Source: a virus. From it: a DNA stretch of 64,000 nt. The stretch lies in IMG/VR virus record IMGVR_UViG_3300027793_000078, positions 1 through 64,000 of that record. One strand, given 5' to 3'. This document shows positions 1-64,000 of the stretch, piece by piece. Made by a program: the position numbers and the translations under genes. The notes below the pieces were generated by a model that searched no databases, was not told where the DNA came from, and saw only the letters and a program-made list of their open reading frames with translations. The stretch's first letter is position 1. The number at the start of each line of letters is the position of its first letter.

Positions 1-2990
1 GACAAAATTTCATTTTCAGAAAGACCCTTTGGGCCTTCAAAGCAAACATAAGAGGATGGGTGATCCAAAGTTACTTCATAGATAACTGTATTATCCATAA
101 TAAAATTTATCGATATGATCGACTAGACGGTAATATTCCTCAACAATTGAATTAATTAGTTGTTGCCGGTCGTCTTCGCTTATTGAGCTATTTTTAGCGG
201 ATTGCTCCAATCGTTGAGCAATCAAATCGAATGTTTGGTTTTCTCTTATACGCTGTGCAACTAAAAAAGGATTTTTTTGTGCCCGTTTAAGGAAAATTTC
301 TCTGTGTTTTGCTTTTTTCGACAAATCGGCAGGCATAAGGATTGTTTTTAAGTGCGTATTCTGTCAAATGATCGCCCCAACGTCTATGACATTTAGCACA
401 AGTATCTGGATTGTCTGGTTCAACTGGATCGCGTTTATTCATCATTTCGTTGTAGGAAAGCCATCTATCATTACCATTTAATGGATCGTATGGATTGCGA
501 TAGGGTTTCATATTGTCTGATATTTATTTTAGTTGCCGGGGACAATTTCTGCAAAGGTGTTCTTTTTTTTACTTAATAGTCTACCATTAAGGCGATTGAG
601 TTGTTTACGAGCTTCCCGCATGGTATTAAAAACATAGGCGGCATCTTTTGGGGCATCTTGACTATTCCAAAGGTAGTCGATTTTTGTGCTGAAATACCCA
701 CCGGTACTAAATTTAATTAGATATGTCATATTGACACGCAAATTTATTCAGAAAATTCTGAAAGAGACACAAATTCAGCGGCAACAATAAATACGTCTCC
801 AACACGATCAAATTCGCGTTCGATCCAATACACGGCAACAACAGGAAATACCAATTTATTTACCCAATCGTATAGTTGGGCAGTTTCAGCCGTATCATCG
901 GGAATGACATTGCCATTTTCGTCAATAGGCTCATTTTTATCATTATAGTCGTAACAATCGTGGATCAACTTCATTCCAACGGCTCGTTCAACGGCGGACT
1001 TGCCATCAAACTCATTGACAATTTGCCATGCCCATTGGCGATAGTCTGCAAGGTTCCGAATCAGTTTCTTTGTCATCGTGCTAGACAGCTTAGTGACTTT
1101 TTATAGATTGTCAACCCAATCTTACGGTATTGGAGTCGGTTGCCAAAATGCTAGGTGTTTTATTTTTATTGACACCATACTTGAACCCGTATCCGATTGC
1201 CCAAGCAAAGCGATTAATATCAAATTCAACTCTGATACTTTTTGGAAGCAAAGCAACAATATTGCCCAAAAGCAATCCATTTTTTGTTGACACTGCCACA
1301 CTGTCACCCAAATTCAAGATGTTTCCGCAAATATCTTTGTGAATATTCATTTATTTTGAAATAGTATTCAAGCCTCCAAATGCAACAGGAAGAGGAAAAA
1401 TGATATTAGTATTTTTAGCAACCCCGCAAACCTTTTCAAATCCAATTTTTTTGCTGTGTGTACCCTTTTTTCCTTTTTGATTATTGTGCTTGACTTTCAT
1501 AGCCGCACTGACATTTGCCTTGAATTGTTCAGACATTGGCTTTCGGTATTCTTTGCTAGGAGCAACTACTAATTTGTCCTGAACACAATAAGCAATGGTA
1601 AGCGGAATGTGCAAATTAACACCATCGTAATTACACAAATAATAAGTATTTGTTTTATTTGTGCATTCGATTATATTATTTTTTGCAATAAGAATTTTCT
1701 TTTTCTTATTATAATATTCTACTAAAAATTGAATTTTCATAATTCAATTAAAATAGTCATTGTATCTGATAATTTTACTTTCGATCAGATTTATACATGA
1801 AATAATAAAATGCAATGATTGCAACTACAATCAAGGCAGTTTCAATTACGCTTTTGGCGTTGTTATCAATAGTAATATTCATTTTTTTGGTAGGGATAGA
1901 AGTTTGCCGAGAATTACAACTGGCAAAATAATAAACCATGGAATCAGGAGAATGAAATAATCAGCTCTATTTTTAATAATATCTGATGAAAGAAAAACAA
2001 TATTAAGAACGATCAGTTGCAATGCGTATAGTATCGCCGAAAATAAAACTATAAATTCAATAATTACCATGGTGTTGCTTTTTCTTTTCATTTTTCGTTC
2101 GCTTTGCGAACGGCCATGTATCGCTCGACATTGTGTAAGTATATTTACTACCATTGCCGAAGAAAAACGTGCCGGCAATCGCTGAATAACCCCATTTAGG
2201 AGAAAGTGATTTATCGATTCTTTCCAAATCGGCAGCTTTGTCCCATTTCTTACCGATAGTATATTCCTCGGAAATTAAAATACCATTTGCGTATTTCGCT
2301 CCCGTTTTCTGTGGCTTTTGCAGTTCACGATTGAGATAATACTGTCCTAATGCAATGGTCATGCCAACTGGCAATCTAACAAGTTTTTCATTCATGGTGA
2401 AAATACAATATCAGTCGATTTCGCCCGTGTCAACAAATTTTTGGAGAATCGGAAGCAATGCCGCAACTTGTTCGCGGCTCAAGTGCATACGATTATTGGC
2501 AATAATGTCTTGAAAACCAAATTTTTCTTTGATTTGATCGTCGGTTACGTCTCGCCAAGATGGATTGCCATGAGGAATAAATCCTTTTAATCCAATATTT
2601 TTGCTGCCCAACCAAATGCAATCTTGCATTGTGCTGCTACTTTTTTGAATATTGCATACGTCACCGTTCACTTCGGTAAATTCGTAATATGCAAATCCTC
2701 TGCCTGTATGTTTAAGTTCCATAAAATTATTGATTCAATAGTATTTTTAGTAATCTTTTACTATTGAAAGAAACGATTGAATCAAAATTCCTGCTCCCGC
2801 AGCTACAACCCAACAAATCAAAGCGCATGGTGCCCATACGGAAAAGTAGCACAAACACTGAAAAACTGTATTTGGCTCATACGGAACCAGTTCATTTCCA
2901 AAAAACGGGACGAATACGAAAAAAATGAGAATTGAAAGAAGAGGCGGAATTGATAGAAGACAAAGTATCTTTATGAGATATTTCATATTA

Positions 2991-3221
2991 TTATCGCTTG
3001 TATCGTTTGAAGTGATCCGGATATTTTGCTAATATTGCTGCTTCAACTGTTTTGCTTGCGGCACTGTCAAATAGTATTTCCCCGCATCGGTCGCAACGTT
3101 CGACAGCCAAATTGTCTATTTTGATAGTGTCGCTGTTGCTTAATGTAACTTTGTGTGTTATTGTTGCCTTTCTCACGGTGCCGTCGCAATTAATTTCAAA
3201 GCATTTTAAATCATCAGTCAT
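2991..3221 (-). CDS. YgiT/MqsA-type zinc-finger small protein
   Basis: CxxxxC...IKIDNLAVERCDRCGEILFD pattern. Confidence 0.55.
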   Translation of the reverse strand: MTDDLKCFEINCDGTVRKATITHKVTLSNSDTIKIDNLAVERCDRCGEILFDSAASKTVEAAILAKYPDHFKRYKR

Positions 3222-3750
3222 AACAAAATATTACTTATCTGAAAATTTAAGCAGTGCCGCCAAACATATAATCGGCCAAAACAGAAATGCTGCTATCATG
3301 TATAGCAAAATTACAATAAAATTAGGCGATCCGTTTTTTTCAGGAAAAAGGTATTTGAAAAATAGAATGGCAACCAATCCACCAATAAAAAAATAAATAG
3401 ACATAAATTTATCAATCCCAAGGTTCAATGGCGATAGTTTCCATTGCCGCCGCTTCTTCTTTAGCCTCTTGAGCAAGCAAATTCAAAAGAAATTCAACAA
3501 TTTCGTTGTATTCAGCCGGTTGAGTAACAGCGCAAGGAATAGGAATTTCGTTGCGGTTGGCATCCTTAATAAAAAGAATATTAATTTCTTCTTTTTCTTC
3601 GGGTTGGTTGCCAGTGTAAGGAAAAAACGGCCAATACTCAAATTTGAACAGAGTCAATTTCCCATTAAACTCAACATAGCGTTCCAATGTGCGTTTCATT
3701 GGTGATACTTTAGCAGAGCAACATAGAACGTCAACACTTTTTTATAGAAA

Positions 3751-3836
3751 TGGTGAGTGCCGTTGCCAGCCTGCCGATCTTTCTCCTTCGGTGGCATAAA
3801 AGGTTCGGAAAAGATTAAAACACCTAACGGCACTCA
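3751..3836 (-). ncRNA. Small rod-like structured RNA ending in ACCA
   Basis: Minus strand GAGTGCCGTT...AACGGCACTC-ACCA; inner stem ATCTTTTCC/GGAGAAAGAT; TACTTAT motif just upstream; intergenic. Confidence 0.5.
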
Positions 3837-3915
3837 GTCAATAAGTATTTTACAGAAAAAAAAAGAGAATTGTTTTTTAGACAATTCTCTTGCTATTCAA
3901 ATTGTAATTAACAAT

Positions 3916-4215
3916 TTAGTACCTACGAATAGTCCAACCTTTGAAGTCGTCGCCGGTTACAACGCCATGAACTGTATTGCCAGCCGAATTGACTGCACTA
4001 AATCCAACTTTGTAAAAATCGTCATTGCTACCGGCAAACGGCTCGTATCCTTCAATAACGATATTACTATATCCCTCTTGCTCCAAAAGTTGGATTACTT
4101 TTTCGTTGCTGTTTCCAATGCCGCCATGAAAGATGCTGGCAACAATAGCAACGATGATGGCAATGATTGCCAGCACAACCAGCAACTCAATAATAGTGAA
4201 TGCGTTTTTCTTCAT
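3916..4215 (-). CDS. Prepilin-type N-terminal cleavage/methylation domain protein (pilin-like)
   Basis: MKKNAFTIIELLVVLAIIAIIVAI class III signal peptide motif. Confidence 0.75.
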   Translation of the reverse strand: MKKNAFTIIELLVVLAIIAIIVAIVASIFHGGIGNSNEKVIQLLEQEGYSNIVIEGYEPFAGSNDDFYKVGFSAVNSAGNTVHGVVTGDDFKGWTIRRY

Positions 4216-5976
4216 ATAATTACTGTTTAATTTTACTGACCGGCATGAAAACTCATTGGTTTGGCAAGCAAAATACGACCATCTGAGTTTACTTCAATTT
4301 CAATATTGTCTTTTCCGATATAACCATTTTCGTAAGGATCGTTTTCGGTCAGAATTTCTTCTTTCTGTTCTTCGGTCAATTCTACCTTGACATCTTGCCA
4401 CTTGCCATTTACATTTTTAAATTCTTTTGCTTTAGGATGATCGGCAAGCAATTCTTCAAAGTTGTTGTAAACATACATTGTATGTCCACCGTCTCCATTA
4501 TCTTGCAAACGGGTAACAACAGGAATCGTATATTTTCCGGGCTTGAGAGTCATATTTAAGATTATACAGAGAATTAGCGGTTTTAAAGGATAACCGCAAA
4601 CCCCCAAGTTGAATTCAGTAAACCGACTGGTTGAAATACTTCTCAACACGCGGAATAAAACTATTGGTAATTTCCTTCATAACCTTATGAGGAATCTGTT
4701 CCGGAGGACGAACATTCTTCATGCGATCCGCCGCACGGCGAATGCCTTCGGCCTTGTCAAACTTATCGCTTCGCGTATGGGTATAACTCCACCCAATCCG
4801 AATGATACCATTAATCAGCCCGGCAACCAGAACACCGCGAGGCATTCCCTTTTCGCGGACCATGACAATTTTGCCCTTGGCATCCCGTGCAATCTTGCCA
4901 TCAGCAAGAATCTTGGGAACACGCTTGCCCTTTTCTCGGACCAACTGCATCAGTTGCGCCTCGCCGCTTCGGTAGTCAATCTTATTCATTTTTTTATGTC
5001 TATTGGTTTTAGTCTTCGTTCAGTCGAAACTGTTCGCGCAGATATTCACGGTATCCGCCCAAATTGTCAAGCTCTTCTTCAACTTCCACATCACCGGTTC
5101 GCAGAATTGCGTCTGCATCCTCATCATTTTTATTATTGATTTCCTTATCCATAATATTTGTTATTGTTTATTCAAAAAATCTTTAGGGAAAACGTCCACA
5201 GTTTTCTGAAACCTAATTGAAATTTCTGATTGACTATAATCTTCTTTGAGATGCAAATCGCCATCCACGAAGATTACCGGCGTGTCAAGCCGAAAACGCG
5301 AAGAACTTTCGTCATCAAATTCCAGAATGAGAAATTCAATTTCGGTGCCGTCTTCATCCTGTTCATTCTTGAAAACAAGGTCATTTTCAATCATCCAACT
5401 ACGACACACGCAATCACCGTCAACTGTAATTTGACTTACATGGTTGAGAATGCCGTTGTCAATCAGTTTTTGTAGAGTATCAGTCATATAATTTACTCGT
5501 CCACAATAGCCGCCTTGGTGAGAACGTCAATGTTTTTTCGTGCGATCCCGTCGATTTTTTCCTGCTTGGTTCGCTTGACACTGGCAACAATTTGCTTGAC
5601 AACCGCATCAGCAGTTGCTTTGCCGCCGGGGCAATTAAAAATGAATTCAAAAGTAACGGATTCGGATTTTTTAATCACAAAGTGCCACTTGCGACTGTTA
5701 CGGTTGAAACTATAATTAACATTTTCCAGAGTGTAAGTTTTCATGTGTGCGAGAATGGTGCAGTTTTTTTCTTCTGTCAACTACAATCTTTACCGCTGAT
5801 CCAAAAAACGAGGCACACAATCAAAAACCCAAAAATTGGCACCCAAATGTTGTGAGTTATGAGATAACTATAAAAATACATGGTGGATGTGTACCACACG
5901 ATCAACGCCGTGTCAAGCGGCATTTTTTCTAAAAAAAGTGCTTGTACTAGGGCAAATACCGTCTAAAGTGGTGTCC

Positions 5977-6621
5977 ATGAAATTGAAAGGCGCATTGTTG
6001 GAAGCGTGGAATGCGGTGGGTGGGTTGAGTCAACCAAGTAAAATGCCGTGCTACAGTTACAGTATTCCTGCCAATAAGTGTTTGGTTGGGGGCAAATTGA
6101 GAGCGGTGGAAGGAAGCGTTTGCCACAAGTGCTACGCATTCAAAGGGTTTTACGTATATCCGAATGCAAAAAATGCACTTGAAAAAAGATATTTGAGTTT
6201 GAGTGACCCGCAGTGGGTTGCAAACATGACATTGTTAATTGGAAGTTTGGAGCATAGTGGTTATTTCAGGTTCCATGATAGCGGAGATATTCAGAATATT
6301 AGTCATTTTGACAATATCTGTCAAATCGCTCGAAACCTACCTAATATCAAATTTTGGCTACCAACGCGGGAGTATAGTATTATTTCCGAGTATGTCAAGA
6401 GCAAAAAAACTATTCCAACAAACTTGACGGTTAGGCTTAGTGCATATATGGTGGATGGACCGTTGCCGCTTGCATTGGCAAAACAACTTAATGTTGTTTC
6501 CAGTGGAGTTTCAACGAATGACAATTTTACTTGTCCGGCAAGCAATCAAGGCAATCATTGTTTGAATTGTCGATTGTGCTGGAACAAAACTGTTAAATCT
6601 GTAATTTACAGAAAACATTAA
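5977..6621 (+). CDS. GP88-like Cys-rich phage protein
   Basis: SKMPCYS, C..CYA, FRFHDSGD, FWLPTRE, RLSA, CPA...CLNCRLCW motifs; ATG at 5977 preferred. Confidence 0.7.
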   Translation: MKLKGALLEAWNAVGGLSQPSKMPCYSYSIPANKCLVGGKLRAVEGSVCHKCYAFKGFYVYPNAKNALEKRYLSLSDPQWVANMTLLIGSLEHSGYFRFHDSGDIQNISHFDNICQIARNLPNIKFWLPTREYSIISEYVKSKKTIPTNLTVRLSAYMVDGPLPLALAKQLNVVSSGVSTNDNFTCPASNQGNHCLNCRLCWNKTVKSVIYRKH

Positions 6622-6630
6622 TTATTTTTC

Positions 6631-8001
6631 ATGGAACTACTTGACCCGCAGAAACAACACGCCAAGTTTCTTTTGGATAGTTTATATTTGAATGGTGTTG
6701 CCGACGACCTTAGTGACACTGGCACTGGAAAAACATTTGTTGCTTGCTGGATTGCAAAACAAATGAATTGTCCCATTGTTATCATTTGCCCCAACAGCGT
6801 AAAAATGATGTGGCAAAAAACGCTGGCTAAATTCGGAATTAAAAATCCTCTAATTATCAATTACGAATTGCTGGTTCGTGGCAATACAGAGTATCTTAAT
6901 TATGATTTGACCAAGTTTCATCGGACTGCCAAGTGGTGGTTGAGCGAAGGAATCAAAGTTAATTTTAGACAAGATAGTTTGGTTATTTTGGATGAACAGC
7001 ACAAGGGACGGGGATTGAACAGTCTTACGTCTGATTTGCTTATTGTTCTAAAAAACCAAAAATATAAGATTCTTGGTATGAGTGCAACTGCCGCAACCAG
7101 TGTTGCGGACATGAAAGCCATTGGCTACAAGGCAAATCTGCACAACGGAGAAAATTATCATCAATGGTGTAACGATCACGGTGCCCGTGTAAATCGTTAC
7201 GGTGGAATTGATTGGGACGCCGATCAAACGCCTGCAAAGCAAGGCATGGCACGTATTCACCACAATCTATTTAATATTCAAAAGATTGCCAGTCGAATGC
7301 GACGTGCGGACTTTGGGCATCTTTTTCCAGAAAATCGTGTATTTGCTGAAGTCTTTGACATCGGCGCAAATACAAATAAACTAAATCAAGTTTATTCACG
7401 AATGGAATTGGAACTTGATTTGCTTGACAAACGTGCGGCTGATTATAGCCAACACGCATTTGCGATCATTATGAAGGCTCGGCGTCAAGCTGAAATTCTC
7501 AAAACTCCAACAGCGGTGGATTTCATCGAAGATATGTTTGACGAAGGAATCAGTCCTGTTATTTTTGTCAATTTCGATGACACTGTGCAATCACTGACTC
7601 GGTTGCTCAATAAGAAAAAGTTCAATGGAAAAATTGGCTATCTGGTTGGTGGTCAAGACGAAAACGTTCGCAATCGTTACATTGATGACTTTCAAGCTGA
7701 CAAGCTGCGAATTTTTATTGCAAATATTCAGGCTGGAAATATGGGTGTCAGTCTGCATGATTTGAATGGAAAATTTCCACGGCACAGCTTGTTGTTTCCT
7801 TGTTGGAGTGCCGTCAATATTATTCAAGCCATTGGTCGAATTTATCGTGCGCTTGGCAAAACTCCTTGCATTCAACGGTTTTTTTATGCTAACGTGCCCG
7901 TCGAAGTTCGCATGGCAAGTCGAATCGGCAATCGTGTAAATAATTTGGATTGCTTGAACGATGGCGACGTAAATATGGAATATCAATTTCTGGCACAATG
8001 A
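6631..8001 (+). CDS. Superfamily 2 helicase (SNF2/DEAD-like)
   Basis: TGTGKT Walker A, LDEQH Walker B, SAT motif III, QAIGRIYR motif VI. Confidence 0.9.
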   Translation: MELLDPQKQHAKFLLDSLYLNGVADDLSDTGTGKTFVACWIAKQMNCPIVIICPNSVKMMWQKTLAKFGIKNPLIINYELLVRGNTEYLNYDLTKFHRTAKWWLSEGIKVNFRQDSLVILDEQHKGRGLNSLTSDLLIVLKNQKYKILGMSATAATSVADMKAIGYKANLHNGENYHQWCNDHGARVNRYGGIDWDADQTPAKQGMARIHHNLFNIQKIASRMRRADFGHLFPENRVFAEVFDIGANTNKLNQVYSRMELELDLLDKRAADYSQHAFAIIMKARRQAEILKTPTAVDFIEDMFDEGISPVIFVNFDDTVQSLTRLLNKKKFNGKIGYLVGGQDENVRNRYIDDFQADKLRIFIANIQAGNMGVSLHDLNGKFPRHSLLFPCWSAVNIIQAIGRIYRALGKTPCIQRFFYANVPVEVRMASRIGNRVNNLDCLNDGDVNMEYQFLAQ

Positions 8002-8435
8002 TTAAAATTCTCGCATATAAATATCCTAGTAGTGCGGATATTGCAATGCAACGCACGGTAAAACCGTTGCACCATTCTGTATTGCAACAGAATGTGCAAG
8101 AAACAATTAAAAAATTATTGTTTGCAGACAAACACAATTATTTATTGATTGGTCTCGGCGGCAAATTGTTTGTTTGTGAACGTGTAAATGACAACACACA
8201 AACATACAGTCGTCGTGAAATTGAATATCATCCAAATCAAGATGACGTTTTTTGAAACAAATAAAACTTTTATCACACTTTTACAAATCAACAATTTTTA
8301 TGTGAAGTGGTGGTACAATCAAATTGATTTAAATTTTGGCAAGATTATGTTTGCCAACAAGCGTTATGTGTGGTATGCTCACTTCTACAAGATAGAAATT
8401 GCATACGAGCAATTTCGTAATCAGTAATTTAATGT

Positions 8436-8512
8436 GGCCTCGTAGCTCAAATGGCTAGAGCATTCCGTTTCTACCGGACTGGTTGGGGGTTCAAATCCCT
8501 CCGGGGCTACCA
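8436..8512 (+). tRNA. tRNA-Arg(TCT)
   Basis: GGCCTCG/CGGGGCT acceptor, GCTC/GAGC D stem, TCCG-TTTCTAC-CGGA anticodon arm, GGGGG-TTCAAAT-CCCTC T arm, ACCA. Confidence 0.9.
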
Positions 8513-8712
8513 AAAAAATAAAATATGAGAACACCAATACGTGATAATCGCAGTCGTCCAATCGGTTATATTGATAACAATAGCCGATTGTTTGATAAAA
8601 CAGGTGGCAAATTGCTTGCCACCTACAACAAAGCAACCAATAGCACATATGGTGCCAACGGTAATTTGATAGGAAAAGGTAATTTACTTTTAACCAAAAT
8701 CAAATAAAAAAG

Positions 8713-8742
8713 AAATCCCCGGTTGTTAGCCGGGGATTTTTT
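8713..8742. terminator. Bidirectional intrinsic terminator between convergent genes
   Basis: AAATCCCCGG-ttgttag-CCGGGGATTT flanked by A and T runs. Confidence 0.85.
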
Positions 8743-9361
8743 ATGCTGCAAAACTGTCAGTGTCGTCTTCCTTATCCAGCTTTATCAAATTATCATACAC
8801 GTCTGTGAGATTCATCATTTTTCCGAATTCAAATACATTTTTTAGTTTTACTTGAACGTGTGTATCGGAATTAAGAAAATCGGCTGGTGCTTGGGAGAAG
8901 ATATAAAGATCATCTGCCAATATTTTTGCCATTTCCAATGATGGAGCCATGGAAATACCCATACTCAATCCACCAACCATAAGCAATCTTTGTTTATCTG
9001 TCCATTTGAATTTTGTTTGCATAACGGTTAATTGGTAAAATGAGTAACCAACTTGTAAATTGCCCAAATGATTGCGACCGGCAAACAAAAAATGCCGATG
9101 ATGTAAAGTAGAATCATTGCAACAAATGATCCAACGGCACCGCCCATAAGCAATACAGCGAACCAATCTTTGATTTTATTTTTAATACGTTTCATAAATT
9201 TTAATTGCCTCCCAACAGTTGACCAACTTCCCAATGCTCCAATGGTTCGCCGTTAAACAACAGATAATTGCTGTGAGTTTGAGTCTGCTTGTCAAGTAGA
9301 CAAACAATAACACTTTTGAGTTTGAGAGTATCCCAAATTAGTTTATACGGATTAGAATCAT

Positions 9362-9712
9362 TCATTGCACACCCAATTCCTGTTCAATTTTTTCGGTTCG
9401 TCCCATCCAAGGTTGGGCTTTGATATTCATAAACCAATCTTGCATAGAAGGAATGCGTCCCAAATCCTCTTTTACGTGCTGTTCTGCAACGTAGCGAGTC
9501 GGCAAAACATTGCCATTGCTGAGTGTGATAGTAACACCAAAAATGCGTTCACACAAGAAAATTCCTTCGGCATGATGCCTCAATGCACGATGGCGAAAAT
9601 CGCCCATCATCATTTTGCTTTCATCGAACCAATTATGAATTGGAAGATAATCTTCAACCTTGCCGCCCCACTTTTTGACGCTGCTCAACGCATGATTATA
9701 TGGATGACTCAT
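9362..9712 (-). CDS. DUF6915-like His-rich protein
   Basis: HPYNHALSSVKKWGG..DY..IH.WFD.SK...HRALRHH...EQHVKEDLGRIPS pattern; homolog at 50447. Confidence 0.65.
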   Translation of the reverse strand: MSHPYNHALSSVKKWGGKVEDYLPIHNWFDESKMMMGDFRHRALRHHAEGIFLCERIFGVTITLSNGNVLPTRYVAEQHVKEDLGRIPSMQDWFMNIKAQPWMGRTEKIEQELGVQ

Positions 9713-10141
9713 ATTGTGGCGTTCAGCTTAGGCTCAATTTTCCTGACAGTCAACACCCGTTTTGAGATATTTTGTGATGCGACGTTCCCATTCTTCGATT
9801 GAAATTGCTTTTTTGTAATCGGTTGCCGCTTCTAATTTCAGAAAATCACAGGTTTCGCTAGTGGCACAGCTTTTAAATCCAAACCATTGAACGATGCAGC
9901 AACTCAAAATAAAAGCCGTGGTTTCAATGCCGCCAGCAACATAAGGTAGTTTATCATTATCGTTTGGAAGTGAGGAGTTCCATTCAATTCCATAATGGCA
10001 AATTTCAGCAAGCAAATTGATTTTTCGCTTCACTTCCAAACTATCAAAGTTCAAATTCATGGTATGAAATTAGGTTATTGTTTGTTGGTTGTCAACTTCT
10101 TTTTACGAAAAATAAGGTCAGTTCAATTTATTCTGCTTAAT

Positions 10142-10892
10142 TCAGCGATAAATTTGCCGCAAAAACTCATTTGCTTTTGCAACAATTTCTGCGTCATTTG
10201 TTTTTCCTAGAACTTGGTTTCCGTCAATTCTTCCAACAAAAATCACAGTATTGTCTTTTTCAAAACTAATGTCAAGACGATGATTTTTTCCATGAAAGAA
10301 TTCCATAGCTATTGCGCCATCATGTTCGGGATAAGGATCGGGGCGAGTTTCTGTATTAATATCAAATACAGAATTTAGATTTTTTACGAATTCTTTTGCA
10401 CGGCGGCAAACATCCAAAGAAATTGGAATTTCTCCTTCGTTTCCCCAATTAGGGAATGATGATTCATTACAAATTTGATCGATTTGTTCCAATAATTCTC
10501 TAGTTATTTCAACTGCCATATAAAATTATTCGTTCTTCCTTGACGGCTTACAGAATAGATTCTTCCTATTCTGGATAATCGGAATGATCCGCGTGGAAGT
10601 CCGTCAATCGCTCCATTATTTTTTCTGCCCAATCGTTCAAATTTTTATCAATAGCCTTTTCGATCAAATCGATTTCTTCTGCCGTAAATCCGTTTTTATC
10701 CCATTCAGTCTCGTCAATTACAGCATAATCAACACCTTTGTCAATTCCTTTGCTGCCCCAATATTCGTAAGGCCCAATGCCATCATTGTCAATGCTGAAT
10801 TTGCATTTTACTTCAATTTCAGCATAATATACATCTGTGTTCTCATTTCCAACAACCGGCAGTTCAACTTTAATGGTAAAAGTTTCAGTCAC
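10142..10892 (-). CDS. Two hypothetical acidic proteins (10142-10519, 10566-10892)
   Basis: Intact ORFs co-oriented with neighbours; no family recognised. Confidence 0.6.
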
Positions 10893-10922
10893 GCAAATAG
10901 TCTATTGTTGGAAATGAAAAAG

Positions 10923-11426
10923 TCAAGCGGTTTTTGTAGGATTTCCTGCAAACCTTTTTATTTGTCCCTTGGCGAGACTAAAATCAAATTCAAAATTACT
11001 TGTTTCAACGCTTGTAACACGCTCATTGTATTCCAAATTAATTTTTCCGGTGGCAACGTCAATGGTAAAGGTGCCGAAGCTGCCTTCGTTAATTTCCCAT
11101 CCATCGTGGGATGTTTCCAACGTATTATAACAAATATGTTCAATCACTTCCTCAAGATTCGATTCACGAATTTCGGTAACTGGTTCCACAGTACCGTCTG
11201 GATTGTATTGACGACCGATAATAAATTTAACTTTACCAACCTTGATTGCCTTCAAGTCAACGTCGCTGCCGTCTTCGCTAATACAGGTAATACTGTCAAT
11301 TTGACCACTGTCACCACAGCCGTCAAAAGTAACTTCAATTTTTTCGATACCGAGTAGCTTAATCGCATTAGCAATGGCGGACGAATCGTTTGTAGACGTA
11401 ATGTTATTATTATTTTCAGTGTTCAT
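10923..11426 (-). CDS. DUF6878-like acidic protein
   Basis: IEVTFDGCGDSGQID and GWEINEGSFGTFTID motifs. Confidence 0.6.
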   Translation of the reverse strand: MNTENNNNITSTNDSSAIANAIKLLGIEKIEVTFDGCGDSGQIDSITCISEDGSDVDLKAIKVGKVKFIIGRQYNPDGTVEPVTEIRESNLEEVIEHICYNTLETSHDGWEINEGSFGTFTIDVATGKINLEYNERVTSVETSNFEFDFSLAKGQIKRFAGNPTKTA

Positions 11427-11477
11427 AGTTGACGGTGATAGAATATTTGTTCCCTCACCCTATGTCAACAAAAGAAT

Positions 11478-11506
11478 GCGCCGGAAGGAAATTTTCCTTC
11501 CGGCGC
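11478..11506 (-). terminator. Intrinsic terminator after the Lys/Ala-rich gene
   Basis: Perfect 13-bp GCGCCGGAAGGAA/TTCCTTCCGGCGC hairpin followed by ATTCTTTT on the minus strand. Confidence 0.75.
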
Positions 11507-11540
11507 GAAACCTACTCAAAGAAACATTTGTTTCGTTGAC

Positions 11541-12218
11541 TTAGGCCGTAACCGCATCAGTGGCGGCAGGAATTTCGACGGCAGGCGCCGGATCAACCGG
11601 AGCCGCAACATCGGCAACCGGAACCGTCACGGCATTGGACTTGGACTTCTTGGCAGACTTGGCCTTGCCGGTCTTGCCCTTGCCCTTGCCCTTGCCAACC
11701 TTGGTGGTCTTGGTCGCCTTGGTCTTGGCCTTGGTCTTGGCCTTGGTCGCCGTGGCCTTGGCGGGAGCAACACCGTCGTCAAACGTGTAGCTCACACTGT
11801 CCTTGGCAATGCGCTTGTGAGTCGCACGGTGCGAGTGCGTGTTATACTTGACACCCTCGCCGTGGACCGCAACATCATACTCCATGCCAACCGGCACATA
11901 AACGACCTTGCGCTCACCCTTGCCGTCCTTAGCAGGACGACCGCGCCCAACAGGCTCGCCGTTCAGCAAGATGACACGCCGCGCCCAATACGTGGTGCCA
12001 CGGGGAGTATACTCACGCTTCTCGCCGTTGCGCTGGCGAGCAGCCTTACCCGGAGTCTCGGCAACCGGAGCGGTGGTTTGGGTCTCGGTCTCGGTGGCAG
12101 CAGTGACATCGGTTCCGCCGAGAATGTCGGCGGCAACGGTCGCAACCGAATGCTCAACAGCGGAAACGGTCTCGGTGGCAGTGGCAACGGCAGTGGTAAC
12201 TTCAGTGTTCTCAGTCAT
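11541..12218 (-). CDS. Lys/Ala/Thr-rich putative DNA-binding (histone H1/AT-hook-like) protein, GC-rich gene
   Basis: PVGRGRPAK AT-hook-like motif; TKAKTKAKTKATKTTKVGKGKGKGK tail; codons strongly C/G-ending. Confidence 0.6.
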   Translation of the reverse strand: MTENTEVTTAVATATETVSAVEHSVATVAADILGGTDVTAATETETQTTAPVAETPGKAARQRNGEKREYTPRGTTYWARRVILLNGEPVGRGRPAKDGKGERKVVYVPVGMEYDVAVHGEGVKYNTHSHRATHKRIAKDSVSYTFDDGVAPAKATATKAKTKAKTKATKTTKVGKGKGKGKTGKAKSAKKSKSNAVTVPVADVAAPVDPAPAVEIPAATDAVTA

Positions 12219-12296
12219 GTTATTTTTTCTTTCTACGTGTTTTAGTTTGTTTGATTGAGTGTCGATCACCATGACCGCCTCAATCGTTACGCCATT

Positions 12297-12325
12297 AAGC
12301 TACTCGCCTTAATCGACGAACGCAA
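12297..12325 (-). promoter_or_regulatory. sigma70-type promoter
   Basis: Minus strand TTGCGT-N17-TAGCTT upstream of the 12218 gene. Confidence 0.55.
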
Positions 12326-12376
12326 CACCTTTTTTCAGAAATCTTCATCGGCAAATGCAACGTCCATCGCGGCTAT

Positions 12377-12456
12377 TGCAGGATTGGTGCCAAGTCAAAG
12401 GGCAATTTCAGGTCTGGTGAATCTATAGATAGTATAGATAGCAGTCACCATGCCAA
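12377..12456 (-). promoter_or_regulatory. Two tandem sigma54 (-24/-12) promoter-like motifs
   Basis: Minus strand TTGGCACCAATCCTGCA (12377-12393) and TTGGCATGGTGACTGCT (12440-12456), both GG-N10-GC. Confidence 0.55.
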
Positions 12457-13141
12457 CTCCGGAAAAATTTTTGCTAAAAACTGATTGATTTTTTTCTGAA
12501 TGCGGAAATTAAAACCGGTTAAAAAATAATTTTCAAAAAAATGTCAATTTAAAAATGAAAAAAACTAAAACGTTAATTTGCAAGAATTTACAAATAATTT
12601 TTTTTTGCAAATATATAATTTATTAATTTATAAGAAATTAAATGATAATTGTATTTTTAACAATTATTATTAACATTTTTTTTGTTGTAGAAAGACTAAA
12701 AAACAACCAACATAAAACAGCGTAGAACGAAAATAAGATTAAATGAATGTAAATTTTACAGTGATGTGATAAAAAATGGACTAACAATTCATTTTAGTTG
12801 AATAATTTACAAATGTTCTAATTCATCATTTTCTTTTTCGTTGAACAAACAATCTGTAATTAAGATATATCCAAATATCATGTTGTGTAATATTATTGTA
12901 CCAAACAAAAAAGCAATGGGTAAATGCGATATGATGTCTGTCATATTTAGTTTAGTTTAGATTAATAAGTAATAACATACCACCATATATATAAAAAATA
13001 AAAATTATTAATTATAGATTTTTTTATGTTTTTAGAAAGTCTGTTATTAATTTTGCGTGTGGGGTGTATATTGAATTGGGGGCGGGGGCGTTAAATAAAT
13101 ACTCTCTATGGGTAGGGGATGTATATTTATTATTAACACTT

Positions 13142-14149
13142 ATGAAATATATAGATTATTACAAACATCTATTAATAGAAGATTTAAGAAGTGAAAGCGA
13201 TGAGTATTATTATCATATAACGCTTGCTCCATATCTTGAGACTATATTAGTTAAGGGACTACAAATCGGCAAAAAGGCTACTGTAAGTAATTACAGCGAA
13301 CATAGCCGTGGAAAAATCTTTTTGTGTGATATTGGTGTAGTTGACTGGTGGAAATATAATATTGAACAGCATGCGTTTCATCAATTTGATGATGAAAAAT
13401 TTCATGAAGTTGCCGTTGTTAAAATCAAGAAAGATAAACTGAAAAATGTATATGTAGATGAAATTGGTAGTGAAGACAGTAGAGGTAATTGTTATTATGT
13501 AACCAATGACATTCCTGCTAATTTTATTGAAATTCATGAAAAAGATGGGGCGGATAAAAATTTAACCGAATCGACATGGAGTGGATGGGGAAATATTACG
13601 AGTGTTGATAAAGAAGAATTTAAAGATATTTTGGTTAAGTACATGGAATATATAAATCGCGTATATAGTAAAGAATTGAGCAGTCAAAAAACATTACGTA
13701 TTAAAAAATTACTTGATGCAATAGATTCCACTGATTCAAAGGATGCATCTAAGATATTAGCTAGATTTGACATGGAAACAAGAATGAGCATAAGTGATTT
13801 CATTCCACTGAACAATAAAGGCGCAAACAAGGTATTTGACTTTCTTTATGAGAAATCAAAACAATATATTGAGCCTTTTCGGATTGTTGATTCTGATATT
13901 ACATTAAACAATGTCGCCAAATATAATAATAACAATATGGGAGATGTTAAAATATATGGTTTACAAGATCATAGACCGATTGTAGATTTTGGCAGCGGTA
14001 AATATACATTTGATGAAGAATTTATAAAAACTACAACAAATACCAATGAATTCTATCTGGATATTGGTCAAAACTGGAAAATAATCAATTTTAAAGACGT
14101 ATTACGCAAAATACATGCAGCAATAGATAATTATTATCGTACCCATTAA
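13142..14149 (+). CDS. Putative internal virion protein with N-terminal ADP-ribosyltransferase-like domain
   Basis: MKYIDYYKHLLIE leader; YYHITL...ILVKGL...IFLC...IPANFI ART/Tpt1-like pattern; TATTTAT upstream. Confidence 0.55.
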   Translation: MKYIDYYKHLLIEDLRSESDEYYYHITLAPYLETILVKGLQIGKKATVSNYSEHSRGKIFLCDIGVVDWWKYNIEQHAFHQFDDEKFHEVAVVKIKKDKLKNVYVDEIGSEDSRGNCYYVTNDIPANFIEIHEKDGADKNLTESTWSGWGNITSVDKEEFKDILVKYMEYINRVYSKELSSQKTLRIKKLLDAIDSTDSKDASKILARFDMETRMSISDFIPLNNKGANKVFDFLYEKSKQYIEPFRIVDSDITLNNVAKYNNNNMGDVKIYGLQDHRPIVDFGSGKYTFDEEFIKTTTNTNEFYLDIGQNWKIINFKDVLRKIHAAIDNYYRTH

Positions 14150-14154
14150 ATAAG

Positions 14155-16545
14155 ATGAAATATACCGATTATTATAATCACCTTGTAACCGAAGCATTTG
14201 GTGATGTGGAACGCGTAAAATGGAAACAACAAGTTCCTACATTGACTGATACTATCATAGACGATTATCTTGAAAAGTTTCAAGACATTCGTACTGCAAA
14301 ATATCGTTCGTCACAGGATGATATTGAAAACTTTAATATACCAAAAGGCAATGATAGATTCGACATTAGTAAATACAAGCAATGGAGTGATTTTGAAACA
14401 TTTATTGATTACGTAAGTGGTCAAGTTGATTTGGAAAAATCAAAAGGTCAAAAACTAAAAGACGTAGAGGTAACGGATTATAAACCGCTTGTTGATGAAA
14501 ACGGATTGCAAATTTATTATGCTGATACTCCCCGTGCTTGTATAGCATACAAAGGAAATGTACCTTATAGTTGGTGTGTAAGTCGAAGTACAACGAATCT
14601 TTATTACGCTTATCGTTATAGAAGTAATCAGCCGAGTTTTTATTTTGTTAAAGACATAGAGGCAACAAAAGAAGAATTATCAAAACCATTCACAGGCCGA
14701 TTTGACAATCCTTGGCACTTCTTTGTAATTCAAAAAACCAAAGATCAAACATATATTGTTAGTAGTGCCAATAATGATGGTGATGTGGAAATGACATGGA
14801 ATCAAATTTTGGAAATTCAACCAAAACTACATGGCATGGAGCATTATTTCAAACACGTACCATTAAAACGAAAAGAAGTATTAAAATATAAAGAATTAAA
14901 AGATTTAGGCGATCAAGGATTCGCAAAATTAAAATATTCAGACAAATCGCTGTATTTGGATATGTTTCCCGGCAATATTACAGATTTTAAATTTAAATAT
15001 TTGCCCGATGAATTAAAAAACAAATATATAGGATTTGGTATGGGATTGAGCGAAGATCAATACAATCAAATCAAAAATAATAAAAATTTATTAAAACGAT
15101 CTATTCAAATGATTGAACGTCGTATAGAATTATATTTTGATAATGATAGACTTCGCAATCTAAGTGACGGTGATTGGTGTGTATTTTTTGATACAGTTGA
15201 TGGGCAAAAAATATTGGAAAAATATATAGTAAAAGACACAGATTCACATAATAGATTCTTGTTGGAAATTCTACTAAGTAGATCAACTAAATTAAATAGA
15301 AACACAGACAAAATAATAGAAAATATCTTGTCTATAAAACCATATTTTCCAGCGTATGATATAAAGCAACTAATGCATTATTCATCTAATCCTGTGAATG
15401 TAGTAGAATTTATTGCACGCACAAACAAAGGAAAATTTGAATGGGCAACAGAAATGAATGATGTCATGTATCAGTTATTATTGACCAATTCAAAAAATTT
15501 CAGTGAGTTACTGGATGTGTTATTGAAATTGAATAAAAAAGAAAAAACTTCTAAAGATGCATCTTCAAAGTATAATTTACCTGAAAATTCTATTGTTTCA
15601 ATATTAAGAGCGTCTCCAGATTATAAACAAGCACTTGATATTTTTAAACAAAATGGATATTCTATTGATATAAGTGAAGATCAGGTGGATCGTTTAATAT
15701 ATGGACGCTCTAACACAATTTATAAGGATGGATCTGCGTTGATTCAACATTTAGGAGATAAGTTTACAGATAGAAGTATATATCATTTAGTATATTACAT
15801 TAAAAATGTACCCTCGACAACCGAACAAAAACAAAATTTAATTGAATTAATTATTTCAATCAAAACAAAGCTGAACGACGATTCGTTTCGTAGTTTAATT
15901 CATCTTTCACCATTCAAGGAAAAAACATTCTTGTTGATAACGTCAAACAATAAGTACGCTGGCGATGCTATTAAAGAATTACTGTTTTTAATTAGTCCTC
16001 GTCTATCTGAGCTAAATGAAAACGACAAATATACGATTGTTACTTTAATATGCAAATATGGCAAAGATACAATTACAGAAAGTCAAAAACGTATGTTAAT
16101 TGCGTCTTTATCAGATGTAGATACGGTCATCAAAGAAATGCAAAAATATGATATAACATTACCTGTATTAAGTGATCACACAATTCAATTTATATTAAGT
16201 GATTCAATTAGTCCCTTGAATTTTGCGTACTATTTGCAACGCAATAACATAACGTTTAACGTAAAGAAGACCGAAATACAACCATTAGTGATATATTCAA
16301 AAAATCCATTGGAATTTATAAGTGTTTTGCAAATGTTTAGTATTCCAATTATATTAAGCGACAGAGCAATGATTGGACTTTTAAATAAATACACAAATAA
16401 CCTCACATATGTTCGTTCATTGATTGCAAAACTTGTAGAAATATTTGGAAAACCGAGATTGTTAAATTTAAAAAAACTGAATGCTTCAATACGTAATATT
16501 GCTTGGGCGACTAATTGGTTTGGTCCAAAGGATTCAAAAATTTAA
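14155..16545 (+). CDS. Large putative internal virion protein (paralog of 16591)
   Basis: MKYTDYYNHLVTE leader; first ~330 aa highly similar to next gene (YSWC(V/I)SR, NPWHFFVIQKTKD). Confidence 0.7.
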   Translation: MKYTDYYNHLVTEAFGDVERVKWKQQVPTLTDTIIDDYLEKFQDIRTAKYRSSQDDIENFNIPKGNDRFDISKYKQWSDFETFIDYVSGQVDLEKSKGQKLKDVEVTDYKPLVDENGLQIYYADTPRACIAYKGNVPYSWCVSRSTTNLYYAYRYRSNQPSFYFVKDIEATKEELSKPFTGRFDNPWHFFVIQKTKDQTYIVSSANNDGDVEMTWNQILEIQPKLHGMEHYFKHVPLKRKEVLKYKELKDLGDQGFAKLKYSDKSLYLDMFPGNITDFKFKYLPDELKNKYIGFGMGLSEDQYNQIKNNKNLLKRSIQMIERRIELYFDNDRLRNLSDGDWCVFFDTVDGQKILEKYIVKDTDSHNRFLLEILLSRSTKLNRNTDKIIENILSIKPYFPAYDIKQLMHYSSNPVNVVEFIARTNKGKFEWATEMNDVMYQLLLTNSKNFSELLDVLLKLNKKEKTSKDASSKYNLPENSIVSILRASPDYKQALDIFKQNGYSIDISEDQVDRLIYGRSNTIYKDGSALIQHLGDKFTDRSIYHLVYYIKNVPSTTEQKQNLIELIISIKTKLNDDSFRSLIHLSPFKEKTFLLITSNNKYAGDAIKELLFLISPRLSELNENDKYTIVTLICKYGKDTITESQKRMLIASLSDVDTVIKEMQKYDITLPVLSDHTIQFILSDSISPLNFAYYLQRNNITFNVKKTEIQPLVIYSKNPLEFISVLQMFSIPIILSDRAMIGLLNKYTNNLTYVRSLIAKLVEIFGKPRLLNLKKLNASIRNIAWATNWFGPKDSKI

Positions 16546-16590
16546 AATGATTACATTTATGTCTACCAAATAAATATTTATAAACGAGAT

Positions 16591-19425
16591 ATGAATTACA
16601 CTGAATATTACAAGCATCTGATGAACGAGGCACTTGGTGATGTAGAAAGAATAAAGTGGAAACAACAGGTTCCAACTTTAACTAATAACATTATCAACAG
16701 CTATATTGAAAAATTTGATACAATACGTAAAACTCGTCCATCTGCCGCACAACATGATATAGACGACTTTAATATAGCAAAGGGTAATGATCGATATGAT
16801 ATTAGTAAATATAATAATTGGAAAGACTTTGAAGCATTTGTCGATTATGTAAATGGTCAAATTGATTTGGAAAAATCCAAAGGAAAGAAATTCACTGATA
16901 TTAAAGTTGATGGCAAGCCGCTTGTTGAGAAAAATGGGTTGGAAATATACTATGCGATGGATAAACATGCTTGTATTAGATACAAAGGCGATAAACCTTA
17001 TAGCTGGTGCATAAGTCGAAGTGACTCAAGCAACATGTATAACACATATCGTTATAAATATAATGAACCTAGTTTCTATTTTGTAAAAGATATTGAAGCA
17101 ACACAAAAAGAGTTTGAACATGGATTTGATGGAACATTTAAAAATCCGTGGCATTTCTTTGTAATCCAAAAAACTAAAGATGGAGATTATATTGTTACAA
17201 ATGCTGACAACAACGGAGACGCAACAATGTCATGGAATCACATTTTAAGAATTCAGCCAAAATTAAATGGAATGGAAGAATATTTTGTAAATGTGCCGTT
17301 GTCTGATATTGAAAAACAAAACTATGAACGGTTCATAGATGGATTGAGTGATCGAGAATTTGCAAAATTAAATTACAAAGAAAAAGAATCATATTTGGAT
17401 ATTGCTATTCCAAATAATGAATTAACGGATTTTAAATTTAAATCTCTGCCGGATGATTTAAAAAATAAATATATTGGATTTGGAATAAGAATTACACCGG
17501 GTCAATATGAAATAATCAAAAAAAATAAGTCTTTACTCAAAAGACTAACTGAAATATCTATTAGAAGATTCGAATTGTATAAACAAAATCAACTATATTT
17601 ATGGGATTTGAGTGATATTGACTTTAAAGCGATTGCAGCATCACCAAATGCTGCACGAATTTTACAATTTAAAACCGACGATGATTTTTTTAGATTTATA
17701 AAAATGTTTGGTGCTGACTTAGATGAAGTAATAAAGTTACTTGGACTTGATACATTAACCACCTTATTCAAACGATACCCACAAAAAGCATTTGAGTTAT
17801 ATGATGATCTCGAAATAACAAAACAAATTGTTCAAATATTGGGTGAACATATGAAATTTGTTTCTATTAAAGCTCCGGAGGGGTATTCATCTAGTAATTA
17901 TGGACCTACGTATCGTAATTTTTATACTGATAATGTAAATAATCTTATATCGGTAATCGACTTGATTTTAAAATATCGTGATAAATTGAGTATAACAGAG
18001 TGTGATTATATTTTAAGAAATCATATGTATGGCTTTGATACAGATGACGAAAACACCATCAGCAACAAAATTTTTGAACTGTATAAACAAGGTAAAATTG
18101 AACATGCCAATGAAGTTCCTCTTGGATTGAACAAAGAATATGTTGCCGATCTTTTAGCATGGATATTAATGACAAACAAAAATCCTGAAAAAATTTTTGA
18201 TTATGTAGATTTTTCAATTTGGCAACATTTAACACAGAATACATTAAAGATGTTGTTTAAAAGCCAAAATAAAATAATACACAAGAAACTTGCACCAATT
18301 TTTAAAGATTCTTTAAAAATAGGGCCACTTATGTACGATTTTATAATGACTGTGGTAAGAGGTGACAGAAATAAAATTCTTAATTTTGTACAAAAAATGG
18401 GAGGAGTTGAAAACATAAGAAATCGTATGCCAGAATATGGAATTTCAACTATTTTATACAACACACCAACAATAAATTTGCCACTAATCGCGTCATTGAT
18501 TCCAAAAAAACTTATTGAAAAATTAACTGGATACGATATTAGATCAATTATTAAAAGTTCACTTGGTGAACCTAATAAATTCAACGACAAAAGTTCAAAT
18601 GTCAGACTACCATTATTATTCAAAATTATAGGTGCGACGGCAATAACAAATGCAATGAAAGGATCTGAATTGTATTTTTTATTAAGCGAAGTTGTTAAAA
18701 GCTATTCACCATCTGTTGTTGACAAAAATTCTATTGATAATTTTTGCGAATTGATAATTAAAACAAAGGGAAATGAACTAGAAAGCGGTAAACTGTTAAA
18801 CGAGGTAGAAGCAATATTGACATTTTCAAATAATATTAAACGAATGTTTGATTTAATCGATAAAGAAAAAATTGATAATTTGAATAACGAAAGTGTTTAT
18901 AGTTTATTAAAACATAGTTTTTTTGAGAAAAATTTTAGCAAAAACATAGAACTTTTGGAATTATTGGGAGCAAATAATGTATCAAAAGCATTAGAAGTTT
19001 TCGACGCATCATACAATGCATATTATGATAATTCATATGATTTTTTTTCAAGTGCATCAAGAAAGCCGCCATTGTTTGAATATTTGATAAAACAGTTAGT
19101 TGCATCAGGTAGAAATATGAACAGTGCCATAATAGGTAATATAATTAGTTGTACCATGAGTGTTGATCTTGAAAAAATAGGAAATATATTGGGTGCGGAA
19201 AAAATTTCATTATTAAGTGATCATATAATTGGATATAACATGTCGAAACGATCAGATAAAGATTCATTAATTACTTTACTTATTAAATCTTTTGATAAGC
19301 AAAAATTAATAGATTTGATGATAACAAGTGTCGGAAAAAACTGGGAATCTCAAGTATCAAAACAAACATATCAAATGCTAACCGGCGTGACGGAACATTT
19401 ATTATACAAAAATTACTATTTATAA
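16591..19425 (+). CDS. Large putative internal virion protein (paralog of 14155)
   Basis: MNYTEYYKHLMNE leader; shared N-domain; divergent helical C-terminal region. Confidence 0.7.
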   Translation: MNYTEYYKHLMNEALGDVERIKWKQQVPTLTNNIINSYIEKFDTIRKTRPSAAQHDIDDFNIAKGNDRYDISKYNNWKDFEAFVDYVNGQIDLEKSKGKKFTDIKVDGKPLVEKNGLEIYYAMDKHACIRYKGDKPYSWCISRSDSSNMYNTYRYKYNEPSFYFVKDIEATQKEFEHGFDGTFKNPWHFFVIQKTKDGDYIVTNADNNGDATMSWNHILRIQPKLNGMEEYFVNVPLSDIEKQNYERFIDGLSDREFAKLNYKEKESYLDIAIPNNELTDFKFKSLPDDLKNKYIGFGIRITPGQYEIIKKNKSLLKRLTEISIRRFELYKQNQLYLWDLSDIDFKAIAASPNAARILQFKTDDDFFRFIKMFGADLDEVIKLLGLDTLTTLFKRYPQKAFELYDDLEITKQIVQILGEHMKFVSIKAPEGYSSSNYGPTYRNFYTDNVNNLISVIDLILKYRDKLSITECDYILRNHMYGFDTDDENTISNKIFELYKQGKIEHANEVPLGLNKEYVADLLAWILMTNKNPEKIFDYVDFSIWQHLTQNTLKMLFKSQNKIIHKKLAPIFKDSLKIGPLMYDFIMTVVRGDRNKILNFVQKMGGVENIRNRMPEYGISTILYNTPTINLPLIASLIPKKLIEKLTGYDIRSIIKSSLGEPNKFNDKSSNVRLPLLFKIIGATAITNAMKGSELYFLLSEVVKSYSPSVVDKNSIDNFCELIIKTKGNELESGKLLNEVEAILTFSNNIKRMFDLIDKEKIDNLNNESVYSLLKHSFFEKNFSKNIELLELLGANNVSKALEVFDASYNAYYDNSYDFFSSASRKPPLFEYLIKQLVASGRNMNSAIIGNIISCTMSVDLEKIGNILGAEKISLLSDHIIGYNMSKRSDKDSLITLLIKSFDKQKLIDLMITSVGKNWESQVSKQTYQMLTGVTEHLLYKNYYL

Positions 19426-19433
19426 GATAAAAA

Positions 19434-19991
19434 ATGAAATATACAGATTATTATAAACATTTATTATTTGAGTCTTTAGTTGATAAAAAAATTATAGATG
19501 TTCCTAAAGAACCGGGAACAGTTCCTATTCCGAGTAATCATCTTAGATTGTATCATTATACCGACGCAAGCAATGATGAACTTGAAAGAGATGGTTTATT
19601 GATTTCCAAAGCGAAAGGACATATGTATGGAGAGCCAGATTTTGTTTGGGCTTCATTGAAGCAACCCGGTAATTACAAAAAATATGTAGAATTTAGTGTA
19701 CCTATTGATGATCCTAGATTCAGCATGTGGGGTTCTAAACCAGATGCTTATAGAGGTGCTGAGTTTTATTCAGGTAAAAGCAATGATTTTACATTTCAAG
19801 GTGATATAAAACCAAATGAATTCATTGCAATACATGAACCGTGGCATCATCACTATAGATATATTGTAAATGAAAAGCCAAGCATAGTACAAAACGTATT
19901 AGATGGCGAGTATGATTATTTATTGCAAAAAAAATCAACTCCTGATGAAGCACAAGCGATCAATGCAATTAAAATAAACTATGGTAATTAA
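19434..19991 (+). CDS. Putative internal virion protein, ART-like fold
   Basis: MKYTDYYKHLLFE leader; LRLYHYT...DGL...VWAS...GDIKP pattern. Confidence 0.5.
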   Translation: MKYTDYYKHLLFESLVDKKIIDVPKEPGTVPIPSNHLRLYHYTDASNDELERDGLLISKAKGHMYGEPDFVWASLKQPGNYKKYVEFSVPIDDPRFSMWGSKPDAYRGAEFYSGKSNDFTFQGDIKPNEFIAIHEPWHHHYRYIVNEKPSIVQNVLDGEYDYLLQKKSTPDEAQAINAIKINYGN

Positions 19992-19994
19992 AAT

Positions 19995-20561
19995 ATGAAA
20001 TACACTGATTTTTATACAAATTTATTAAATGAAGATACTCCAGACATTGAATTAACTGGGAAAACGGTGACGGCAAATAATGTACCTTTAAAAAATTTAG
20101 ATTTAGCTGCCGTGGAAAAAAACATTGTTATGTTTAGAATGCCACATTCAAATTCATTTTTTGGAGAAGGTTACACGCTGATATATTTTATGGATAGTGA
20201 ACAATCAGCACAGGACATGATAAACAACAAGATACCATATTTAACGGTTCCTAGAGGAACATTTACCAGCGGCGGCAGCCCAATAACTGATATTTGGAAA
20301 AATCGTTTTCAGAAACCCGGAACAGAACACATTTTAGGCGTAATAGAAGGATGGACAAATAAAGATAAAATTTATATTGATATGATTACAGTCCGTCCCA
20401 AATATCGACGAAATACCATTGCTCAAAAAATGATAGCTATCATAAGAAAATCATTTCCAAATGCAAAAATAAGTTATTCACATGCCACTCCAGCAGGATC
20501 TAAGTTTTTTACGTCATATCAAAAAAACATTCCACCCGAACAATGGCAGGGAGAAAAATAA
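19995..20561 (+). CDS. Putative internal virion GNAT acetyltransferase
   Basis: MKYTDFYTNLLNE leader; IDMITVRPKYRRNTIA acetyl-CoA motif A; ATPAGSKFF. Confidence 0.65.
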   Translation: MKYTDFYTNLLNEDTPDIELTGKTVTANNVPLKNLDLAAVEKNIVMFRMPHSNSFFGEGYTLIYFMDSEQSAQDMINNKIPYLTVPRGTFTSGGSPITDIWKNRFQKPGTEHILGVIEGWTNKDKIYIDMITVRPKYRRNTIAQKMIAIIRKSFPNAKISYSHATPAGSKFFTSYQKNIPPEQWQGEK

Positions 20562-20753
20562 ATGCATAACTATACGCCTAGTGAAGAAAGATATATTGTT
20601 GCAGTTGGTCATCATAGATTATTATGGATTGGACAATATTTTGGAAAATGGATGGCTAATTAAACGATTATAATAACAATTAATGGTTATAATATTTCTA
20701 TTTATAATTAATTTAAAATAAGTTATATCATTTAAATGTAATATTTATATTGT

Positions 20754-21296
20754 ATGAAAAAAGAAACACTTGTCAGTTTGATAAAAGAATGCATTCAAGA
20801 AATTTTGAATGAAAATAATTTGGCCGCTAAAACTTTTTCCTATAATCGACATAATTTGTTAAAGGAATTAGAAGAATCCAGCAAATGTAAATGTGGAAGC
20901 GGATTAGACAGTGACTGGAAATTAGATAGTCGTGGTATTCCATTAGCAAAAGTATGTCCAGAATGTGAAGTTAATACACTAAAAGGATTTCGTAGAGATG
21001 TTCTATTGGACCCAAACTATAAAAAAAATAAATCAATTGACCAAGATATTGATGAATCAACGATGTCATACAGTCAACTCGTTCAACGTTTCGCGGCAGA
21101 ATCAAAAAAGAAATATAAAAACGCTGACATAAATAAAGTATATCTTTATTGCATCAAAAATCCAAATGCTACAATTCTTCATTTAGAAAAAGATCCTGTA
21201 CTTAATGATCCTACCGAATTTAATGACGATACAAGATACGCTATTTACTATGTATTTGGTAAATTAGGCCGAGAAAAAATGCACCACATCGTATGA
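20754..21296 (+). CDS. Putative internal virion protein with Zn-ribbon
   Basis: LIKECIQEILNE leader; CKCGSG...CPEC; TATTTAT 5 nt before ATG. Confidence 0.55.
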   Translation: MKKETLVSLIKECIQEILNENNLAAKTFSYNRHNLLKELEESSKCKCGSGLDSDWKLDSRGIPLAKVCPECEVNTLKGFRRDVLLDPNYKKNKSIDQDIDESTMSYSQLVQRFAAESKKKYKNADINKVYLYCIKNPNATILHLEKDPVLNDPTEFNDDTRYAIYYVFGKLGREKMHHIV

Positions 21297-22301
21297 TGTA
21301 AGAAATTAAATATATAGTAGTTGCAGAATATAATAAATTGACGTGATTATCATTTTGTGTTAGATTGTCGTAGTATGAACACAAAAAAAGACACTACAAT
21401 CAAAGCTACTACTGTAATACACGTTACATTACAAGATCAAAACTTCACACTTTCTCAAGCAGATGCATATCATCTTTATTATGCATTGGCGACTGCATTG
21501 GGAATATATCCGCATTATTATTCAGGTACTATAAATACACCATTTACTTCGCAGAATAATAGCGGTACTCCATTGCCACAACCCGCATTTATGACCAGTG
21601 AGGGAACACCTATTAATCTTGTCGCAAATATTACTGGACCTAAATAATATGTTTACAAATACAACTATAATTTTGTCTGGATTCACAAACAACATCACAT
21701 CACAAAATAATGAAATTTCCGTATTGAGAAACAATCAACCTGATATTTGGGTTGCAATACTAATTACTATTGGCCTATTGATATTGGTCAAATTTATGTT
21801 TAGTATTGAATACCGTAAATATCAGTCTAGAAAATATCTACGTATGAACGAAAATCTATTATCAGAAGAAAAATTGAAAATTATGTATTCAAACATTCGT
21901 GCAAAATACAACGACAGACAATTGGAATTTCCATTTGTAAAAGAAATTGATGATGCTTATGTAGCTGCCCGATATAATCTCAATGCACATGAGTAAAAGA
22001 GTATTTTTCTTTCATTACAACAAACCTGCAAGTCGCAGTGCCAATGCACCTAAAATGACTGTTCATTACAAAGGTGTATGTCACATTGTAGATCATATTA
22101 TTTGCAGCGTAAGCGTTCATACACATCATAATAAACGACAGCCGCATGTTGTTTTAAAAGGAAAAGCCAATAATATAGTGTTTATTGAAGATGTTCCATC
22201 CAAAGAAACGACAGCACTAATAACGTAAAAGTTGCGTTTATCATCTATTATGATTGAAATATTCCCGATTATATCCATTTTCGGGAATATTTATTTTAAA
22301 T

Positions 22302-23402
22302 ATGATAACATACAAACAACTTGCAGAAGCAATTCTTTTAGAAAATAATAATTTTCGAGGCGAGTATTGGATACAAGATGGATACGTTCAATTTGCTGAT
22401 GGTGATGTTGGTGATTTAAATCATGAAGCGATTGTTATACAAAGTGCCGCCAGTCAAGTTCTGTCGCACATAGGTATAGATGCAGATGAACCATATATAC
22501 CAGATATGGATGATGAAATTTATGAAGCCATACAAAATGATCTGCCTGAAGAAATACAAACACAATACGTAGACGGGGAAATATCAGCAAAAGATTGTTT
22601 AAAGTATTATGGCAAACATGTATTACAAAATGCAAAATTTGATGAATTGGTTGATGCTGCATATGATCGTATTGATGTAAGACGTTTTGCAATGCGTGAA
22701 TGGGGATGGAAAGCTATTCGTGGAAACAACGTAGACACATGGAATTTAACATCCGAAGATTTGAAAAAAATAAGTTCTGGATTAAGTGATGCTTATGACG
22801 CAGAAATTACTCAATATGAACAAAATAACAAATCAGTTGATGAAAATGGATTTGCCGGACCATATTTTAATATTGAAGTGTATAGTGTAGGTGACTATTA
22901 TAGTGATGTTCCATTTTCACTAATTGAAAGCAAAAATGTGGCATCGTTGCGTCCTTATAAAACGATTAACAGAGGAGAACGTATTACAGAATCAAATGGA
23001 CTCGTCGGACGAGTTGAATTGCCAAGCAAAAAAAATAAAATAGACGATTCATTACGACAGGAATTAAATGATTTGAGTAAAAAGTACGAAGAAAATTTGG
23101 ATTCAAGAGCATACGGATATGTAGATCACATTAAATTAGACGCATTAGTGGCTAAAAAAACAGCGCCTGTTGGAACTGGGTCTGCATACATGAATGAGTT
23201 ATGTCGTATCGCAGACAAATATCAACGAATCATCGTATTGTATACAGCTACAAGAGGATATGGCGGCGGAAATGGTTTTAAAAAAACAACCAGCACTGAT
23301 CGAATAAAAAGATTTTATCAACGATTTGGATTTGTCAGTAATTATAGTAACCCCGATTATAACCCGGATTTAGGTGGTAATATGCACCGCAATCCAAAAT
23401 AA
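22302..23402 (+). CDS. Putative internal virion protein with C-terminal GNAT domain
   Basis: MITYKQLAEAILLE leader; PVGTGSAYMNELCRIAD...RFYQRFGF. Confidence 0.6.
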   Translation: MITYKQLAEAILLENNNFRGEYWIQDGYVQFADGDVGDLNHEAIVIQSAASQVLSHIGIDADEPYIPDMDDEIYEAIQNDLPEEIQTQYVDGEISAKDCLKYYGKHVLQNAKFDELVDAAYDRIDVRRFAMREWGWKAIRGNNVDTWNLTSEDLKKISSGLSDAYDAEITQYEQNNKSVDENGFAGPYFNIEVYSVGDYYSDVPFSLIESKNVASLRPYKTINRGERITESNGLVGRVELPSKKNKIDDSLRQELNDLSKKYEENLDSRAYGYVDHIKLDALVAKKTAPVGTGSAYMNELCRIADKYQRIIVLYTATRGYGGGNGFKKTTSTDRIKRFYQRFGFVSNYSNPDYNPDLGGNMHRNPK

Positions 23403-23474
23403 AACAATTTAAAAAATTATTATATGTTGTTTATAACTGATGATTTGATATACTTATGAGTATATAACTACGTT

Positions 23475-24488
23475 ATGATATACGCTGAAGATGGATTTAA
23501 AGATGACGAAATTTACTTAAAAAATGTAGCAAGTTTAATACGTGAATATTGTGATCAATACAAAAAAGAACACAATGAACTAATGCCAAAATATGAAATG
23601 GCACAGCCGTATGTTAAATCCAAATATCCAAATTGCACAAGTTCAGATTTTCGCAGAGCAATGCATATTTATTGCACCGACTTGCTTTTATATACTGAAT
23701 TAACGAAAACGTCAGTATATAAAGATTTACAACGTGCATATTTGATGTTTCCAAAAAACATGAAGAGATTGGCTGAATGTGCGAATGTCACTGAAGAAAT
23801 GGCTTCATTTTATACGAGATTTTGGGCATCAAATGGTGACAAACTTTCAGATGAATGTTTATATAAATTCAACCTACATTATCAATCGTATTTAGATGGA
23901 GAAATATTAATATCTGAATTTTCAAAGAAAATTTTTAATTCAACAAATGCGGTTCAAATTTTGCTACTTCATATGCAGCAAAATTTTTTGATTAGTAAAT
24001 CGCATTATCAAAAAGCACAGAGCAAGATAAAAAAACGCGGGTTAGAATTTAAAATAACTGGCGATTATATTAATAAAATCTTTGTTGAACAAAATGGTAG
24101 ATGTGCGGTAACAAATACACCAATTTGTTCTTTTTATACAGATAGAAATGCAGTTTCTCCTTTGGTTTACAGTATTGACAGAATAGATAATGCAGTGGGG
24201 TATCTTCCCGGCAACATTAGACTTACCACAAAAAATGCAAATATGTGTCGTGGCAGTCTTACTGTAAATGAATTTAAAGAATTCATTGTTGTTGCATTTA
24301 TGAATATTGCCCGTGAAAATAAAAATTTAAATCATCTTTATGATGAAAAAATATTGGAAAAAATATCATTTGATAAAGAACCACACGCACTATTATCCAA
24401 CGTAAATGACTGCGACGATCTTTTAATATTTACAGAAAAATCAAAGGTTGAAACTAAAAAAGTTGAATATGATTACTGTTACGAGTAA
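23475..24488 (+). CDS. Protein with C-terminal HNH-like (His-Me finger) endonuclease domain
   Basis: QNGRCAVT...SIDRIDNAVGYLPGNIRL...N motif. Confidence 0.6.
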   Translation: MIYAEDGFKDDEIYLKNVASLIREYCDQYKKEHNELMPKYEMAQPYVKSKYPNCTSSDFRRAMHIYCTDLLLYTELTKTSVYKDLQRAYLMFPKNMKRLAECANVTEEMASFYTRFWASNGDKLSDECLYKFNLHYQSYLDGEILISEFSKKIFNSTNAVQILLLHMQQNFLISKSHYQKAQSKIKKRGLEFKITGDYINKIFVEQNGRCAVTNTPICSFYTDRNAVSPLVYSIDRIDNAVGYLPGNIRLTTKNANMCRGSLTVNEFKEFIVVAFMNIARENKNLNHLYDEKILEKISFDKEPHALLSNVNDCDDLLIFTEKSKVETKKVEYDYCYE

Positions 24489-24986
24489 ACAAAACAAATG
24501 AAAGCAAAACACATAAAATACACGGTTGAGTTTGATGTTCCTATTAAAATAGAAGATACAAAAATGAATCCAAATGCATATGATATGATTACAGCATTAA
24601 TGGAGCAGTCTATAAAAACACAATTGTTCTATTTTACCAAAGACGGAGTACCACCACATTCAGTGCGAGCAAAAAACATAAAGGTATCATACGAAACCAC
24701 AGTTCAAGATTATCAGATATAAGAAATTGAATCTAATTTTTTATAATGATACTATGTATCACTATGAGTTCAAAAAAGAAAGTAACAATCAAACCAAAAG
24801 ACATCAAATACTCGGTAAATAATACAGAATTGCCGGTAACTATTACACACGATAATAAAGTGTATTTTGATGTTGATCCAAAAGATGAAGCCGCAGTTCT
24901 TGCAAAAGATCAAGATAAAATAAATGAATATCAAGCGAAGGTTCAGAAAACGATGGAATATTTATATTTAGAAGGCTTTATCGAAA

Positions 24987-25703
24987 ATGAACCTGAATAA
25001 AATATTTCTCGCTTTTTTAATTTTTATATCTACTGCCGTTGCCGACGTTGTAAGTTATACAAATACACTACCTGCTAATTTTGATTACACAGAAAATACA
25101 ATAGGTAGAATCAATACCCAACAAACAATAACAATACCTCAATGGGACAATAATTTGTTTGTAAATTCGACACTAGTTAGTGTGTCGTATCAAATAAGAG
25201 GATTTTACTCATTTAATTATTTTGTATCTACTGGACCAAATACATACGGTGATTTTGAGTTTGCATATAATAATATGTATATGCAAGTAGAAGGTCCATT
25301 TACAACTTCAACAAGTGTAAATTTAATAGAATCTGATTTTGGTGGGCAATATTCTACTAATTTTGTTAATGTTTTTCCATTAACTACCATCAGCGGAACG
25401 TCAGGACTAATAAATAGTGTTGCATCTGATGTGTTGTTTGATAATAATATCGCAAATTATATTGGAACTGGTACATTGTCGTTTTTAATAAATGAATCAT
25501 CATTTATTTACATAAAAGGATATGCAACCGGCAACGGAGACATATCTTATACCCAAGGAGCAAGTAAATACAATGCATTAGAACTTGTTGTTAATTACGA
25601 ATATATTACTATACCTGAATCAAATTCATTATACGTTTTATTAGGTATTACTGCAATATTAATACCAGTATATTACTTTAACAATATAAAACGAAAACTC
25701 TAA
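24987..25703 (+). CDS. Secreted Ser/Thr/Asn-rich protein with PEP-CTERM-like sorting signal
   Basis: Signal peptide; C-terminus TIPESN + hydrophobic helix + KRK. Confidence 0.65.
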   Translation: MNLNKIFLAFLIFISTAVADVVSYTNTLPANFDYTENTIGRINTQQTITIPQWDNNLFVNSTLVSVSYQIRGFYSFNYFVSTGPNTYGDFEFAYNNMYMQVEGPFTTSTSVNLIESDFGGQYSTNFVNVFPLTTISGTSGLINSVASDVLFDNNIANYIGTGTLSFLINESSFIYIKGYATGNGDISYTQGASKYNALELVVNYEYITIPESNSLYVLLGITAILIPVYYFNNIKRKL

Positions 25704-25715
25704 TATTTATAGGAT

Positions 25716-26456
25716 ATGAATTTATACCGAGAATTTTACGAATCATTGAAAGAAGCTGCGTCTGAACCATTTCTTTTGGGTTATATTGGAAGAAAAGCAT
25801 TTAATAATGGCAAAATAGAAGTAAAGATTGTTACAGATGATGATGCAAGACATCCTCAAGAATGGAGCGAAAGTGGACTTACATGGAGATTTGTACCAGA
25901 AGTTAATATGTTAACATTTTGGGAAAAGCCATCAAGAGAAGAATTATTAGCCGTAAAAAACTGGTTGGAAAAAAACAAGTATGATGTAAAAAGAACTCAT
26001 ATTTATGGTCAATCGTACAATATCAAGCGATATGCTCCTGATACGCCTGAAATGAAAAGAAAACCGCTTGGAGTTGATGAAAATACAAATAAAAAGTATT
26101 GTGCGGTTTTGTTGGATGAAGTATCACAAAAGAAACTTAAAAGTTTATTTGGCGATTTGATTCCTCAAAATTGGACATTAAAATGTCATCATATGACTAT
26201 TGATCCGTTCAATGAATGTGCTGATAATGTTGGAAAATCTGTGAATTTGATGTTGACACACTTTGGTAAAAGTGATAAAGCATGTGCTGTAAAAGTTGTT
26301 GGATACAAAGGAACCACGAATAATGCATTTCCTCATGTAACCATTGCCGTGAATGAAGCTGACGGCGGCAAAGCAAAAGATAGTAATACAATTACAGAAT
26401 GGACACCTATTCGTAAACATATTACACTTACGGGAACAATAGAAAACTTGGAATGA
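25716..26456 (+). CDS. Two-domain protein with C-terminal 2H phosphoesterase (tRNA ligase CPDase-like)
   Basis: HHMTI and PHVTIAV 2H motifs; FYESLKE leader; TATTTAT promoter. Confidence 0.7.
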   Translation: MNLYREFYESLKEAASEPFLLGYIGRKAFNNGKIEVKIVTDDDARHPQEWSESGLTWRFVPEVNMLTFWEKPSREELLAVKNWLEKNKYDVKRTHIYGQSYNIKRYAPDTPEMKRKPLGVDENTNKKYCAVLLDEVSQKKLKSLFGDLIPQNWTLKCHHMTIDPFNECADNVGKSVNLMLTHFGKSDKACAVKVVGYKGTTNNAFPHVTIAVNEADGGKAKDSNTITEWTPIRKHITLTGTIENLE

Positions 26457-26460
26457 ATTT

Positions 26461-27891
26461 ATGATTAGTTTAAAAGAGTTATTGATGGAAGGAGCAAAAG
26501 AAAATGCTGCATTGGATTATTTGCAGCATTTGGTACGTAATGGGCCATTCAAAGGAAGAGTTTACCTTGCAGGCGGTGCTGTGCGTGATATGCAACTTGG
26601 TAAAGATCCAAAAGATTTGGATGTTGTTGTTACAGGCGGCATTGATGCTGGTATGGAATTTGCCAAATGGGCAACTCAATACATGAATAATTTCAAGGAA
26701 GGCAGCAATCCTGTGCTGTTTCCTACATATGGTACTGCTAAATTTACATTGAGTGGTATCGTTCATAATGGTATTGATTTGAGTGATGTCGATATTGAAG
26801 CAGTTGCAACCAGAAAAGAAAAATATAGTAGTGGCAGTCGCAAGCCAGAAGTAAGTTCTGGTGATCTTGCCGATGATGTTAATCGTAGAGATTTTACTGT
26901 TAATAGTCTGTTGAAAGACTTGACTAATGGTGAAATTTTGGATTTGACTGGATTGGGTAAACAAGATATTGCCGCTGGTATTATTCGCACTCCATTGAAT
27001 CCTGATATTATTTTCAGTGAAGATCCTCTTCGTATGTTGAGAGCGGTTCGATTTGCTTTCAAATATGATTGGGATTTGCCATTATTTATGATTCGGGCAT
27101 TGAAGCGCAATTCATCACAATTAAAAAATATTAGCAATGAACGTATTCGTGATGAACTGGATAAAATGCTTGTAACCGGTAGTCCAGATAGAGCAATTAA
27201 ATTGCTACGCATTACAGGATTGTTAAACTATATCATTCCAGAATTTAAAAGTGCATACAAGATGACACAAAATGTTCATCATAAGCATGATGTATTTACA
27301 CATACGTTGGAAGTTCTGAAGAAAACTAAACCTGTGTTGGCTCAACGTTTAATGGCATTGTTTCACGATATTGGCAAAACTGTTACTCGTAGTGTAACTC
27401 CTACAGGTGTTCATTTTTATGGACACGAAGACAGTGGTGCTGATATGGCAAAAGACATTATGAAGCGACTGAAATATCCAAATGAATTGGCTGACGCCGT
27501 TGCTTTGGGTGTTCAAAATCACATGCGCTTAAAGAGCGGCGGCGATGATGCAGTTAAACTGAGCGATAAAGCGTTGCGTAAATTTAAAGTTACTCTTGGC
27601 GATCAATTGGAAAATTTGCTTGATGTAATGCATGCAGATAATATTGCACATAGCGAAGCAAGCAGCATGCCAAATCAAATTGAAAATGTTAGAAAGCGTT
27701 TGGCAGCATTGCAAATGCCGACTGAAAAACCAAATTTACCTATCAATGGCAACGATTTGATTGCTTTGGGCTTGAAACCGGGTCCACAATTTGCGAAGAT
27801 TATGAGTGCAGTGACTGATGCTTGGTATGAAAACCCAAATATAAATCGTCAACAGGCACTTGAAATTGCTCGAAAAATTGTAAATTTATGA
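26461..27891 (+). CDS. cca: CCA-adding tRNA nucleotidyltransferase with HD domain
   Basis: GGAVRD, DLDVV, RRDFTVN, EDPLRMLRAVRF, SNERIRDE, HDIGK motifs. Confidence 0.92.
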   Translation: MISLKELLMEGAKENAALDYLQHLVRNGPFKGRVYLAGGAVRDMQLGKDPKDLDVVVTGGIDAGMEFAKWATQYMNNFKEGSNPVLFPTYGTAKFTLSGIVHNGIDLSDVDIEAVATRKEKYSSGSRKPEVSSGDLADDVNRRDFTVNSLLKDLTNGEILDLTGLGKQDIAAGIIRTPLNPDIIFSEDPLRMLRAVRFAFKYDWDLPLFMIRALKRNSSQLKNISNERIRDELDKMLVTGSPDRAIKLLRITGLLNYIIPEFKSAYKMTQNVHHKHDVFTHTLEVLKKTKPVLAQRLMALFHDIGKTVTRSVTPTGVHFYGHEDSGADMAKDIMKRLKYPNELADAVALGVQNHMRLKSGGDDAVKLSDKALRKFKVTLGDQLENLLDVMHADNIAHSEASSMPNQIENVRKRLAALQMPTEKPNLPINGNDLIALGLKPGPQFAKIMSAVTDAWYENPNINRQQALEIARKIVNL

Positions 27892-28118
27892 AAATCAAAT
27901 GGATTATTGGGTATATTGATAGTTATGGGGCGATTCATTATAAAGCGGTAAAAATTAGTGATACTGTTGATAGCCATAATCAAATTTGGCCGGGACGAAC
28001 AAAGCAAACTAAATGGCGTTGGGTGCCCGATAAACCGTATCATTTGGATACTTATGGTATTGATTTGTGTCCAGAAGATGAAGACAATGTTTGGAACCTG
28101 ATTACCAAACTGCAATAA
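27888..28118 (+). CDS. Small protein homologous to the N-domain of the 25716 protein
   Basis: GYI...G.I..K.V...H...W...WR(W/F)VP shared. Confidence 0.55.
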   Translation: MKIKWIIGYIDSYGAIHYKAVKISDTVDSHNQIWPGRTKQTKWRWVPDKPYHLDTYGIDLCPEDEDNVWNLITKLQ

Positions 28119-28127
28119 ATTAACCAA

Positions 28128-28163
28128 ACCCCGTAACTTTTATGAGTTACGGGGTCTTTTTTT
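28128..28163 (+). terminator. Intrinsic terminator
   Basis: ACCCCGTAACT/AGTTACGGGGT hairpin + T run. Confidence 0.85.
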
Positions 28164-28175
28164 ATATTTATAACT

Positions 28176-29609
28176 ATGCAATATAGCGATTTCTACAATT
28201 ATTTGATAAACGAAGCGTTTGATAGTGTTTATTCTTTTTTATTGAATCCAGAACATGATGATACTGAATGGTATGATTTGATTCGTAAATTTGAATCACA
28301 TGGTGGCAAAGTTCTTGGACAAGGAAAATATGCAACTGTAATGGAGCATCCTTCTTGGAAATACGTATTGAAAGTATTTAATGACGATGCGCCGTATATT
28401 AAATTTGTAAGATTTGCTTTGAAGAATCCACGTTCTTCATTTCCTGTATTTTATGACAAGCCTCGTAAAATTGTACCTCATTTCAAAAGATCCGAATCAC
28501 ATCCTTATTTGTATGTAGTTAAAACAGAAAAACTATATCCAATTAATAGAGACATATTTGGAGAAATTGAATATTATTTGTATTACAACTATGAATTTGT
28601 TGATGATATGATTGCAAAATATAGTCGTGATAATGAAAAAGACAACATGTGGATTGAAATGAAGCACAAGTTGGAAACATTAGAATCCAAATATCCTTCA
28701 TTACCACAATTTAAAGAAGATTATAATTTTTTACTAACCAATGCTAATTTCGGTCAACTTGATATGCATGTGCATAATATAATGCGTAGATCAAATGGAG
28801 AATTTGTTTTAATTGATCCATTTTGGCAAGGAGAATCAATTCATCAAATTCAAAAACGAGCATTTGATGCAGAAACAGATTATCCATATGACGAATATAT
28901 TGCTTCTCCTATGTTAAAAGGTGGAGAATTACCAAAGAGAAAGCAGGTTCGTAAAATTAATTACAAACCAAAAGAACCAGACTATAAGGCATCATATGGC
29001 GATGATTTTCCATTTTTTGAACAAAAAGTTAATAAAAAAGAATACGAACGTAGATATGAATTCATTCAAAAATATATTGAGTCTTTAATTGAAAAAGCTC
29101 CCGGCAAAAATCGTGAAGAAAAATTAACTTATGTCTGGAATCATCACAAATCAACAATGGAAAAACTCATAGCAGGATCACGCGCTTTGAGTAAACCATC
29201 CATTTTTGGTCGGATTGGTGATGAACATCCAGATTCTTATAAATCAAAATTTACAGCAGATAAGTATTATATTCGTTTTGGTGATTTGCCAAAAGGCGGC
29301 AAATCGAAAAACTATGCCACCAACGAAATGGAAATAGGAATTAGTTCTTATCCTGTTAAATGGAATATAGAAAAAAATAAATGGGAAATAATTGAAGATC
29401 AATTGGAAGAATTTTCAGCACTTCATAGTTTGATATATGATATAACTATAGGAGAAGGACGACCTGTTTATTTGATTCAAGGTCAAGAATTGAATGATTT
29501 GGGTAGTGACGGAGAACCTATGTTGGATGTTAACAAAATTAAAATTATTAAACAATTACAGCCAGATGAATTCTTTAGTAAAGAATTAGGAAACAATTGG
29601 TATAGATAA
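28176..29609 (+). CDS. Putative internal virion protein with N-terminal Ser/Thr protein kinase domain
   Basis: LGQGKYATV glycine loop, VLKV, LDMHVHNIM catalytic loop, LIDP; MQYSDFYNYLINE leader. Confidence 0.75.
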   Translation: MQYSDFYNYLINEAFDSVYSFLLNPEHDDTEWYDLIRKFESHGGKVLGQGKYATVMEHPSWKYVLKVFNDDAPYIKFVRFALKNPRSSFPVFYDKPRKIVPHFKRSESHPYLYVVKTEKLYPINRDIFGEIEYYLYYNYEFVDDMIAKYSRDNEKDNMWIEMKHKLETLESKYPSLPQFKEDYNFLLTNANFGQLDMHVHNIMRRSNGEFVLIDPFWQGESIHQIQKRAFDAETDYPYDEYIASPMLKGGELPKRKQVRKINYKPKEPDYKASYGDDFPFFEQKVNKKEYERRYEFIQKYIESLIEKAPGKNREEKLTYVWNHHKSTMEKLIAGSRALSKPSIFGRIGDEHPDSYKSKFTADKYYIRFGDLPKGGKSKNYATNEMEIGISSYPVKWNIEKNKWEIIEDQLEEFSALHSLIYDITIGEGRPVYLIQGQELNDLGSDGEPMLDVNKIKIIKQLQPDEFFSKELGNNWYR

Positions 29610-29624
29610 TAATATATATAAAAT

Positions 29625-30547
29625 ATGCATTTATCTAGATACGCAAAATTATTGGTTGAAAGTAACTTAACCCACGATTCGTTTGGTCGTAAAATCAAAG
29701 CGGCAATTGAGACTATTTTTGATGTTGACGATGTAAACATACAAAAAACAAATTTTTCAAAAGGTCCAAAATTTGCAAATTCGCATTTTAGTGCTGTTTT
29801 AATTTTTAAGTATCGTAATATTCCTTTAGAAATGACAGTTCATTTTTATCACTTGAAATTTTCGAAAAGCGAATTGAAACATTTAACAACCAATCAATTT
29901 ATGGATATGGTTCAATCTTCTGAATCTATACCCAAAATTGAAACGCCGGAAGATATATTGCGTTCTCCAAATATTCAAGTTATGTTAAGTGCTGTTTTAA
30001 CGTATAAACCAGTTACATACACCAAAGACATTATCGGTATAGATGACATGGAAGATGTTAAAGACATTCATATCGGAATCGTTAATTCAAATAATATAAG
30101 AAATTTAATGATCAAAGCAAAACAATTGATAGATAAATTGGGCGGAGATGATAATGCTCCTGATGAACCTGAACCGGTAGCGCCAATTCCTACAAATAAA
30201 AAATTAGTACCTGTATGAAAAATAAAATATCGTTAAAATCAATCTTAAAAGAAGCAATGATTATATTGCCTTTTGATGTTAGAAGCAGTGGTGTTGGTGA
30301 TTTTTATATTCAAATGGATGGTAACAATGCTGGCAAACCGTTTAAAGTAAAACCAGAAAAGGGCAATTATTATGCTGTAATTACAGATAAAAATATATTA
30401 TTGCCAGAATATTTTTATTATGTAGTTGAGTATTTATATACATCCGGTGCATTCAAACAAGTTATTCATGGTACAACAGTGCCACACTTGAATATCAAAG
30501 GATTTACTGAGGTTGTAGCTAAGTTTTTCTTTAAGACACCAAAGTAA
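29625..30547 (+). CDS. Two further leader-bearing late proteins (29625-30218, 30215-30547)
   Basis: MHLSRYAKLLVE and ISLKSILKE N-termini. Confidence 0.55.
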
Positions 30548-30553
30548 GATAAA

Positions 30554-31186
30554 TTAAACTTTTACTTTATCGAATTCAAGGTTATACTTCTTGCACATCT
30601 CAAGACATTTGCTATACGCCGCAAATGCTTCTGCTTTATTTGGACTTTGTGAAAGACGTTTCAACTTCTTGATTGTTTGATAAGTTGAGTGTGTCATTTC
30701 ACCATAAATAAATTCATCCATTGCGGGTGCATGTTCAGCAGTTTTTTCAGTTGCCTCATCATGTTGCCAGCTACCAAATTTGGTATTTTGTTCATTTAAC
30801 AACAATTCTGGATTCTTATCCAAGTCTTCAACCAATCTGTTGAAATTAATGTTGTTGGCATCTGGATGTTCACGCAATAGAAAATAAAGCATATTTAATA
30901 TTGGAGTTCGTACTGTTGGACAAAAATTGGTTTGTGTTTCAAGAATTTCTTGTTCTGTAAAACCCTGTTTTTTACCCTCGGCAATCAATAATTGCATTTT
31001 TTTTGTACCCTCTTTTACTTCCTCGTTGTACTTAACAGTATAATTGGTAGCAGCTTCACTTAAATTTTTGTGTGATTTTTTGATCTCAGCTACTTGCTCT
31101 TTTAATCTAAAAGCAAAATCAGGATTCTTCTCAAAAACACTCAATGCATAATTATTGTTACTCATATATACATATATATGAAGCAA
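30554..31186 (-). CDS. Protein with C-terminal DUF2786-like domain
   Basis: IKKLKRLSQSPNKAEAFAAYSKCLEMCKKYNL. Confidence 0.55.
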   Translation of the reverse strand: MLHIYVYMSNNNYALSVFEKNPDFAFRLKEQVAEIKKSHKNLSEAATNYTVKYNEEVKEGTKKMQLLIAEGKKQGFTEQEILETQTNFCPTVRTPILNMLYFLLREHPDANNINFNRLVEDLDKNPELLLNEQNTKFGSWQHDEATEKTAEHAPAMDEFIYGEMTHSTYQTIKKLKRLSQSPNKAEAFAAYSKCLEMCKKYNLEFDKVKV

Positions 31187-31234
31187 CTATTATAAAAACC
31201 TTGACTTTTTCATTTTTCTAGGTATTGTTGCCAT

Positions 31235-32275
31235 ATGAACAACGAAGATGTATTTGATGTGCCAAAGCCAAAAACGAAACTATTTGGTGAACGTGCCGCC
31301 CGTGTAACCACGGCAGAAATGAATGCTGTGTTTAACGAAATTCGCGGCATTTTTGCTGGTAGCACATACATTAGTCGCATGGATTTGAGCAAACCATTGC
31401 CTAGTAAAGAAGATCATGGTGATATTGACATTGTGGTGGAAACTTCACCGGGCACGGACTTGAAAGAGTATATTCGATCATATCTTGTATATTCAGATCA
31501 CTTTAAAAATTACCTAGTTGAAACGGTTAATAACGGCCCTATTATGCATTGTTTGTTTCATAGCTCGGCTATAAATAAACAAGTTCATGTGGATTTCATT
31601 TTTGCAAGTCCAGCAGAATATGATTCTACTCTGATGTATTTGGCCTACAACGACTTTAGTGGTATTTTGGGTGTAGTTACTCGAAAGCTAAAGTTTAACT
31701 ACGGCAACAAAGGAATGTTTAAAATCTATGTGGACAAAAAGGGGCAATATCATTATATTCTATTGACTCACAACTTGGTTGATGGATTGAAGATGATGGG
31801 GTATGGAAACATTATTCACACCTATTATCATATTCAAAACAATGAAGATATTTCCAAGTTTATTGGATACAGTGATTTGTTTGATAGCAGCTATTTGATT
31901 GGAAGCGATTTGAATCGTGGTGATCGTAAACGTATGCGAGCAGGTCGCCCAAGTGCCCGTGATCTTAAAGGTAAATTGGTTGACCTAAATAAGAAGCGCA
32001 GTCAGATGGACGATGACTATTATTTCAAATTGTTGTTTCCTGACAAGTACGCTGAGTATTTGGCAAAATGCAAAGCTATTGAAGATTATATTCCTCCCAA
32101 GAGCAAATACAATGGTAATTGGCTGATGCAAAAGTTTCCGGCAATCAAACCGGGACCAATCATTGGTAAAATTCAGTTGTATTGGTTGAAACGATATGGC
32201 GATCAACTAGACAATATTGACGAAAATCAATTGATTAGTGATACAAGTCAATATATTGCAGAAAATACAGTTTAA
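31235..32275 (+). CDS. Pol-beta superfamily nucleotidyltransferase
   Basis: KEDHGDIDIVV, VHVDF; C-terminal NGNWLM...KPGPIIGKI resembles the CCA-enzyme tail. Confidence 0.65.
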   Translation: MNNEDVFDVPKPKTKLFGERAARVTTAEMNAVFNEIRGIFAGSTYISRMDLSKPLPSKEDHGDIDIVVETSPGTDLKEYIRSYLVYSDHFKNYLVETVNNGPIMHCLFHSSAINKQVHVDFIFASPAEYDSTLMYLAYNDFSGILGVVTRKLKFNYGNKGMFKIYVDKKGQYHYILLTHNLVDGLKMMGYGNIIHTYYHIQNNEDISKFIGYSDLFDSSYLIGSDLNRGDRKRMRAGRPSARDLKGKLVDLNKKRSQMDDDYYFKLLFPDKYAEYLAKCKAIEDYIPPKSKYNGNWLMQKFPAIKPGPIIGKIQLYWLKRYGDQLDNIDENQLISDTSQYIAENTV

Positions 32276-32279
32276 TAAC

Positions 32280-32310
32280 AAAACCCCGTCAAAAACGACG
32301 GGGTTTTTTT
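32280..32310 (+). terminator. Intrinsic terminator
   Basis: AAAACCCCGTC/GACGGGGTTTT hairpin + T run. Confidence 0.85.
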
Positions 32311-32343
32311 CTAATTTTACTGAGAGACAGTATATTTATTGAT

Positions 32344-33717
32344 ATGCCTATACCAACAGACCACTTGATACTAGAAGGTAGAATATCAGATTTTAAGAAA
32401 AAGTATGCCTACAAATTGGCACCTGCGACTGTTAATTATATTATTGCCAATGATCCTAGTAAAAATCAGAAATATTTAGATTGGATAGGTAAATCTCTTG
32501 TGGCAGCAGATGAAGATGACGATTATATATCTCCAGAAGAAATGATGAAAGACATTGCATTGTTTCACAAAAATATCAAAGGCGTTGATATATACTCTCT
32601 CAAATCATTTGATCAATTGCAATCATTGGTACACAAACAAACAGAACCTTCATCAAGACAAAAAATACTTCAAGGCGCAGATATAATTGTAAATGATAAA
32701 AATTGGTTGGTTGTGGCTCCTAAAACACATGATGCAAGTATGTTTTTTGGTGGAAGCACTCGTTGGTGTATTAGTACAAGTTCAGAATCTCACTGGGATA
32801 AACATTACAATGAGGATGGTGAAGCCATCATCATGCTTAAAAATAGAAAGAAAACATCAAGTAGCTTAGATTGGAAACTTTGTTTAACTGTTCAACCGGG
32901 AGAAAGTGATTTGGATTATGCGTATATGTATGATGTTAAAGATTATGGAACAAGTGTTCGCAACAGCAGTTTTTATTCTTATGTCCCAGAATATGTGGTA
33001 GATAAAATAAATGATTATTTGTATAACAATCATGATGGTGCAGATCGTAGAGACACTTATACTCAAGAAAAAGAAGAAAAAGAAATAGAAGAATATATGC
33101 AACGTGAAGTAGTTGATGATATTCTAGCGAAATATATTCGACTAATAAGAGTAAAATATCCCAAATATGCAGAAAAATTCAGTCGGGGTGATTTATTAGA
33201 ATTTATTGATGAATTTGTTGGCGAAGAAATAGTAAAACAAATGTGCCGGCACATAGCTTCTTCGGCTATTGGTGAATATGGGTGGCAAGATATGCATATA
33301 AGAAGTTTGCAAGAGTTTGATAATTTTTTATACAGAGATTCACCAAGTAACGCCAATTTTTTCAATTATGCATTGGTAAGTTACGTTAATAAAGTTCTAG
33401 GAGTAGATATGTTATTAAATATAATTGAAAACAATATCGGCACATCAAACTTTAACCGGCTTGACTCGGATTATGAAATAACAAACGCTTTAAATGATTG
33501 TGTTGAAAAATATGCGCTTGCGATAAATCAAGCAAACCAATTGCAATTACCAAACTTTCCACAAACAAAAGAAAAGTTTAAAAAATATGATATTGACGCC
33601 ATTATTGAATTGCTAATAAAATATGGATATGATCAATTAGCAAATATAATAAAGTCATATAGCGTGAGAAAATTGCAAGAAATGCAATACAAACAATTCA
33701 TTGTTTTCATGGTTTAA
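32344..33717 (+). CDS. Putative internal virion protein, distant relative of 14155/16591
   Basis: LILE leader; DI..(L/Y)KSF, WLVVAPKTHDAS...TRWCIS motif parallels YSWC(V/I)SR. Confidence 0.55.
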   Translation: MPIPTDHLILEGRISDFKKKYAYKLAPATVNYIIANDPSKNQKYLDWIGKSLVAADEDDDYISPEEMMKDIALFHKNIKGVDIYSLKSFDQLQSLVHKQTEPSSRQKILQGADIIVNDKNWLVVAPKTHDASMFFGGSTRWCISTSSESHWDKHYNEDGEAIIMLKNRKKTSSSLDWKLCLTVQPGESDLDYAYMYDVKDYGTSVRNSSFYSYVPEYVVDKINDYLYNNHDGADRRDTYTQEKEEKEIEEYMQREVVDDILAKYIRLIRVKYPKYAEKFSRGDLLEFIDEFVGEEIVKQMCRHIASSAIGEYGWQDMHIRSLQEFDNFLYRDSPSNANFFNYALVSYVNKVLGVDMLLNIIENNIGTSNFNRLDSDYEITNALNDCVEKYALAINQANQLQLPNFPQTKEKFKKYDIDAIIELLIKYGYDQLANIIKSYSVRKLQEMQYKQFIVFMV

Positions 33718-34598
33718 AAAACTATTTATACAAGTGACAAAGAACCAATTAAAGCAACTTATTGTTGAAGCTGTTATTGAAACACAACAACAGCAAATTG
33801 ATAATTTTTTAAGTGAATTTGCAAACTTCAACCTCAAAGAAGAAAAGAAACGTCTCAAAATATTAACTCGACGTTTACAGGAATTGCATCGACATGCAAA
33901 TACTGAATTGTTTAATAAATCTGATAAATATACAAGAGCGTTTTGGAAATTAAAAGAAGAAATTAAACAATTAAATGAAAAACTCAAACGCTACGAATCA
34001 GAAAAAGACTTAATTGATATATTTGCAAGAACACACAAACAATACGTTTTTAAAAAACATGGAAAAATTATATGATATTTGAAACCGACAAATTTGAATT
34101 TGAAATGGGCAGAATGGGATCATTGCATGCCACAAATGGATTTATTATAAAATACAAATGTGGCAAGGAAACATGTGAGATAAAATATGGAACCAGAACC
34201 AAGTTATCTACAATTAACGTGGGCAATGAACAAGCTGAAAAAGTTATTATTGATTTGATAAAAACAAATGTTAAAGATAAAGATGCAAGAATTGAAAGCG
34301 TTGCCCGTGGCAAACAGAAAAATTCTACATATTTATCGATAATGGAAACATTAATATAAAGGAATAAAATTATGATAGTCGCAGGTGGAATCGTAACACA
34401 AAAACCAATAGGTATTGTTAGTAACAATCCTAATTTTGCACAACAACAAGCACAAGCAGCGCAACGTGAAGCAGCAAAACAAGCTCAAGTTGACGCACTG
34501 GCAGCTAAATTAGCAGCGCAACATCAAGCACAACAAGCTCAAGCAGCAGACCACCAAAAAAAATGGACTGTAAAGTTCTAATATAATATTTATTATAG

Positions 34599-35348
34599 AT
34601 GCAATCTAATAATTACAACATTGACGCGGAACTTGAACAGATTCTTCTTACAGAAGGATGGTTTGGTAATGTTCCTAGACTTGCATCTGTTGGTGGTTTG
34701 GCAGCAGCATTGGCATTTAATCCTACACAAGCAAAACCTGTAAATGTTTCTACTGTAAAACACTCTGTTGCTGCCGATCTCCAATCTACAAAACCAAAAA
34801 GTACGCCGACTGTTACACCGTCAACAAGCAAAGAAGTTAAACCTTCAAATATATCAACCAGCTCAATGTTTGATTATATTAGCCAGTGGGAAGGCTTAAA
34901 AACAAAGGTATATAAAGATCATGTCGGAAATCCTACAATTGGAATAGGTCATTATTTGGATGGCAGTGAAACTGACAGAAATATTATTAAGACGATTTTT
35001 GGTGGATCTGTTGATTATGATTCTTTGCTGAAAGGATCACAAACATTGACCAAAGATCAAGTTGAAAAACTATTCAACGTTGATGTAAAGATAAAAGAAA
35101 AACTAGCATCCAAGCTGATTCCAGACTACAATAGCTTTGATAAAAATACTAAGAATGCAATTGTTAACGCATTGTATCGTGGTGATTTAGGACAAAAAAC
35201 TATCAAGTTAATAAATGCCAAGGATTGGAAAAAGGCAGCAGCAGAGTATTTGAATCACTCTAATGCAAAGTCAGGTCCAGACCAAGTAAAACGTAGAATG
35301 AAAACCAATGCTGCATTGTTATACAAAAACGCTTCAAAGTCTCTTTAA
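34599..35348 (+). CDS. Phage lysozyme-like (GH24) muramidase with N-terminal extension
   Basis: EG.K.KVYKD..G.PTIGIGH catalytic motif; ILLTE leader. Confidence 0.8.
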   Translation: MQSNNYNIDAELEQILLTEGWFGNVPRLASVGGLAAALAFNPTQAKPVNVSTVKHSVAADLQSTKPKSTPTVTPSTSKEVKPSNISTSSMFDYISQWEGLKTKVYKDHVGNPTIGIGHYLDGSETDRNIIKTIFGGSVDYDSLLKGSQTLTKDQVEKLFNVDVKIKEKLASKLIPDYNSFDKNTKNAIVNALYRGDLGQKTIKLINAKDWKKAAAEYLNHSNAKSGPDQVKRRMKTNAALLYKNASKSL

Positions 35349-35351
35349 TAT

Positions 35352-35855
35352 ATGAATCATAAAAATGAATATGGTTGCCTCATGGCAATCGTGCCTCCAA
35401 CTCACGGTCCACATATTGTTAAATTTGGTAAAACTGTAATACCTCAAAGTTTATTATACACAAAGCCAGACGATGACAGTTATGGCTATGATAACGAACC
35501 GCATGTAACTGTAAAATTTGGATATGCGCCCGATTTGAATAAGCAAGATTTGGCAACGATTTTACGAGGTATAAAACCTTTTAATATTGTTTTGCATGCA
35601 TTGACACAGTTTAACAACAGTGAATTTGATGTTGTTAAGTTTGATGCGGAAAGTCCCGTATTAAGAGAATTGAGAGCTAGAGCAGACAAATTTCCAAATA
35701 AAGATAAATTTCCAGAATACAAGCCGCACATGACTTTGGCGTATGTAAGACCAAATTCTTTTGGTCACATCAAAGAAAAACTAAATATTAGTGTTCCAAT
35801 TAAACATTTCAAATATAGTGGTGCAGACGGTAGAAAAATATTAATTCATTTGTAA
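35352..35855 (+). CDS. 2H phosphoesterase, Acb1/T4 57B-like
   Basis: EPHVTV and KPHMTLAY HxT motifs; YGCLM start; ~167 aa single domain. Confidence 0.7.
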   Translation: MNHKNEYGCLMAIVPPTHGPHIVKFGKTVIPQSLLYTKPDDDSYGYDNEPHVTVKFGYAPDLNKQDLATILRGIKPFNIVLHALTQFNNSEFDVVKFDAESPVLRELRARADKFPNKDKFPEYKPHMTLAYVRPNSFGHIKEKLNISVPIKHFKYSGADGRKILIHL

Positions 35856-36450
35856 GTTAATACTATTTATAGTTGTTATACAAATGTTTTATGGGCCAAC
35901 TTACACTACCACCAAATCTAAACAACAAAAATTCTTCAGATATGTCTTCAATTCCGAAACCTTCCCCCAAAGAAGAATCTCGGTTTTCTATCAATGAGAA
36001 AATTAAATTATTTGTAATTATAATTATAGCGATTACAGTTCCTGTATTTGGAACATTCATTTTTACTCGCTCTTCTTATAGAAACGAAATGGAGCAATAC
36101 AAAACCACTTCGAATAAACAAATCACAGAATTGAAAAATCAGATTAATTTGTTGTCAAATCCGGCAGTCAAACAACTAGATCAACTTGAGAACATTGTCA
36201 AGATGAAAAAAATGCAGTATTTTAAAGAAAGAGAAGAAATAGAAAAAGATCCTGTATATCAAGCGTTGATTAAAAAAACTAAAGAACTTGACAATCAAAT
36301 TATAATATGTAATGTACATCTCCAGAATATAGAAATAGTTAAACAAAATAACTATAAAGATGTGGAACTATTGATAGAAAAACTAAATAAAGAAAAATAT
36401 TAAATAATAAATTTATTTATTTTTAAACTTTATAACTATATATACATAAG

Positions 36451-36813
36451 ATGAATTTTCTATCAATATTATTAGAATTACAGAATCAATTAAGAATTTA
36501 TCATTGGCAAACTGATAGTTATTCTGCCCACAAAGCATTGGGTGATGCTTATGAAGACCTTAATGAATCTATTGATAGTTTTATTGAAGAATTCATGGGT
36601 AAATATGGTAAAATTCGTAGTGACAAAGGATTTAATATTAATTTAAAAAACATTGATGAAAGTGACATTAATAATGTAATTAATACAGCTATTGACTTTT
36701 TAAGTAAACAATTACCATCGGTTTTACAAGAAGAAGATACTAATTTGCTTAATATAAGAGATGAAATGTTGGGCACTTTAGAAAAACTTAAATATTTATT
36801 GACACTCAAGTAA
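36451..36813 (+). CDS. Ferritin/Dps-like four-helix protein (DUF5856-like)
   Basis: HWQTDSYSAHKALG..YE...D.F.E...RDEML...KYLLTL. Confidence 0.7.
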   Translation: MNFLSILLELQNQLRIYHWQTDSYSAHKALGDAYEDLNESIDSFIEEFMGKYGKIRSDKGFNINLKNIDESDINNVINTAIDFLSKQLPSVLQEEDTNLLNIRDEMLGTLEKLKYLLTLK

Positions 36814-37440
36814 CACTACTATACAGTACACCAAATGAAAAACATACAAACAATTGAATGTGAAAAAATGATGGATCATAAGGAGATACCCGCATAAATT
36901 TTTGCGTTAAAAACAGTATCGAACTTGATGATCCGAATGACCTCCACATTCGGATTTTTTATTCTAAAAGTAGCACTTGACAATCAGTAGGATACAGATT
37001 ATAAAAAAGCTATGAAAATCGTAATGATTAAAAATGTTGACATTGACATTGATAAGACTCGACTACGTGAAGTATGGCCGAAATATCTTTCACGCAATGA
37101 TGTTTTTAATATCAATAAAATCGAGGAGATTAGCGATACCAATGTAAATCTAGTGCTGGATGATGGTGATGTCCTGCTTGAAGTTCCTAAAAACAGTTTT
37201 ACTTTAAAATCCAAATGAGCCAAGCCGATCCATTTCGCGATATTGTAAAGCAAAATGTTGTTTTATACAGAGATTCTGAAGAACAACGTGAAAAAAGTTT
37301 TTTGGATAAATCAAACGCTCTAAAAGAGTGGAAAAAATATAATGAAGTTTACATTCGTGCCGCAAAATGTTTGGCACTTTGTGAAAATTCCAATTTGAAT
37401 GATATTGGAATTTTCGATGAAAAGCCAACTGAAAAAGCTG

Positions 37441-37664
37441 TTGACAAACAGCCGGACACAAAGTAAGCTGTTGAAAGATGAAGGTCGTGGTTGACCGCAG
37501 CATCTCTAAAACTTAAACAACCACATGTTCTTTCAAAAGATTGTTGACAGTGTAGCGAAGTGGTAGTAGATTGTGAGCATGATCTTTGAAATGTTGACGG
37601 CCTAAACAAAGCCGACAACAAGACAAAAAACAGTGTTGACAACAACGAAATGGTTCACTAAGCT
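37441..37664 (+). promoter_or_regulatory. Three tandem sigma70 promoters with boxA-like elements heading the RNA island
   Basis: TTGACA-N17-TAAGCT (37441), TTGACA-N17-TAGATT (37544), TTGACA-N17-TAAGCT (37636); TGTTCTTTCAAA 37526, TGATCTTTGAAA 37580. Confidence 0.7.
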
Positions 37665-37683
37665 GTTCAACACAATGAGTTTT

Positions 37684-37823
37684 GAGATGCACACAGCAAA
37701 CAAAAAAATGCCGTCTTCTCCTTCGGACATTAAATGAAGGTAGACTTGTCGATAGTCCATGAAAAAACACGATCAGAAGTTTAACTGTAAATAAAACTAA
37801 GCATATATTAATGTTGCGTCTCG
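37684..37823 (+). ncRNA. CAGCAA-stem RNA member 1 (carries a Tyr-like anticodon stem-loop)
   Basis: GAGATGC-ACA-CAGCAA...GCGTCTC-G; internal AGTTTAA-CTGTAAA-TAAAACT. Confidence 0.7.
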
Positions 37824-38135
37824 TTAAATTTCAGGCACTTGCCGATTGCCTTTGACACTATATAAGGGAAGTTCAATTAAAATCGGCAAAGTTTTTGCGG
37901 AGTTGGTAGCGTCACCGCCATATAAAAAAGATGCTGCTGGCACGTTCTCAATTGTCAATCTGACGAACGGCGAAGATAATGATTGACTGAAGGGTTGGTG
38001 CAGTATAACCTTGTGGTGTTAAAACCAACAAAACCACATAATTTAATTTTTGTTCTTTAAACATTTTTCGTAGGTCATAGATACGATACTATTTTTAAAA
38101 TATAGTATCAGGGGAGCGTAACCCTTATACGAAAT

Positions 38136-38250
38136 TAATCGGGTCCACAGCTAACGAAGCCGAAGAAGTGGATACAATAGTGACAAATGCAGCTTATACC
38201 TGCTAGGTTCAAATGGACGCATTTGAACTCGACGAAACTTGTCCCGATTA
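38136..38250 (+). ncRNA. Unclassified structured RNA with anticodon-like hairpin (TAT)
   Basis: TAATCGGG/CCCGATTA closing stem; GCAG-CTTATAC-CTGC; GTTCAAATG/CATTTGAAC. Confidence 0.5.
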
Positions 38251-38341
38251 CACTTTACTTTTTGTTCTTTTATATATGAATCTAAATAGGCAGTCGCAAA
38301 GTTTTTTTGATGTTTAGTCTGCCGTAACAATACTTATGTGT

Positions 38342-38803
38342 ATGCGTAAAAAAACATACACAGAAGAACAGTTGATATTAGCAGTCAAAACTAGTAAGAG
38401 TTATGCACAAGTTATAAAAAAACTTGGGCTTAAACAAGCTGGCGGAACTCAAAAAAACATCAAACATGAGATAAATAATTTGCAATGTGATTTATCACAC
38501 TTCCATTTCCAAAAATGGAATAAAGATAAAAAACTCAAAGAGTATGCTGATTATAAGCATTATAAATATGCTCGTCATCATTTAATACTTGAACGAGGAG
38601 AAAAGTGCGAGAACTGTAATAATTCTGAATGGTGTGGTAAAAAAATTACATTGGAAATACATCACATAGATTGTGATAGAAAAAATAACAATCCAAATAA
38701 TTTACAAGTTTTATGTCCAAATTGTCATTCCATAACACATGGATATAAAAGACGTAAAGGTGATTATGTATTAAAGTCATCAAATGGAAAAGTTATAAAA
38801 TAA
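38342..38803 (+). CDS. Free-standing HNH endonuclease
   Basis: CENC...LEIHHID...NN.PNNLQVLCPNCH; TACTTAT 4 nt upstream of ATG 38342. Confidence 0.88.
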   Translation: MRKKTYTEEQLILAVKTSKSYAQVIKKLGLKQAGGTQKNIKHEINNLQCDLSHFHFQKWNKDKKLKEYADYKHYKYARHHLILERGEKCENCNNSEWCGKKITLEIHHIDCDRKNNNPNNLQVLCPNCHSITHGYKRRKGDYVLKSSNGKVIK

Positions 38804-38811
38804 TTTATGAT

Positions 38812-38895
38812 GGGCATATGGCGTAAAGGCAGCCGCGTTCGACTTAAAATCGAATTCCGTAAGGAGTGCTGGTTCGAGTCCAGCTATGCCTACCA
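38812..38895 (+). tRNA. tRNA-Leu(TAA)
   Basis: GGGCATA/TATGCCT, TTCGA-CTTAAAA-TCGAA, long V arm, GCTGG-TTCGAGT-CCAGC, ACCA. Confidence 0.93.
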
Positions 38896-39558
38896 ATTTT
38901 TATCTGTTCAAATACGTAGGTCGGACCAACATCAATAGTCAAGTTGGAAACCAGCGTGAAGCTAATGACTATTTCGATGCTTCTGAATAGATAAATAAGT
39001 ATCTGACCTATACTTTAAGCTGTGGTGCGAATCCACAATGGTCACACTTTTAAAAAGTTGTTGACATTGGCGAAGAAAACGCTAAGATGTTCGCAACGAT
39101 GAAGATGGTAATCTTCGATGTTCTTTACAAAATTTTCGGGTGGCGGAACAAACAAATGTATGGTTGTAACGCACAATATCAATGAAGAATTGATATTGGT
39201 TGGAGTAAACAATTGATGTGTAAATCTATGGAGTCAACGGGTCGATCAACCCAATGATAAGCGTATATTCGTCGTAGCTCAAAATAATGACATACCGACG
39301 AAATGAAGGTGAAATCCCTTTCAGTCATTAACATATGAAGTAATTAATCATATGGACTGTGGATGAATAACATAGCAGTTGTTGAAACTTGAAGGTAATC
39401 ATTAGTCCTTCCCCACACTTTTTGCAAGGATGACAGATAGCAACTGTTCCGTAGCATTATATGCAGGATTTGAATTGGCAATCCAAATTCAAACATCGAC
39501 CGCTTTTTTAGAAAAAAAATTAATAAATTTTGTTCTCTGATACTATATATGATTTAAT

Positions 39559-39637
39559 GTAGGAATGGTGTAATTGGCTAACATCTCTCACTTTCACTGA
39601 GAAGACATGGTGGGTTCAAATCCCCCTTCCTATACCA
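39559..39637 (+). tRNA. tRNA-Glu(TTC)
   Basis: GTAGGAA/TTCCTAT, TCTCA-CTTTCAC-TGAGA, TTCAAAT loop, ACCA. Confidence 0.85.
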
Positions 39638-39822
39638 ATTTAAGGTTTGGTTGTTTGCCTAATCAAAAACAGCATGGTGTGGGATGAGCAATCCACAGAG
39701 TTGACAACGCTCTTTAAACGTTGTATGGTTGCGGGGCTTAAATGGTGCTGATGTTACCGGGTGGACATCGGAATCAATAGTAAACATCCGGGTTATTTTA
39801 AATAGTTCTTTTTTTATGAATT

Positions 39823-39902
39823 TGCGGGGACAAGCCGTGGGACGCTGACTACGCTCATAACGTAGGCGAAAGCTATGGTGTGTTCGACTCACACCTCCGC
39901 TA
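39823..39902 (+). tRNA. Atypical initiator-like tRNA(CAT) with extended variable arm, no encoded CCA
   Basis: T1:T72 mismatch, GCGGGG/CTCCGC, CTACG-CTCATAA-CGTAG, V region GCGAAAGCTATG, GTGTG-TTCGACT-CACAC. Confidence 0.7.
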
Positions 39903-39946
39903 TTTTGATTTAGTTCATTGACATAGTTTAAAGTTTTATATAGATT

Positions 39947-40018
39947 TGCGGGGTGGAGCAGTGGTAGCTCGCTACGCTCATAACGTAGAGGTCGCAGGTT
40001 CAATCCCTGCCCCCGCTA
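39947..40018 (+). tRNA. tRNA-fMet-like (CAT), no encoded CCA
   Basis: TGCGGGGTGGAGCAGTGGTAGCTCG initiator-type 5' half, 1:72 mismatch, CTACG-CTCATAA-CGTAG. Confidence 0.88.
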
Positions 40019-40180
40019 ATTTTGGATTATCCTATAAAGCTCTGATTAATTTTGTTTAGTAAAATCACTGCCGAATAACTAAAAGGCATTCGTATTATCC
40101 TCAATAGCAATATTGATGTTTAGACAAAATATAGATGATAATCTGCCGTGGATTGAATCAGCAAGGCTGCGGCAAATCAT

Positions 40181-40452
40181 TTTGTTTGGTAGTTTGGTCA
40201 ACAATAAAACTACTCTAGTAACAACTGCTAGTCTCAGTTGATGGGTTCCATATCCCTTAATAAAAATATGGCATTTGCCCTTTTTTGTAGAAAAAAGGCG
40301 ATGTTATCACTACATCTTAAAAGTGATTGTTGCATCTTAACATAAAAGATGCCCTAAGCAAAAGAACTCCGCTATAGTGAGTTCCAATAGATTCTCCTTT
40401 ACGTGCTAGAATGTTTCATGTTAAAGTGAAACAACTGAGAATCAGCCACAAA
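40181..40452 (+). ncRNA. Multi-hairpin RNA (seven hairpins within a TCTCAGTTG/CAACTGAGA closure)
   Basis: Direct inspection of inverted repeats; no ORF. Confidence 0.55.
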
Positions 40453-40485
40453 TTTATCTAGTAAGATTGTGGCACATTTTAAAAT

Positions 40486-40555
40486 GGCGAGGTAGCTCAG
40501 AGAAAGAGCGTCGGCACAGCCGAGGACGGTGGTTCAATTCCATCCCTTGCCACCA
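40486..40555 (+). ncRNA. tRNA-like RNA lacking a normal anticodon loop
   Basis: GGCGAGG/CCTTGCC-ACCA, GCTC/GAGC, TCGGC-ACA-GCCGA (3-nt loop), GGTGG-TTCAATT-CCATC. Confidence 0.85.
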
Positions 40556-40562
40556 AATTTTA

Positions 40563-40686
40563 GAGATACATTCAGCAATACAAATAAATAATAAACAGCT
40601 ATACGTGGTGTTCGAATCCCACCTTGCCCACTAGACGGGCAAGTAGCCGAGCGGTTCAGGCGGCTGTCAAATAAAAACGTATCTCG
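40563..40686 (+). ncRNA. CAGCAA-stem RNA member 2 containing a circularly permuted tRNA
   Basis: GAGATAC-ATT-CAGCAA...GTATCTC-G; 3' half 40595-40630 precedes 5' half 40637-40667. Confidence 0.85.
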
Positions 40687-40698
40687 TATTTTTACAAT

Positions 40699-40774
40699 GG
40701 TGCGGTGGCAGAAATGGCTATGCAGGAATTTGCAGAATTCCATCATGTAGGTTCAACTCCTACCCGTACCTCCA
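40699..40774 (+). tRNA. tRNA-Cys(GCA)
   Basis: GGTGCGG/CCGTACC, U73, GGAAT-TTGCAGA-ATTCC, TCCA. Confidence 0.92.
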
Positions 40775-40928
40775 GTTTTAACATTCAGTGACTATAAAAA
40801 AATTGCAGACGCAATGACCAAATAGAGGTTGGTTTTAGGTTTTAGTATGAGAAACGGAGTTTGTTGTAAACGTTTATTTCATATATTTATTCAATCATTC
40901 GTCGTCTATTACCGAATGTTTAATTTTT

Positions 40929-40981
40929 AAGACACTTGCAGCAAACATATTTTTTATTGAAAAAAACCAAACGGTGTCTTG
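40929..40981 (+). ncRNA. CAGCAA-stem RNA member 3 (minimal)
   Basis: AAGACAC-TTG-CAGCAA...GTGTCTT-G. Confidence 0.7.
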
Positions 40982-41264
40982 TTTTTGATTTTAGATTAGA
41001 GTTGGAGTTATCGTAGAAATCTGTGGAAGTTGTAATACACAGAGAGTATATTTAAGGAGCCGCTTGACAAACAGAAGGACAACGAGTATGTTTGTTCTAA
41101 GATAACTACACATCCCCTCGGTCAAAGGATATAATCTAATATGTTGGTTGTTCAACGGCAGTCCGTTATTTAAAAAACATCAATGGATGTGCCCGTGTTA
41201 AAACGGGATGAACGGTGAGAGATAGCAGTCCTACTGAAGGCGAAGACTGTAACAATCAATATTA

Positions 41265-41319
41265 TAGACACACACAGCAACTTTATATTCCAATAGGAAA
41301 CAAAAGAGAACGTGTCTAG
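41265..41319 (+). ncRNA. CAGCAA-stem RNA member 4 (minimal)
   Basis: TAGACAC-ACA-CAGCAA...GTGTCTA-G. Confidence 0.7.
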
Positions 41320-41324
41320 TTCAT

Positions 41325-41418
41325 GGCCTCGTAGTTTAATGGTAGAACGCAACGCTTATAACGTTGATAAGCTCCAGATTAGAGCACGGTCTCGGTTCGA
41401 ATCCGGGCGAGGCTACCA
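41325..41418 (+). tRNA. tRNA-Ile(TAT) with very long variable arm
   Basis: GGCCTCG/CGAGGCT, CAACG-CTTATAA-CGTTG, V region with GCTC-CAGATTA-GAGC hairpin, CTCGG-TTCGAAT-CCGGG, ACCA. Confidence 0.85.
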
Positions 41419-41423
41419 AATTT

Positions 41424-41586
41424 TACCGTGTGGTATTTTTGTGATACACGAATAATGGGTAGCATAAAGCAGATATACCACTGAGTGGTTTCAGATGGTA
41501 ATGTATCATACTATGTCCAACGTTCGGTGCTAATTGCGTCTGACCAACATACAATTAGTTGTGGGTTTGATTCCCATCCACGGTAC
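41424..41586 (+). ncRNA. Expanded tRNA-like RNA (acceptor + T arm, enlarged interior)
   Basis: TACCGTG/CACGGTA ends; GTGGG-TTTGATT-CCCAT T-like arm; CTAATTG/CAATTAG stem. Confidence 0.45.
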
Positions 41587-41723
41587 ACTTTCAATTCAAT
41601 CTTTGACAACATATCAATGTTGAGACTAGTCATCTTACCAAAACAAAACCAATCATATTTTGTCGGAGTTGTCGTGTTTTTAAAGTTTTGTGAACTGTTC
41701 GACAACAACATTGATACTTTAAT

Positions 41724-41800
41724 GGCTAGGTAGTCCAACGGCAGGAGACATCCGACTCAAAATCGGTCCAGTGTCGGTTCAAATCCGACCCTAGCTACCA
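41724..41800 (+). tRNA. tRNA-Leu(CAA), short variable loop
   Basis: GGCTAGG/CCTAGCT, CCGA-CTCAAAA-TCGG, 5-nt V loop, GTCGG-TTCAAAT-CCGAC, ACCA. Confidence 0.88.
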
Positions 41801-41995
41801 ATTTTTAATTCTGTGTATAGATAAACGGTATTGCTATTTGGTAATGACTGACAACAGTATATTATGAGTAAAATCGTAATAATTAGTAATACTAATACCT
41901 ACGGGGATATCAGACTGAACAAACAAATGAGTTTTTGAATTTGGGTTGATATTACAAATCTATTGATTGCGGGTCACAGAAATAAAACTCTTTAA

Positions 41996-42135
41996 AAGAT
42001 ACATACAGCAACAAATAAAGCAATCCAAACTGCATATACAGCGTGAAAATCCTGTTCCCTCTGCCAATTTTAACAGAGTATTTATAGAGGGATCGTCTAA
42101 CATTTAGGACAGCAGTACGCAAAAAATGTATCTTG
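41996..42135 (+). ncRNA. CAGCAA-stem RNA member 5 containing a circularly permuted tRNA
   Basis: AAGATAC-ATA-CAGCAA...GTATCTT-G; 3' half 42029-42066 (ends GCCA) precedes 5' half 42086-42116. Confidence 0.85.
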
Positions 42136-42141
42136 TTTTTT

Positions 42142-42287
42142 GAGTATACATGAACAGAATGAAAATTGTATGGCGACGAGTCCTGTAGTCATAAGACAAG
42201 ACGTGAGGACAAAGATATTATCTATAGGTAATATACGAAAAACGTAACGAAGTGTCTTTGTGGGTCAACTAATCCCACTGTATACTC
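42142..42287 (+). ncRNA. Unclassified structured RNA with T-arm-like 3' hairpin
   Basis: GAGTATACA/TGTATACTC closure; GTGGG-TCAACTAAT-CCCAC immediately 5' of the closing strand. Confidence 0.5.
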
Positions 42288-42938
42288 TATATTTTATATG
42301 AATATTATTCCAACTGATGTATTGAACAAAGGTTACAATGCATATGTTCATGTTGAAGGATGGAATAAAGCTGCCGTGTTTGTTTTTGTTGGATTTGAAA
42401 ACGGCCAAAAGAAATTAAAAACACCAAAAACAAATCGTATATTGTATACAAAAAATAATCTAATATATACAAAGCGATATCAATAAATGACAAAATCAAA
42501 ATATCATCCAGAACTTACAATTGCGCCGTGTCCAAATTGTAATTCTACAAATGTAGAAGAATCTGGTGATGATTTTGATGGTGATGTTAGTTGTAATGAT
42601 TGTACTTTAATTACTCCAATTTTTCTTGGAACCAAAAATGCAATAAATGCATGGAACAATAGAAAATATATGGATCAATGGTTCTTTTTAGATCCTGAAT
42701 TACATCAGATGGATTATCAGATTTAAACATTCAAAGTGGATGTTCAATGAAAGCATATTGTTTATGAACAGCAACATGCATGTGTAGGTGAGAAGTCAGA
42801 TATTTGTCGGTGGCAAACTCACATTAAACAAAGTCGAAACCGTCTTAGTCTTCGATATGCATTAGAAAATTAGTTTTCGTTTTGAACAGGAGACACCATT
42901 TTTGAATGTTCTTTTTCAAAATATTGATATTTATATGT

Positions 42939-43583
42939 ATGAAAAAACATATAAAACTCATATCAATTGTTGCCGCATCATTATTATTATTCACAATCGG
43001 TATAATTGCAGGTTGTAAAAAAGAAGAATCATCATCTAATTTGGATAAACAAACACAAGAAAGTTTCAAAGAATTAGAAAAAATGATGGAATTGTCCAAT
43101 CAGCGTGAAAAAGAAAAAAAGCAATTTGAATCACAAAAAAATAATATAATATTTGTTGAAGAAATCCCCCGTGTATTTGCACCAATTGGTGTTACTAACT
43201 TTTTACGAATGAACAACAACCATCCTGTGTATCAGTTGGTTGATAAAAAAGATTTAAATACATATTTAATTGGATTACGTGGATTTTACCTTGATAATAA
43301 AGTATTGGATTGGTACTCAAAAGGAGTATTTGATTGCGGCGATTATGCGATGGGTGCTACTTGGTATGCAAAAGCATGGCATCGTAATACTAAAACAAGA
43401 ATAGATGGTGCGAGTATTGCAGTAGGAACAATATTTTACAAACAAGATTCAACTGGAATTTATCATGCAATTAATGCAGTCATCTTAAAAGATCGAAGCG
43501 TATTGTTCTTTGAGCCACAAATTCAAAATGAAATATCTCTCTCAAAAGCAGAGATACAATCAATAAATTACGTTCAATTCTAA
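42939..43583 (+). CDS. Putative lipoprotein with papain/transglutaminase-like Cys-His-Glu triad
   Basis: Signal peptide ending IAGC; FDCGDYA...HAIN...FFEPQ. Confidence 0.55.
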   Translation: MKKHIKLISIVAASLLLFTIGIIAGCKKEESSSNLDKQTQESFKELEKMMELSNQREKEKKQFESQKNNIIFVEEIPRVFAPIGVTNFLRMNNNHPVYQLVDKKDLNTYLIGLRGFYLDNKVLDWYSKGVFDCGDYAMGATWYAKAWHRNTKTRIDGASIAVGTIFYKQDSTGIYHAINAVILKDRSVLFFEPQIQNEISLSKAEIQSINYVQF

Positions 43584-43941
43584 AAAGTAGTTGACAAACA
43601 TTATTAGAACTGATATTGTATAGTTATCTTAAAAATAAATAATATATGGCATATTTTCATGAAGGAAACTCCTCGGCGCCCCAACCACAACGTCCACAAC
43701 CAAAGATTGGTATCAAAGATACCACTGAAGTTGTTTGTGACAAATGTCAGCACAATGTATTCAATATGGGACTATACTTGCGAAAAGTAAGCCCATTGTT
43801 GAGTGGAACTGGTAAACCAAGCTACTTACCTATTGACAACGTAGCCTTTCATTGTGTAAAGTGTGGGCACGTAAACGACGAGTTTGTTCCAGCAGAATTA
43901 AAGACGAATAAGCTAGTTCCGTAATACTTATTATTATTAAT

Positions 43942-44017
43942 GGCTACGTGGCAGATCGGTTTATGCATCATCCTCATAAGATGAACGAGGTAGGTTCGAC
44001 TCCTACCGTAGCTACCA
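43942..44017 (+). tRNA. tRNA-Met(CAT), elongator-type (Ile2 not excluded)
   Basis: GGCTACG/CGTAGCT, TCATC-CTCATAA-GATGA, ACCA. Confidence 0.88.
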
Positions 44018-44168
44018 ATTTATCATCAAATACATGTTTAAATATAAATTTAAAACGATGATCTACTTTCTCAACGAAACGAGAAAACAATGGCTAGTAA
44101 TTGTTGGATTATACAGTTTTATTTTTATAATTGTATATTTGATTATGAAAAAGATTTTTAACTGATTT

Positions 44169-44384
44169 ATGAAAAAACTATTATTTGCAATATTTTTTGG
44201 ATTGTGTCTAACAGTTGCCAGAGCGTCCGACGATGATGAAGATCGTGGTCGTGGTCGTGGTCGTGGCCGTGATGACGATGATGAAGTTGTAACTGTTGTT
44301 CCTGAACCATCTACGTATGCGGCTATTGGATTTGTGACAGTGGCAGTTGCGTTCACCGTTTATAGAAATAAACGCAAGAGTTAA
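44169..44384 (+). CDS. Minimal PEP-CTERM protein
   Basis: Signal peptide, DDDEDRGRGRGRGRDDDDE, VPEPST + TM helix + RNKRK. Confidence 0.8.
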   Translation: MKKLLFAIFFGLCLTVARASDDDEDRGRGRGRGRDDDDEVVTVVPEPSTYAAIGFVTVAVAFTVYRNKRKS

Positions 44385-44522
44385 TTTTGCCAGTTACTAA
44401 ACTGGATGGTGGAGGGTGCCATAATTGGCTATGCCCCTAAATGGTGGTTAGATTTTAAACTTTTAACCACCATTTTTAAAAATTTTGACGTTTTGTTAAA
44501 AGCGTATATAGTTATGATTAAT

Positions 44523-44596
44523 GCGAGCATGATGTAGTGGTAGCGTTCGACCTTGCCAAGGTTGGTGTGCGGGTTCGATTCCCGCTGCTCGCTCCA
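44523..44596 (+). tRNA. tRNA-Gly(GCC)
   Basis: GCGAGCA/TGCTCGC, U73, CGACC-TTGCCAA-GGTTG, TCCA. Confidence 0.93.
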
Positions 44597-44602
44597 ATTT
44601 CA

Positions 44603-44630
44603 AAAACCCATCATTTATTTGATGGGTTTT
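44603..44630 (+). terminator. Intrinsic terminator
   Basis: AAAACCCATCA/TGATGGGTTTT. Confidence 0.75.
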
Positions 44631-44655
44631 GTCGTTTATATAGATATTTATCTAC

Positions 44656-45063
44656 ATGACAAAGAGTGATAAATACGCAATATACAAGTTTGTGAAATTT
44701 GTGAAAGACGAATTGGGCATCACTGTGCCTTTCAAAATAAGAACAAGCGAAGACCGTAGCGGATTCAAGACATTTGCATATTACAATCCAAACGATCAAG
44801 TGATTGCAGTATATATTAAAAATCGTTCACTGCCTGATGTAATGCGTAGTATTGCTCATGAATTGGTACATCATTACGATCATCAAACTGGATTAGCACA
44901 AAAGCAACAAAATCCAGATGTTGGTGTTTACAATAACGATGCCGAAAAAAGCATCGAAGCAAATGATATCGAAAATAGAGCAAATGCAATTGCAGGATCT
45001 CTTATAAAGAAATTCGGCTATGCAAATTCTGATTTAAATATTTGGGGTGACGTAGCTAATTAA
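44656..45063 (+). CDS. Zincin-like metallopeptidase domain protein
   Basis: IAHELVH motif, downstream E..AN. Confidence 0.6.
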   Translation: MTKSDKYAIYKFVKFVKDELGITVPFKIRTSEDRSGFKTFAYYNPNDQVIAVYIKNRSLPDVMRSIAHELVHHYDHQTGLAQKQQNPDVGVYNNDAEKSIEANDIENRANAIAGSLIKKFGYANSDLNIWGDVAN

Positions 45064-45641
45064 CCTAAAACCAATTTATTATTTCCCGATCCATCTGTTT
45101 TAAGTATAACTTTACCGTAACGATTCAGATAAGTGTTATGGCTTTTGCGAATCAATGAAAGTGTTTCGGCAGTATCGATCCATCCATTAATTTTTACAGT
45201 TTTCTTTTTCTTTTTATCATTATTCTTATAATGTTCAAAAAAGTCTTCAATAACTTCCAATAACAGTGGATCTAAATTACTTAGATCATTTAGATTATTT
45301 TGATTAAAAGTAGGAATTCCTAACACTTTATAATCATCAATACCATCGTCAATCATATGCAATGCGCCAATAGGACGCACTTCTACAAGAACCAAACTTT
45401 GAATTGGAACGTTGCTGTAAACCATTATATCTAATGGATCGCCGTCATCACTTATGGTTTGTGGCACAAATCCATAACTTGCTGGATAACGCATAGAGCT
45501 AATTAAACATCTATCCAATTTTAATAATCCCAAATTGACATCATATTCATATTTGGCATTTGTATCTTTTGGAATTTCTATAATACTATTGATTGTATTT
45601 GGAAATTGCTCTCCAATTGATATATGTAACAAATTTTGCAT
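45060..45641 (-). CDS. ppa: Inorganic pyrophosphatase (family I)
   Basis: IEIP...KYE...YP..YGFVPQT..DDGDPLD...MIDDG.DDYK. Confidence 0.93.
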   Translation of the reverse strand: MQNLLHISIGEQFPNTINSIIEIPKDTNAKYEYDVNLGLLKLDRCLISSMRYPASYGFVPQTISDDGDPLDIMVYSNVPIQSLVLVEVRPIGALHMIDDGIDDYKVLGIPTFNQNNLNDLSNLDPLLLEVIEDFFEHYKNNDKKKKKTVKINGWIDTAETLSLIRKSHNTYLNRYGKVILKTDGSGNNKLVLG

Positions 45642-45886
45642 AAATTATTTATTCACGGCATTTTCACTTCTATACGTGGTGTTTTTGTAACAACAAATCC
45701 CTCATCTATTAAATACTTGCCAATTTTATCACATGTGGGTTTGAAGTCATAAAAAGGAATATTTTGATCATTGAATATACGAATTAATTTTTGTTGTGTC
45801 ACGGTTACACGTATTTTAAAAAATACTCCTTCGATAACATCAGACTCTTGTTTATTCATATGAATTAGGTTAACCAGATTTAGTTT

Positions 45887-46351
45887 ATGTGTCAACACAA
45901 AAACACGGCATCTTTGATTATAAATAGATATTTATATTCTGTAAAAGCACAAATGTTTGCATACGATCTAATAAAATCCAAACACATGAAACTTCCTAGA
46001 AACTGGCGGTGCTATTTAAACATTGTAGAAAAACGATACTCCAGTAAAGAAGTAGAATACATACTAACATTAAAATTACCCGGAAAAATACAATATGTAG
46101 ATATAGGATATATCACAATTCAAAAAAAAGGAAAATACAATTTTGTAAAAGTTGCCAGTGTAATTGTAAATTACAGAGGTAAAGGATGTGGTAGCATGTT
46201 ATACGAACATGCAATTAATAAATTAGGCAGTTTAAGTACCAATTATCATTTGGCAAGTAATCTTGCTCAACGTGTATGGAAAAGATTGATAAAAAAATAT
46301 AAACACAAGGACGATTTTTTCACTGGTGTATTAACAGTCTTCAAAAAATAA
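45887..46351 (+). CDS. GNAT-like acetyltransferase (start probably downstream)
   Basis: VNYRGKGCGSMLY motif A; S..AQRVW. Confidence 0.6.
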   Translation: MCQHKNTASLIINRYLYSVKAQMFAYDLIKSKHMKLPRNWRCYLNIVEKRYSSKEVEYILTLKLPGKIQYVDIGYITIQKKGKYNFVKVASVIVNYRGKGCGSMLYEHAINKLGSLSTNYHLASNLAQRVWKRLIKKYKHKDDFFTGVLTVFKK

Positions 46352-47220
46352 GATTGACACTTCAAAAGGGTGCTGCTACATTACAAACAATGAAAACGTT
46401 GTCCACCTTGCGAGAACTTTTTGTGAGTTGTAATCTGATGTCAGTGTATACAATTTTGTATCACAAACACACGGCTTTCATGCATGCACTCCAAAAAGAT
46501 AGTCCTTCATTTGAAGAATATACGACTGTATTCAAAAATGTTATTGTTCAAATGATGTTGAAGCCGATTAAAAAGTCAAAATCGGCTATGCCATTGTATG
46601 TTTCCTATCAGATAAACACAATTGAAGGAAATGATGAAAGTTATTATTTTGTTTCTTTTTTGAATTTGAAATATGTAGAACCGCCAAAAGATTGCAAACC
46701 TTGGGGCGGCAGCAATCATCCTGAAGGTTATTATAACTGTAACCTCAATAAATACAACAAGTTTTTTGCTGTTGTTGGCAACAATTGGACGCAATTGGTT
46801 AATTCCACTGTAATAGTCGATCAATCTGCACTTGATGCCAATATTACAAATGAACAATTGGTTGCAGAAATTCTTTGGGAAATTACTTTTTATGGGTATT
46901 CTGAAAAGAAATCCGATCAGGTTCTAAAAAATATAAACAAGCGTGTAACGGAAGTAAAAAAATCCTTATCTAAAAAGAAGAAATAATATTTATTTGTAAC
47001 CATGAGTGAACAAATTGAAACTATTCTTGAAAACCACTGTGCAATGTTGAAAAACATTGATACAAATCAAAATATCGCAAAGATTGTAAAGGCAATAGAT
47101 TCTCTTACACAATCTACCTACGCAGAAATTTATGCATTGCGCGATGGACGAAAAAACGGTACATACGAAGCAATGGCAAAGAAACACGGACATTGCTGTT
47201 GAATAAATAATAAAGGTTAT

Positions 47221-47823
47221 ATGATTTACATTGAAGCACCAAATCACGAACACGATAACAATAAAGATTTGCCAAAAGTATTTTTAGGCGGTGGCATCAC
47301 CAATTGTAAAGATTGGCAATTTGATCTTGTTGAAGACCTACGTGATTTAAATTGTATTGTTTATAATCCACGCAGAAAATCTTTTGATCTTAAAGACCCT
47401 AACCAAAGTGAAATCCAAATTCGTTGGGAACACAGATATTTGAGTGATTCTGATATTGTTGTTTTTTACTTTAGTAGCGAAACCCTTTGTCCAATTACAC
47501 TTTTTGAGCTTGGTGCGCGTTTAATGTCTAATCTATTTAGTCCTTATCAATCAATTTACATTTACTGCGAGTCAGATTATCAACGTAAATTTGACGTTGA
47601 GTTTCAAACCAAACTTGCACAAGATTCATTTGTTAATAGTCAGGAAATAAATTATAAATTGTTTGGTGAGGGACATTACACGCCACATTTACAGGATAAG
47701 ATTAAAAAAATGAGAATTGAAGGACCACAAAAATACGGGTATGATGTACGTTGTTTCGATAACTATGACGTATTTGTATTGACACTAACTGAACGTATTA
47801 GAAAAGGAAAATATCATGACTAA
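47221..47823 (+). CDS. Nucleoside 2-deoxyribosyltransferase-like protein
   Basis: VFLGGGI..C.DWQ, YNPRR, QIRWE, PITLFELG. Confidence 0.8.
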   Translation: MIYIEAPNHEHDNNKDLPKVFLGGGITNCKDWQFDLVEDLRDLNCIVYNPRRKSFDLKDPNQSEIQIRWEHRYLSDSDIVVFYFSSETLCPITLFELGARLMSNLFSPYQSIYIYCESDYQRKFDVEFQTKLAQDSFVNSQEINYKLFGEGHYTPHLQDKIKKMRIEGPQKYGYDVRCFDNYDVFVLTLTERIRKGKYHD

Positions 47824-47999
47824 CATTAGCGAATTTGAACGAACCAAACCAACCGTCACTATGAGAAATTTGAAGAAATCGATCAACAAAATATTTGATC
47901 GCATGCCTCATGCTGAGAGTCATAGCGAACAAATTTTCTTGTCTGATTTGAATAAATTGTTGGTTGAAACCGTTCAAAGTCTCAAAAAAGGAGAATAAA

Positions 48000-48419
48000 A
48001 TGCGTTTGACTTGGGAACAAACAGCTATGAATTTGGCATTTGATATTGCCAAATATCGCAGTGAAGATCCATATGTTAAAGTTGGCGCCTGTATTATCAA
48101 GAAAGATAAAAGTATCATTCTTGGATACAATGGTGCCCCAAAAGGAATGACAATGGATTGGAGCAACAGAGACGAACGACGCAAATGGGTATTTCATGCA
48201 GAAAGTAATGTTCTCAACAGAATTTTGCCGGGCGAAGCGGAATTGCTTGCAGTTACCCACATTCCATGTATAGAATGTCTCAAAGTTATCAAGCAGAAAG
48301 AAATTAACACTGTATATTACAGCATTCGTAGTCCACAATATAATCCTGAGTATGTGGAGCAAATGGCAAATATTTTTCAAATAAATCTAATTCAATTAAA
48401 TTATGTCACAGTTCAATAA
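48000..48419 (+). CDS. dCMP deaminase
   Basis: SEDPYVKVGA, GYNG, HAE.N, PC.EC. Confidence 0.88.
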   Translation: MRLTWEQTAMNLAFDIAKYRSEDPYVKVGACIIKKDKSIILGYNGAPKGMTMDWSNRDERRKWVFHAESNVLNRILPGEAELLAVTHIPCIECLKVIKQKEINTVYYSIRSPQYNPEYVEQMANIFQINLIQLNYVTVQ

Positions 48420-49131
48420 AATTATTCAAATTAAGAAAATTGCTGCTGTGGGTGGTGGTCTTGCTCCTATGGAAAAAGACAAGTATGTTCCCGGTACAGC
48501 AAATAACATTTCCGAAAACAAAAGTTTACCTATTGAATATTCAATTGAAGGTAATTTATTGCATCCACTTGAAGTTGGCAATGTAGTTTTTGTCGCTAGA
48601 ACTAAACGAAATGGTATAGCTGCCAACGGTTATTTTCAAACAAGCAAAATAACCGAAGTTACCGATAATACGTTCAAAACCCAAAACAGCATTTACGCTT
48701 ACAATTTTCTATAATTTATGCCTTGCTATAATGATTATCCTAGTGATGAAGAAATTCAATCTTCAAAACAAAAAAATGAATTGAAACAAGAACTCGACAA
48801 AGTGACACAATTATTGTGTGCAACACTACGTCGCCTTGAAATGGAACATGATATTAATATGAAATCGGCTGGGCAATTTTATTCACATCCATCTTTGCCT
48901 GACGATTATATTGATGAAATTGAAGGATTGGAGGCGTGGTGGACTGAACATAAAAAATGGGATGAATTGCGTTTAATTCGTGAAGAAGCACAACGTAAGG
49001 AATCGGAAAAACAAAATTTGATTAAAATTGCCCTCAGTAAATTGAATGACAAAGAAAAAGAAGCGTTAGGGTTCTGAGTTCCGGCTATAAAAATCATTGA
49101 CATCGAAAAAAACTTCTGTAGAGTCGTGTGA

Positions 49132-49566
49132 ATGAACGATGAAGTACAACAACAGATCAATTCACAAGTAGATAAAGCCCGTTTAATTGCTATCTCGGCA
49201 CATTCTGGTCAATTTAGACGGGACGGAAAAACTTCTTATATTGAACATCCTTACGCTGTCGCCAAGCGTGTCGCACATTTGGGTGAAAAATATGTTTGCG
49301 TAGCATTGCTGCATGATGTACTGGAAGACACTAAAGTAACCGCACACGATCTATTGACAATGGGAATTGAAGAGGATATTGTTGTTGCTGTCCAACTTCT
49401 CACAAAGCATCCCAGTCGCAGTTATGATGAATATCTCAAACTAGTTAAATTAAATGGACTTGCCAGAGAAGTCAAAATTGCGGATATGTTGAGCAATCTC
49501 GCGGACAGTCCCACCAACAAACAAATTCGCAAATACTCACAAGGTCTGTTGTTTCTAACTGAATAA
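49132..49566 (+). CDS. HD-domain (p)ppGpp hydrolase-like (Mesh1/SpoT-HD) protein
   Basis: AH.GQ.R...Y..HP, ALLHDVLEDT, VKIAD..SN. Confidence 0.8.
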   Translation: MNDEVQQQINSQVDKARLIAISAHSGQFRRDGKTSYIEHPYAVAKRVAHLGEKYVCVALLHDVLEDTKVTAHDLLTMGIEEDIVVAVQLLTKHPSRSYDEYLKLVKLNGLAREVKIADMLSNLADSPTNKQIRKYSQGLLFLTE

Positions 49567-50096
49567 ATATATGAATAAAATGTACTTAGTTTTAGGTGAT
49601 TGGTCCGGCGACGGCCACGGAAAATCTGAAGAAGTATTACTACAAAGTAATGTTAACGTAAAAACTATCCAGCAGGCATACAAGGATAGTTGCAAGTTGA
49701 CCGGCGTTTCTTTCCATCATAATGAAGATTACACTGGTCTTAATCGAAATTGGAAAGAGCGTGATGAATATCAAATTGCGACCGAATATGAACGTTCCGG
49801 AATACCAGCAAAAGCACTTACGGAGCTTATAAAACACGGATTTCAAGAGGCATTTCTTGACAATAAAAAATATGATTTTGATGGATGGAAGAACGACTTG
49901 AAAGTAGGTGAGGACATAGAATATGATTCTGACACGTTCACTGAAATTTGGATTTGGTTCGTTAAATTGAGTCTTCCCGAGAATACAATTTTGGAGAAAG
50001 TTAATGTGAACGATGAAACTCCATATATCAATGGTTATTGGGATAAGAATCTAAATGTTCAATTTGGTTACGGTCTATATTATTCTTAAACAGCAT

Positions 50097-50450
50097 ATGA
50101 ACAGATTTAAATTCCGTGTATGGGATACAATCAACAAAGAATTCATTGATAATGAATATTTTAGAATCACTGGAAACGGAAATGTTGAGAATTTTCTAAA
50201 CGAAAGTGAAAACGATACAAATTGCGTAATTACTCAATTCACAGGATTGCGTGATAAAAACGGACGTAAAATTTACGAAGGTGATATTGTAAGAAAATAT
50301 TGGCAAAACAACAATACCAATGGATTTGTGTCGTTTGAAGTAAAATACAATCAACAACACTGTGGATTTGGTATCAGCCTTGGTAAAAATCATCAATATG
50401 AAGTGATCGGCAATGTGTTTGAAAACCCTGAACTTGTAAATACATTATGA
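50097..50450 (+). CDS. YopX family protein
   Basis: KFRVWD, QFTGL.DKNG..IYEGDI, EVIGNVFENPEL. Confidence 0.85.
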   Translation: MNRFKFRVWDTINKEFIDNEYFRITGNGNVENFLNESENDTNCVITQFTGLRDKNGRKIYEGDIVRKYWQNNNTNGFVSFEVKYNQQHCGFGISLGKNHQYEVIGNVFENPELVNTL

Positions 50451-51139
50451 ATGCAACGATCCATGCAGAGTTGAGCGTTAAACGGAGAGGTGGAGAAATT
50501 AGTGATTACTATGGTATCCACGACTTTATTGATTGTAGCAAAGAAGTTGAAGCTACAAATAAACATCGATTTCTTACTCATACGATGTTTTTCGTCAAGG
50601 AAGCTATGATTCCTATTTTTGGAAATAGCATTCATATCAAAGGTGGCAAACCTGTAAATATGAAGGATATGCTTGAACAGGATCATATTGTTGCCGATTA
50701 TGGTGGCAAGTTTATTCCTACTTTGACCGATTTCACTGATGAAATTGAAGATCACGCAGATGATGAAAGTATCATTAAAGATTTTCAGAGCGACAATGCT
50801 GCATTTTTTCAAGAACATACAGATGTTTATCGTACCATGATGGCACCATTACATCTTACTGGCAAGGTCAAAGGACTATTTGCCACGCACAATAGCTGGT
50901 TTATAGGTATTATTTTGCCGCGTATTTATCCCCATATTAAGATGGAAGTGAAAAACTACAATATCAATTGTTCGTTTTTCTTTAATCGCATGAATTACAA
51001 GGGATGGATGCAAAATGGTAAAGGTGTGCCTCCTAGTTTTGAGCGAATGGAAAACGCAAAAGTTGCTCGTAGAATTGCTTTGACACACCGTACCACAGAT
51101 GATAACGTGGCAACACATAAAGCAGATTTTGGAGATTAA
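50447..51139 (+). CDS. DUF6915-like protein (extended homolog of 9362)
   Basis: HA..SVK..GG...DY..IH...D.SK.....HR.L.H...EQ.H...D....IP. Confidence 0.65.
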   Translation: MNATIHAELSVKRRGGEISDYYGIHDFIDCSKEVEATNKHRFLTHTMFFVKEAMIPIFGNSIHIKGGKPVNMKDMLEQDHIVADYGGKFIPTLTDFTDEIEDHADDESIIKDFQSDNAAFFQEHTDVYRTMMAPLHLTGKVKGLFATHNSWFIGIILPRIYPHIKMEVKNYNINCSFFFNRMNYKGWMQNGKGVPPSFERMENAKVARRIALTHRTTDDNVATHKADFGD

Positions 51140-51145
51140 AACAAT

Positions 51146-52437
51146 ATGAAACTCAATAAACCTGATATTAATAAAATTAAGGAATTGTCGGAATCGGTTG
51201 AAAAGCTCACCGAGCAAGTTCATCAAATCAATGAACTTATTTTTCAATTGATTGTAAACAATATGTTTGAAGCGTATCCCGAACTCAAGAAGTTTGCATT
51301 TACCGGATATGTACCGGGCTATAATGATGGTGAAGAGTGTACTTTTACACTTGGCACTGATTATCCAGAAATCAATGAAGATGAAAGTGATGATTATTCC
51401 AACGATGTTAATAGTCAACTTAGTGATATTGTGACTGAATATCTAAACATTCTTCCGGAAGAGTTTTATCAGTCACATTTTGGAAGCAATTTTCGCGTGG
51501 TCGCTACCCGCGAAGGTGTAACTGTTGAAGATTACGACTGTGGCTATTAACAATTAATCAATTAAATATTATGACTTCATTTAAGACTGAAATTAACGCA
51601 TTGTACGCGAAGCAAAAGAAGGAATTGCAGAATGCAATTACCAATTATCTGAATACCCAATTCAAGGAATTCTTTGAAAAGAATCCATCGGCAAACTTTG
51701 TAAAGATCAATGCCCAGCAAAGCTACGATGATAACAATTATTCAGATTATGTTTATAAGGATAGCGATAGCATCCAAATCAATGCATACACTTACATGGA
51801 TATTGACAATGAAGATTGGGACGATGATGAATGTGTAGAAAACACTGGTCTAACCAGAGAGCAACATGCAAATTTAGCTAGTGAAGCGTCTGCTATTTTT
51901 GATCAAATTGATGATTCAATTTTATTGACTCTCTATGGCAATTATTTTGGATTGAAGATTGATCGTCTTGGTATTACACTTGAATCCAGTGATATTGCAA
52001 CGTACTAAATGAAAAATTCAACTTTTACTCCTTTAACAAAGGATTCAGTAAAAAATATGTCTAATAAAGAAATTTATCGCAAAGTTACGAGACAAGAGCT
52101 TGAAGCCCTTGGCTTTGTGTTTCCAACGGACAAGTATAAAGAGCATATTGCATTTGCTCGTAAATATTATCCCAAGGAAGCCACTTCACTTGTGCTCGCT
52201 ATTAATAGCGAATTCAATGATAACACCTATGACAATCGATTGTCGTATGTAATTGCTTACAATAAAGATGGTAATGAATTACCTCCATTGAAAGAGACTG
52301 CAAAGGAATGCCGTCAAAAGTGGTCGGAACTTTCTATTCCCGGCATGGGAAAATATGGTTATGAATCAATGGAACAAATTGAAGATATTGTGATTCCTTT
52401 GGCGGATAGCATTCCTGATCTGTATATCAAAATTTAA
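51146..52437 (+). CDS. Three acidic hypothetical proteins (51146-51550, 51571-52008, 52009-52437)
   Basis: Intact ORFs; share (Y/F)(N/D)D motif after a beta strand. Confidence 0.6.
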
Positions 52438-52639
52438 TTTAAACACGATAGTCATAGCTGATCTGACGTAATAAGAATTAATAAAGGTCTATTACCTGTA
52501 AACATACGAGGAATGATGCAAATTATAGGGGAAGAGTAAGCGAAACGAGAATTCCCTCTTGACTATCGTGGTTTTTTCTGTAGAGTAGTAAATCGTAGTA
52601 AGTAACAAATTAACAAAAAAATACAAACAAGATAAATAA

Positions 52640-53491
52640 ATGAATGTAAATGTCGCAAATGTTGAGTTGAATGAGTTTAGTTGGGCCGAGGGAAACAAGG
52701 GCAATTGTTTTGTTGTAGGACGCAATACTAAGGTTTTGCCGTCTGCATTTTATACAATTGCACAAAATCAGGACGGTACATATAGCTATTATCGCCAGAC
52801 TGTTAAGACTGACGAATTGATTTCGTTCAAGAATAGTATGGCTGCTGAAATTCTTGCTGAAATCGAGAATTTCTGGAACAACGCTGATAAGTTCAAGCAA
52901 TATGGATTTTTGCAGCGTCGTGGATATATGTTTTATGGACCTCCGGGTAGTGGCAAAACTGCAATTACCGAGCAGATTGTTTCTGCTACCATCCGCAATG
53001 GTGGTGTAGCGTTCATGTGTCGCAATGATCCAGAAGATTTTGCAGAGGGACTTTCTTGGTTCCGTCGATATGAGCCGGATCGTCCAATTGTTTGTTTGTT
53101 TGAAGACATTGATAGCATCATTGACCGTTACGGTGAGAGCGATTTGCTCAGTTGCTTGGATGGTGAGAATCAGGTTGACCATGTGCTCAACATTGCAACC
53201 ACCAATTATCCTGAAGAGTTGGATAAGCGTATTATCAATCGCCCACGTCGTTTTGATCGTATTGTTAAGATTGGCTTTCCTGATGCCAAGATTCGTGAGC
53301 AATACTTTATTAACAAGCTCAAGATTGGTCCGAATGAAGTTAAGAAGTGGGTCGGTGTTACCAAAAACTTCAGTTTCGCTGCAATGACTGATTTGGTAAT
53401 TAACGTCAAGTGCTTTGGTTACACTCTTGATGACAGTGCCAAGAAGGTTGCCGCAACCTTGAATGTCAAGGCGGACAGCAAGGATTTCTAA
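52640..53491 (+). CDS. AAA+ ATPase
   Basis: YGPPGSGKT, FEDID, TTNYPE.LD, RPRRFD. Confidence 0.92.
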   Translation: MNVNVANVELNEFSWAEGNKGNCFVVGRNTKVLPSAFYTIAQNQDGTYSYYRQTVKTDELISFKNSMAAEILAEIENFWNNADKFKQYGFLQRRGYMFYGPPGSGKTAITEQIVSATIRNGGVAFMCRNDPEDFAEGLSWFRRYEPDRPIVCLFEDIDSIIDRYGESDLLSCLDGENQVDHVLNIATTNYPEELDKRIINRPRRFDRIVKIGFPDAKIREQYFINKLKIGPNEVKKWVGVTKNFSFAAMTDLVINVKCFGYTLDDSAKKVAATLNVKADSKDF

Positions 53492-53504
53492 AAAAATCAA
53501 ATAC

Positions 53505-53537
53505 AAAAAAAGCTCCATCGAAAGATGGAGCTTTTTT
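53505..53537 (+). terminator. Intrinsic terminator
   Basis: AGCTCCATC-GAAA-GATGGAGCT + T run. Confidence 0.88.
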
Positions 53538-53617
53538 GTTGACGAAGTATAGAAACCTGCTAGGATCATCAGCGTAGAAAGTCGGTAACACAAAACATCT
53601 AAAAAACAAAAAATAAC

Positions 53618-54361
53618 ATGTTCGCTAATATTCTTAATCAGTTTCAGCCTATTGGTGCCAAGGAAGTTGGTATTCTTGCATCTATTATTGTCATGGACGC
53701 CGCATTGAGCGGTGACAACAGTATTGCAATCACCGCCATGACCAAGCATCTTTCAGATAATTTGCGTCAAAAGGCAATTTATCTCGGTATGGTTCTTGCC
53801 GCATTGTTTCGATTTATTGCATTGTTTTTCACTGCGTTTATTATCAATAATCCGTGGGTGCAGATTCTTGGTGCATTGTATCTGGTTCATCTGTGCTGGT
53901 CGCATTTCCGTGAAGAGGAAGAGGAAATGGAAGGATTTGCACACAAGCAAAAGGGATTTTTCGCTACACTTGCCGCAATCGGAATTCTTGATTTGAGTCT
54001 TTCTTTGGATAATGTTGTGGCGATTACGTCCATGACCAAGAATCTTACGGTTATTTTCATTGGTGTTGCCATGAGTATTGCCATGTTGGCCGTTGCCACC
54101 AAGGTTACGTCATGGTTGATGAAGCGGTTTCCTAGCATTCAGGATGCAGCATATATTATTCTTGGATTTCTCGGTGTCAGTATGTTGTTGGCTCATACCA
54201 GTGAATTTCTTATTTGGGCTGGCAATCTGATTCATAAGCATCATGACAAAATTGAACATATGAAGGTTGAAATTGGTGAAATTGGTGAAATCATTGGTGT
54301 GGCGATTATTCTTGGATTCTCGTTGCTCAAGGATACCGCATTCAAGAAGGTCAAGAATTAA
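53618..54361 (+). CDS. terC: TerC family integral membrane protein
   Basis: LSGDNS, A.LFR, GALYL, DLSLSLDNVVA. Confidence 0.88.
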   Translation: MFANILNQFQPIGAKEVGILASIIVMDAALSGDNSIAITAMTKHLSDNLRQKAIYLGMVLAALFRFIALFFTAFIINNPWVQILGALYLVHLCWSHFREEEEEMEGFAHKQKGFFATLAAIGILDLSLSLDNVVAITSMTKNLTVIFIGVAMSIAMLAVATKVTSWLMKRFPSIQDAAYIILGFLGVSMLLAHTSEFLIWAGNLIHKHHDKIEHMKVEIGEIGEIIGVAIILGFSLLKDTAFKKVKN

Positions 54362-54381
54362 CAAATTAAATATAAAAATAT

Positions 54382-55563
54382 ATGAGTAATACTACTACTA
54401 TTACCGTGGACGACAATCCTACTGTATTGTTTGGTGCCACGAACAAATCTAATATGGCAGTTGCTGCAAAGTCAGCCAATTTGAACATTGTGTTGAGTGA
54501 TACTGCCAAGCAACAGGCAATGCAAATTGCAAATAGCATGCCTTTCACGTCGATGGACGAAAAGCAGGTTGTTCTGTTTGGTCATCATCTGCAAAAGGGT
54601 CTTTCTGAAAAGATGGACGTGATGTTGCAGGAAATTACCAAGGGCAACAGTCCTGTTCTTTTTGAGTTGTTTCGGCAACTTAAGAAGGGTATCAATACAG
54701 CAAATATTGGTGAAATCGAAGCGGAAATTCGTAAAAGCATCAACAAGGGATTCTTTACCAATATTCTTGAAAGTGTTGGTCTGAGCAGCGTTGCCGGGCG
54801 CATGCAAAAGGCAAATGCCAAGATCAATGAACTAATCACCAAGAAAGCCACCACTCTACGTGAGTTGATTGGAGAAATGGAATTGTCAATTCAAAACGAA
54901 GCCAATAAGCTAATTGAGAGCACCAGTCGATTGCATCAGTTGGGCGACAGCTATCGTGACAATATTGAGGAAGTTGGTATTTATGTCGAAGCTGGTCGTG
55001 CGATTTATAATCAGGCTTTGATCGAATATAACAAGCAATTGGAAGAAGCTAAGAACAGTCAAGATCCAGTTAAGGCTGAATCGTGCAAGCGATTCAAACA
55101 GGCACTTGACATGTTTCAAGCCCGTGTTGTTGTACTTGAAACCGCATACGCCAAGAGTCCTGTTGAAATGGAATATATTCGACTTGGTGAAGGCGCAAGT
55201 TTGACCACACTTGGTGAAACTGCAAATACTGTGCTGGAGGAATTTAATGATATCAAGAGCACTCTTATCAAATTGAGTGTTATTCATCAAATTCAGACGG
55301 TTCAAATTATGAATCAGGAACGTCGTGAACTTCGCAAGGCATTGCAGAGTCATAGCAACGATTTGCTGGAAGATGTGGCTGTCAATGCTGAAAAGAGCAA
55401 GGGTATTCATCGATTGGAAGATGCTGAACAGTTGCTTGACATTGCCAAGAGAATCGATACAATCTATACCAAGGTTGAGGAAGAAAACAAAAACAATCAA
55501 CTACGTTTTGCCGAAGCTCGTACCAAGTTGGTAGAAGCCAAGGCTATTGTCACTAAACTGTAA
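54382..55563 (+). CDS. TelA-like toxic anion resistance coiled-coil protein
   Basis: Size, coiled-coil composition, FG...Q, YVEAG motifs; context between terC and terD. Confidence 0.65.
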   Translation: MSNTTTITVDDNPTVLFGATNKSNMAVAAKSANLNIVLSDTAKQQAMQIANSMPFTSMDEKQVVLFGHHLQKGLSEKMDVMLQEITKGNSPVLFELFRQLKKGINTANIGEIEAEIRKSINKGFFTNILESVGLSSVAGRMQKANAKINELITKKATTLRELIGEMELSIQNEANKLIESTSRLHQLGDSYRDNIEEVGIYVEAGRAIYNQALIEYNKQLEEAKNSQDPVKAESCKRFKQALDMFQARVVVLETAYAKSPVEMEYIRLGEGASLTTLGETANTVLEEFNDIKSTLIKLSVIHQIQTVQIMNQERRELRKALQSHSNDLLEDVAVNAEKSKGIHRLEDAEQLLDIAKRIDTIYTKVEEENKNNQLRFAEARTKLVEAKAIVTKL

Positions 55564-55574
55564 AAAATAAATAT

Positions 55575-56195
55575 ATGGCTACGTTTAATCTGAAGAAGGG
55601 TAATAAGTTCAATATCGACAAGGGCATTCGTAATGTTCTTGTTGGAACTGGATGGAAGATTAATTCTTCCAATGGTTCTGCTTTTGATATTGATTTGAGT
55701 GTGTTTGGTTGTGTTCGTGATGTTGCTGGTAATCCTACCTTTTACAATCAGGGTTCGCATGCTGTTTGCTATGCAAATTCTGACCTAAAGAAGGGTGCAA
55801 ATAAGAGTTTGCTTACCGAAGATGGCAGCATTGCACACACTGGCGACAATCGTATTGGTGCAAATGGTACAAATACTGACGCCGAGCAGAGTGTTGTCAA
55901 GTTGAGTGATTTGCCGAGCGACATCACTGAAGTTAGCTTCTTTATTACCATTTACGAGGCAAAGAAGCGCATTCAGAAGTTTGGTTCCATCAGCGGTGCA
56001 TATATTCGTGTAGTGGATATGGAGACCAACAACGAATTGTGCCGTTATGACTTGCAGAAGGAGTTTGATAATGCTATCAGTATTCAGGTTGGTAGTCTGA
56101 TTAAGGATACCGACACTGGTAGTTGGTCATTTAGCGCAGTTGGTGCTGGTAGCAATAATGAAGATTTGGGCGACATTCTTGGTAAGTTGTCCTAA
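55575..56195 (+). CDS. terD: TerD family stress protein
   Basis: LKKG, GTGW, FDIDLS, HTGDNR.G, TIYEA..R.Q.FG, W.F.AVG. Confidence 0.9.
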   Translation: MATFNLKKGNKFNIDKGIRNVLVGTGWKINSSNGSAFDIDLSVFGCVRDVAGNPTFYNQGSHAVCYANSDLKKGANKSLLTEDGSIAHTGDNRIGANGTNTDAEQSVVKLSDLPSDITEVSFFITIYEAKKRIQKFGSISGAYIRVVDMETNNELCRYDLQKEFDNAISIQVGSLIKDTDTGSWSFSAVGAGSNNEDLGDILGKLS

Positions 56196-56213
56196 AATTA
56201 AACTAGTATAAAC

Positions 56214-57089
56214 ATGACCCCGAAAACAATATTTGGAAATGCGTCTATTAAAAAGACGGATGAACCTTCTTCTACAAAGGTTACGCCTTCCGTATTGTTT
56301 TCGGGGAATGTTATTACCAAGACCGAGAAGGTGTCCAAATCAGAGCCTTCTCAAATTTTTGGAAAAACAGCAATTGTTCGCAATAGGATCAAAGTTAGTG
56401 TAGTTGATTTGAAAGATAAATATCCTAAAATCAATGATGCTGTTCTTAACAAAGCTGTAGAATTGATTTTAACTACCAATTGCGAACAAATTAATCAAAC
56501 TGATATTATCAATTGGGGATATAGTGCCCAAGAAAAATATACAGATTTGGTTGAAAATATTGCAAATATCAATGGCAGTGTGTTGCTGTCGGCGACCAAA
56601 CAATTGATCAATGAAATTGGAGAGTTGATTGAACTCGACACAAAAACCAATGGAATAATCAAAAAGCTATTCAATAAAAACAATACAGAAGCGATTTATC
56701 GCAAGATTGTAGTCAAAAATGAATTGCTGAAGAAAAATACAATTATGCTGCATAATCTTCTTGAAGTTATCAAGAATTGTATGCAGAATACCATTGCGTT
56801 AGAGCACGAAATACTAGTAAATGTAATTGCCGGTAATTTCATAATGGATTTTATTCCAAATCAGTATAAAGATACATTTACTTCACGTATTATCAGCTTG
56901 GAATCATTGAATACACAATTCAAGTTGAGTAAAAAGCAACTTGAATTGTTAGATGAAACTATCATTAAAATGATTAGTATCATTCAGGATACACTTTCTG
57001 TAGAAGTGCCTACGTGGTATAACAATAAAACTTTCGTAAATATCAGCGAGAATAAGAAACAAGAAATTCTAAATAAAATTAAACTATGA
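56214..57089 (+). CDS. Second TelA-like/coiled-coil protein
   Basis: WG..AQ...; VP.W C-terminal motif; operon context. Confidence 0.45.
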   Translation: MTPKTIFGNASIKKTDEPSSTKVTPSVLFSGNVITKTEKVSKSEPSQIFGKTAIVRNRIKVSVVDLKDKYPKINDAVLNKAVELILTTNCEQINQTDIINWGYSAQEKYTDLVENIANINGSVLLSATKQLINEIGELIELDTKTNGIIKKLFNKNNTEAIYRKIVVKNELLKKNTIMLHNLLEVIKNCMQNTIALEHEILVNVIAGNFIMDFIPNQYKDTFTSRIISLESLNTQFKLSKKQLELLDETIIKMISIIQDTLSVEVPTWYNNKTFVNISENKKQEILNKIKL

Positions 57090-57832
57090 GCAAATTCGTA
57101 CTTGAAAAGGCAGTGGAAAAGACACGATTCGTACTTGATAAAAAGCAGGTAAAGAATATCAAGGCACATATTGTGATTGATCTGGATGTAAGCGGATCAA
57201 CAAAAGACATGTATAGTCGTGGATTGTTTCAAAAGGCATTTCAGCAAGTGTTGCCTATTGGCATTCTATTTGACGACAACCAAGAGGTTGATACGTTTAC
57301 GTTTAATGATGGTGAATCACACGATCATATTACACCAAATGCCACCAAAGACAATTATAGCGATTATATTCGCAAGTATATATTGAATAATGGTGCCGTT
57401 AAAAAGTGGGGTGGAACCGATTACGCTCCTGTATTGAAATCGAATCTTGATGAATTCAAGTTTATTCGTGAATCCACGTCCACTAAAAAGAGCTTTTTTG
57501 GTCTTTTCAACAGCACCAAAACTGAAACCAAGCTACATTCTACAAGTGAGAGCGGATATCCTGTAATTGTATTTTTCTTTACAGATGGTGAAAACTCTGA
57601 TAAAGCAGATACTCTGGAACTAATTAAAAATTGTCAAGAGAACAATGTAAATATTTATTTTCAGTTTATTGGTATTGGTAGTGGCAACTTTGAATTTCTA
57701 ACAGTGCTTGCCGACCAGTTTTCAAACACTGGATTTGTAAATGTATTGGACCTTGATAAGGTTGTGGATGACGATTCGTTTATTGACATTCTGTTGAATG
57801 ATGAATTGTGTGCATATCTGAAAGCTAAGTAA
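57086..57832 (+). CDS. vWA domain protein (Ter-associated)
   Basis: DVSGS MIDAS, FDD, GGTDYAP, FFTDGE, FQFIGIG. Confidence 0.85.
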   Translation: MSKFVLEKAVEKTRFVLDKKQVKNIKAHIVIDLDVSGSTKDMYSRGLFQKAFQQVLPIGILFDDNQEVDTFTFNDGESHDHITPNATKDNYSDYIRKYILNNGAVKKWGGTDYAPVLKSNLDEFKFIRESTSTKKSFFGLFNSTKTETKLHSTSESGYPVIVFFFTDGENSDKADTLELIKNCQENNVNIYFQFIGIGSGNFEFLTVLADQFSNTGFVNVLDLDKVVDDDSFIDILLNDELCAYLKAK

Positions 57833-57836
57833 ATAT

Positions 57837-58433
57837 ATGAGTAATACGTTCTTTACTAGCGATACGCATTTCCACCACGCGAATATAATTCGTTATAGTA
57901 ATCGTCCATTTCGAGATAGTGTCGAAATGAACAATAAACTAATTGAAAACTGGAATGCAGTTGTTCAGCCGGACGATCTAATTTATCATTTGGGCGACTT
58001 CAGCTTTGGTCGTGACGATTATCTATTTGAAAGTGTAATTAATAGATTGAATGGATACATTGTGTTTATTGAAGGCAATCACGACAAGCTTGCCAGACGC
58101 AATAAACATAGATTTTACAATTATCACTATGGATATTGTGAAACCACAGTAAATGGACAATTTATTGTAATGTCGCATTATCCGATGGTTGTGTGGAACA
58201 AAAAGCATCATGGTAGTTGGATGCTTTGTGGACATACACATTATAATTTGCCAGTTTCCAGAACTGATAGCAAAGAACTTGGTAAATTGTTGGATGTGGG
58301 AGTTGATGGAAACGACTATAAACCCTATAGTTTTGATGATTTGGTTAAAATCATGAATAATAAGCCATTGCTTCCATCCAATTCATTGTATAGCGACCAT
58401 CATGGACGCAACAGCAGCGATGCCGCCGAATAA
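57837..58433 (+). CDS. Calcineurin-like metallophosphoesterase
   Basis: SDTH, HLGDF, GNHD, HYP, GHTH, DVGVD. Confidence 0.9.
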   Translation: MSNTFFTSDTHFHHANIIRYSNRPFRDSVEMNNKLIENWNAVVQPDDLIYHLGDFSFGRDDYLFESVINRLNGYIVFIEGNHDKLARRNKHRFYNYHYGYCETTVNGQFIVMSHYPMVVWNKKHHGSWMLCGHTHYNLPVSRTDSKELGKLLDVGVDGNDYKPYSFDDLVKIMNNKPLLPSNSLYSDHHGRNSSDAAE

Positions 58434-58478
58434 AGAAAGTTATTGACTTTCGATAGAACCATGATAACGTCTTTCCAG

Positions 58479-58868
58479 ATGAATAAACATCTGGAAAGGC
58501 GAACTATTGATTTAGCAAAAGCGATGTGTCCTCTTAATATTGAAAGGAGGACAAGTCACGTCGCGTTCTTGGTAAAGAAAGGCAAAATTGTACATATTGG
58601 AATCAATCTTGCAAAGAGTCATCCGATTACAAAGGGCCACAATTACAAAGATTATCAACATACAGGTATTCACGCTGAAGTGAATGCGTGTCTTAAAAGC
58701 GGCAAAGAAAATCTAAATAAATATAAATTAATTGTTGTTCGAATCGGTCGTAATAACGATATTAAAAACAGTAAACCTTGTATTGGATGTCAGGGAATAA
58801 TTCATCAATTTAATATTGGTGAAGTTTGGTATAGCACCGATGGCGGCACTTTTGAAAAGATGAAGTAG
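58479..58868 (+). CDS. Cytidine/deoxycytidylate deaminase-like Zn protein
   Basis: HAE and SKPC..C motifs. Confidence 0.75.
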   Translation: MNKHLERRTIDLAKAMCPLNIERRTSHVAFLVKKGKIVHIGINLAKSHPITKGHNYKDYQHTGIHAEVNACLKSGKENLNKYKLIVVRIGRNNDIKNSKPCIGCQGIIHQFNIGEVWYSTDGGTFEKMK

Positions 58869-58910
58869 GTACTTGACTACAACCCATAAACTGCTAACAT
58901 AGACACGTAT

Positions 58911-60062
58911 ATGAACAAGACTTTTCCTACTCTTTACGCAAAAGACAGCAACAACAATACCCGTATTTGGTACATGGAACAAACGGGCCGTTTGTATCGA
59001 ACTCACAGTGGAGTCAAAAATGGACAAATTGTAACTAGCGAGTGGAGCACTGCCGAAGCCAAAAACGTAGGCAAGAAAAATGCAACAAGTGCAAGTGAAC
59101 AAGCCACTGCCGAAATTGAAGCGAAGTATAAAAAGCAATTAAAGACTGGCTATCATGAAGATGAAGCTGATGCTGCATCTGGCACCAATTATGTTGAGCC
59201 GATGTTGGCAAAGCCTTTGAAGGATTTGAGCAAAAAGCCAAATTTCCAAAAAGAAACTTGGGGTATGCAATGTAAATATAACGGCAATCGTTGTGTTGCT
59301 ACCAAGAATGGATTATTCACCCGCAAAGGTGAAAAGTATGCAAGTGTGCCACACATTGAAAACGCACTTAAGCCATTTTTTGACAAGCACCCTGATGCTG
59401 TGCTTGATGGTGAATTGTTTAATAACGAGCTTCGTCAGCAGCTAAATGAAATTAGCAAGCTGATTCGCAAGACCAAGCATATTCAAGCCTGTGATTTGGA
59501 GCAGAGTGAAAAGCTTGTAAAATTCTATATTTACGATGGATATGGATTTACGTCGTCCACCTATGATTTTAGTGAAACCGCTCCTTATAATGTTCGTAAA
59601 GCATTTATTGATGGTAATGTAATTCCGCATTCTGATTATTTTGTGAAAGTGACGACGCACATCGTCAAATCCGAAGAGCATATGAACGAACTGTTTAAAA
59701 CTCTTCTATCGGATCAACAGGAAGGCGGCATGCTTCGCAAGATGGACAGTGGCTATGAACACAAGCGCAGCAAGAATCTTGTAAAAGTAAAAGCTGAAGA
59801 CGATGATGAAGCTGTAATTCTTGATATTACAGATGGTGATGGCAATTGGAAGGGTGCCGCAACAAATGTTACGCTCAAATGGAAAGATATTACATTTGAT
59901 GCTGTTTTCAAGGGTAGCTATGAAGTTCGTGCTGCAATTCTTAAAAATAAAAATAAATGGATTGGCAAGACTGTTACCTTTTTGTATATGGGCTTGACTG
60001 GTTTGGGAACTCCAAATTATGCCCGTATTGATCCCGATAATTGTTTCAAAGCTGATCGATAA
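58911..60062 (+). CDS. ATP-dependent DNA ligase
   Basis: PMLA, KYNGNR, LDGEL, YIYD, EGGMLR, Y.HKRS..L.KVK. Confidence 0.9.
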   Translation: MNKTFPTLYAKDSNNNTRIWYMEQTGRLYRTHSGVKNGQIVTSEWSTAEAKNVGKKNATSASEQATAEIEAKYKKQLKTGYHEDEADAASGTNYVEPMLAKPLKDLSKKPNFQKETWGMQCKYNGNRCVATKNGLFTRKGEKYASVPHIENALKPFFDKHPDAVLDGELFNNELRQQLNEISKLIRKTKHIQACDLEQSEKLVKFYIYDGYGFTSSTYDFSETAPYNVRKAFIDGNVIPHSDYFVKVTTHIVKSEEHMNELFKTLLSDQQEGGMLRKMDSGYEHKRSKNLVKVKAEDDDEAVILDITDGDGNWKGAATNVTLKWKDITFDAVFKGSYEVRAAILKNKNKWIGKTVTFLYMGLTGLGTPNYARIDPDNCFKADR

Positions 60063-60415
60063 AATTATGAAAATTCAAAAAATGATCATTCAAACTAGTT
60101 GTCACGAATTCCAAGATAGTGTAAATACACACCTTTCAGCAGGATGGACTGTTGTGGTTGGTACTTTTCAAATCTGTGGTATTGGAGAGCATGAAGATTA
60201 TGAATTTCGATATGGCGTTGTGTTAGAAAAAAATAACAATTAATTTATGCATTCTTCTTCATACGGAAAAACTACGTTTGTCTACAATAGTGATTACAGT
60301 GGTCCAATAGTTATTGTAGCCAATGGACACAGTATTGAAACTGATATTAAAGCGATTGAGCAATTTATCGAAAATAAAAAACGTATGGAAAAAATTGCTA
60401 AATTGGAGAATGGCG

Positions 60416-60883
60416 ATGAAATTGTTTAAATGGGTAAAAGAAATTCGTAGTAAAAATGGCGTATTGCATTTTAAGCGATTCGCCATAGTTGAAACTTCAT
60501 ATTTCTCTGTGTATTGGCATAAAATCTATCAACACGACAAAGATTTGCACATGCACAGTCATCCATGGGCATTTTTCGGAATTATCATCAAAGGATCATA
60601 TGTTGAAGAATACTTGAAGAAATCCTCAATTGGCAATATTTTTTGGCCTATTGGTATCAGTTTAAGCAGTGCTTATCGAACCAAGAGACCATTTAGTATT
60701 GGTTTTGGTGGCCGTAAATATTTTCATCGTATTCATAGAATCGAAAATGGTCCTGTTACCAGTTTGTTTTTTACATTTGGAAAACACCAAAATTGGTATT
60801 ATAGAACTTCTTTAGGAAGAGACGGTTTGATTGAAAGCGAAGAATATCGTAAGTTAAAACACGAAGGTAAATTACCCAATTAA
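60416..60883 (+). CDS. Cupin-like protein
   Basis: HSHPW....IKGSY.E...FHRI. Confidence 0.55.
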   Translation: MKLFKWVKEIRSKNGVLHFKRFAIVETSYFSVYWHKIYQHDKDLHMHSHPWAFFGIIIKGSYVEEYLKKSSIGNIFWPIGISLSSAYRTKRPFSIGFGGRKYFHRIHRIENGPVTSLFFTFGKHQNWYYRTSLGRDGLIESEEYRKLKHEGKLPN

Positions 60884-61738
60884 TATGAATGAATTTTATA
60901 AATTTGCATCTATACATCCAATTTTGACATTTTTGATTGTGTTGGTAGTAACGAAAATGGTAGTACAGTGTTGTGCTATTATTTTCAATAGAGACTAACC
61001 CAACGAAGAATAAATTATGATTTACGCCATAACTCAATTTGTCAATTTTGACGTTGAGAAAGAGCGAGAAAGATTAAATAGTTGTTTTGAAGACGATGTT
61101 CTTCATAGACAATTGCATATTTTTCAACTTTTTCTTGACGGCAACTATGACGAGTGCTATAAGTGTATAGCATTGCTACCATACGATAAAGAAAACGAAT
61201 GCGATGAAGCTGAATACGTTTGTCCGTTCATTTTTGAATGTATGCGTAGTATTAAAGAAATTCCAAATGTAAGAATTGAACCTATACATGAATCCGAATC
61301 CACAAGTTCAGAAGCCAAAGGTTGACAATCATGGTCATTTTTTGCAACTATTGATTGATTATCCTCCGCAATATAAGATCGGTGATTATGTGAAATATTA
61401 CCTAAAAGGTGGTTCAATTACATATCGTGGATATGTAACTTGTCGTGTATTTAACGAACGAGAAAAGACATGGAAGTACACAATTAAAGATTCACATGCA
61501 TATACAATTGATGATTGTGTTGTATTGGGATATGCGAATGAATGAACATACACGTAGCTGAAGAAATAAGAAACAAATATCCTAATATGGAATTTCGTGG
61601 CAAACCACGATCCATAAAGAATAGAACTGTAATAGAAGCAATCAATCAAGCTACAAACATGAATTTCTATTATAGTTTTGATGAAGATTTCTTTTGGTTC
61701 ACCAATTGTGAAATTCCTGATTGGAAGATGGAGAAAGT

Positions 61739-61987
61739 GTGACACACTATTGTTATTTGCTTGTATGCAGTGACAATACGTTGTATTGTGGATATACAAA
61801 CAATCTAAACAAAAGAATTGCCGCGCACAACAAGGGCAAAGGCGCCAAATATACAAAAACACGATTGCCTGTTAAATTGGTATATAGTGAAGTTTTTGAC
61901 AATAAAAGCGAGGCCATGAAACGTGAGTGGCAAATCAAACAATACACTAGAAAAGAAAAACTAAAACTAATCAATGATTACAAATAA
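61739..61987 (+). CDS. GIY-YIG nuclease (UPF0213-like)
   Basis: Y.YLL.C.D.TLY.GYT.NL.KR...HN.G.GAKYT...E..IK. Confidence 0.88.
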
Positions 61988-62350
61988 ATTTTTTCTAACA
62001 CTAGCTAGAACAATAGATCATCGTGTCGGAACCACAGATGATTGTAAACCTGATATTCCTGCGTTACCCATCAAATATGCACTTGCCAGTTTTTTCATTC
62101 GATTTATACTGGTAATGTTTAATTTTATTGTTGGCGTATTTGTAATTTCAAGTATTATTCATCATTGGTAAAATTATGAACATTAACTTTGAATGGCGTC
62201 TTAATGCACGTAATGGTGGCGGACTTTTCGTTGGCATTAAACTACATTTTCCAACCAGTTTGTGTGATGATGACGATTGTAAAAAAGAATGGAAAAATGT
62301 ATTGATTCAAATTGGACTTATTGTATATACAGTTAATATTAATATAGATT

Positions 62351-62914
62351 ATGCACACAAGTACGTTGAAACTAATTGATCAAGCAATGGCACTCGGCAC
62401 TGATGTTTACAAGGTTGCCGTTGAATTGCTTGAGGATACGCGATTTGATATATGGTCGGGTAGCAGTAAACCCGAACAACACCATTATGGTACAAATGGA
62501 CTAACTATTCATACACATGAAGTAATGGTGCTTGCATTTAATGCCAAATACGATCTTAAATTGGATATTGATCCTATTGAATTGTATTTGTCAATATTGT
62601 TTCATGACAGCGGTAAATTATATGATTATATAACAGTGGATAATATACATTTTGCATCTGCACCACACAAACGACTGATTCATCATATTAGCCGTAGTGG
62701 TTTAATTTGGCACGATGCATCTACCATTGTTCCACAAATTCATGATAAATATCATGATGCTGTATTGCACAATATTCTGGCACATCACGGTCGCCGTGAA
62801 TGGGGAAGTCCCGTAATGCCAAAAACCAAAGCGGCATGGTTATTGCATCTTTGCGATGGAATTAGTGCCAGAATGAACGATTGTGATCGTCTTGATTTTA
62901 CTAAAATTCCGTAG
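62351..62914 (+). CDS. HD-domain hydrolase (YhaM-like)
   Basis: HH...GL..HT, FHDSGK, HI, HHG..EWGSP, H.CD. Confidence 0.8.
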   Translation: MHTSTLKLIDQAMALGTDVYKVAVELLEDTRFDIWSGSSKPEQHHYGTNGLTIHTHEVMVLAFNAKYDLKLDIDPIELYLSILFHDSGKLYDYITVDNIHFASAPHKRLIHHISRSGLIWHDASTIVPQIHDKYHDAVLHNILAHHGRREWGSPVMPKTKAAWLLHLCDGISARMNDCDRLDFTKIP

Positions 62915-62969
62915 TAGAAAGGTGTTGACTTGAGAAAACGGTCATGGTAGATTAAACGACGTAAAATTT

Positions 62970-63764
62970 ATGAACTATACTAAACTAGGAAACGATATTG
63001 TTGAGTGGATTAATAATTATGCCATTAATGCCAATATCAAGTCATTGGTAATTGGTGTAAGTGGTGGTGTGGACAGTGGATTGGTTAGCACACTGTGTGC
63101 CCGAACTGGATTGCGAACAATTGCAGTAAGTATGCCAATCGATCAGGAATCAAATCAATTGAAACGTGCTCGCAATCATTGTAATTGGCTTGATAATAAT
63201 TTTGCCAATGTTCAAACTTTCGAAATTAATTTGTCGCAAACTTATGATGTCTTTAAAGACGCGATGACATATCCAAAAGATTTCACTAATGCGCTTGGCT
63301 TGGCTAATAGCAAGAGCCGCCTTCGCATGGTAACTCTTTATCAGATTGCTAGTTATAGAAACGGGTTGGTTGTTGGAACTGGCAATAAAGTTGAAGATTT
63401 TGGTGTTGGATTTTATACCAAATATGGTGATGGTGGTGTTGATATTAGTCCAATTGCTGATTTGACCAAGAGTGAAGTGCGAAATCTTGCAAAAGAACTT
63501 GGAATTATTGATGAAATTGTCAATGCTGTGCCTACTGATGGTCTTTGGGAAGATAATCGTAGCGACGAAGACCAAATTGGTGCTTCGTATGAAGAGCTTG
63601 AATGGGCGATGGAGTTTAATGAACTATTGCAGACTCACGGATATAAAATTGAAGAATGCACCGCCCGTGAACTGGAAGTATTGAAGATTTACAATAAATT
63701 CAATATTCAAAACAAGCATAAGATGGTTCCAATTCCAACATTTAAAAAGAACAATGAATACTAA
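62970..63764 (+). CDS. nadE: NH3-dependent NAD+ synthetase
   Basis: GVSGGVDS, N.KSRLRM, GTGNKVE, GFYTKYGDG, P.DGLW, DEDQIG..Y. Confidence 0.95.
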   Translation: MNYTKLGNDIVEWINNYAINANIKSLVIGVSGGVDSGLVSTLCARTGLRTIAVSMPIDQESNQLKRARNHCNWLDNNFANVQTFEINLSQTYDVFKDAMTYPKDFTNALGLANSKSRLRMVTLYQIASYRNGLVVGTGNKVEDFGVGFYTKYGDGGVDISPIADLTKSEVRNLAKELGIIDEIVNAVPTDGLWEDNRSDEDQIGASYEELEWAMEFNELLQTHGYKIEECTARELEVLKIYNKFNIQNKHKMVPIPTFKKNNEY

Positions 63765-64000
63765 TTATAAACGCGCAGTGGTAATTACCCGGCAACATCC
63801 AAAGCTGAATTTTGGACAGACTCTAAATGTACTGGAGTCAAATAAAACAAATGCAGTGGTTCGTTCTGATGGAGACTCTGCAAAATACACCGTTGATATT
63901 TCGGAAATTTGGTTTTCTGAACGGTCAACTGACTATGGAGCATACAACAATGCTGTAGAAAAAATCAAAGGTTGGCCGTGGCAACATCCTTAATATGATA

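Follow-up and report, generated by a model that had tools for sequence, protein, structure and literature searches.

Short portable N-terminal leaders resembling T4-type capsid-targeting propeptides on about a dozen genes of an uncultured giant phage

The window analyzed here comprises the first 64,000 nucleotides of IMG/VR record IMGVR_UViG_3300027793_000078, whose 78.5-kb contig (G000) is a fragment, estimated by CheckV to be ~22% complete. A sequence-only reading had proposed that ~15 late proteins encoded between positions 13142 and 35348 share a short N-terminal leader ending in hydrophobic-x-E, and each leader string that it quoted is found where it was placed. The genes, named below by their start positions (g13142 and so on), are as follows; "strict motif" denotes M[KNQ]Y[ITS][DE][YF]Y[KNT][HNY]L[LVMI].E, and the leader classes A to D are defined further below.

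13142..14149, plus strand: class A leader MKYIDYYKHLLIE (13142-13180) and 322-aa cargo; strict motif at ORF start
14155..16545, plus strand: class A leader MKYTDYYNHLVTE (14155-14193) and 783-aa cargo; strict motif at ORF start
16591..19425, plus strand: class A leader MNYTEYYKHLMNE (16591-16629) and 931-aa cargo; strict motif at ORF start
19434..19991, plus strand: class A leader MKYTDYYKHLLFE (19434-19472) and ADP-ribosyltransferase (ART)-fold cargo; strict motif at ORF start
19995..20561, plus strand: class A leader MKYTDFYTNLLNE (19995-20033) and GNAT acetyltransferase; strict motif at ORF start
20754..21296, plus strand: class D leader MKKETLVSLIKECIQEILNE (20754-20813) and 160-aa cargo of no known family; moderate support
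22302..23402, plus strand: leader MITYKQLAEAILLE (22302-22343) and 352-aa cargo of no known family; moderate support
25716..26456, plus strand: leader MNLYREFYESLKE (25716-25754) and 233-aa cargo of no known family; supported by matrix score
26461..27891, plus strand: class C leader MISLKELLME (26461-26490) and CCA-adding/poly(A) polymerase-type nucleotidyltransferase with HD domain; Pfam
28176..29609, plus strand: class A leader MQYSDFYNYLINE (28176-28214) and protein-kinase-like cargo; strict motif at ORF start
29625..30218, plus strand: class B leader MHLSRYAKLLVE (29625-29660) and 185-aa cargo of no known family; supported by clustering
30215..30547, plus strand: class C-like leader MKNKISLKSILKE (30215-30253) and DUF6943 protein; Pfam, matrix, and clustering
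32344..33717, plus strand: doubtful leader MPIPTDHLILE and 446-aa protein of no known family; generic hydrophobic-x-E only
33734..34075, plus strand: possible leader VTKNQLKQLIVE(AVIE), GTG start, and coiled-coil-like 100-aa protein; weak to moderate support
34599..35348, plus strand: doubtful leader ..ELEQILLTE on a phage lysozyme; matrix p = 5e-3

When all 78.5 kb of the contig were translated in six frames, the strict motif gave 6 matches, all of which are ORF starts (13142, 14155, 16591, 19434, 19995, and 28176), and the simplified form of this six-gene leader, M[KNQ]Y[ITS][DE][YF]Y..L..E, is absent elsewhere in the six frames. Past the first 13 to 19 residues, only g14155 and g16591 are related among the six proteins (57% identity over 370 aa), and therefore the earlier description of the following domains as unrelated holds for all except this pair of paralogs. 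The class A tag is conserved as protein and not as DNA: the six leaders differ by 52 synonymous codon changes, Leu10 is written with five codons (CTA, CTT, CTG, TTA, and TTG), and nucleotide identity among the six genes is 0.71 in the leader versus 0.35 and 0.38 in its flanks.

The loose pattern [LIVMF]-x-E within residues 4 to 25 is by itself a weak criterion. It is present in 30 of the 121 other ORFs of the contig (~25% background) versus 18 of the 27 plus-strand ORFs inside 13 to 36.9 kb (odds ratio, 6.1; p = 6e-5). Support for the looser leaders was taken from a position matrix trained on the leaders of other phages, from recurrence of the leader class on unrelated proteins of relatives, or from both. 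Six of them (20754, 22302, 25716, 26461, 29625, and 30215) are independently supported in this way, so that leaders of 10 to 20 aa ending in [LIVM]-x-E are supported beyond chance in 12 of the 15 genes; the remaining three are little better than the 25% background, 32344 and 34599 not being clearly above it and 33734 less markedly so.

An unbiased clustering of N termini from G000 and two relatives, G001 and G004, found 95 pairs of non-homologous N-terminal 22-mers matching at ≥22 bits, versus 9 and 8 for internal segments. Single linkage at 18 bits merged the N termini into one large cluster, and a 22-bit threshold was used instead, which resolved class A (13 members; MKYTDYY.HL..E), class C (12 members; MI.LK.LL.E), and class B (4 members; MIQLS.YAKLL.E). 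Class A is the dominant dialect of the lineage, class C is exemplified by MISLKELLME here and by MIKLKDLILE in relatives, and a fourth class, D (..L[IV].EC[IV].E..), was spotted by eye. The matrix trained on huge-phage leaders recovers the known site of T4 gp24, MAKINELLRE/S (p = 1e-3), and scores the T4 capsid-targeting sequence (CTS) at 3.9 (p = 3e-3 per window).

The class A leaders head cargo of several kinds. The g13142 cargo is possibly ADP-ribosyltransferase-like, given an Atlas lead to DarT/PARP/Arr clusters (score 0.88, a lead only); in the complete relative G006, a homolog sharing 54% identity with it over 124 aa has the leader MIKLKNLLIE instead. The g14155 cargo consists of a conserved domain of ~350 aa followed by an alpha-solenoid. 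Within its family, Glu13 is invariant in an alignment of 30 sequences, and 118 of 120 homologs have a leader that ends in [LIVMF]-x-E at the same junction; these leaders are lineage-specific, 6 to 17 aa long, and end exactly ahead of the conserved AFGDD/DFKSQ start. The AF2 model of g14155 shows the leader as a detached helix (pLDDT < 50), and Foldseek matches to this model were limited to generic helical repeats. The cargo of g16591 is paralogous to g14155 over its first 370 aa, and PDB sequence searches with the two proteins gave no match. The G001 ortholog of g16591 is 79% identical and starts with MKYTDYYNHLVTE, proteins identical to g16591 and g19434 are on record from a 319-kb contig, and a scan of metagenome contigs with g16591 returned contigs of 3 to 5 kb only.

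The AF2 model of g19434 (pLDDT 90) has the leader as a separate helix at residues 3 to 13 (pLDDT ~61); in a VIA-align comparison, ART-fold enzymes occupy the first eight places and most of the top 20 (Z 4.0 to 6.2), and Foldseek gave weak ART matches. Its leader ends in [LIM]-x-E in 40 of 42 homologs, mostly 9 or 12 aa before the EPGT core, in the dialects MKYTDYY or MIKLKSLL, the homolog in G006 having a leader of the MIKLK..L.E type; a tblastn search against cultured phages (50,697 phage records) gave no match. The g19995 protein matches Pfam Acetyltransf_13 at 24.3 bits (cut-off, 22.8) along with weaker GNAT matches, and no homolog of it was found in G001. The g28176 protein matches PHROG 15752 (T7 gp0.7-type kinase) at 4e-8 and carries a GQGKYATV glycine loop; in its G001 ortholog (74% identical), the AFD junction is the same but the leader, MIQLSDYAKLLNKSNIQE, belongs to class B, and a search of IMG/VR with this kinase-like protein gave no match.

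Among the looser leaders, that of g26461 has the highest matrix score (18.0) and precedes PolyA_pol (3e-21) and HD (3e-9) domains. The G001 ortholog of this CCA-type enzyme is without a leader, so some tagged proteins may not be packaged cargo; at the corresponding G001 position, MISLKELIE heads an unrelated 212-aa gene. The g25716 leader scores 13.1, exceeding every internal window, and the G001 ortholog starts with MTQYAQYYKHLLE, a class A leader. The g29625 leader clusters with three G001 genes starting MIQLS[KD]YAKLL..E, two of which are not homologous to g29625. The g30215 protein matches DUF6943 at 1.4e-9, and its leader (matrix p = 5e-4) clusters with that of G004_39990 (..KISLKSLLLE), a gene adjoining the capsid gene. 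The L[IV].EC[IV].E type of g20754 also heads the unrelated G004_64286, G006_74309, and G006_70691, the latter two being class D genes that flank the G006 protease. The leader of g22302, a gene conserved in G001, falls in the class C cluster at 18 bits, the threshold at which single linkage collapsed, and its pattern resembles the T4 CTS MKTYQEFIAE (PMC8442874). Of the doubtful leaders, that of g32344 matches no class by matrix or clustering, and that of g33734 has a matrix p of 3e-3 per window and resembles the start of G004_83416. The g34599 protein matches Phage_lysozyme at 3e-11 and has a Gly/Ala-rich hydrophobic segment, LASVGGLAAALAF, after the site, as in signal-anchor (SAR) endolysins. 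The idea that the leader is a portable tag is thus borne out by orthologs that carry another class or none in an 81%-identical phage, and by the same leader heading unrelated genes.

The window belongs to an as yet uncultured giant phage of the T4 type, sampled from fresh water. Searches of the 78.5-kb contig found no head genes at all, neither a protease (Peptidase_S77) nor a scaffold or capsid gene, so the link to an S77 protease runs through relatives. Over 39.6 kb, G000 and G001 run collinear at 81% nucleotide identity, and G002, G003, and G004 overlap G001 at 88% identity. G002, G003, and G004 encode a Peptidase_S77 (~1e-27), a Gp23-type capsid protein (1e-72), a Gp20-type portal (Portal_T4; 5e-66), and a T4-type terminase. 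The prohead protease that had been expected elsewhere in the genome was located, as a T4 gp21-type enzyme, in these relatives and not on the contig of the window. With T4 gp21, the G004 protease shares 30% identity (3e-20) and the GEL.HP and SSRG.GS motifs. An S77 protease is also encoded by the complete 369-kb relative G006, together with eight MIKLK-type genes; anchored internally, the pattern does not occur there, and small leader-tagged genes of classes C and D sit within the head modules of G004 and G006. As judged by these profile matches, the head module of the lineage is of the T4 type and includes an S77 protease.

The sequence TATTTATW occurs 47 times versus 24.5 ± 4.9 expected and is found 3 to 10 nt ahead of the start codon in leader genes and also in G004 structural genes, which suggests a promoter-like motif common to the two sets. 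TATTTATT is located 10 nt upstream of g13142, 6 nt upstream of g22302, and 3 nt upstream of g32344; TATTTATA is located 4 nt upstream of both g20754 and g25716 and 3 nt upstream of GTG 33734, an arrangement that is the same in G001. When the presumed G004 scaffold protein was modeled in complex with the N-terminal 45 residues of a protein bearing a class C leader, the score was 0.01, which neither supports binding nor decides against it. By capsid protein, the nearest cultured phages are Microcystis phage Mel-JY01 (51% identical along the entire protein) and Flavobacterium phage immuto (~60% over three quarters), and both have the same head-module order. From the related Flavobacterium phage and a lack of Shine-Dalgarno sites, Bacteroidota may be guessed as hosts. 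Inspection of 19.5 kb of immuto revealed no tagged-gene array, megablast of the 13- to 36-kb region against 50,697 phage records gave no match, and neither did the exact degenerate DNA pattern for MKYTDYYKHL in IMG/VR.

Taken as sequences, these data show leaders that exist, are portable, are selected as peptides, and end at a conserved hydrophobic-x-E junction. Each is predicted to be a short N-terminal amphipathic helix of 10 to 20 residues with an aromatic/aliphatic front and an [LIVMF]-x-Glu end. That ending, which the sequence-only reading had singled out, is the fixed element in both large homolog families, and the rest varies by lineage; P3 is L, I, M, V, or F at every predicted site in both cargo families, as in T4, and not the A/S/G of the phiKZ/SPN3US type. 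It is likely, in our judgment, that the leaders are T4-type capsid-targeting and cleavage propeptides on an enlarged and fast-changing cargo set, an interpretation supported where in silico tests are possible (portability, fixed junction, lineage protease, and promoter-like TATTTATW). The pattern is common with the T4 CTS, and homology to the CTS is not implied. In the CTS itself, Asp at position 10 prevents processing and leaves targeting intact.

We propose, by analogy with T4 (PMC9026906) for core binding, cleavage, head retention, and injection, that late in infection the tagged proteins would bind the scaffolding core of the assembling prohead and that the gp21-type serine protease (Peptidase_S77) would cut after the Glu of the leader. 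The cleaved leader would exit the head, and the mature enzyme would stay inside and enter the host along with the DNA; about a dozen tagged enzymes are probably loaded and injected in this manner. Predicted mature N termini after such a cut include AFGDVER.., SLVDKK.., and AFDSVYSF... The putative cargo would include an ART-fold protein, a GNAT acetyltransferase, a kinase-like protein, a CCA-adding enzyme, two large solenoid proteins, and several proteins without a known family. The lineage appears to run three or four leader dialects, if not more, in parallel, and cargo genes may be gained and lost quickly, partly through recombination at the leader.

An unlikely alternative is that the leaders are protease-removed propeptides with another purpose, keeping toxic enzymes (ART, kinase, and GNAT) inactive in the producer cell or marking core proteins for degradation or expulsion, so that the next host would receive hardly any mature cargo or none. 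The T4 core proteins gp22, gp67, and gp68 likewise begin with hydrophobic-x-E sites and are mostly degraded (PMC9026906), and the small tagged genes within the G004 and G006 head modules could be of this kind. However, large folded enzymes that have just one conserved junction and lack an obvious pattern of internal sites resemble the retained T4 Alt and internal proteins, and a zymogen role leaves one leader common to unrelated enzymes unexplained. We regard as decidedly unlikely a tag that targets a non-capsid destination (membrane, other phage assembly, or a partner chaperone), with the terminal Glu as a binding motif and not a cut site. Amphipathic helices would suit such a tag, but [LIVMF]-x-E at the junction, the rule for the T4 protease, is the one feature that stays constant from dialect to dialect, and distant g19434-related ART domains in two complete records without an S77 match lie inside >1,000-aa proteins with no such leader.

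The shared N terminus could also be a by-product of recent duplication or recombination, or of selection at the translation start, with no peptide function, since the genes are arrayed and the upstream TATTTATW with the start region could serve as a recombination cassette. This is very unlikely: the peptide has been kept despite the synonymous differences and flanking DNA just 35 to 38% identical, leaders persist across homologs of 30 to 60% identity, and the cargo folds differ. A recognition sequence for a modifying enzyme (radical-SAM/RiPP-like maturase) is scarcely credible and was rejected, as no Radical_SAM (PF04055) match was found in G000, G001, or G004, the carriers of tagged arrays, and the lone match is one G002 gene distant from any tagged gene.

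If the tagged proteins are packaged as capsid-targeted cargo, the phage would inject a ready-made ADP-ribosyltransferase, acetyltransferase, kinase, CCA-adding enzyme, and others before phage gene expression, a protein-level first strike much broader than that of Alt and IPI of T4. Because the tagged genes turn over quickly between 81%-identical phages, they are likely host-range or counter-defence determinants. Genomes of uncultured phages could be searched for such cargo by the simple sequence rule that the leader provides, and the leaders may offer new short tags to load foreign proteins into T4-type capsids. A more speculative extension, which we consider doubtful, is that classes A to D are orthogonal "zip codes" that sort cargo sets by copy number, position, or ejection order, with the leader as a recombination handle for effector exchange and the head as a programmable, fast-evolving vehicle that delivers a dozen or more enzymes, among them some for tRNA repair and host modification.

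In T4, the prohead protease gp21 cleaves off both the CTS MKTYQEFIAE of IPI to IPIII and the propeptides of Alt and gp24 (Mullaney & Black 1996; PMC9026906, PMC8442874). T4 propeptides are 7 to 65 aa long; in the 10-residue CTS, targeting depends on residues 4 and 7 and processing on residues 8 and 10, and the ADP-ribosyltransferase Alt is among the proteins packaged (PMC9026906, PMC8442874). The leaders described here are alike in being short, portable N-terminal propeptides, as predicted from sequence alone, with a hydrophobic-x-Glu end and aromatic/hydrophobic residues upstream, in a lineage with a T4-type head module and S77 protease whose cargo includes an ART-fold enzyme comparable to Alt. 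They differ in that the class A leader is 13 aa and not alignable to the CTS, at least three or four leader classes coexist, ~12 tagged genes occupy 23 kb versus three IPs and Alt in T4, and the cargo comprises enzymes of up to 944 aa whereas that of T4 consists of small basic proteins. Head and ejection proteins of phiKZ, 201phi2-1, and SPN3US are also propeptide-processed (PMC5694885, PMC7411985). These giant phages share many head-internal proteins, a gp21-related protease cutting after Glu, and paralogs with identical N termini, but their proteases use (A/S/G)-x-E and their propeptides are mostly >100 residues, in contrast to the 10 to 20 residues found here. Polyvalent multi-domain proteins delivered with phage or plasmid DNA were reportedly described by Iyer et al. 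in 2017. The kinds of effector domain (ART and others) and their putative delivery at the start of infection are similar, whereas the polyvalent domains are fused in one giant protein and those here are separate genes, each with its own leader. The known part of the system is thus T4's trick of leader-tagged capsid cargo, which this phage lineage probably uses on a larger scale.

The conservation of the leaders, the short N-terminal tags ending in hydrophobic-x-E, is that of a peptide and not of DNA. Every leader string quoted in the sequence-only reading was located where it had been placed, and when the entire contig was translated in six frames, a scan found the strict motif M[KNQ]Y[ITS][DE][YF]Y[KNT][HNY]L[LVMI].E only at the first codons of six ORFs (13142, 14155, 16591, 19434, 19995, and 28176). 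Synonymous codon changes between the six 39-nt leaders number 52, Leu10 is encoded by five different codons (CTA, CTT, CTG, TTA, and TTG), and the six genes share a nucleotide identity of 0.71 across the leader, against 0.35 on its upstream side and 0.38 on its downstream side. The claim that the domains after the leader are unrelated holds, when the region's 26 proteins are compared all versus all by BLASTP, for all pairs but one: g14155 and g16591 (genes are named by start coordinate) are 57% identical over 370 aa, the sole pair related past about residue 19, and the other pairs share the leader alone.

Hydrophobic-x-E falls within residues 4 to 25 in 18 of 27 ORFs inside the region and in 30 of the contig's 121 remaining ORFs (odds ratio, 6.1; p = 6e-5). 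By itself, ending in hydrophobic-x-E is a weak rule, and the looser leaders were therefore tested by a position matrix and by clustering, independently of the reader's eye. The matrix, built from the ten C-terminal leader residues in g14155 homologs from other phages with close relatives left out and set against a background of 17,548 internal windows from the contig's own proteins, matched the N termini of g26461, g19434, g28176, g25716, g14155, g13142, g19995, and g30215 at p ≤ 5e-4. Ungapped clustering of the first 22 residues of 413 ORF products from the contig and two relatives, leaving out pairs homologous beyond residue 30, gave 95 N-terminal pairs of at least 22 bits, versus 9 and 8 in two internal segments. 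The leader had been ascribed to about 15 genes, and 12 of the 15 are supported; 32344 (LILE) and 34599 (ILLTE) lie at background, and 33734 is borderline.

Leader classes (A to C from N-terminus clustering)
Class A: MKYTDYY.HL..E, 13 true members
Class B: M[IH]QLS.YAKLL.E, 4 members
Class C: MI.LK.L[IL].E, 12 members
Class D, a fourth type: ..L[IV].EC[IV].E.., starting g20754 and the unrelated G004_64286, G006_74309, and G006_70691 of two related contigs

Putative cargo following the leaders
g13142: possible ADP-ribosyltransferase fold, only a lead from the Atlas
g14155 and g16591: domain of about 350 aa, then an alpha-solenoid
g19434: ADP-ribosyltransferase fold, on modest but consistent evidence
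g19995: GNAT acetyltransferase
g26461: CCA-adding/HD enzyme
g28176: kinase-like
g30215: DUF6943

For g19434, ADP-ribosyltransferase-fold enzymes make up the eight best structural matches in the whole PDB and the majority of the top 20 (Z, 4.0 to 6.2), and the Foldseek matches are weak. The 34599 product is a lysozyme with a Gly/Ala-rich hydrophobic segment after the site, like signal-anchor endolysins. Untagged neighbors are as follows.

24987-25703, plus strand: 238-aa protein amid the tagged array, with a classical signal peptide (MNLNKIFLAFLIFISTAVA) and no leader
35352-35855, plus strand: 2H/LigT-family phosphoesterase (PF13563, 6e-10) directly after the lysozyme, also matching the anti-CBASS protein Acb1 below threshold

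Two cargo families traced into a large protein collection define the leader end. The g14155 family has 251 homologs, and 118 of the best 120 carry a lineage-specific leader of 6 to 17 residues (e.g., MKLSHIFKDLLNE, MNNNDNIDLKE, MIKLQDLIRE, MPILLKELLFVE, and MRRIFE), all 118 with [LIVMF]-x-E directly before a conserved AFGDD.. or DFKSQ..; the final Glu is invariant in a 30-sequence alignment. Of 42 homologs in the g19434 family, 40 carry a leader that closes with [LIM]-x-E, in most cases 9 or 12 residues ahead of the EPGT core; the two main dialects are MKYTDYY.. and MIKLKSLL.E. The AlphaFold models of g14155 and g19434 both place the leader as a separate low-confidence helix ahead of a well-predicted domain. 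A varying body with the last three residues and their position fixed would be the expected appearance of a protease site joined to a phage-specific docking peptide. The leaders might instead be propeptides without delivery, or might direct proteins to another destination; under the capsid-targeting reading, the tagged proteins would be cleaved, packaged, and injected.

The tagged genes are the variable part between the contig and G001, a 108.8-kb IMG/VR contig that is collinear with it at 81% nucleotide identity over 39.6 kb and has more than a dozen leader genes. No homolog of g13142, g19434, g19995, or g20754 was found in G001, and about 10 tagged G001 genes, including a NUDIX hydrolase and a weak PARP-like protein, lack a homolog on the contig. 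The kinase-like ortholog is 74% identical and starts with MIQLSDYAKLLNKSNIQE before AFDN, versus MQYSDFYNYLINE before AFDS in the window. The CCA-adding enzyme has the leader MISLKELLME in the window and is leaderless in G001, where MISLKELIE starts an unrelated 212-aa gene at the matching position. Leaders thus move between genes, and a rival account takes them as a by-product of recombination. The G001 order (19204-22533, against window 26087-26490) is the 212-aa tagged gene, a minus-strand gene, and the leaderless CCA enzyme; in the window, a deletion or recombination event apparently gave the CCA-adding enzyme its leader. Also in G001 (25862-26983), the DUF6943 gene lacks its own start codon, and LSLKSILKE followed by AMII lies inside a 373-aa ORF, which may reflect either a cleavage site within the protein or a disrupted gene. 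A radical-SAM recognition tag is not supported, because no radical-SAM enzyme lies near the tagged arrays.

A prohead protease was expected elsewhere in the genome. The window comprises the first 64 kb of a linear 78,477-bp virus contig with a CheckV completeness of about 22%, on which no capsid, portal, terminase, or protease gene was found. Two gene products of this contig are identical to proteins from a 319-kb contig, which makes it a piece of a giant phage genome. Such a protease (Peptidase_S77) is encoded in the relatives G002, G003, G004, and G006, of which G004 (123.7 kb) overlaps the right end of G001 at 88% identity. The head genes of G002, G003, and G004 stand in T4 order.

Head module of G002, G003, and G004
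T4-type large terminase
Gp20-type portal (5e-66)
Peptidase_S77 prohead protease (3e-26)
Presumed scaffold protein
Gp23-type capsid protein (1e-72)

The S77 protease shares 30% identity with T4 gp21 (3e-20), and both its GEL.HP and SSRG.GS motifs are retained. Small class C-tagged genes are interspersed among the portal, protease, and scaffold genes and also occur immediately 3′ of the capsid gene (MSISLKRLIE, MITLKKIIE, ..KISLKSLLLE, MIKLKDLIDE, MIKLKDLILE, and MILLKTLLLE). The complete, terminally repeated G006 (368.8 kb) encodes an S77 protease together with eight MIKLK-type genes, homologs of g13142 and g19434 bearing this dialect among its genes, and has no internal occurrence of the same pattern. 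In a complete 595-kb phage (LR756511.1), a g14155 homolog with the junction ..INE/DFKTQ (slash, predicted cut site) lies 3 kb downstream of a T4-type portal-protease-scaffold-capsid block. In just two complete IMG/VR phage records without an S77 match (L052, 52 kb; L055, 456 kb), an ADP-ribosyltransferase domain distantly homologous to g19434 lies inside proteins of >1,000 aa, in which no such leader was found; this points to a possible second route of delivery, by fusion into polyvalent proteins.

Further features of the contig and its relatives are listed here.

Window 3916-4215, minus strand, and contig 64268-64735, plus strand, just beyond the window: small proteins with type IV pilin/pseudopilin-like N termini (the pair FTIIELLVVLAII and FTLVELLLTVII)
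Window 53618-57832, plus strand: block resembling tellurite resistance, with TelA backed by Pfam and TerD-like and vWA-like neighbors recognized by eye
Contig 78441-78477: beginning of an ATPase-like gene (start motif GRHGTGKT, by eye), whose G001 counterpart (9552-11861 of its stretch L005) has an intein (Intein_splicing, 2e-16)
L005 15368-16373 (G001 75368-76373), also G002 5734-5895: 97-aa ORF matching only about the first 50 positions of the Gp23 capsid family (1e-9) and overlapping the start of a gene strongly matching the CBASS inhibitor Acb3 (2e-38)

A preprint links phage proteases to CBASS activation (PMC12991175), and given that link a capsid-propeptide-like mini-gene adjoining an anti-CBASS gene may merit a look.

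The motif TATTTATW occurs 47 times in the window (expected, 24.5 ± 4.9), with 18 of 27 plus-strand sites at 13 to 37 kb, where the plus strand holds nearly all long ORFs. It lies 3 to 10 nt upstream of the ATG in nine tagged genes and 3 nt upstream of the g33734 GTG, ten in total, and also precedes G004 structural genes, which fits a candidate shared, probably late, promoter. On the plus strand at 13124-36800 (e.g., 16575, 19417, 20742, 25704, 28165, 33723, and 34587), no Shine-Dalgarno sequence stands between motif and start codon, and structural genes of G004 show this arrangement too; if the motif serves as a late promoter of the −10 type, the transcripts would have little or no 5′ untranslated region.

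The best-supported reading, and in our judgment a likely one, is a leader system for capsid targeting and cleavage in the style of T4, enlarged here to about 12 enzymes, in which several leader classes coexist and cargo turns over quickly. Among T4 head genes, the matrix selects gp24 (MAKINELLRE/S; p = 1e-3), and the N-terminal regions of gp21, gp22, and gp67 contain LIE, IAE, and LIE, respectively. The T4 capsid targeting sequence, MKTYQEFIAE, uses residues 4 and 7 for targeting and residues 8 and 10 for processing, T4 propeptides span 7 to 65 residues, and the ADP-ribosyltransferase Alt is packaged (PMC8442874, PMC9026906, PMC5694885). The principle is thus already known from T4, and a review has proposed that T4-like phages use this sequence for loading varied proteins (PMC9026906).

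What the first reader, a model, noticed from the sequence alone, without database searches (positions are those of the whole stretch)
37684..42135. Five-member modular RNA family: covarying closing stem + invariant CAGCAA, carrying interchangeable tRNA-derived cargo
Seen: five elements in the tRNA island share NAGAYRC-NNN-CAGCAA...GYRTCTN-G. The stems are GAGATGC/GCGTCTC (37684), GAGATAC/GTATCTC (40563), AAGACAC/GTGTCTT (40929), TAGACAC/GTGTCTA (41265) and AAGATAC/GTATCTT (41996). Base pairs covary (G-C, A-T, T-A at pair 1; TA/TA, CA/TG, TG/CG inside), while the 3-nt gap, CAGCAA and the 3' G are invariant. The enclosed cargo differs: two permuted tRNA bodies, a Tyr-like anticodon hairpin, and two short A/U-rich loops containing TTGAAAA or TTCCAA. 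Established: bacterial Y RNAs (YrlA) join a protein-binding terminal stem (Ro60/TROVE) to a tRNA-like domain. Inference: this is a Y-RNA-like but differently sequenced handle that docks tRNA mimics onto a phage or host protein, either as decoys for anticodon nucleases or as scaffolds for RNA repair or decay. I do not recognise the CAGCAA handle as a named family.
Basis: partly seen in the sequence, partly recalled or inferred. Interest (0 to 1): 0.92.

Follow-up and report, generated by a model that had tools for sequence, protein, structure and literature searches.

The report
Phage Ro60-like protein's partner RNAs
Five small RNA genes in the tRNA cluster of a large freshwater phage share one conserved "handle" and carry tRNA look-alike parts; the same handle sits beside a Ro60-shaped protein gene (DUF2828) in many other phages, so they are probably that protein's partner RNAs, a branch of the Ro60/Y-RNA particle that I found in neither Rfam nor the papers searched.

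Summary
Five + strand elements (37684, 40563, 40929, 41265, 41996) share a covarying 7-bp closing stem, a 3-nt spacer, an invariant CAGCAA and a 3' G.

The same module sits directly upstream of DUF2828 genes in 68 of 79 diverse viral loci. There, 151 of 201 CAGCAA sites are closed by a perfect stem plus G, against about 11 expected. In the reverse test, 42 of 47 viral records found by an RNA pattern alone carry DUF2828.

A model of a DUF2828 homolog matches only Ro60 structures at full length. The window's contig covers about 22% of its genome and lacks the gene. Its syntenic relative has the gene, preceded by two more copies, about 8 kb beyond where this contig ends.

Elements e2 and e5 carry circularly permuted tRNA bodies, as bacterial YrlA Y RNAs do.

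Best reading: Y-RNA-like partner RNAs of a Ro60-like phage protein that display tRNA parts. Binding and function are inferred, not shown.

Rfam holds no family for these RNAs. The nearest is the Dictyostelium Class I RNA (same CUUACAGCAA motif), which scores below threshold.

This scan has noted the same RNA–protein pairing before on other DNA: 282 notes in at least 234 genomes. The literature I searched does not describe it.

The parts
37684..37823 (+). e1: handle RNA with long cargo. 5' strand 37684-37690, spacer ACA, CAGCAA 37694-37699, 3' strand 37816-37822, G 37823. The cargo includes a CUGUAAA (Tyr-type) loop at 37785-37791.
   Evidence: The ortholog in relative G001 is about 90% identical, has a 25-nt extra hairpin, and has one A-C mismatch in the stem.
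40563..40686 (+). e2: handle RNA carrying a circularly permuted tRNA-like body (40596-40666). Order of parts: T arm, acceptor stem closed by a 7-nt loop, D arm. The anticodon stem opens into the handle.
   Evidence: z -2.55. ARAGORN on the doubled sequence. Compensatory changes in the acceptor, T and D stems against the G001 ortholog. Weak YrlA hit of 18.9 bits.
40929..40981 (+). e3: minimal 53-nt handle RNA with a U6/A6 hairpin as cargo.
   Evidence: Model R1 scores it 45.4 bits, but it is in the seed alignment. Its G001 ortholog, which is not in the seed, scores 46.7 bits. RF01414 scores 20.7 bits.
41265..41319 (+). e4: minimal 55-nt handle RNA with a UUCC-AAUA-GGAA hairpin as cargo. tRNA-Ile follows 5 nt downstream.
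   Evidence: (z -2.99). (45.6 bits, in the seed).
41996..42135 (+). e5: handle RNA carrying a permuted tRNA-like body (42029-42116). Its closed acceptor-like stem ends in G-CCA.
   Evidence: (cloverleaf-like minimum-energy fold, z -2.88). Compensatory changes in the acceptor-like and anticodon-like stems against G001, with the handle itself identical.
37470..37680 (+). Cluster of TTGACA-type promoter-like boxes that opens the + strand tRNA/ncRNA island just before e1. Further TTGACA boxes lie at 39061, 39701, 39918 and 41064.
   Evidence: These are consensus matches only. No + strand terminator-like site was found in 37300-42400.

Best explanation
The five elements are genes for small non-coding RNAs of a widespread family that has no name in Rfam or in the papers I searched. 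Its constant part is a protein-binding 'handle': a 7-bp helix whose sequence is free to covary except for a near-invariant G-C at pair 3; a 3-nt spacer (consensus UUA); single-stranded CAGCAA on the 5' side; and a G directly after the 3' strand.

The handle is most likely bound by the phage's DUF2828 protein, a Ro60-shaped HEAT-repeat ring with a vWA/MIDAS domain, in the way Y RNAs bind Ro60. The variable part is the effector module. It is a circularly permuted tRNA body (e2, e5, as in bacterial YrlA), an anticodon-arm look-alike (e1's Tyr-type loop), or a short hairpin (e3, e4).

The RNAs are probably transcribed with the tRNAs from the island's many promoters and cut out of the polycistronic precursor. 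The resulting particle would present tRNA parts to tRNA-recognising enzymes. Two roles seem most plausible: decoys or sensors for host anticodon nucleases, or tethers that bring a nuclease or repair enzyme to the ring, as Y RNA tethers PNPase.

Shown here:
- the family exists;
- the stem covaries;
- copies are strand-specific;
- the family is linked to DUF2828 in both directions;
- DUF2828 has a Ro60-like fold;
- the tRNA-like cargo keeps its pairing through compensatory changes.

Inferred:
- physical binding;
- processing from the precursor;
- the biological role.
For: (1) The five copies are real and non-random.

(2) The relative G001 keeps e1, e2, e3 and e5 at the same places in its tRNA island. 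It also has two more copies, one degenerate, between a TTGACA promoter and a DUF2828+vWA gene.

(3) An unbiased test was run over 79 DUF2828 loci whose proteins are 41-100% identical. On the gene strand, the 700 nt upstream hold 201 CAGCAA sites, and 151 of them are closed by a perfect 7-bp stem plus G; 10.7 are expected with a shuffled 5' strand. On the opposite strand, over the whole loci, 2 of 186 sites are closed, against 8.1 expected.

(4) Six of the seven pairs change on both sides, 118 cells in all, and 0 of 500 shuffles reach the observed covariation score. Sliding the partner strand destroys the pairing.

(5) In the reverse test, one stem variant of the RNA pattern finds 95 viral stretches. 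I estimate about 1-2 by chance. Of 47 records searched, 42 carry DUF2828, and 12 of the 13 that are at least 90% complete do. The covariance model hits 5 of 5 large DUF2828 phages. In some of these the copies lie in clusters far from the gene, as in this window.

(6) An AlphaFold model of DUF2828 homolog P0004 has pLDDT 76.7 and pTM 0.76. Its 13 best PDB matches are all Ro60 or Rsr over the full length, with E from 1e-6 to 6e-4 and TM about 0.5.

(7) The module is kept under circular permutation. In other loci it caps the anticodon arm of ordinary tRNA bodies as a hairpin whose loop begins with the conserved G: 67 such cases on the gene strand against 3 on the other.

(8) The tRNA-like bodies of e2 and e5 keep their pairing through compensatory changes between G000 and G001. 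Long copies elsewhere give sub-threshold YrlA hits of 36-40 bits.

(9) Anticodon-loop-like 7-nt loops are enriched in short cargos: 43 of 98 against 10 +/- 2.8. They are mostly Asn GUU, Lys UUU, Tyr GUA and Ser GCU types.

(10) Contigs from four freshwater metatranscriptome runs cover the island at very uneven depth, and e3 and e4 lie in high-depth pieces. This is a weak hint only.
Against: - No DUF2828 or TROVE gene lies on this 78-kb contig. By synteny the gene would lie about 8 kb past the contig's end, so its presence in this phage is inferred.
- Binding is untested.
- In G001, e1 and e2 each carry an A-C mismatch, in e2 at the otherwise near-invariant pair 3. Not every copy need be functional.
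- One complete 75-kb phage has a lone promoter-RNA-terminator copy and no DUF2828. The RNA may therefore use a host protein or act alone.
- Many of the 79 loci are close relatives, so the counts overstate the number of independent events.
- The RNA-library contigs cannot show ends, strand or level, and may include DNA.
- The canonical Y-RNA and YrlA models do not reach their thresholds.
Confidence: 0.72

Rival explanations
1. The RNAs are real, but the handle is read by some other protein, of the host or the phage, for example an RRM-type or RNA-processing protein. The adjacency to DUF2828 would then reflect a shared pathway or co-regulation rather than direct binding.
For: A complete phage carries a lone copy with its own promoter and terminator and no DUF2828. 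In Dictyostelium, a Class I RNA with the same motif is reported to bind the RRM protein Rnp1A (PMC7919456). No binding data exist for DUF2828.
Against: The two-way genomic linkage is very tight: 68 of 79 loci and 42 of 47 records. The protein has the fold of the one family known to pair with terminal-stem RNAs encoded next to it. DUF2828 also occurs in bacteria, so a host copy could serve the lone RNA.
Confidence: 0.13
2. e2 and e5 are circularly permuted tRNA genes, as in the red alga Cyanidioschyzon merolae. Their transcripts would be joined at the ends and reopened at the acceptor stem to give working tRNAs, and the closing stem would be only the joining signal.
For: The 3' half precedes the 5' half, and ARAGORN recognises the permuted e2. 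e5 encodes G-CCA followed by a tRNA-like trailer. The phage encodes a CCA-adding enzyme, a 2H phosphoesterase and an ATP-dependent ligase.
Against: Joining the ends would leave a 45-nt insert in the anticodon loop rather than a 7-nt loop, and there is no bulge-helix-bulge motif. The identical handle carries cargo that is not a tRNA (e3, e4, and most of the family). The handle also occurs as a hairpin in place of the anticodon loop in unpermuted tRNA bodies, so these bodies lack an anticodon by design.
Confidence: 0.05
3. The stems are processing or termination signals (RNase III or RNase E sites, or terminators) that punctuate the tRNA operon. On this view they are not genes for separate RNAs.
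For: The elements lie between tRNAs in a multi-promoter island. e3 and e5 are followed by U-rich runs.
Against: The single-stranded CAGCAA is invariant, and the G after the stem is present in all five window copies and was a required part of the copy definition in the wider set. The scan finds no + strand terminator, and the 3' flank is not U-rich across the family. A processing signal would not explain the linkage to DUF2828, the structured and conserved cargo, or the permuted hairpin form.
Confidence: 0.05
4. The elements are small mobile or selfish DNA elements of the MITE type with terminal inverted repeats, which have picked up tRNA fragments.
For: Multiple copies with 7-nt inverted termini and variable insides. 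An HNH endonuclease gene lies in the island.
Against: The termini covary rather than being conserved. Closed copies show an extreme strand bias towards the transcribed strand: 151 in the 700 nt upstream on the gene strand against 2 on the opposite strand over the whole loci. The copies sit at orthologous places in G000 and G001. The module also works as a hairpin inside tRNA bodies.
Confidence: 0.03

Closest known systems
Ro60 (Rsr/TROVE2) with Y RNAs, especially bacterial and phage YrlA/YrlB (Rfam RF02553; Chen et al. 2014, PMC4201824; Thermus phage phiLo Ro60 with Yrl1/Yrl2, PMC12135203)
   Same: - Small RNAs are encoded next to, usually upstream of, a ring-shaped HEAT-repeat plus vWA protein gene, often several per genome.
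- A stem formed by the 5' and 3' ends acts as the constant module.
- The second module is a tRNA-like domain with T arm, D arm and a closed acceptor stem, as in e2 and e5.
- M. smegmatis YrlA, which has a 7-bp acceptor stem, is cut by RNase P and receives CCA. e5 has such a stem ending in GCCA.
   Different: - The protein belongs to Pfam DUF2828 (PF11443 plus PF25043), not TROVE (PF05731). The TROVE model finds nothing in G000 or G001.
- The handle has a different sequence: CAGCAA beside a plain 7-bp helix. The reported Ro-binding features are a bulged helix, or the CGAA motif used to pick out Yrl1 and Yrl2 in phiLo.
- YrlA scores only 18.9 bits on e2, against a threshold of 69.
- Many members are minimal RNAs of 42-70 nt, or carry anticodon-arm mimics rather than a tRNA body.
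Class I RNAs of dictyostelid social amoebae (Rfam RF01414; Kjellin et al. 2021, PMC7919456)
   Same: - RNAs of about 42-65 nt with a short terminal stem that covaries.
- A conserved outer G-C pair.
- A conserved unpaired motif directly 3' of the 5' strand. The Rfam consensus is G-stem-CUUACAGCAA ... stem-CUG; the phage consensus is xAG-stem-UUACAGCAA ... stem-CUxG.
- A variable remainder.
- Many copies per genome.
   Different: - The score is below threshold: e3 reaches 20.7 bits against 41.5, and the other four copies give no hit.
- The host is a phage, not an amoeba, and there is no DUSE promoter.
- Class I RNAs are reported as unique to dictyostelids, with an RRM protein as partner.
- Whether dictyostelids have a DUF2828 protein could not be tested here.
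- The long tRNA-like cargos have no described counterpart.
Circularly permuted tRNA genes (Cyanidioschyzon merolae and other algae; from my own knowledge, not checked in a paper here)
   Same: The 3' half of a tRNA body is encoded upstream of the 5' half, and flanking complementary sequences bring the ends together.
   Different: - Rejoining the ends rebuilds no bulge-helix-bulge motif and no anticodon loop.
- The flanks are a conserved protein-type module shared with cargos that are not tRNAs.

Membership tests
CAGCAA-handle RNAs linked to DUF2828 (no published name found) | 7-bp closing helix, 3-nt spacer, CAGCAA, and a G after the 3' strand | tested here: met
   All five copies meet it. The family consensus comes from 139 unique copies.
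CAGCAA-handle RNAs linked to DUF2828 (no published name found) | The helix is kept by covariation, not by sequence | tested here: met
   Six of seven pairs change on both sides, 0 of 500 shuffles reach the score, and slid controls fail. In the unbiased closure test, 151 of 201 sites are closed against 10.7 expected.
CAGCAA-handle RNAs linked to DUF2828 (no published name found) | A DUF2828 (Ro60-like + vWA) gene in the same genome | tested here: inconclusive
   Absent from the 78-kb contig, which is 22% complete. Present in the syntenic relative G001 about 8 kb beyond the point where this contig ends. Attempts to extend the contig failed.
CAGCAA-handle RNAs linked to DUF2828 (no published name found) | On the transcribed strand, among tRNA genes or beside the protein gene | tested here: met
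   All five copies are on the + strand with the 10 tRNA genes. In complete relatives, clusters lie both far from the gene and next to it.
Y RNA / YrlA (Rfam RF02553) | Reaches the Rfam gathering score | tested here: not met
   e2 scores 18.9 bits against 69. The other copies give no hit.
Y RNA / YrlA (Rfam RF02553) | Encoded with a TROVE-domain Ro60 ortholog | tested here: not met
   PF05731 finds nothing in G000 or G001. The linked protein is DUF2828, which is Ro60-like by fold only.
Y RNA / YrlA (Rfam RF02553) | tRNA-like domain with T arm, D arm and a closed acceptor stem, attached to a terminal stem | tested here: met
   e2 and e5 have it. e1, e3 and e4 do not.
Y RNA / YrlA (Rfam RF02553) | Bound by Ro60 in cells | not testable with these tools
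   Needs immunoprecipitation or a gel-shift assay.
Dictyostelium Class I RNA (Rfam RF01414) | Reaches the Rfam gathering score | tested here: not met
   e3 scores 20.7 bits against 41.5. There is no hit for e4 or for 9 other loci at E<=1.
Dictyostelium Class I RNA (Rfam RF01414) | Short terminal stem plus a conserved 11-nt motif (..UUACAGCAA) next to its 5' strand, with a variable rest of about 60 nt | tested here: met
   The alignment to the Rfam consensus is and the family logo. The published description is in PMC7919456. The length fits e3 and e4 only.
Circularly permuted tRNA gene | Joining the transcript's ends restores a normal anticodon arm, giving a functional tRNA | tested here: not met
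   Permuted e2 has a 45-nt insert in the anticodon loop. ARAGORN does not call e5.
Intrinsic terminator | G+C-rich hairpin followed by a U run on the transcribed strand | tested here: not met
   No + strand terminator-like site was found in 37300-42400.

The most novel reading that the evidence does not exclude
The CAGCAA-handle RNAs of phages and giant viruses and the unexplained Class I RNAs of social amoebae may be one RNA family. Its common partner would be the DUF2828 branch of Ro60-like ring proteins. That would make this a second, very large Ro/Y-RNA-type particle spanning viruses, bacteria and eukaryotes. In phages, its interchangeable modules (tRNA bodies without anticodons, and anticodon arms without bodies) would serve as protein-mounted decoys or sensors against host anticodon nucleases.
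Probability: 0.3. Interest if true: 0.92.

Novelty: new variant of a known kind. Interest (0 to 1): 0.8.

Why it matters
DUF2828 is a very large family of unknown function. One capped search scored more than 6,500 homologs, from phages, giant viruses and bacteria. A likely RNA partner gives the family a concrete and testable activity.

Ro60/Y-RNA biology would gain a second, sequence-distinct handle, with natural 'swap-in' modules that show what the particle presents: whole tRNA bodies or bare anticodon arms. That bears on how phages protect or police tRNAs during infection.

The shared CUUACAGCAA motif also offers a testable lead for the Dictyostelium Class I RNAs, whose function has been open since 2004.

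The minimal 42-60-nt handle could also be useful as a tag for tethering RNAs to a protein.

Tried and rejected
- Megablast of the island against GenBank phages found no match.
- Rfam at gathering thresholds finds only tRNAs. At loose E-values it gives only sub-threshold YrlA and Class I hits.
It was redone later with a stem-specific pattern.
- The end of this contig has no DNA similarity to G001's DUF2828 region or to the G002 contig that carries a close DUF2828 gene.
- A metagenome scan with the contig's last sizeable ORF found only distant relatives.
- For these reasons I could not reach this phage's own DUF2828 gene.
- RtcB is present in only 1 of 5 genomes checked, so I do not claim an RtcB link.
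- Rfam finds no group I intron in the split DUF2828 gene of G001.
- The ESM Atlas look-up gave only DUF2828 clusters from viruses and bacteria, with nothing on dictyostelids.
- Burroughs and Aravind 2016 (NAR) is not held, so I could not check what it says about DUF2828.
- The recurring ...ACACUUU ends in the island are not enriched over chance, and the folds there are inconclusive.
- Metatranscriptome contigs cover e1, e2 and e5 thinly or not at all in some runs. That is not evidence of absence.
- I sent no protein-complex job, because the partner in question is an RNA.

Full report
**What is there.** The window is the first 64 kb of a 78,477-base IMG/VR phage contig that CheckV rates 22% complete, so it is a fragment of a jumbo phage. 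Positions 37.5-44.6 kb form a + strand island with nine tRNA genes by ARAGORN (a tenth lies at 8436), one more by Rfam alone, many TTGACA-type promoter boxes and an HNH endonuclease ORF. The whole contig has no further exact copy. Each copy is closed downstream by the complementary 7-nt strand followed by G. Their sizes are 140, 124, 53, 55 and 140 nt.

**Cargo.**
- e2: when its sequence is doubled so that the permuted order can be read, ARAGORN calls it a tRNA cloverleaf with the handle as a 45-nt insert in the anticodon loop.
- e5: it folds into a four-way cloverleaf whose closed acceptor-like stem ends in G-CCA.
- e1: it carries a CUGUAAA loop, the tRNA-Tyr type, at 37785.
- e3 and e4: these are minimal, with short hairpins.

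**The relative.** One IMG/VR contig (G001, 108,841 bases) is collinear with this one at about 80% nucleotide identity. Its tRNA island keeps e1, e2, e3 and e5.
- The handles are nearly unchanged, while the tRNA-like bodies of e2 and e5 differ by compensatory changes in the acceptor, T, D and anticodon-like stems.
- e1 is 90% identical apart from an inserted hairpin.
- G001's e1 and e2 each carry one A-C mismatch in the helix.
- G001 holds two further copies, one of them degenerate, about 40 kb downstream. They lie between a TTGACA promoter and a gene that matches Pfam DUF2828 and has a vWA/MIDAS domain (DTSGSMSG).
- That gene is split by an endonuclease-like ORF.
- By synteny, the gene's position lies about 8 kb beyond the end of this window's contig. 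Its absence from the contig therefore says little.

**Is the link general?** I took 79 viral loci that encode DUF2828 proteins 41-100% identical to a close homolog. At every CAGCAA I asked, without preselection, whether the 7 nt at -10..-4 find a perfect partner followed by G within 260 nt.
- On the gene strand, in the 700 nt upstream of the gene, 151 of 201 sites are closed. With a shuffled 5' strand, 10.7 are expected.
- On the opposite strand, over the whole loci, 2 of 186 sites are closed, against 8.1 expected.
- 68 of the 79 loci have at least one such copy, often as tandem arrays of two to six.
- Several of the other loci have CAGCAG variants or copies downstream of the gene.

The helix covaries strongly: six of seven pairs change on both sides, and pair 3 is almost always G-C. 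The family consensus is xAGAYRC-UUA-CAGCAA ... GYRUCUx-G.

A covariance model built from 63 short copies finds the non-seed copies in G001 (46.7 and 23.1 bits), and no further copy in the window scores above E = 1. It hits all five large DUF2828 phages tested. These include a 365-kb complete genome with one copy at the gene and five in a cluster 130-155 kb away, the arrangement inferred for this phage.

In the reverse direction, a pattern for one stem variant of the RNA alone finds 95 viral stretches, two of them in giant-virus bins. Of 47 searchable records, 42 carry DUF2828, and 12 of the 13 that are at least 90% complete do.

**The protein.** An AlphaFold model of the homolog P0004 has pLDDT 76.7 and pTM 0.76. 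Its 13 best PDB matches are all Ro60 or Rsr structures aligned over the full length (Thermus phage phiLo, Xenopus, Deinococcus and human). Isolated vWA domains follow only after those. The TROVE Pfam model itself does not match. DUF2828 is therefore a Ro60-like ring with a vWA domain, but a separate sequence family.

**The handle as a module.** In other loci, ordinary unpermuted tRNA bodies carry the same module as a hairpin in place of the anticodon loop. The order there is 3' strand, G, a few loop bases, 5' strand, spacer, CAGCAA. There are 67 such cases on the gene strand and 3 on the other. The helix, the CAGCAA and the G are thus conserved whichever way the RNA is permuted. This fits a protein-binding module and does not fit a mere end-joining or processing signal.

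Short cargos are enriched in hairpins with anticodon-like 7-nt loops: 43 of 98, against 10 +/- 2.8 in shuffles. These are mostly Asn GUU, Lys UUU, Tyr GUA and Ser GCU types, although many come from related phages. Long cargos elsewhere give sub-threshold YrlA hits of 36-40 bits, and ARAGORN calls four of the doubled long copies as permuted tRNAs with the handle as an insert.

**Expression.** Contigs from four freshwater metatranscriptome runs cover the island at 99-100% identity and at very uneven depth. In run X12, for example, depth is 5-7 over the HNH ORF but 61 over 40990-41658. e3 and e4 lie in high-depth pieces. Contigs cannot show ends or strand, and DNA may be present in such libraries, so this is only a weak hint.

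**What is known.** Ro60 proteins with Y RNAs encoded beside them are established in bacteria and some phages, and the YrlA class has a tRNA-like domain (PMC4201824; PMC12135203). A survey of jumbo phages mentions TROVE proteins only in passing (PMC7824862). A full-text search for DUF2828 returns five papers, none of which, judging by title and abstract, concerns RNA or phages. Rfam 15 has no family that captures these RNAs.

The nearest named family is the Dictyostelium Class I RNA. Its Rfam consensus (G-stem-CUUACAGCAA ... stem-CUG) has the same layout and motif, and it aligns to e3 at 20.7 bits, below the 41.5 threshold. Class I RNAs are described as unique to dictyostelids (PMC7919456). I could not test whether dictyostelids have DUF2828.

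**Earlier notes of this scan.** After I had found the DUF2828 link myself, the scan's notebook showed 282 earlier AI notes, in at least 234 genomes, that describe the same pairing. I treated these as leads only. They prompted me to look more closely at the Class I hit, which I had already seen.

**Verdict.** Binding, processing and the biological role (nuclease decoy, or tether for a nuclease or repair enzyme) remain inferences. This is a new variant of a known kind, a Ro60/Y-RNA-type particle, and not a member of the YrlA or Class I families by their own thresholds.

Noticed in passing
window 40486-40552: A tRNA-like gene directly upstream of e2. Rfam's tRNA model calls it (51.9 bits) but ARAGORN does not. 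Its anticodon arm appears to end in a 3-nt loop (UCGGC-ACA-GCCGA), so it would be a tRNA body without an anticodon.
   Followed up: no
window 39144-39379, 40099-40470, 40990-41260, 41440-41580: Non-coding stretches of the island with no tRNA or Rfam call. They carry the highest contig depth in three or four metatranscriptome runs. 38136-38250 also folds well, with an 8-bp terminal stem (z -2.9). These may be further small RNAs.
   Followed up: partly
window 40139-40170: A possible degenerate hairpin-form handle (UAAUCUG-CCG-UGGAUUG-AAU-CAGCAA) with three G-U pairs and no G after the 3' strand. It is not convincing.
   Followed up: partly
window 26461-27891, 35352-35855, 58911-60062: Genes of tRNA- or RNA-end-handling type lie near the island: a CCA-adding enzyme, a 2H (LigT-like) phosphoesterase, and an ATP-dependent ligase that matches the DNA_ligase_A_M domain.
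   Followed up: partly
L016 7608-10856 (G001 77607-80855): The DUF2828 gene of the relative is split into 133-aa and 372-aa parts by a 283-aa cysteine-rich endonuclease-like ORF, and a paralogous ORF follows the gene. Rfam finds no group I intron there.
   Followed up: partly
L120 990-1100 (IMGVR_UViG_3300021400_000864, 75 kb, complete): A lone handle RNA with a Lys-type CUUUUAA loop, its own TTGACA promoter and a clear hairpin-plus-U terminator, in a complete phage with no DUF2828 gene.
   Followed up: partly
L049 2456-2570 and 2711-2825; L039 2692-2811: Ordinary tRNA bodies of 115-120 nt, called by Rfam's tRNA model, in which the anticodon loop is replaced by the handle as a hairpin. This is the circular permutation of e2 and e5.
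   Followed up: yes
L102, L178 (GVMAG giant-virus bins): The stem-specific handle pattern also hits contigs binned as giant viruses, three times in one of them. These records were not held, so DUF2828 could not be checked there.
   Followed up: no
G006:C1:108866-109861: In one complete 245-kb phage an RtcB ligase gene lies directly beside the handle-RNA array that surrounds its DUF2828 gene. Four other genomes checked have no RtcB.
   Followed up: partly
window 38336-38803 versus L006 14060-14547: An HNH endonuclease ORF sits at different places in the tRNA islands of the two related phages, which suggests a mobile homing-type gene.
   Followed up: no

What the first reader, a model, noticed from the sequence alone, without database searches (positions are those of the whole stretch)
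40595..40667. Circularly permuted tRNA #1 (GGGCAAG acceptor) opened at the anticodon loop
Seen: the order is anticodon 3' strand ACAGC, TATAC, T arm GTGG(T)G-TTCGAAT-CCCAC, acceptor 3' CTTGCCC-A, 6-nt linker CTAGAC, acceptor 5' GGGCAAG, TA, D arm GCC-GAGCGGTTCA-GGC, G, anticodon 5' strand GCTGT. All four stems pair, but the molecule is closed at the acceptor end and its anticodon stem continues into the CAGCAA handle. The D arm and adjacent TAAA resemble tRNA-Tyr (inference). Standard tRNA finders would probably miss it.
Basis: partly seen in the sequence, partly recalled or inferred. Interest (0 to 1): 0.82.

Follow-up and report, generated by a model that had tools for sequence, protein, structure and literature searches.

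The report
Phage Y-RNA-like tRNA mimic
The "scrambled tRNA" is real and conserved, but it is best read as the tRNA-imitating half of a small phage RNA built like a bacterial Y RNA, from a widespread unnamed family that travels with a distant relative of the RNA-binding ring protein Ro60.

Summary
The order is T arm, sealed 7-bp acceptor hairpin, D arm.

The unit is larger, 40563-40685 (+). A 7-bp closing helix and an invariant CAGCAA loop (the "handle") enclose the tRNA-like body.

A covariance model built only from 45 elements of 18 other phage contigs finds it at 91 bits. Across 69 distinct family members 96.7% of pair cells are paired, against about 40% in slid controls. The one ortholog keeps every stem through compensatory changes, but not the "anticodon loop". 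So it is neither decay nor a decoding tRNA.

The architecture is that of YrlA-type Y RNAs. Their defining features fail, though: no GNCGAA Ro-binding motif, 18.9 bits against the 69 required, and no TROVE gene.

Instead, all nine near-complete handle-bearing phage genomes encode a DUF2828/DUF7788 protein. Its predicted fold matches only Ro60 structures. This contig appears to end about 8-9 kb short of where that gene sits in its closest relative.

The best reading is a new variant of the Ro60/Y-RNA theme. Binding of the protein to the handle is inferred, not shown. This scan has reported the same pairing before on other phage DNA.

The parts
40563..40569 (+). Closing helix, 5' strand (GAGAUAC); base of the handle
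   Evidence: It pairs with 40679-40685. The helix covaries across 69 distinct members, with 99.2% of cells paired; A-U and G-C at pairs 2-3 are (nearly) invariant.
40570..40578 (+). AUU plus the invariant CAGCAA loop of the handle
   Evidence: Each letter of CAGCAA is 94-100% conserved in 70 aligned members. It is identical in the ortholog L028.
40579..40594 (+). A/U-rich spacer that includes the 7-nt "anticodon-loop remnant" AUAAUAA
   Evidence: It is not conserved in L028, which has UAAAGAA. It gives only an arbitrary AAU anticodon after re-joining.
40595..40604 (+). Anticodon-stem equivalent, 3' strand (ACAGC), plus a 5-nt variable loop (UAUAC)
   Evidence: It pairs with 40663-67. In L028, 4 of 5 pairs are kept with one compensatory change.
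40605..40622 (+). T arm: GUGG(U)G, UUCGAAU, CCCAC, with one bulged U
   Evidence: L028 has GGAGG/CCUUC with no bulge. The T stem covaries in the family.
40623..40643 (+). Sealed acceptor hairpin: CUUGCCC, A73-like base, linker CUAGAC, GGGCAAG
   Evidence: The stem is a perfect 7 bp. There are three compensatory pair changes against L028. All 7 pairs show double changes in the family, with 96.9% of cells paired.
40644..40662 (+). U8-A9, D arm (GCC, GAGCGGUUCA, GGC) and G26
   Evidence: G18-G19-like GG and A14 are kept in L028, with a C-G to U-A compensation in the stem. It aligns to the D arm of the Rfam YrlA model.
40663..40678 (+). Anticodon-stem equivalent, 5' strand (GCUGU), plus the A-rich tail CAAAUAAAAAC
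   Evidence: The tail is 100% identical in L028. An A-rich tail is the family consensus.
40679..40687 (+). Closing helix, 3' strand (GUAUCUC), plus conserved G-U
   Evidence: The G after the helix is invariant in 70 members.
41996..42136 (+). Sibling handle RNA carrying a second, unrelated permuted tRNA-like body (Trp-like: A1-U72, G73, encoded CCA)
   Evidence: R2 scores it at 63.8 bits. Orthologs in L028 and L116 carry compensatory changes.
40929..40979 (+). Sibling handle RNA without tRNA cargo
   Evidence: R2 scores it at 38.5 bits.
41265..41317 (+). Sibling handle RNA without tRNA cargo
   Evidence: R2 scores it at 35.3 bits.
37684..37825 (+). Probable fifth handle RNA (GAGAUGC/GCGUCUC) with other cargo
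   Evidence: The R2 match is weak, 22.9 bits, E 0.06.

Best explanation
The flagged 73 nt are the tRNA-mimic domain of a roughly 123-nt phage small RNA (40563-40685, + strand).

This RNA belongs to a large family that matched no Rfam family here and turned up in none of my literature searches. Family members sit inside phage tRNA islands. Each has a conserved handle: a 7-9 bp closing helix AGAYRC/GYRUCU, an invariant CAGCAA on the 5' side, an A-rich 3' side and a trailing G. The cargo inside the handle is interchangeable.

Here the cargo is a tRNA body whose ends have been moved to the anticodon stem and whose acceptor stem is sealed. That is the design of YrlA-type bacterial Y RNAs.

Inferred mechanism:
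- The RNA is cut out of the tRNA-island transcript.
- The handle is bound by a phage-encoded, very divergent Ro60-like ring protein (DUF2828 + DUF7788, with a vWA MIDAS motif).
- The L-shaped tRNA mimic (elbow plus 7-bp acceptor helix) docks enzymes that recognise tRNAs. Candidates are RNase P, the phage's own CCA-adding enzyme, modification or repair enzymes, and nucleases.
- The particle would thereby be tethered or gated in tRNA surveillance or repair during infection.
- RNase P cleavage before G40637 and CCA addition after A40630 are plausible, as shown for Mycobacterium smegmatis YrlA.

Shown: the structure, its conservation, the family, the co-occurrence with DUF2828, and the Ro60-like fold of that protein.

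Inferred: that the protein binds the handle, what the tRNA mimic binds, and the biological role.
For: Structure
- A model built without this lineage scores the element at 91 bits.
- Across 69 distinct rows, 96.7% of cells pair, against 68% in shuffles and 37-46% in slid controls. There are 401 cells with changes on both sides.
- The ortholog L028 has 3 compensatory pairs in the acceptor stem, 1 in the D stem, 2 in the T stem and 1 in the anticodon stem. The handle and tail stay almost identical: one base differs, an A-C mismatch in L028's closing helix.

Y-RNA-like layout
- The Rfam YrlA model aligns the T arm, sealed acceptor and D arm in the same order.
- Chen et al. 2014 (PMC4201824) describe this domain. 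[quoted passage not shown]

Family
- The handle pattern gave 31 viral contigs.
- R1 found 71 elements, several per genome.
- CAGCAA and the flanking bases are nearly invariant.

Partner
- An unbiased clustering of neighbouring ORFs put a DUF2828+DUF7788 protein first, in 7 loci.
- The protein is present in 9 of 9 handle-bearing genomes that are at least 90% complete, against 1 of 7 without full-length handle RNAs.
- A handle RNA lies within 1 kb of the gene in G006, G008, G009 and G016.
- hhalign gives 96% probability, E 4e-9, over 369 columns against a phage TROVE + vWA_Ro60 protein.
- The AlphaFold model has pLDDT 80. Its 12 significant PDB matches (ranks 1-13, one rank left out) are all Ro60/TROVE structures over the full length (E 9e-7 to 6e-4). 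The next matches have E above 0.1.
- The DxSGS MIDAS motif is invariant.

This contig
- It is collinear with G002 up to its end. By that synteny it stops about 8-9 kb before the position of G002's DUF2828 gene.

Context
- The window also encodes a CCA-adding enzyme with an HD domain and a 2H phosphoesterase.
Against: - No DUF2828, TROVE or RtcB gene lies in the 78-kb contig itself. The partner is therefore inferred from relatives.
- In the closest relative, G002, the DUF2828 gene is split. It has in-frame stops and a 283-aa ORF between its halves. It may not be functional in this lineage.
- Co-occurrence is not binding, and no binding test was possible.
- The handle-bearing genomes were collected with one sequence pattern, and several are close kin. 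The 9/9 against 1/7 contrast therefore overstates independence.
- One DUF2828-positive genome (G014) gave no handle hit.
- The handle lacks the GNCGAA motif that Ro60 proteins are known to use.
- The bulged T-stem base in this copy could weaken the elbow.
Confidence: 0.6

Rival explanations
1. The handle is only a processing and stability clamp, with paired ends that resist exonucleases. On this reading the tRNA mimic acts alone, as a decoy or sponge. It would soak up host tRNA-targeting defence nucleases or toxins, or tRNA-processing enzymes, with no Ro60-like partner involved.
For: - The element sits in a tRNA island beside other non-decoding tRNA look-alikes. One is the tRNA with a 3-nt anticodon loop at 40486-40552.
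- The partner gene is absent from this contig and broken in G002.
- The phage carries tRNA-repair-type enzymes.
Against: - Nearly invariant single-stranded CAGCAA and invariant base pairs at the foot of the helix point to sequence-specific recognition. A clamp needs only pairing.
- Family members without any cargo exist. They would be pointless as decoys.
- The family is tightly linked to DUF2828.
Confidence: 0.2
2. [quoted passage not shown] The clamp would hold the pieces together. It would then serve in some reaction that depends on a charged tRNA-like end.
For: - The acceptor stem is 7 bp with an A73-like base.
- M. smegmatis YrlA is cleaved by RNase P and receives CCA in vivo (PMC4201824).
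- A CCA-adding enzyme is encoded in the window.
- Sibling element 41996-42136 keeps Trp identity marks and an encoded CCA.
Against: - No identity set can be recognised in this element.
- The anticodon region is not conserved.
- Chen et al. considered aminoacylation unlikely to be a general property of these RNAs.
- Nothing here tests charging.
Confidence: 0.1
3. It is a true circularly permuted tRNA gene. The precursor would be circularised or spliced at the handle and opened at the acceptor end, giving a normal decoding tRNA.
For: - The 3' half precedes the 5' half, and the re-joined sequence is accepted as a cloverleaf.
- An RNA-library contig joins 42144 back to 41802 around the sibling element, which hints at circular or ligated RNA.
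Against: - There is no bulge-helix-bulge motif. The 4 nt before the closing strand are AAAC, which is not complementary to CAGC.
- No tRNA splicing endonuclease is found in 5 related genomes, and no RtcB in this contig.
- The would-be anticodon loop differs between orthologs, and AAU is not a normal bacterial anticodon.
- The distance from handle to body varies widely, and some members have no cargo.
- The circular joint does not lie at the foot of the handle.
Confidence: 0.05
4. It is a decaying tandem duplication of an ordinary tRNA gene with no function.
For: - Some family members still carry a duplicated anticodon-stem strand, for example L139:7430. That fits an origin by tandem duplication.
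Against: - Pairing is kept through compensatory changes in the ortholog and across the family.
- The same order recurs in dozens of unrelated tRNA bodies.
- The flanking handle is more conserved than the body.
Confidence: 0.02

Closest known systems
YrlA-type bacterial and phage Y RNAs (Rfam RF02553; Chen et al. 2014, PMC4201824), partners of Ro60/Rsr
   Same: - It is a small RNA whose 5' and 3' ends pair into a protein-binding helix.
- The other end is a tRNA-like domain in the order T arm, sealed acceptor stem, D arm, with no anticodon loop.
- Several copies occur per genome.
- It also occurs in phages.
- A 7-bp acceptor version is known to be cut by RNase P and to receive CCA.
   Different: - The handle sequence is AGAYRC-N3-CAGCAA with an A-rich opposite strand, not the GNCGAAN0-1G motif.
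- It scores 18.9 bits against the 69-bit Rfam threshold.
- No TROVE gene accompanies it. The associated protein is DUF2828/DUF7788, which resembles Ro60 only by profile and fold.
- The genes lie scattered in tRNA islands and are often not next to the protein gene.
- The family includes members without cargo and members with whole anticodon arms.
Circularly permuted tRNA genes of Cyanidioschyzon merolae, some green algae and Thermofilum (named from my own knowledge)
   Same: - The 3' half lies upstream of the 5' half.
- A short linker joins the acceptor strands.
- The transcript ends pair with each other.
   Different: - Those precursors form a bulge-helix-bulge motif that a splicing endonuclease cuts and a ligase joins, giving decoding tRNAs.
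- Here there is no such motif, no endonuclease gene, no conserved anticodon, and a conserved handle shared with non-tRNA cargo.
Two-piece tmRNA from permuted ssrA genes of alpha-proteobacteria and cyanobacteria (named from my own knowledge)
   Same: - It is a bacterial precedent for a permuted gene whose tRNA-like domain is assembled from a 3' part encoded before the 5' part.
   Different: - tmRNA has a tag reading frame and an open, chargeable acceptor end.
- ARAGORN found no tmRNA here.
T4 stable RNAs rnaC and rnaD (species 1 and 2) in the T4 tRNA cluster
   Same: - They are small stable RNAs of unknown role encoded among phage tRNA genes.
- rnaC ends in a T-arm-like hairpin.
   Different: - They have no AGAYRC/CAGCAA handle and no sealed acceptor hairpin.

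Membership tests
YrlA / bacterial Y RNA (RF02553) | tRNA-like domain in the order T arm, closed acceptor stem, D arm, with the ends paired in a terminal helix | tested here: met
   The cmscan alignment places all three arms in register. Folding and covariation agree.
YrlA / bacterial Y RNA (RF02553) | Ro60-binding GNCGAAN0-1G motif on the 5' strand of the terminal helix (Chen et al. 2014) | tested here: not met
   The 5' strand reads GAGAUACAUUCAGCAA and the family consensus is AGAYAC-RWA-CAGCAA. By contrast, the phage behind L011 carries GACGAAUG in its elements.
YrlA / bacterial Y RNA (RF02553) | Score at or above the Rfam gathering threshold | tested here: not met
   It scores 18.9 bits against 69.
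YrlA / bacterial Y RNA (RF02553) | Encoded with a TROVE-domain Ro60/Rsr ortholog | tested here: not met
   PF05731 is absent from this contig and from 4 complete handle-bearing genomes. A DUF2828 protein with a Ro60-like fold is present instead.
YrlA / bacterial Y RNA (RF02553) | Bound by Ro60 in vivo; tRNA-type modifications (TruB, DusA) | not testable with these tools
   This needs immunoprecipitation and modification mapping.
Circularly permuted tRNA gene | 3' half upstream of the 5' half, joined by a linker between the acceptor strands | tested here: met
   The re-joined sequence is accepted by ARAGORN in 145 of 189 variants.
Circularly permuted tRNA gene | Bulge-helix-bulge motif formed by the precursor ends | tested here: not met
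   A 4-bp central helix would need GCUG before the closing strand. The sequence there is AAAC, and the family consensus is A-rich.
Circularly permuted tRNA gene | Splicing endonuclease and ligase available | tested here: not met
   PF01974 is absent from 5 related genomes. RtcB is absent from this contig. Host enzymes could not be examined.
Circularly permuted tRNA gene | A conserved, sensible anticodon loop after joining | tested here: not met
   The window has AUAAUAA where L028 has UAAAGAA. ARAGORN calls AAU or other arbitrary triplets.
Handle RNA family of DUF2828-encoding phages (unnamed) | Closing helix AGAYRC/GYRUCU, N3, invariant CAGCAA, A-rich 3' side, trailing G | tested here: met
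   R2 scores it at 91 bits.
Handle RNA family of DUF2828-encoding phages (unnamed) | A DUF2828/DUF7788 Ro60-like gene in the same genome | tested here: inconclusive
   The gene is absent from the 78-kb fragment. Synteny with G002 puts it beyond the contig end. In G002 the gene is split.

The most novel reading that the evidence does not exclude
Phages of many lineages may carry a second, undescribed class of Ro60/Y-RNA-like particle. A DUF2828 ring protein would be loaded through a CAGCAA handle with interchangeable tRNA mimics such as this one. These would recruit tRNA processing or repair enzymes, or divert host tRNA-cleaving defences, and so protect translation during infection. In the bolder form, the 7-bp acceptor is opened by RNase P and given CCA by the phage's own enzyme, which yields a clamped two-piece tRNA-like effector.
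Probability: 0.3. Interest if true: 0.8.

Novelty: new variant of a known kind. Interest (0 to 1): 0.6.

Why it matters
Ro60/Y-RNA particles are a conserved RNA quality-control device. The role of the tRNA-like half of bacterial Y RNAs is still open.

A distinct handle would widen that theme in several ways:
- It is paired with a Ro60-like protein that Pfam labels only as DUF2828/DUF7788.
- It is present in several copies in many uncultured phage genomes of about 120-240 kb.
- It carries cargo that ranges from nothing to nearly whole tRNAs.

This would also give DUF2828/DUF7788 proteins a testable function and link them to the phage-host contest over tRNAs.

There is a practical point too. These elements are missed by tRNA finders and matched no Rfam family here, so phage tRNA islands are under-annotated.

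Tried and rejected
- **Exact 20-mer of the T arm plus acceptor in viral contigs.** All 23 hits were ordinary class II tRNAs, not homologs.
- **The single metagenome scan, using the conserved tail.** All 83 hits were an unrelated, abundant gut sequence. No further orthologs were found and the scan was wasted.
- **Loci found through the neighbouring DUF5856 protein.** Only L028 carries the handle. Other CAGCAA-plus-complement matches there were chance hits inside genes.
- **BLAST of family members against cultured phages.** It returned nothing, or only juxtaposed normal tRNAs.
- **T4 rnaC and rnaD.** They have no handle.
- **Protein searches.** TROVE, RtcB and the splicing endonuclease were absent. 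Gp23 matched only in G002.
- **Rfam at a relaxed threshold.** No ribozyme or other family matched beyond the weak YrlA hit.
- **Motifs checked by eye.** A kink-turn and a bulge-helix-bulge reading of the handle do not fit the strand opposite CAGCAA. Known small-ribozyme cores, recalled from memory, do not fit either.
- **A short GC(A)/(U)GC pairing between CAGCAA and the tail.** It is seen in some members but is absent here and in several others.
- **RNA-library contigs.** Cover over 40392-40873 is low or absent.
- **Complex prediction.** I did not use it, because it handles protein-protein pairs only.
- **Literature.** I found no paper on the function of DUF2828.

Full report
**Observation.**
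- ACAGC 40595-99 and variable loop TATAC 40600-04
- T arm: GTGG(T)G, TTCGAAT, CCCAC, 40605-22
- acceptor 3' strand CTTGCCC 40623-29, then A 40630
- linker CTAGAC 40631-36
- acceptor 5' strand GGGCAAG 40637-43, then TA
- D arm: GCC, GAGCGGTTCA, GGC, 40646-61
- G 40662 and GCTGT 40663-67

ARAGORN and the Rfam tRNA model both pass over it, although they find ten tRNAs around it. The unit is larger than the flagged stretch. GAGATAC (40563-69) pairs with GTATCTC (40679-85), and ATT-CAGCAA follows the 5' strand. The 125-nt stretch folds better than 199 of 200 shuffles, z = -3.4.

**Source.** The window is part of a 78.5-kb IMG/VR viral contig estimated at 22% complete. It is A+T-rich and carries a tRNA island at about 37.6-44.6 kb. 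It also encodes a CCA-adding enzyme with an HD domain, a 2H phosphoesterase, a lysozyme and an HNH endonuclease.

**The handle recurs in the window.** I confirmed them:
- 37684, GAGATGC/GCGTCTC
- 40929, AAGACAC/GTGTCTT
- 41265, TAGACAC/GTGTCTA
- 41996, AAGATAC/GTATCTT

**Ortholog.** The closest relative is L028, whose neighbouring protein is 88% identical. It has the same element at L028:12332-12454. The handle and A-rich tail differ at only one base, an A-C mismatch in L028's closing helix (GAAATAC against GAGATAC). The tRNA-like body has diverged, and it has done so in a compensated way:

| Stem | Window | L028 | Change |
|---|---|---|---|
| Acceptor | CTTGCCC/GGGCAAG | TCTGTCC/GGACAGA | three double changes |
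| D stem | GCC/GGC | GCT/AGC | one double change |
| T stem | GTGG(T)G/CCCAC | GGAGG/CCTTC | two pairs changed on both sides (one to a G-T wobble); bulge gone |
| Anticodon-stem equivalent | ACAGC/GCTGT | GCAGT/GCCGC | one compensatory change, one wobble, one mismatch |

The seven bases that would be the anticodon loop are not conserved: AUAAUAA against UAAAGAA. This rules out a decaying duplication and argues against a decoding tRNA.

**Family.**
- A scan of viral contigs for AGATAC-N3-CAGCAA-N95-125-GTATCTYGT returned 31 contigs. Most carry a T arm, a sealed 7-bp acceptor hairpin and a D arm in that order, built from unrelated tRNA bodies.
- Covariance model R1, built from six members, found 71 elements, usually several per contig.
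- On their alignment of 69 distinct rows, 96.7% of pair cells are standard pairs. Column shuffles give 68% and slid controls 37-46%. There are 401 cells changed on both sides, and all seven acceptor pairs show such changes. This alignment is fitted to the model, which favours the structure. The size of the contrast and the slid controls still make the fold secure.
- Model R2 was rebuilt from 45 elements of 18 other contigs, with nothing from this phage or L028. It finds the flagged element at 91 bits (E 3e-14) and the sibling at 41995-42137 at 63.8 bits.
- The handle consensus is W-R-AGAYAC-RWA-CAGCAA ... A-rich ... GURUCU-Y-G-U. CAGCAA, the A-U and G-C pairs at the foot of the helix, and the trailing G are nearly invariant.
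- Short members of 50-60 nt have a handle and no tRNA cargo.

**What it resembles.** The only Rfam family that touches the element is YrlA, the "Y RNA-like" family. The match is weak, 18.9 bits against a 69-bit threshold. Its alignment nonetheless puts the T arm, the closed acceptor and the D arm in register.

Chen et al. 2014 (PMC4201824) describe this design:
- The RNA ends pair in a helix that binds Ro60 through a GNCGAAN0-1G motif.
- The far end mimics the tRNA T arm, D arm and acceptor stem.
- The M. smegmatis RNA, which has a 7-bp acceptor stem, is cut by RNase P and receives CCA in vivo.

A 392-kb phage picked up by accident (L011) carries an array of such elements with the classical GACGAAUG motif. 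It also encodes a TROVE + vWA_Ro60 protein.

The window's handle has no such motif. TROVE is absent from the contig and from four complete handle-bearing genomes. The element therefore works like a YrlA RNA but fails the family's defining tests.

**Partner protein.** I clustered all ORFs of the handle-bearing loci without prior expectation.
- The most widely shared protein (7 loci) carries DUF2828 plus DUF7788.
- The family is in 5 of 5 genomes tested first, including G002, the genome that holds L028.
- In a panel of 48 viral records it is in 16 of the 20 contigs retrieved as handle-bearing. The four without it are fragments of 22-47%. It is also in 2 of the 28 other records.
- R1 run on the same panel shows that one of those two, G016, has a 66-bit handle RNA about 190 nt from the gene.
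- Among records at least 90% complete, the count is 9 of 9 with full-length handle RNAs against 1 of 7 without.
- A handle RNA lies within 1 kb of the gene in G006, G008, G009 and G016.

Two caveats apply. The positive set came from one sequence pattern and contains close kin. Even so, the DUF2828 proteins fall into at least six groups only 36-50% identical to each other.

**The protein is Ro60-like.**
- Nine aligned members keep an invariant DxSGS MIDAS motif.
- Their profile matches the L011 phage's Ro60 homolog at 96% probability, E 4e-9, over 369 columns.
- The AlphaFold model has mean pLDDT 80 and pTM 0.77.
- Its 12 significant PDB matches (ranks 1-13, one rank left out) are all Ro60/TROVE structures aligned over the full length: Thermus phage phiLo, Xenopus, human and Deinococcus Rsr. 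E-values run from 9e-7 to 6e-4. The next matches are isolated vWA domains at E above 0.1.
- I found no paper on the function of DUF2828.

**This lineage.** The contig itself has no DUF2828 gene. Its last 16 kb are collinear with G002 56-69 kb. G002's gene lies at 77.7-79.4 kb. Scaled by the synteny, the gene would sit about 8-9 kb past this contig's end. In G002 the gene is split into a 133-aa and a 372-aa ORF around a 283-aa ORF of no known family, with in-frame stops. Its state in this lineage is therefore uncertain.

**The permuted-tRNA reading.** The re-joined halves pass ARAGORN in 145 of 189 junction variants, so the body is a good cloverleaf. The anticodon, however, is whatever the junction makes it, mostly AAU. 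Further points against this reading:
- There is no bulge-helix-bulge motif. The bases before the closing strand are AAAC.
- No splicing endonuclease gene occurs in five related genomes.
- The distance from handle to body varies widely across the family.

I give a true permuted tRNA gene about 5% for this element.

Some siblings are less clear-cut. Element 41996-42136 keeps A1-U72, G73, an encoded CCA and a (A/U)UCCAAA stretch that is conserved in three orthologs. The window has no standard tRNA-Trp.

**Expression.** Six freshwater metatranscriptome runs hold parts of the island. Laid contigs show uneven cover, which cannot be ranked. They also show one joint, 42144 back to 41802, around the sibling element. 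Nothing decisive was seen for 40563-40685.

**Verdict.** The element is best explained as the tRNA-mimic module of a Y-RNA-like handle RNA that belongs with a DUF2828 Ro60-like protein. That is a new variant of a known kind.

After I had reached this reading on my own, a look-up showed that this scan has reported the same protein-handle pairing on other phage DNA. Those notes agree with mine but are not independent evidence. Binding of the protein to the handle, and the role of the particle, remain inferences.

Noticed in passing
window 40486-40552 (+): A tRNA-like gene lies 10 nt upstream of the element. It has good acceptor, D and T arms and an encoded ACCA, but its anticodon arm is TCGGC-ACA-GCCGA, a 3-nt loop. 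Rfam tRNA scores it at 51.9 bits and ARAGORN misses it. It is probably another non-decoding tRNA mimic.
   Followed up: partly
window 41996-42136 (+): A second handle RNA carries an unrelated permuted tRNA body. It keeps tRNA-Trp identity marks (A1-U72, G73, encoded CCA) and a conserved (A/U)UCCAAA stretch where the anticodon loop would be. Orthologs in L028 and L116 show compensatory changes. No standard tRNA-Trp was found in the window.
   Followed up: partly
window 41802-42144: In one freshwater RNA library a contig joins 42144 back to 41802 (343 nt). In a second library a contig of exactly 343 nt spans 41803-42145. The stretch starts 1-2 nt after the CCA end of tRNA-Leu(CAA) and contains the second handle RNA. 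It could be a circular or ligated RNA, or an artefact of library preparation.
   Followed up: no
window 39187-39427, 40151-40391, 40874-41596: These non-coding stretches between tRNA genes lie on contigs with the highest word depths in four freshwater metatranscriptome runs. Contig depth cannot rank regions, so this is only a hint that other island RNAs are abundant.
   Followed up: no
window 26461-27891 and 35352-35855 (+): The window encodes a CCA-adding enzyme with HD and tRNA-nucleotidyltransferase domains, and a 2H (LigT-like) phosphoesterase. Together they form a tRNA end-repair toolkit in the same phage as the tRNA mimics.
   Followed up: partly
L241:1608-4060 (G002 77.6-80.1 kb): In the closest relative the DUF2828/DUF7788 gene is split into 133-aa and 372-aa ORFs. 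They flank a 283-aa ORF with no Pfam match, and there are in-frame stops. It may be an insertion, an intron-like element or a pseudogene.
   Followed up: partly
L011 (392-kb phage), minus strand, rc positions ~2000-13400: This phage has an array of at least five classical YrlA-like RNAs with the GACGAAUG Ro-binding motif and sealed-acceptor tRNA-like domains. They lie among normal tRNAs in a phage that encodes a TROVE + vWA_Ro60 protein. None reaches the Rfam gathering score.
   Followed up: partly
L134, minus strand, rc positions 7283-7601: There is a tandem array of at least five nearly identical handle RNAs of 58-59 nt without cargo, repeating every 64-65 nt.
   Followed up: no
L139:7430-7558 (+): This handle RNA has as cargo an almost complete class II tRNA-Tyr: an ACGGU-CUGUAAA-ACCGU anticodon arm and a long variable arm. 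The anticodon-stem 5' strand is duplicated at the far end. That looks like the footprint of an origin by tandem duplication, and it allows two alternative pairings.
   Followed up: no
G014 (L020's genome, 350 kb): It encodes a DUF2828 protein but gave no handle-RNA match to model R1 at E <= 0.001. It may use a different handle.
   Followed up: no

What the first reader, a model, noticed from the sequence alone, without database searches (positions are those of the whole stretch)
42029..42116. Circularly permuted tRNA #2 with internal GCCA and the same T-stem bulge as #1
Seen: ACTGC, ATAT, ACAG(C)G-TGAAAAT-CCTGT, TCCCTCT-GCCA, 19-nt linker, AGAGGGA, TC, GTC-TAACATTTAG-GAC, A, GCAGT. The sequence is unrelated to #1, yet topology is identical and the same single base bulges before the last T-stem pair, which argues for selection rather than accident. 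The retained GCCA means RNase P plus 3' trimming could yield a two-piece, chargeable RNA, as in permuted two-piece tmRNAs (established precedent). A1-U72, G73 and the upstream TCCAAA suggest a Trp-like origin (inference).
Basis: partly seen in the sequence, partly recalled or inferred. Interest (0 to 1): 0.8.

Follow-up and report, generated by a model that had tools for sequence, protein, structure and literature searches.

The report
Phage Y-RNA-like tRNA mimic with CCA
A small RNA gene in the tRNA cluster of a large freshwater phage folds like a tRNA turned inside out on a conserved stem "handle". It most likely partners a Ro60-shaped phage protein rather than decoding codons, and it may be cut open to expose a tRNA-like CCA end.

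Summary
Window 42029-42116 folds as the described four-way junction, and three related phage contigs keep it through four compensatory base-pair changes. GCCA, the T loop and the bulged C do not vary; the 19-nt linker does.

The element is the cargo of a larger unit, 41996-42134: a 9-bp closing stem plus ACAGCAA. This handle occurs five times in the window. In 78 of 80 unrelated viral loci it lies beside genes of a DUF2828 protein, which I modelled and found to match Ro60 over its full length. A close relative of this phage carries that gene next to a handle hairpin. This scan has noted the same handle-protein pairing before on other phage DNA.

The closest published kind is YrlA, the Y RNA described as a circularly permuted tRNA. 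Formal YrlA membership fails: no Rfam hit, no GNCGAA motif and no TROVE gene.

What is unusual here is an acceptor loop built like this phage's own tRNA flanks (AT | stem | G-CCA-ATTTT). That suggests RNase P cutting and a two-piece RNA, as in Mycobacterium smegmatis YrlA. Cutting, charging and a Trp origin are untested. The RNA libraries show the unit but give no ends at 42066/42086.

The parts
41996..42004 (+). Handle, 5' strand of the 9-bp closing stem (AAGATACAT)
   Evidence: Pairs with 42126-42134 in the fold. Invariant in four orthologues. The same kind of stem covaries among the five window copies.
42005..42011 (+). ACAGCAA motif of the handle
   Evidence: AGAYRC-NNN-CAGCAA occurs five times on the + strand of the record, four times in relative G001, and never in the reversed control. 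It is enriched beside DUF2828 genes.
42012..42028 (+). 5' side of the internal loop; its last letters with A42029 read UCCAAA (42024-42029)
   Evidence: Columns 17-28 vary in 42% of positions; UCCAAA is invariant in four orthologues.
42029..42033 (+). Anticodon-stem-like helix, upstream strand (ACTGC)
   Evidence: Pairs with 42112-42116. The inner pair runs C-G, U-G, U-A among orthologues.
42038..42055 (+). T arm: ACAG(C)G, loop TGAAAAT, CCTGT, with bulged C42042
   Evidence: First pair changes A-U to G-C in three orthologues. Loop and bulge are invariant.
42056..42062 (+). Acceptor stem, 3' strand (TCCCTCT)
   Evidence: 7 bp with 42086-42092. Two pairs change on both sides.
42063..42066 (+). 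G73-like base plus encoded CCA
   Evidence: Invariant in four orthologues. Same N73-CCA-ATTT context as 9 of 11 tRNA genes of the window.
42067..42085 (+). Linker: a tRNA-type 3' trailer (ATTTT...) joined to a 5' leader (...TTTAT)
   Evidence: 53% of columns vary and length is 16-19 nt. T at -1 as in 11 of 11 tRNA genes, A at -2 as in 10 of 11.
42086..42092 (+). Acceptor stem, 5' strand (AGAGGGA); predicted RNase P site between 42085 and 42086
   Evidence: Pairing is shown. Cleavage is inferred and from M. smegmatis YrlA.
42095..42110 (+). D arm (GTC, loop TAACATTTAG, GAC), without the usual GG
   Evidence: One variable column in four orthologues.
42112..42116 (+). Anticodon-stem-like helix, downstream strand (GCAGT)
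42117..42125 (+). 3' side of the internal loop (ACGCAAAAA)
   Evidence: One variable column of ten.
42126..42134 (+). Handle, 3' strand of the closing stem (ATGTATCTT)
   Evidence: Invariant; pairs with 41996-42004.
42135..42144 (+). G plus U-run tail, up to the place where RNA-library contigs join back
   Evidence: G follows the stem in all window copies. Joints at 42144 in runs X15 and X16.

Best explanation
Window 41996-42134 encodes a non-coding RNA of the Y-RNA type, made with the tRNAs of the island.

Its base is a handle: a 9-bp closing stem followed by ACAGCAA. I infer that the handle is the docking site of a phage Ro60-shaped protein (DUF2828 plus DUF7788).

Its top is a tRNA-derived body (T arm, 7-bp acceptor stem, D arm). 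The anticodon stem of this body runs into the handle instead of ending in an anticodon loop, so the RNA does not decode.

Unlike its sister elements, whose acceptor stems are sealed by loops of 3-7 nt, this one carries G-CCA plus a tRNA-type trailer and leader in that loop. I infer that RNase P cuts before A42086 and that 3' trimming stops at CCA (42066). The result would be a nicked two-piece RNA held together by three helices and ending in a free tRNA-like CCA.

By analogy with Y RNAs, which tether Ro60 to other factors, the particle would present a tRNA acceptor end to a tRNA-binding enzyme or to a host tRNA-directed factor.

Shown: structure, conservation, family membership, gene-RNA association, presence in RNA libraries. 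Inferred: protein binding, cutting, function.
For: Structure:
- The fold is the energy minimum.
- Four compensatory pairs in three helices; 99.1% of cells paired, against 38-48% when slid.
- Indels of 1 and 3 nt among orthologues break every overlapping reading frame.

Family:
- The handle pattern occurs 5 times in the record and 4 times in relative G001, none in the reversed control.
- The model built from #2 finds the sister tRNA-like elements at 32-61 bits.
- Those sisters give full-length but sub-threshold YrlA matches of 18.9-27.9 bits.
- Un-permuted #1 is called a tRNA by ARAGORN.

Partner protein:
- G001, which shares gene order with this record at about 70% protein identity, has DUF2828/DUF7788 pieces starting about 70 nt downstream of a handle hairpin.
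- In 80 viral loci around DUF2828 genes, handle-like elements number 282 on the gene strand. The opposite strand has 57, and the two strands of the reversed control together have 58.
- 78 of 80 loci have at least one handle.
- A model of a full-length homologue 85% identical to G001's C-terminal piece (pLDDT 81.7) has Ro60/Rsr chains as its 13 best PDB matches. These are full-length alignments with E about 1e-6 and TM up to 0.58.

Acceptor end:
- GCCA is invariant and the linker is 53% variable.
- Flanks equal the island's tRNA consensus.
- Among 11 handle elements with a T arm and a 7-bp acceptor stem, only this orthologous group has a long NCCA loop.
- Precedent: M. smegmatis YrlA is cut by RNase P and gains CCA (PMC4201824).

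RNA: the stretch is in four freshwater metatranscriptome runs at uneven depth.
Against: - No Rfam match for #2 itself.
- The T loop (UGAAAAU) and D loop lack the letters that form the tRNA elbow. ARAGORN rejects the un-permuted form.
- No TROVE gene in G000 or G001. No DUF2828 gene in the 78-kb record that holds the window. In G001 the gene is in pieces with in-frame stops.
- The motif is ACAGCAA, not the GNCGAA(N)G or CGAA contacted by known Ro60 proteins.
- RNA-library contigs run unbroken through 42066-42086, so at least some molecules keep the linker.
- Only four orthologues, mean column identity 91%, effectively two lineages.
- No binding, cleavage or charging datum exists.
Confidence: 0.65

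Rival explanations
1. It is a true circularly permuted tRNA gene (Trp-like). The flanks held by the handle are removed, position 32 (42116) is joined to U33 (42024) to give the loop UUCCAAA, and the acceptor loop is opened. The product is a decoding tRNA.
For: - The 3' half lies upstream of the 5' half, with CCA, trailer and leader between them.
- A1-U72, G73 and UCCAAA are kept in four orthologues. I recall these as tRNA-Trp identity elements in E. coli; I did not check this here.
- No tRNA-Trp among the window's tRNAs.
- Relative G001 has an Rnl2-like RNA ligase (26.3 bits).
- The literature raises this possibility for YrlA.
Against: - ARAGORN rejects the un-permuted form, and the elbow letters are missing.
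- No bulge-helix-bulge motif; no splicing endonuclease is known in bacteria.
- No 42116-to-42024 joint in four RNA runs (contigs can miss rare forms).
- Sister elements on the same handle have sealed acceptor loops and no anticodon remnant.
Confidence: 0.05
2. It is a structured spacer that only guides folding or cutting of the polycistronic tRNA transcript, or protects it. It has no partner protein and no function of its own after processing.
For: - It lies between tRNA genes among other end-paired blocks.
- Joints in RNA-library contigs fall at block boundaries 41802/3, 41987/8, 42144 and 42283-8.
- The neighbouring block 41803-41995 is simply absent in L062.
Against: A spacer role does not explain three things:
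- the invariant ACAGCAA and its linkage to DUF2828 genes in 78 of 80 loci;
- the tRNA-shaped cargo on several handles;
- the invariant GCCA.
Confidence: 0.15
3. It is a decaying remnant of two tandem tRNA copies (the 3' part of one, the spacer, the 5' part of the next), or a chance fold.
For: - The linker looks like an ordinary inter-tRNA spacer.
- T and D loops are degenerate.
- The fold z-score is only -2.1.
Against: - Compensatory changes join the two halves: acceptor pairs 62/96 and 65/93, and anticodon-like pair 38/117.
- Expected chance sites are 0.075 per window.
- The element sits exactly inside a conserved handle.
Confidence: 0.03

Closest known systems
YrlA-type bacterial and phage Y RNAs (Rfam RF02553; Chen et al. 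2014, PMC4201824; Wang et al. 2018, 10.1101/312249), especially M. smegmatis YrlA
   Same: - T arm, acceptor-like stem and D arm in permuted order on a long stem formed by the RNA ends.
- Described in print as resembling circularly permuted tRNAs.
- The M. smegmatis member has a 7-bp acceptor stem, is cut by RNase P and gains CCA.
- Often encoded near tRNAs, and found in phages.
   Different: - No Rfam hit for #2.
- ACAGCAA instead of GNCGAA(N)G.
- No TROVE-family gene found. The associated protein is DUF2828/DUF7788, Ro60-like by predicted fold only.
- CCA and tRNA flanks are encoded rather than added.
- Elbow letters are lost.
Ro60 with Yrl1/Yrl2 of Thermus phage phiLo (PMC12135203; PDB 9KOP, 9L5Y)
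   Same: A phage-encoded Ro60-fold ring protein with small stem-closed RNAs encoded beside its gene. 9KOP and 9L5Y are among the best fold matches of the DUF2828 model.
   Different: The phiLo RNAs carry a CGAA motif and no tRNA-like body. Binding is shown there and not here.
Circularly permuted tRNA genes of Cyanidioschyzon merolae (Soma et al. 2007, as cited in 10.1101/312249)
   Same: The 3' half lies before the 5' half, the acceptor end is initially closed, and it is opened by RNase P or RNase Z.
   Different: Those mature into canonical decoding tRNAs through a bulge-helix-bulge cut and a circular intermediate. Here there is no such motif, and the un-permuted form does not pass as a tRNA.
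Two-piece (permuted) tmRNA
   Same: Permuted gene order that gives a two-piece RNA with a CCA end.
   Different: ARAGORN finds no tmRNA. There is no G3-U70, no tag reading frame and no pseudoknots, and the unit is only about 140 nt.
Class I RNAs of dictyostelid amoebae (Rfam RF01414; PMC7919456)
   Same: A short stem joins the two ends, a conserved motif ending in CAGCAA follows the 5' strand, and the interior is variable.
   Different: Only a sub-threshold match, and only for a sister hairpin (20.7 bits, cut-off 41.5). That family is eukaryotic. No common descent is shown.

Membership tests
YrlA (Rfam RF02553) | T arm, loop-closed acceptor-like stem and D arm, in that order, on a stem formed by the 5' and 3' parts | tested here: met
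YrlA (Rfam RF02553) | Score at or above the family's gathering score (69 bits) | tested here: not met
   No match for 41960-42170 even at E 10. Sister elements reach 18.9, 22.3 and 27.9 bits.
YrlA (Rfam RF02553) | Conserved T-loop and D-loop letters that form the tRNA elbow (UUCGA..., GG) | tested here: not met
   T loop is UGAAAAU and D loop is UAACAUUUAG. ARAGORN rejects the un-permuted form, while #1 passes.
YrlA (Rfam RF02553) | GNCGAA(N)G motif near the 5' strand, the proposed Rsr contact | tested here: not met
   The conserved motif is ACAGCAA. The definition comes from PMC4201824.
YrlA (Rfam RF02553) | Encoded near a TROVE-family Ro60/Rsr gene | tested here: not met
   PF05731 is absent from G000 and G001. 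Both records are incomplete. A DUF2828 gene with a predicted Ro60 fold is present in G001.
YrlA (Rfam RF02553) | Bound by Rsr in cells | not testable with these tools
   Needs immunoprecipitation or a gel-shift assay.
ACAGCAA-handle RNAs beside DUF2828 genes (uncatalogued; noted earlier in this scan) | 7-9 bp closing stem, 2-4 nt, CAGCAA, variable interior, complementary strand followed by G | tested here: met
ACAGCAA-handle RNAs beside DUF2828 genes (uncatalogued; noted earlier in this scan) | A DUF2828/DUF7788 gene in the same genome, often adjacent | tested here: inconclusive
   Absent from the 78-kb record, which CheckV rates 22% complete. Present in relative G001 about 70 nt downstream of a handle hairpin, but in pieces. 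By gene order the site would lie about 7-10 kb beyond the end of the record.
ACAGCAA-handle RNAs beside DUF2828 genes (uncatalogued; noted earlier in this scan) | Handle enriched on the gene strand around DUF2828 genes in unrelated phages | tested here: met
   282 on the gene strand, 57 on the opposite strand, 58 on the two strands of the reversed control. 78 of 80 loci have at least one.
Circularly permuted tRNA genes | The 3' half lies upstream of the 5' half in one transcript | tested here: met
Circularly permuted tRNA genes | After un-permuting, a canonical tRNA with a complete anticodon loop | tested here: not met
   ARAGORN finds nothing, even at its lowered threshold.
Circularly permuted tRNA genes | A circular intermediate that joins the anticodon-loop ends | tested here: inconclusive
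   No 42116-to-42024 joint in four RNA runs. Other back-joints exist at 42144 to 41802. The data are contigs only.
Two-piece tmRNA | tRNA-Ala-like domain with G3-U70, a tag reading frame, detection by ARAGORN | tested here: not met
   ARAGORN reports no tmRNA. Position 3-70 is A-U.
Dictyostelid Class I RNA (RF01414) | Score at or above 41.5 bits | tested here: not met
   20.7 bits for the sister hairpin 40930-40981, and nothing for #2.

The most novel reading that the evidence does not exclude
The RNA is opened by RNase P into a two-piece molecule with a free GCCA end. It keeps the three sets of letters that I recall as tRNA-Trp identity elements (A1-U72, G73, and CCA placed as an anticodon next to the stem). 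It is then aminoacylated, or otherwise handled as a tRNA, while riding on a Ro60-like ring protein. That would be a charged tRNA mimic inside a phage Y-RNA-type particle. A less likely version is that ligation matures it into a real tRNA-Trp.
Probability: 0.1. Interest if true: 0.85.

Novelty: new variant of a known kind. Interest (0 to 1): 0.6.

Why it matters
Y RNAs and Ro60 are known from animals, bacteria and a few phages, but what the tRNA-like part of bacterial Y RNAs does is still open.

This phage lineage carries several such RNAs on one handle. The handle travels with a Ro60-shaped protein that Pfam lists only as a domain of unknown function; five papers in the searchable library mention the domain, none about phages or RNA. 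One of these RNAs looks built to be cut open into a CCA-ended acceptor mimic.

That gives a concrete, cheap test system: one protein, short RNAs, RNase P. It could show whether Ro60-type particles display tRNA ends, and to what. It also bears on why large phages surround their tRNA genes with RNA-repair enzymes.

Tried and rejected
- BLAST of the region against 50,697 phage records, near and distant modes: no match.
- Rfam on 41960-42170 at E 10: only a chance snoRNA match.
- TROVE, RtcB and T4 Rnl1 families in G000 and G001: none.
- Relatives sought in IMG/VR. The 225-aa neighbour and the Lar-like alignment gave nothing. The 796-aa and 944-aa proteins gave only G001.
- 16-mer scan of IMG/VR: 40 hits, of which two are real.
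- Metagenome scan: one real orthologue, L062.
- A relaxed descriptor (6-7 bp acceptor, no anticodon-like stem) in the 80 DUF2828 loci was as frequent in controls, so it says nothing.
- Sequence search of the DUF2828 piece against PDB chains: no Ro60. Only the fold comparison showed it.
- Rfam on the split DUF2828 gene of G001: no intron family.
- Burroughs and Aravind 2016 could not be read.
- RNA-library contigs show no ends or joints at 42066/42086. Contigs cannot show absence, so this is neither support nor refutation.
- Run X10 passes straight through the region at even depth, which may be precursor RNA or DNA.

Full report
WHAT IS THERE

The window is part of a 78,477-base IMG/VR virus record that CheckV rates 22% complete. 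The + strand between 38.8 and 44.6 kb holds ten of its eleven tRNA genes.

The 88 nt fold into the described four-way junction as the minimum-energy structure: -20.9 kcal/mol, z -2.1, 2 of 200 shuffles as good. In a wider context the junction sits on a 9-bp helix, 41996-42004 with 42126-42134.

A descriptor for the topology finds only 40595-40667 and 42029-42116 in the 64 kb on both strands. The descriptor asks for a T arm with an optional one-base bulge, an adjoining 7-bp stem closed by a loop, two bases, a D arm, one base and a closing 5-bp stem. Forty dinucleotide shuffles gave 0.075 sites on average. I wrote the descriptor after seeing the two sites, so it measures rarity and is not an independent test.

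CONSERVATION

I found three orthologues:
- G001 (IMGVR_UViG_3300032237_001169, 108.8 kb). It shares gene order with the window's record at about 70% protein identity.
- G002 (L027, 13 kb).
- Metagenome contig L062.

On the four-sequence alignment, 99.1% of 115 pair cells are standard pairs. Four pairs change on both sides:
- the inner pair of the anticodon-like stem (C-G, U-G, U-A);
- the first T-stem pair (A-U to G-C);
- acceptor pairs 2 and 5.

With partners slid by 1-3 columns, 38-48% of cells pair and no pair changes on both sides.

Variable columns by segment:
- linker: 53%
- 5' internal loop: 42%
- T arm: 11%, both of them compensated
- D arm: 6%
- GCCA, UCCAAA and the 3' handle strand: 0%

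Indels of one and three bases rule out the short overlapping reading frames. The sample is small, mean column identity 91% and effectively two lineages. Every change inside a helix is compensated except one in G002.

THE ELEMENT IS THE CARGO OF A LARGER FAMILY

The closing stem is followed by ACAGCAA. The pattern AGAYRC-NNN-CAGCAA occurs five times on the + strand of the record and four times in G001, and never in the reversed control. The stems covary.

The interiors differ:
- two window copies are plain hairpins of about 50 nt;
- one has another, unrelated interior;
- two carry tRNA-shaped bodies.

A covariance model built only from the four #2 orthologues finds the other tRNA-shaped members at 60.9, 54.4, 39.1, 37.7 and 32 bits. 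So #1 and #2 are related, not independent.

The #1-type members give full-length but sub-threshold matches to Rfam YrlA: 18.9, 22.3 and 27.9 bits against a gathering score of 69. When un-permuted in a script, #1 is called a tRNA by ARAGORN with any filler loop. #2 is not, even at a lowered threshold.

The #1-type members carry four different 7-bp acceptor stems among the relatives. All are sealed by loops of 6-7 nt that begin with A.

THE PROBABLE PARTNER

Earlier notes of this scan on other phage DNA linked ACAGCAA handles to DUF2828 proteins said to fold like Ro60. I tested this here.

- TROVE (PF05731) is absent from G000 and G001.
- DUF2828 (PF11443) is absent from the 78-kb record but present in G001. 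Its pieces start about 70 nt downstream of the handle hairpin 77490-77538.
- The G001 pieces are a 133-aa N-terminal piece, a 283-aa frame without a Pfam hit, and a 372-aa piece with DUF2828 and DUF7788.
- Intact 502-aa versions, 85-87% identical to G001's C-terminal piece, exist on contigs of up to 319 kb.
- In 80 IMG/VR loci around DUF2828 genes of 41-56% identity, handle-like elements number 282 on the gene strand. The opposite strand has 57, and the two strands of the reversed control together have 58.
- 78 of the 80 loci have at least one handle, often just before or just after the gene.
- An AlphaFold model of P0008 with 30 aligned homologues (pLDDT 81.7, pTM 0.77) has Ro60/Rsr chains as its 13 best Foldseek matches in the PDB. 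They include D. radiodurans, Xenopus, human and Thermus phage phiLo. The alignments are full-length, with E about 1e-6 and TM 0.34-0.58. Below them come von Willebrand A domains only.

Binding of protein to handle is inferred, not shown. The motif differs from the GNCGAA(N)G or CGAA contacted by known Ro60 proteins.

WHAT IS SPECIAL ABOUT #2

All eleven tRNA genes of the window have T at -1, and ten have A at -2. Nine encode N73-CCA followed by A/T-rich sequence, mostly ATTT. The acceptor loop of #2 reads G-CCA-ATTTT...TTTAT before A42086. That is a tRNA 3' trailer joined to a 5' leader. These features hold in all four orthologues, although the middle of the linker diverges.

Among 11 handle elements with a T arm and a 7-bp acceptor stem across 84 sources, only this orthologous group has a long loop starting NCCA. 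The others are sealed by 3-7 nt.

[quoted passage not shown] M. smegmatis YrlA has seven acceptor pairs, is cut by RNase P in vitro, and is cut and given CCA in vivo (PMC4201824; 10.1101/312249).

I therefore predict cutting at 42085/42086 and trimming to 42066. The result would be a two-piece RNA held together by the acceptor, anticodon-like and handle helices.

The T loop keeps U54 and A58 but has lost 55-56, and the D loop has lost GG. One distant family member, L095, shows a similar pair: T loop TTAAAAT and a D loop without GG. An alternative elbow is possible, but this is inference only.

RNA EVIDENCE

Six metatranscriptome runs hold part of the stretch. I laid four of them as Logan contigs.

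All four cover #2. Depth is uneven between neighbouring contigs of one run, for example 61, 9 and 6.7 in X14. This fits RNA better than contaminating DNA but does not prove transcription.

Contigs pass unbroken through the linker, so uncut molecules exist or DNA is present.

Two runs from different studies join 42144 back to 41802/3. The first place is the end of the U-run after the handle. The second is 2-3 nt after the CCA of tRNA-Leu. A third run joins 42283-8 back to 41987-92, inside an ACTCT repeat. All four places are boundaries of end-paired blocks.

Three readings are open:
- circular RNAs;
- end-to-end template switching in the library;
- other strains with a different block order or a tandem copy. 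Block 41803-41995 is absent in L062.

I could not lay DNA runs to decide between them.

VERDICT

The permuted-tRNA reading is right as topology. The element is best filed as a Y-RNA-like tRNA mimic: it works like YrlA but fails the formal YrlA tests. It belongs to an uncatalogued handle-RNA family tied to a Ro60-shaped DUF2828 protein.

Its encoded CCA with tRNA flanks makes it a distinct variant and gives a sharp, testable prediction.

A two-piece tmRNA is excluded (A3-U70). A decoding permuted tRNA-Trp is unlikely but not excluded.

The searchable paper library holds five papers that mention DUF2828, none about phages or RNA. Iyer et al. 2021 note TROVE proteins with tRNA-like partners in some jumbo phages (PMC7824862).

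Noticed in passing
window 41802-42144 and 41987-42288: RNA-library contigs join 42144 back to 41802/3 (runs X15 and X16) and 42283-8 back to 41987-92 (run X14). All four places are boundaries of end-paired blocks. The cause may be circular RNA, template switching, or a different block order in other strains.
   Followed up: partly
L065:1414-3563 and L064:1312-2430 (G001 77607-80060): The DUF2828/DUF7788 gene of the relative is in pieces: 133 aa, a 283-aa frame without a Pfam hit, and 372 aa. The N-terminal match runs on through three stop codons. Short 370-372 aa forms recur in relatives at 76-100% identity, and intact 502-aa forms also exist. No Rfam intron was found. A NUMOD3 endonuclease-like frame follows.
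   Followed up: partly
window 40930-40981: The plain handle hairpin aligns end to end with Rfam Class I RNA of Dictyostelium (stem, CUUnCAGCAA, A/U-rich interior) at 20.7 bits, below the cut-off of 41.5.
   Followed up: partly
window 40563-40685; L055:16916-17032; L027:7244-7357 (-); L062:219-337 and 437-559: Handle elements with canonical tRNA-like bodies carry four different 7-bp acceptor stems (CTTGCCC, CTTCCCC, TCTGTCC, TTGACAT). All are sealed by 6-7 nt loops that begin with A. The cargo appears to be exchanged or to evolve quickly on a constant handle.
   Followed up: partly
window 41803-41995: An end-paired, ORF-free block (z -2.6) lies between tRNA-Leu and the handle. It is absent in L062, where the handle starts 5 nt after the tRNA's CCA. 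In G001 an HNH-like gene lies between the two.
   Followed up: partly
L095:6682-6796: A distant handle RNA beside a DUF2828 gene has T loop TTAAAAT and a D loop without GG, like #2. This may be a recurrent alternative tRNA elbow.
   Followed up: no
window 41214-41259: Three RNA runs hold a variant that matches this stretch with three mismatches and then continues with other sequence containing GGCTGGGGTTTCAGCAAAC. This is a CAGCAA motif behind a different stem, probably from a related phage.
   Followed up: no
window 26461-27891 and 35352-35855; G001 101671-102105: RNA-end repair genes lie around the island: a CCA-adding enzyme with an HD domain and a LigT/2H phosphoesterase in the window, and an Rnl2-like RNA ligase in the relative (26.3 bits, just under the cut-off).
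   Followed up: partly
L062:150-215: Between tRNA-Phe and the first handle element, a hairpin (TGGCCGA ... TCGGCCA) ends in CCA followed by ATTTCA, like the tRNA 3' ends. This may be a minihelix-type tRNA mimic.
   Followed up: no
window 42487-42726: A Lar-like zinc-ribbon gene (PF14354) directly follows #2 in L062 and G001. In the window a 350-nt block lies between them.
   Followed up: partly
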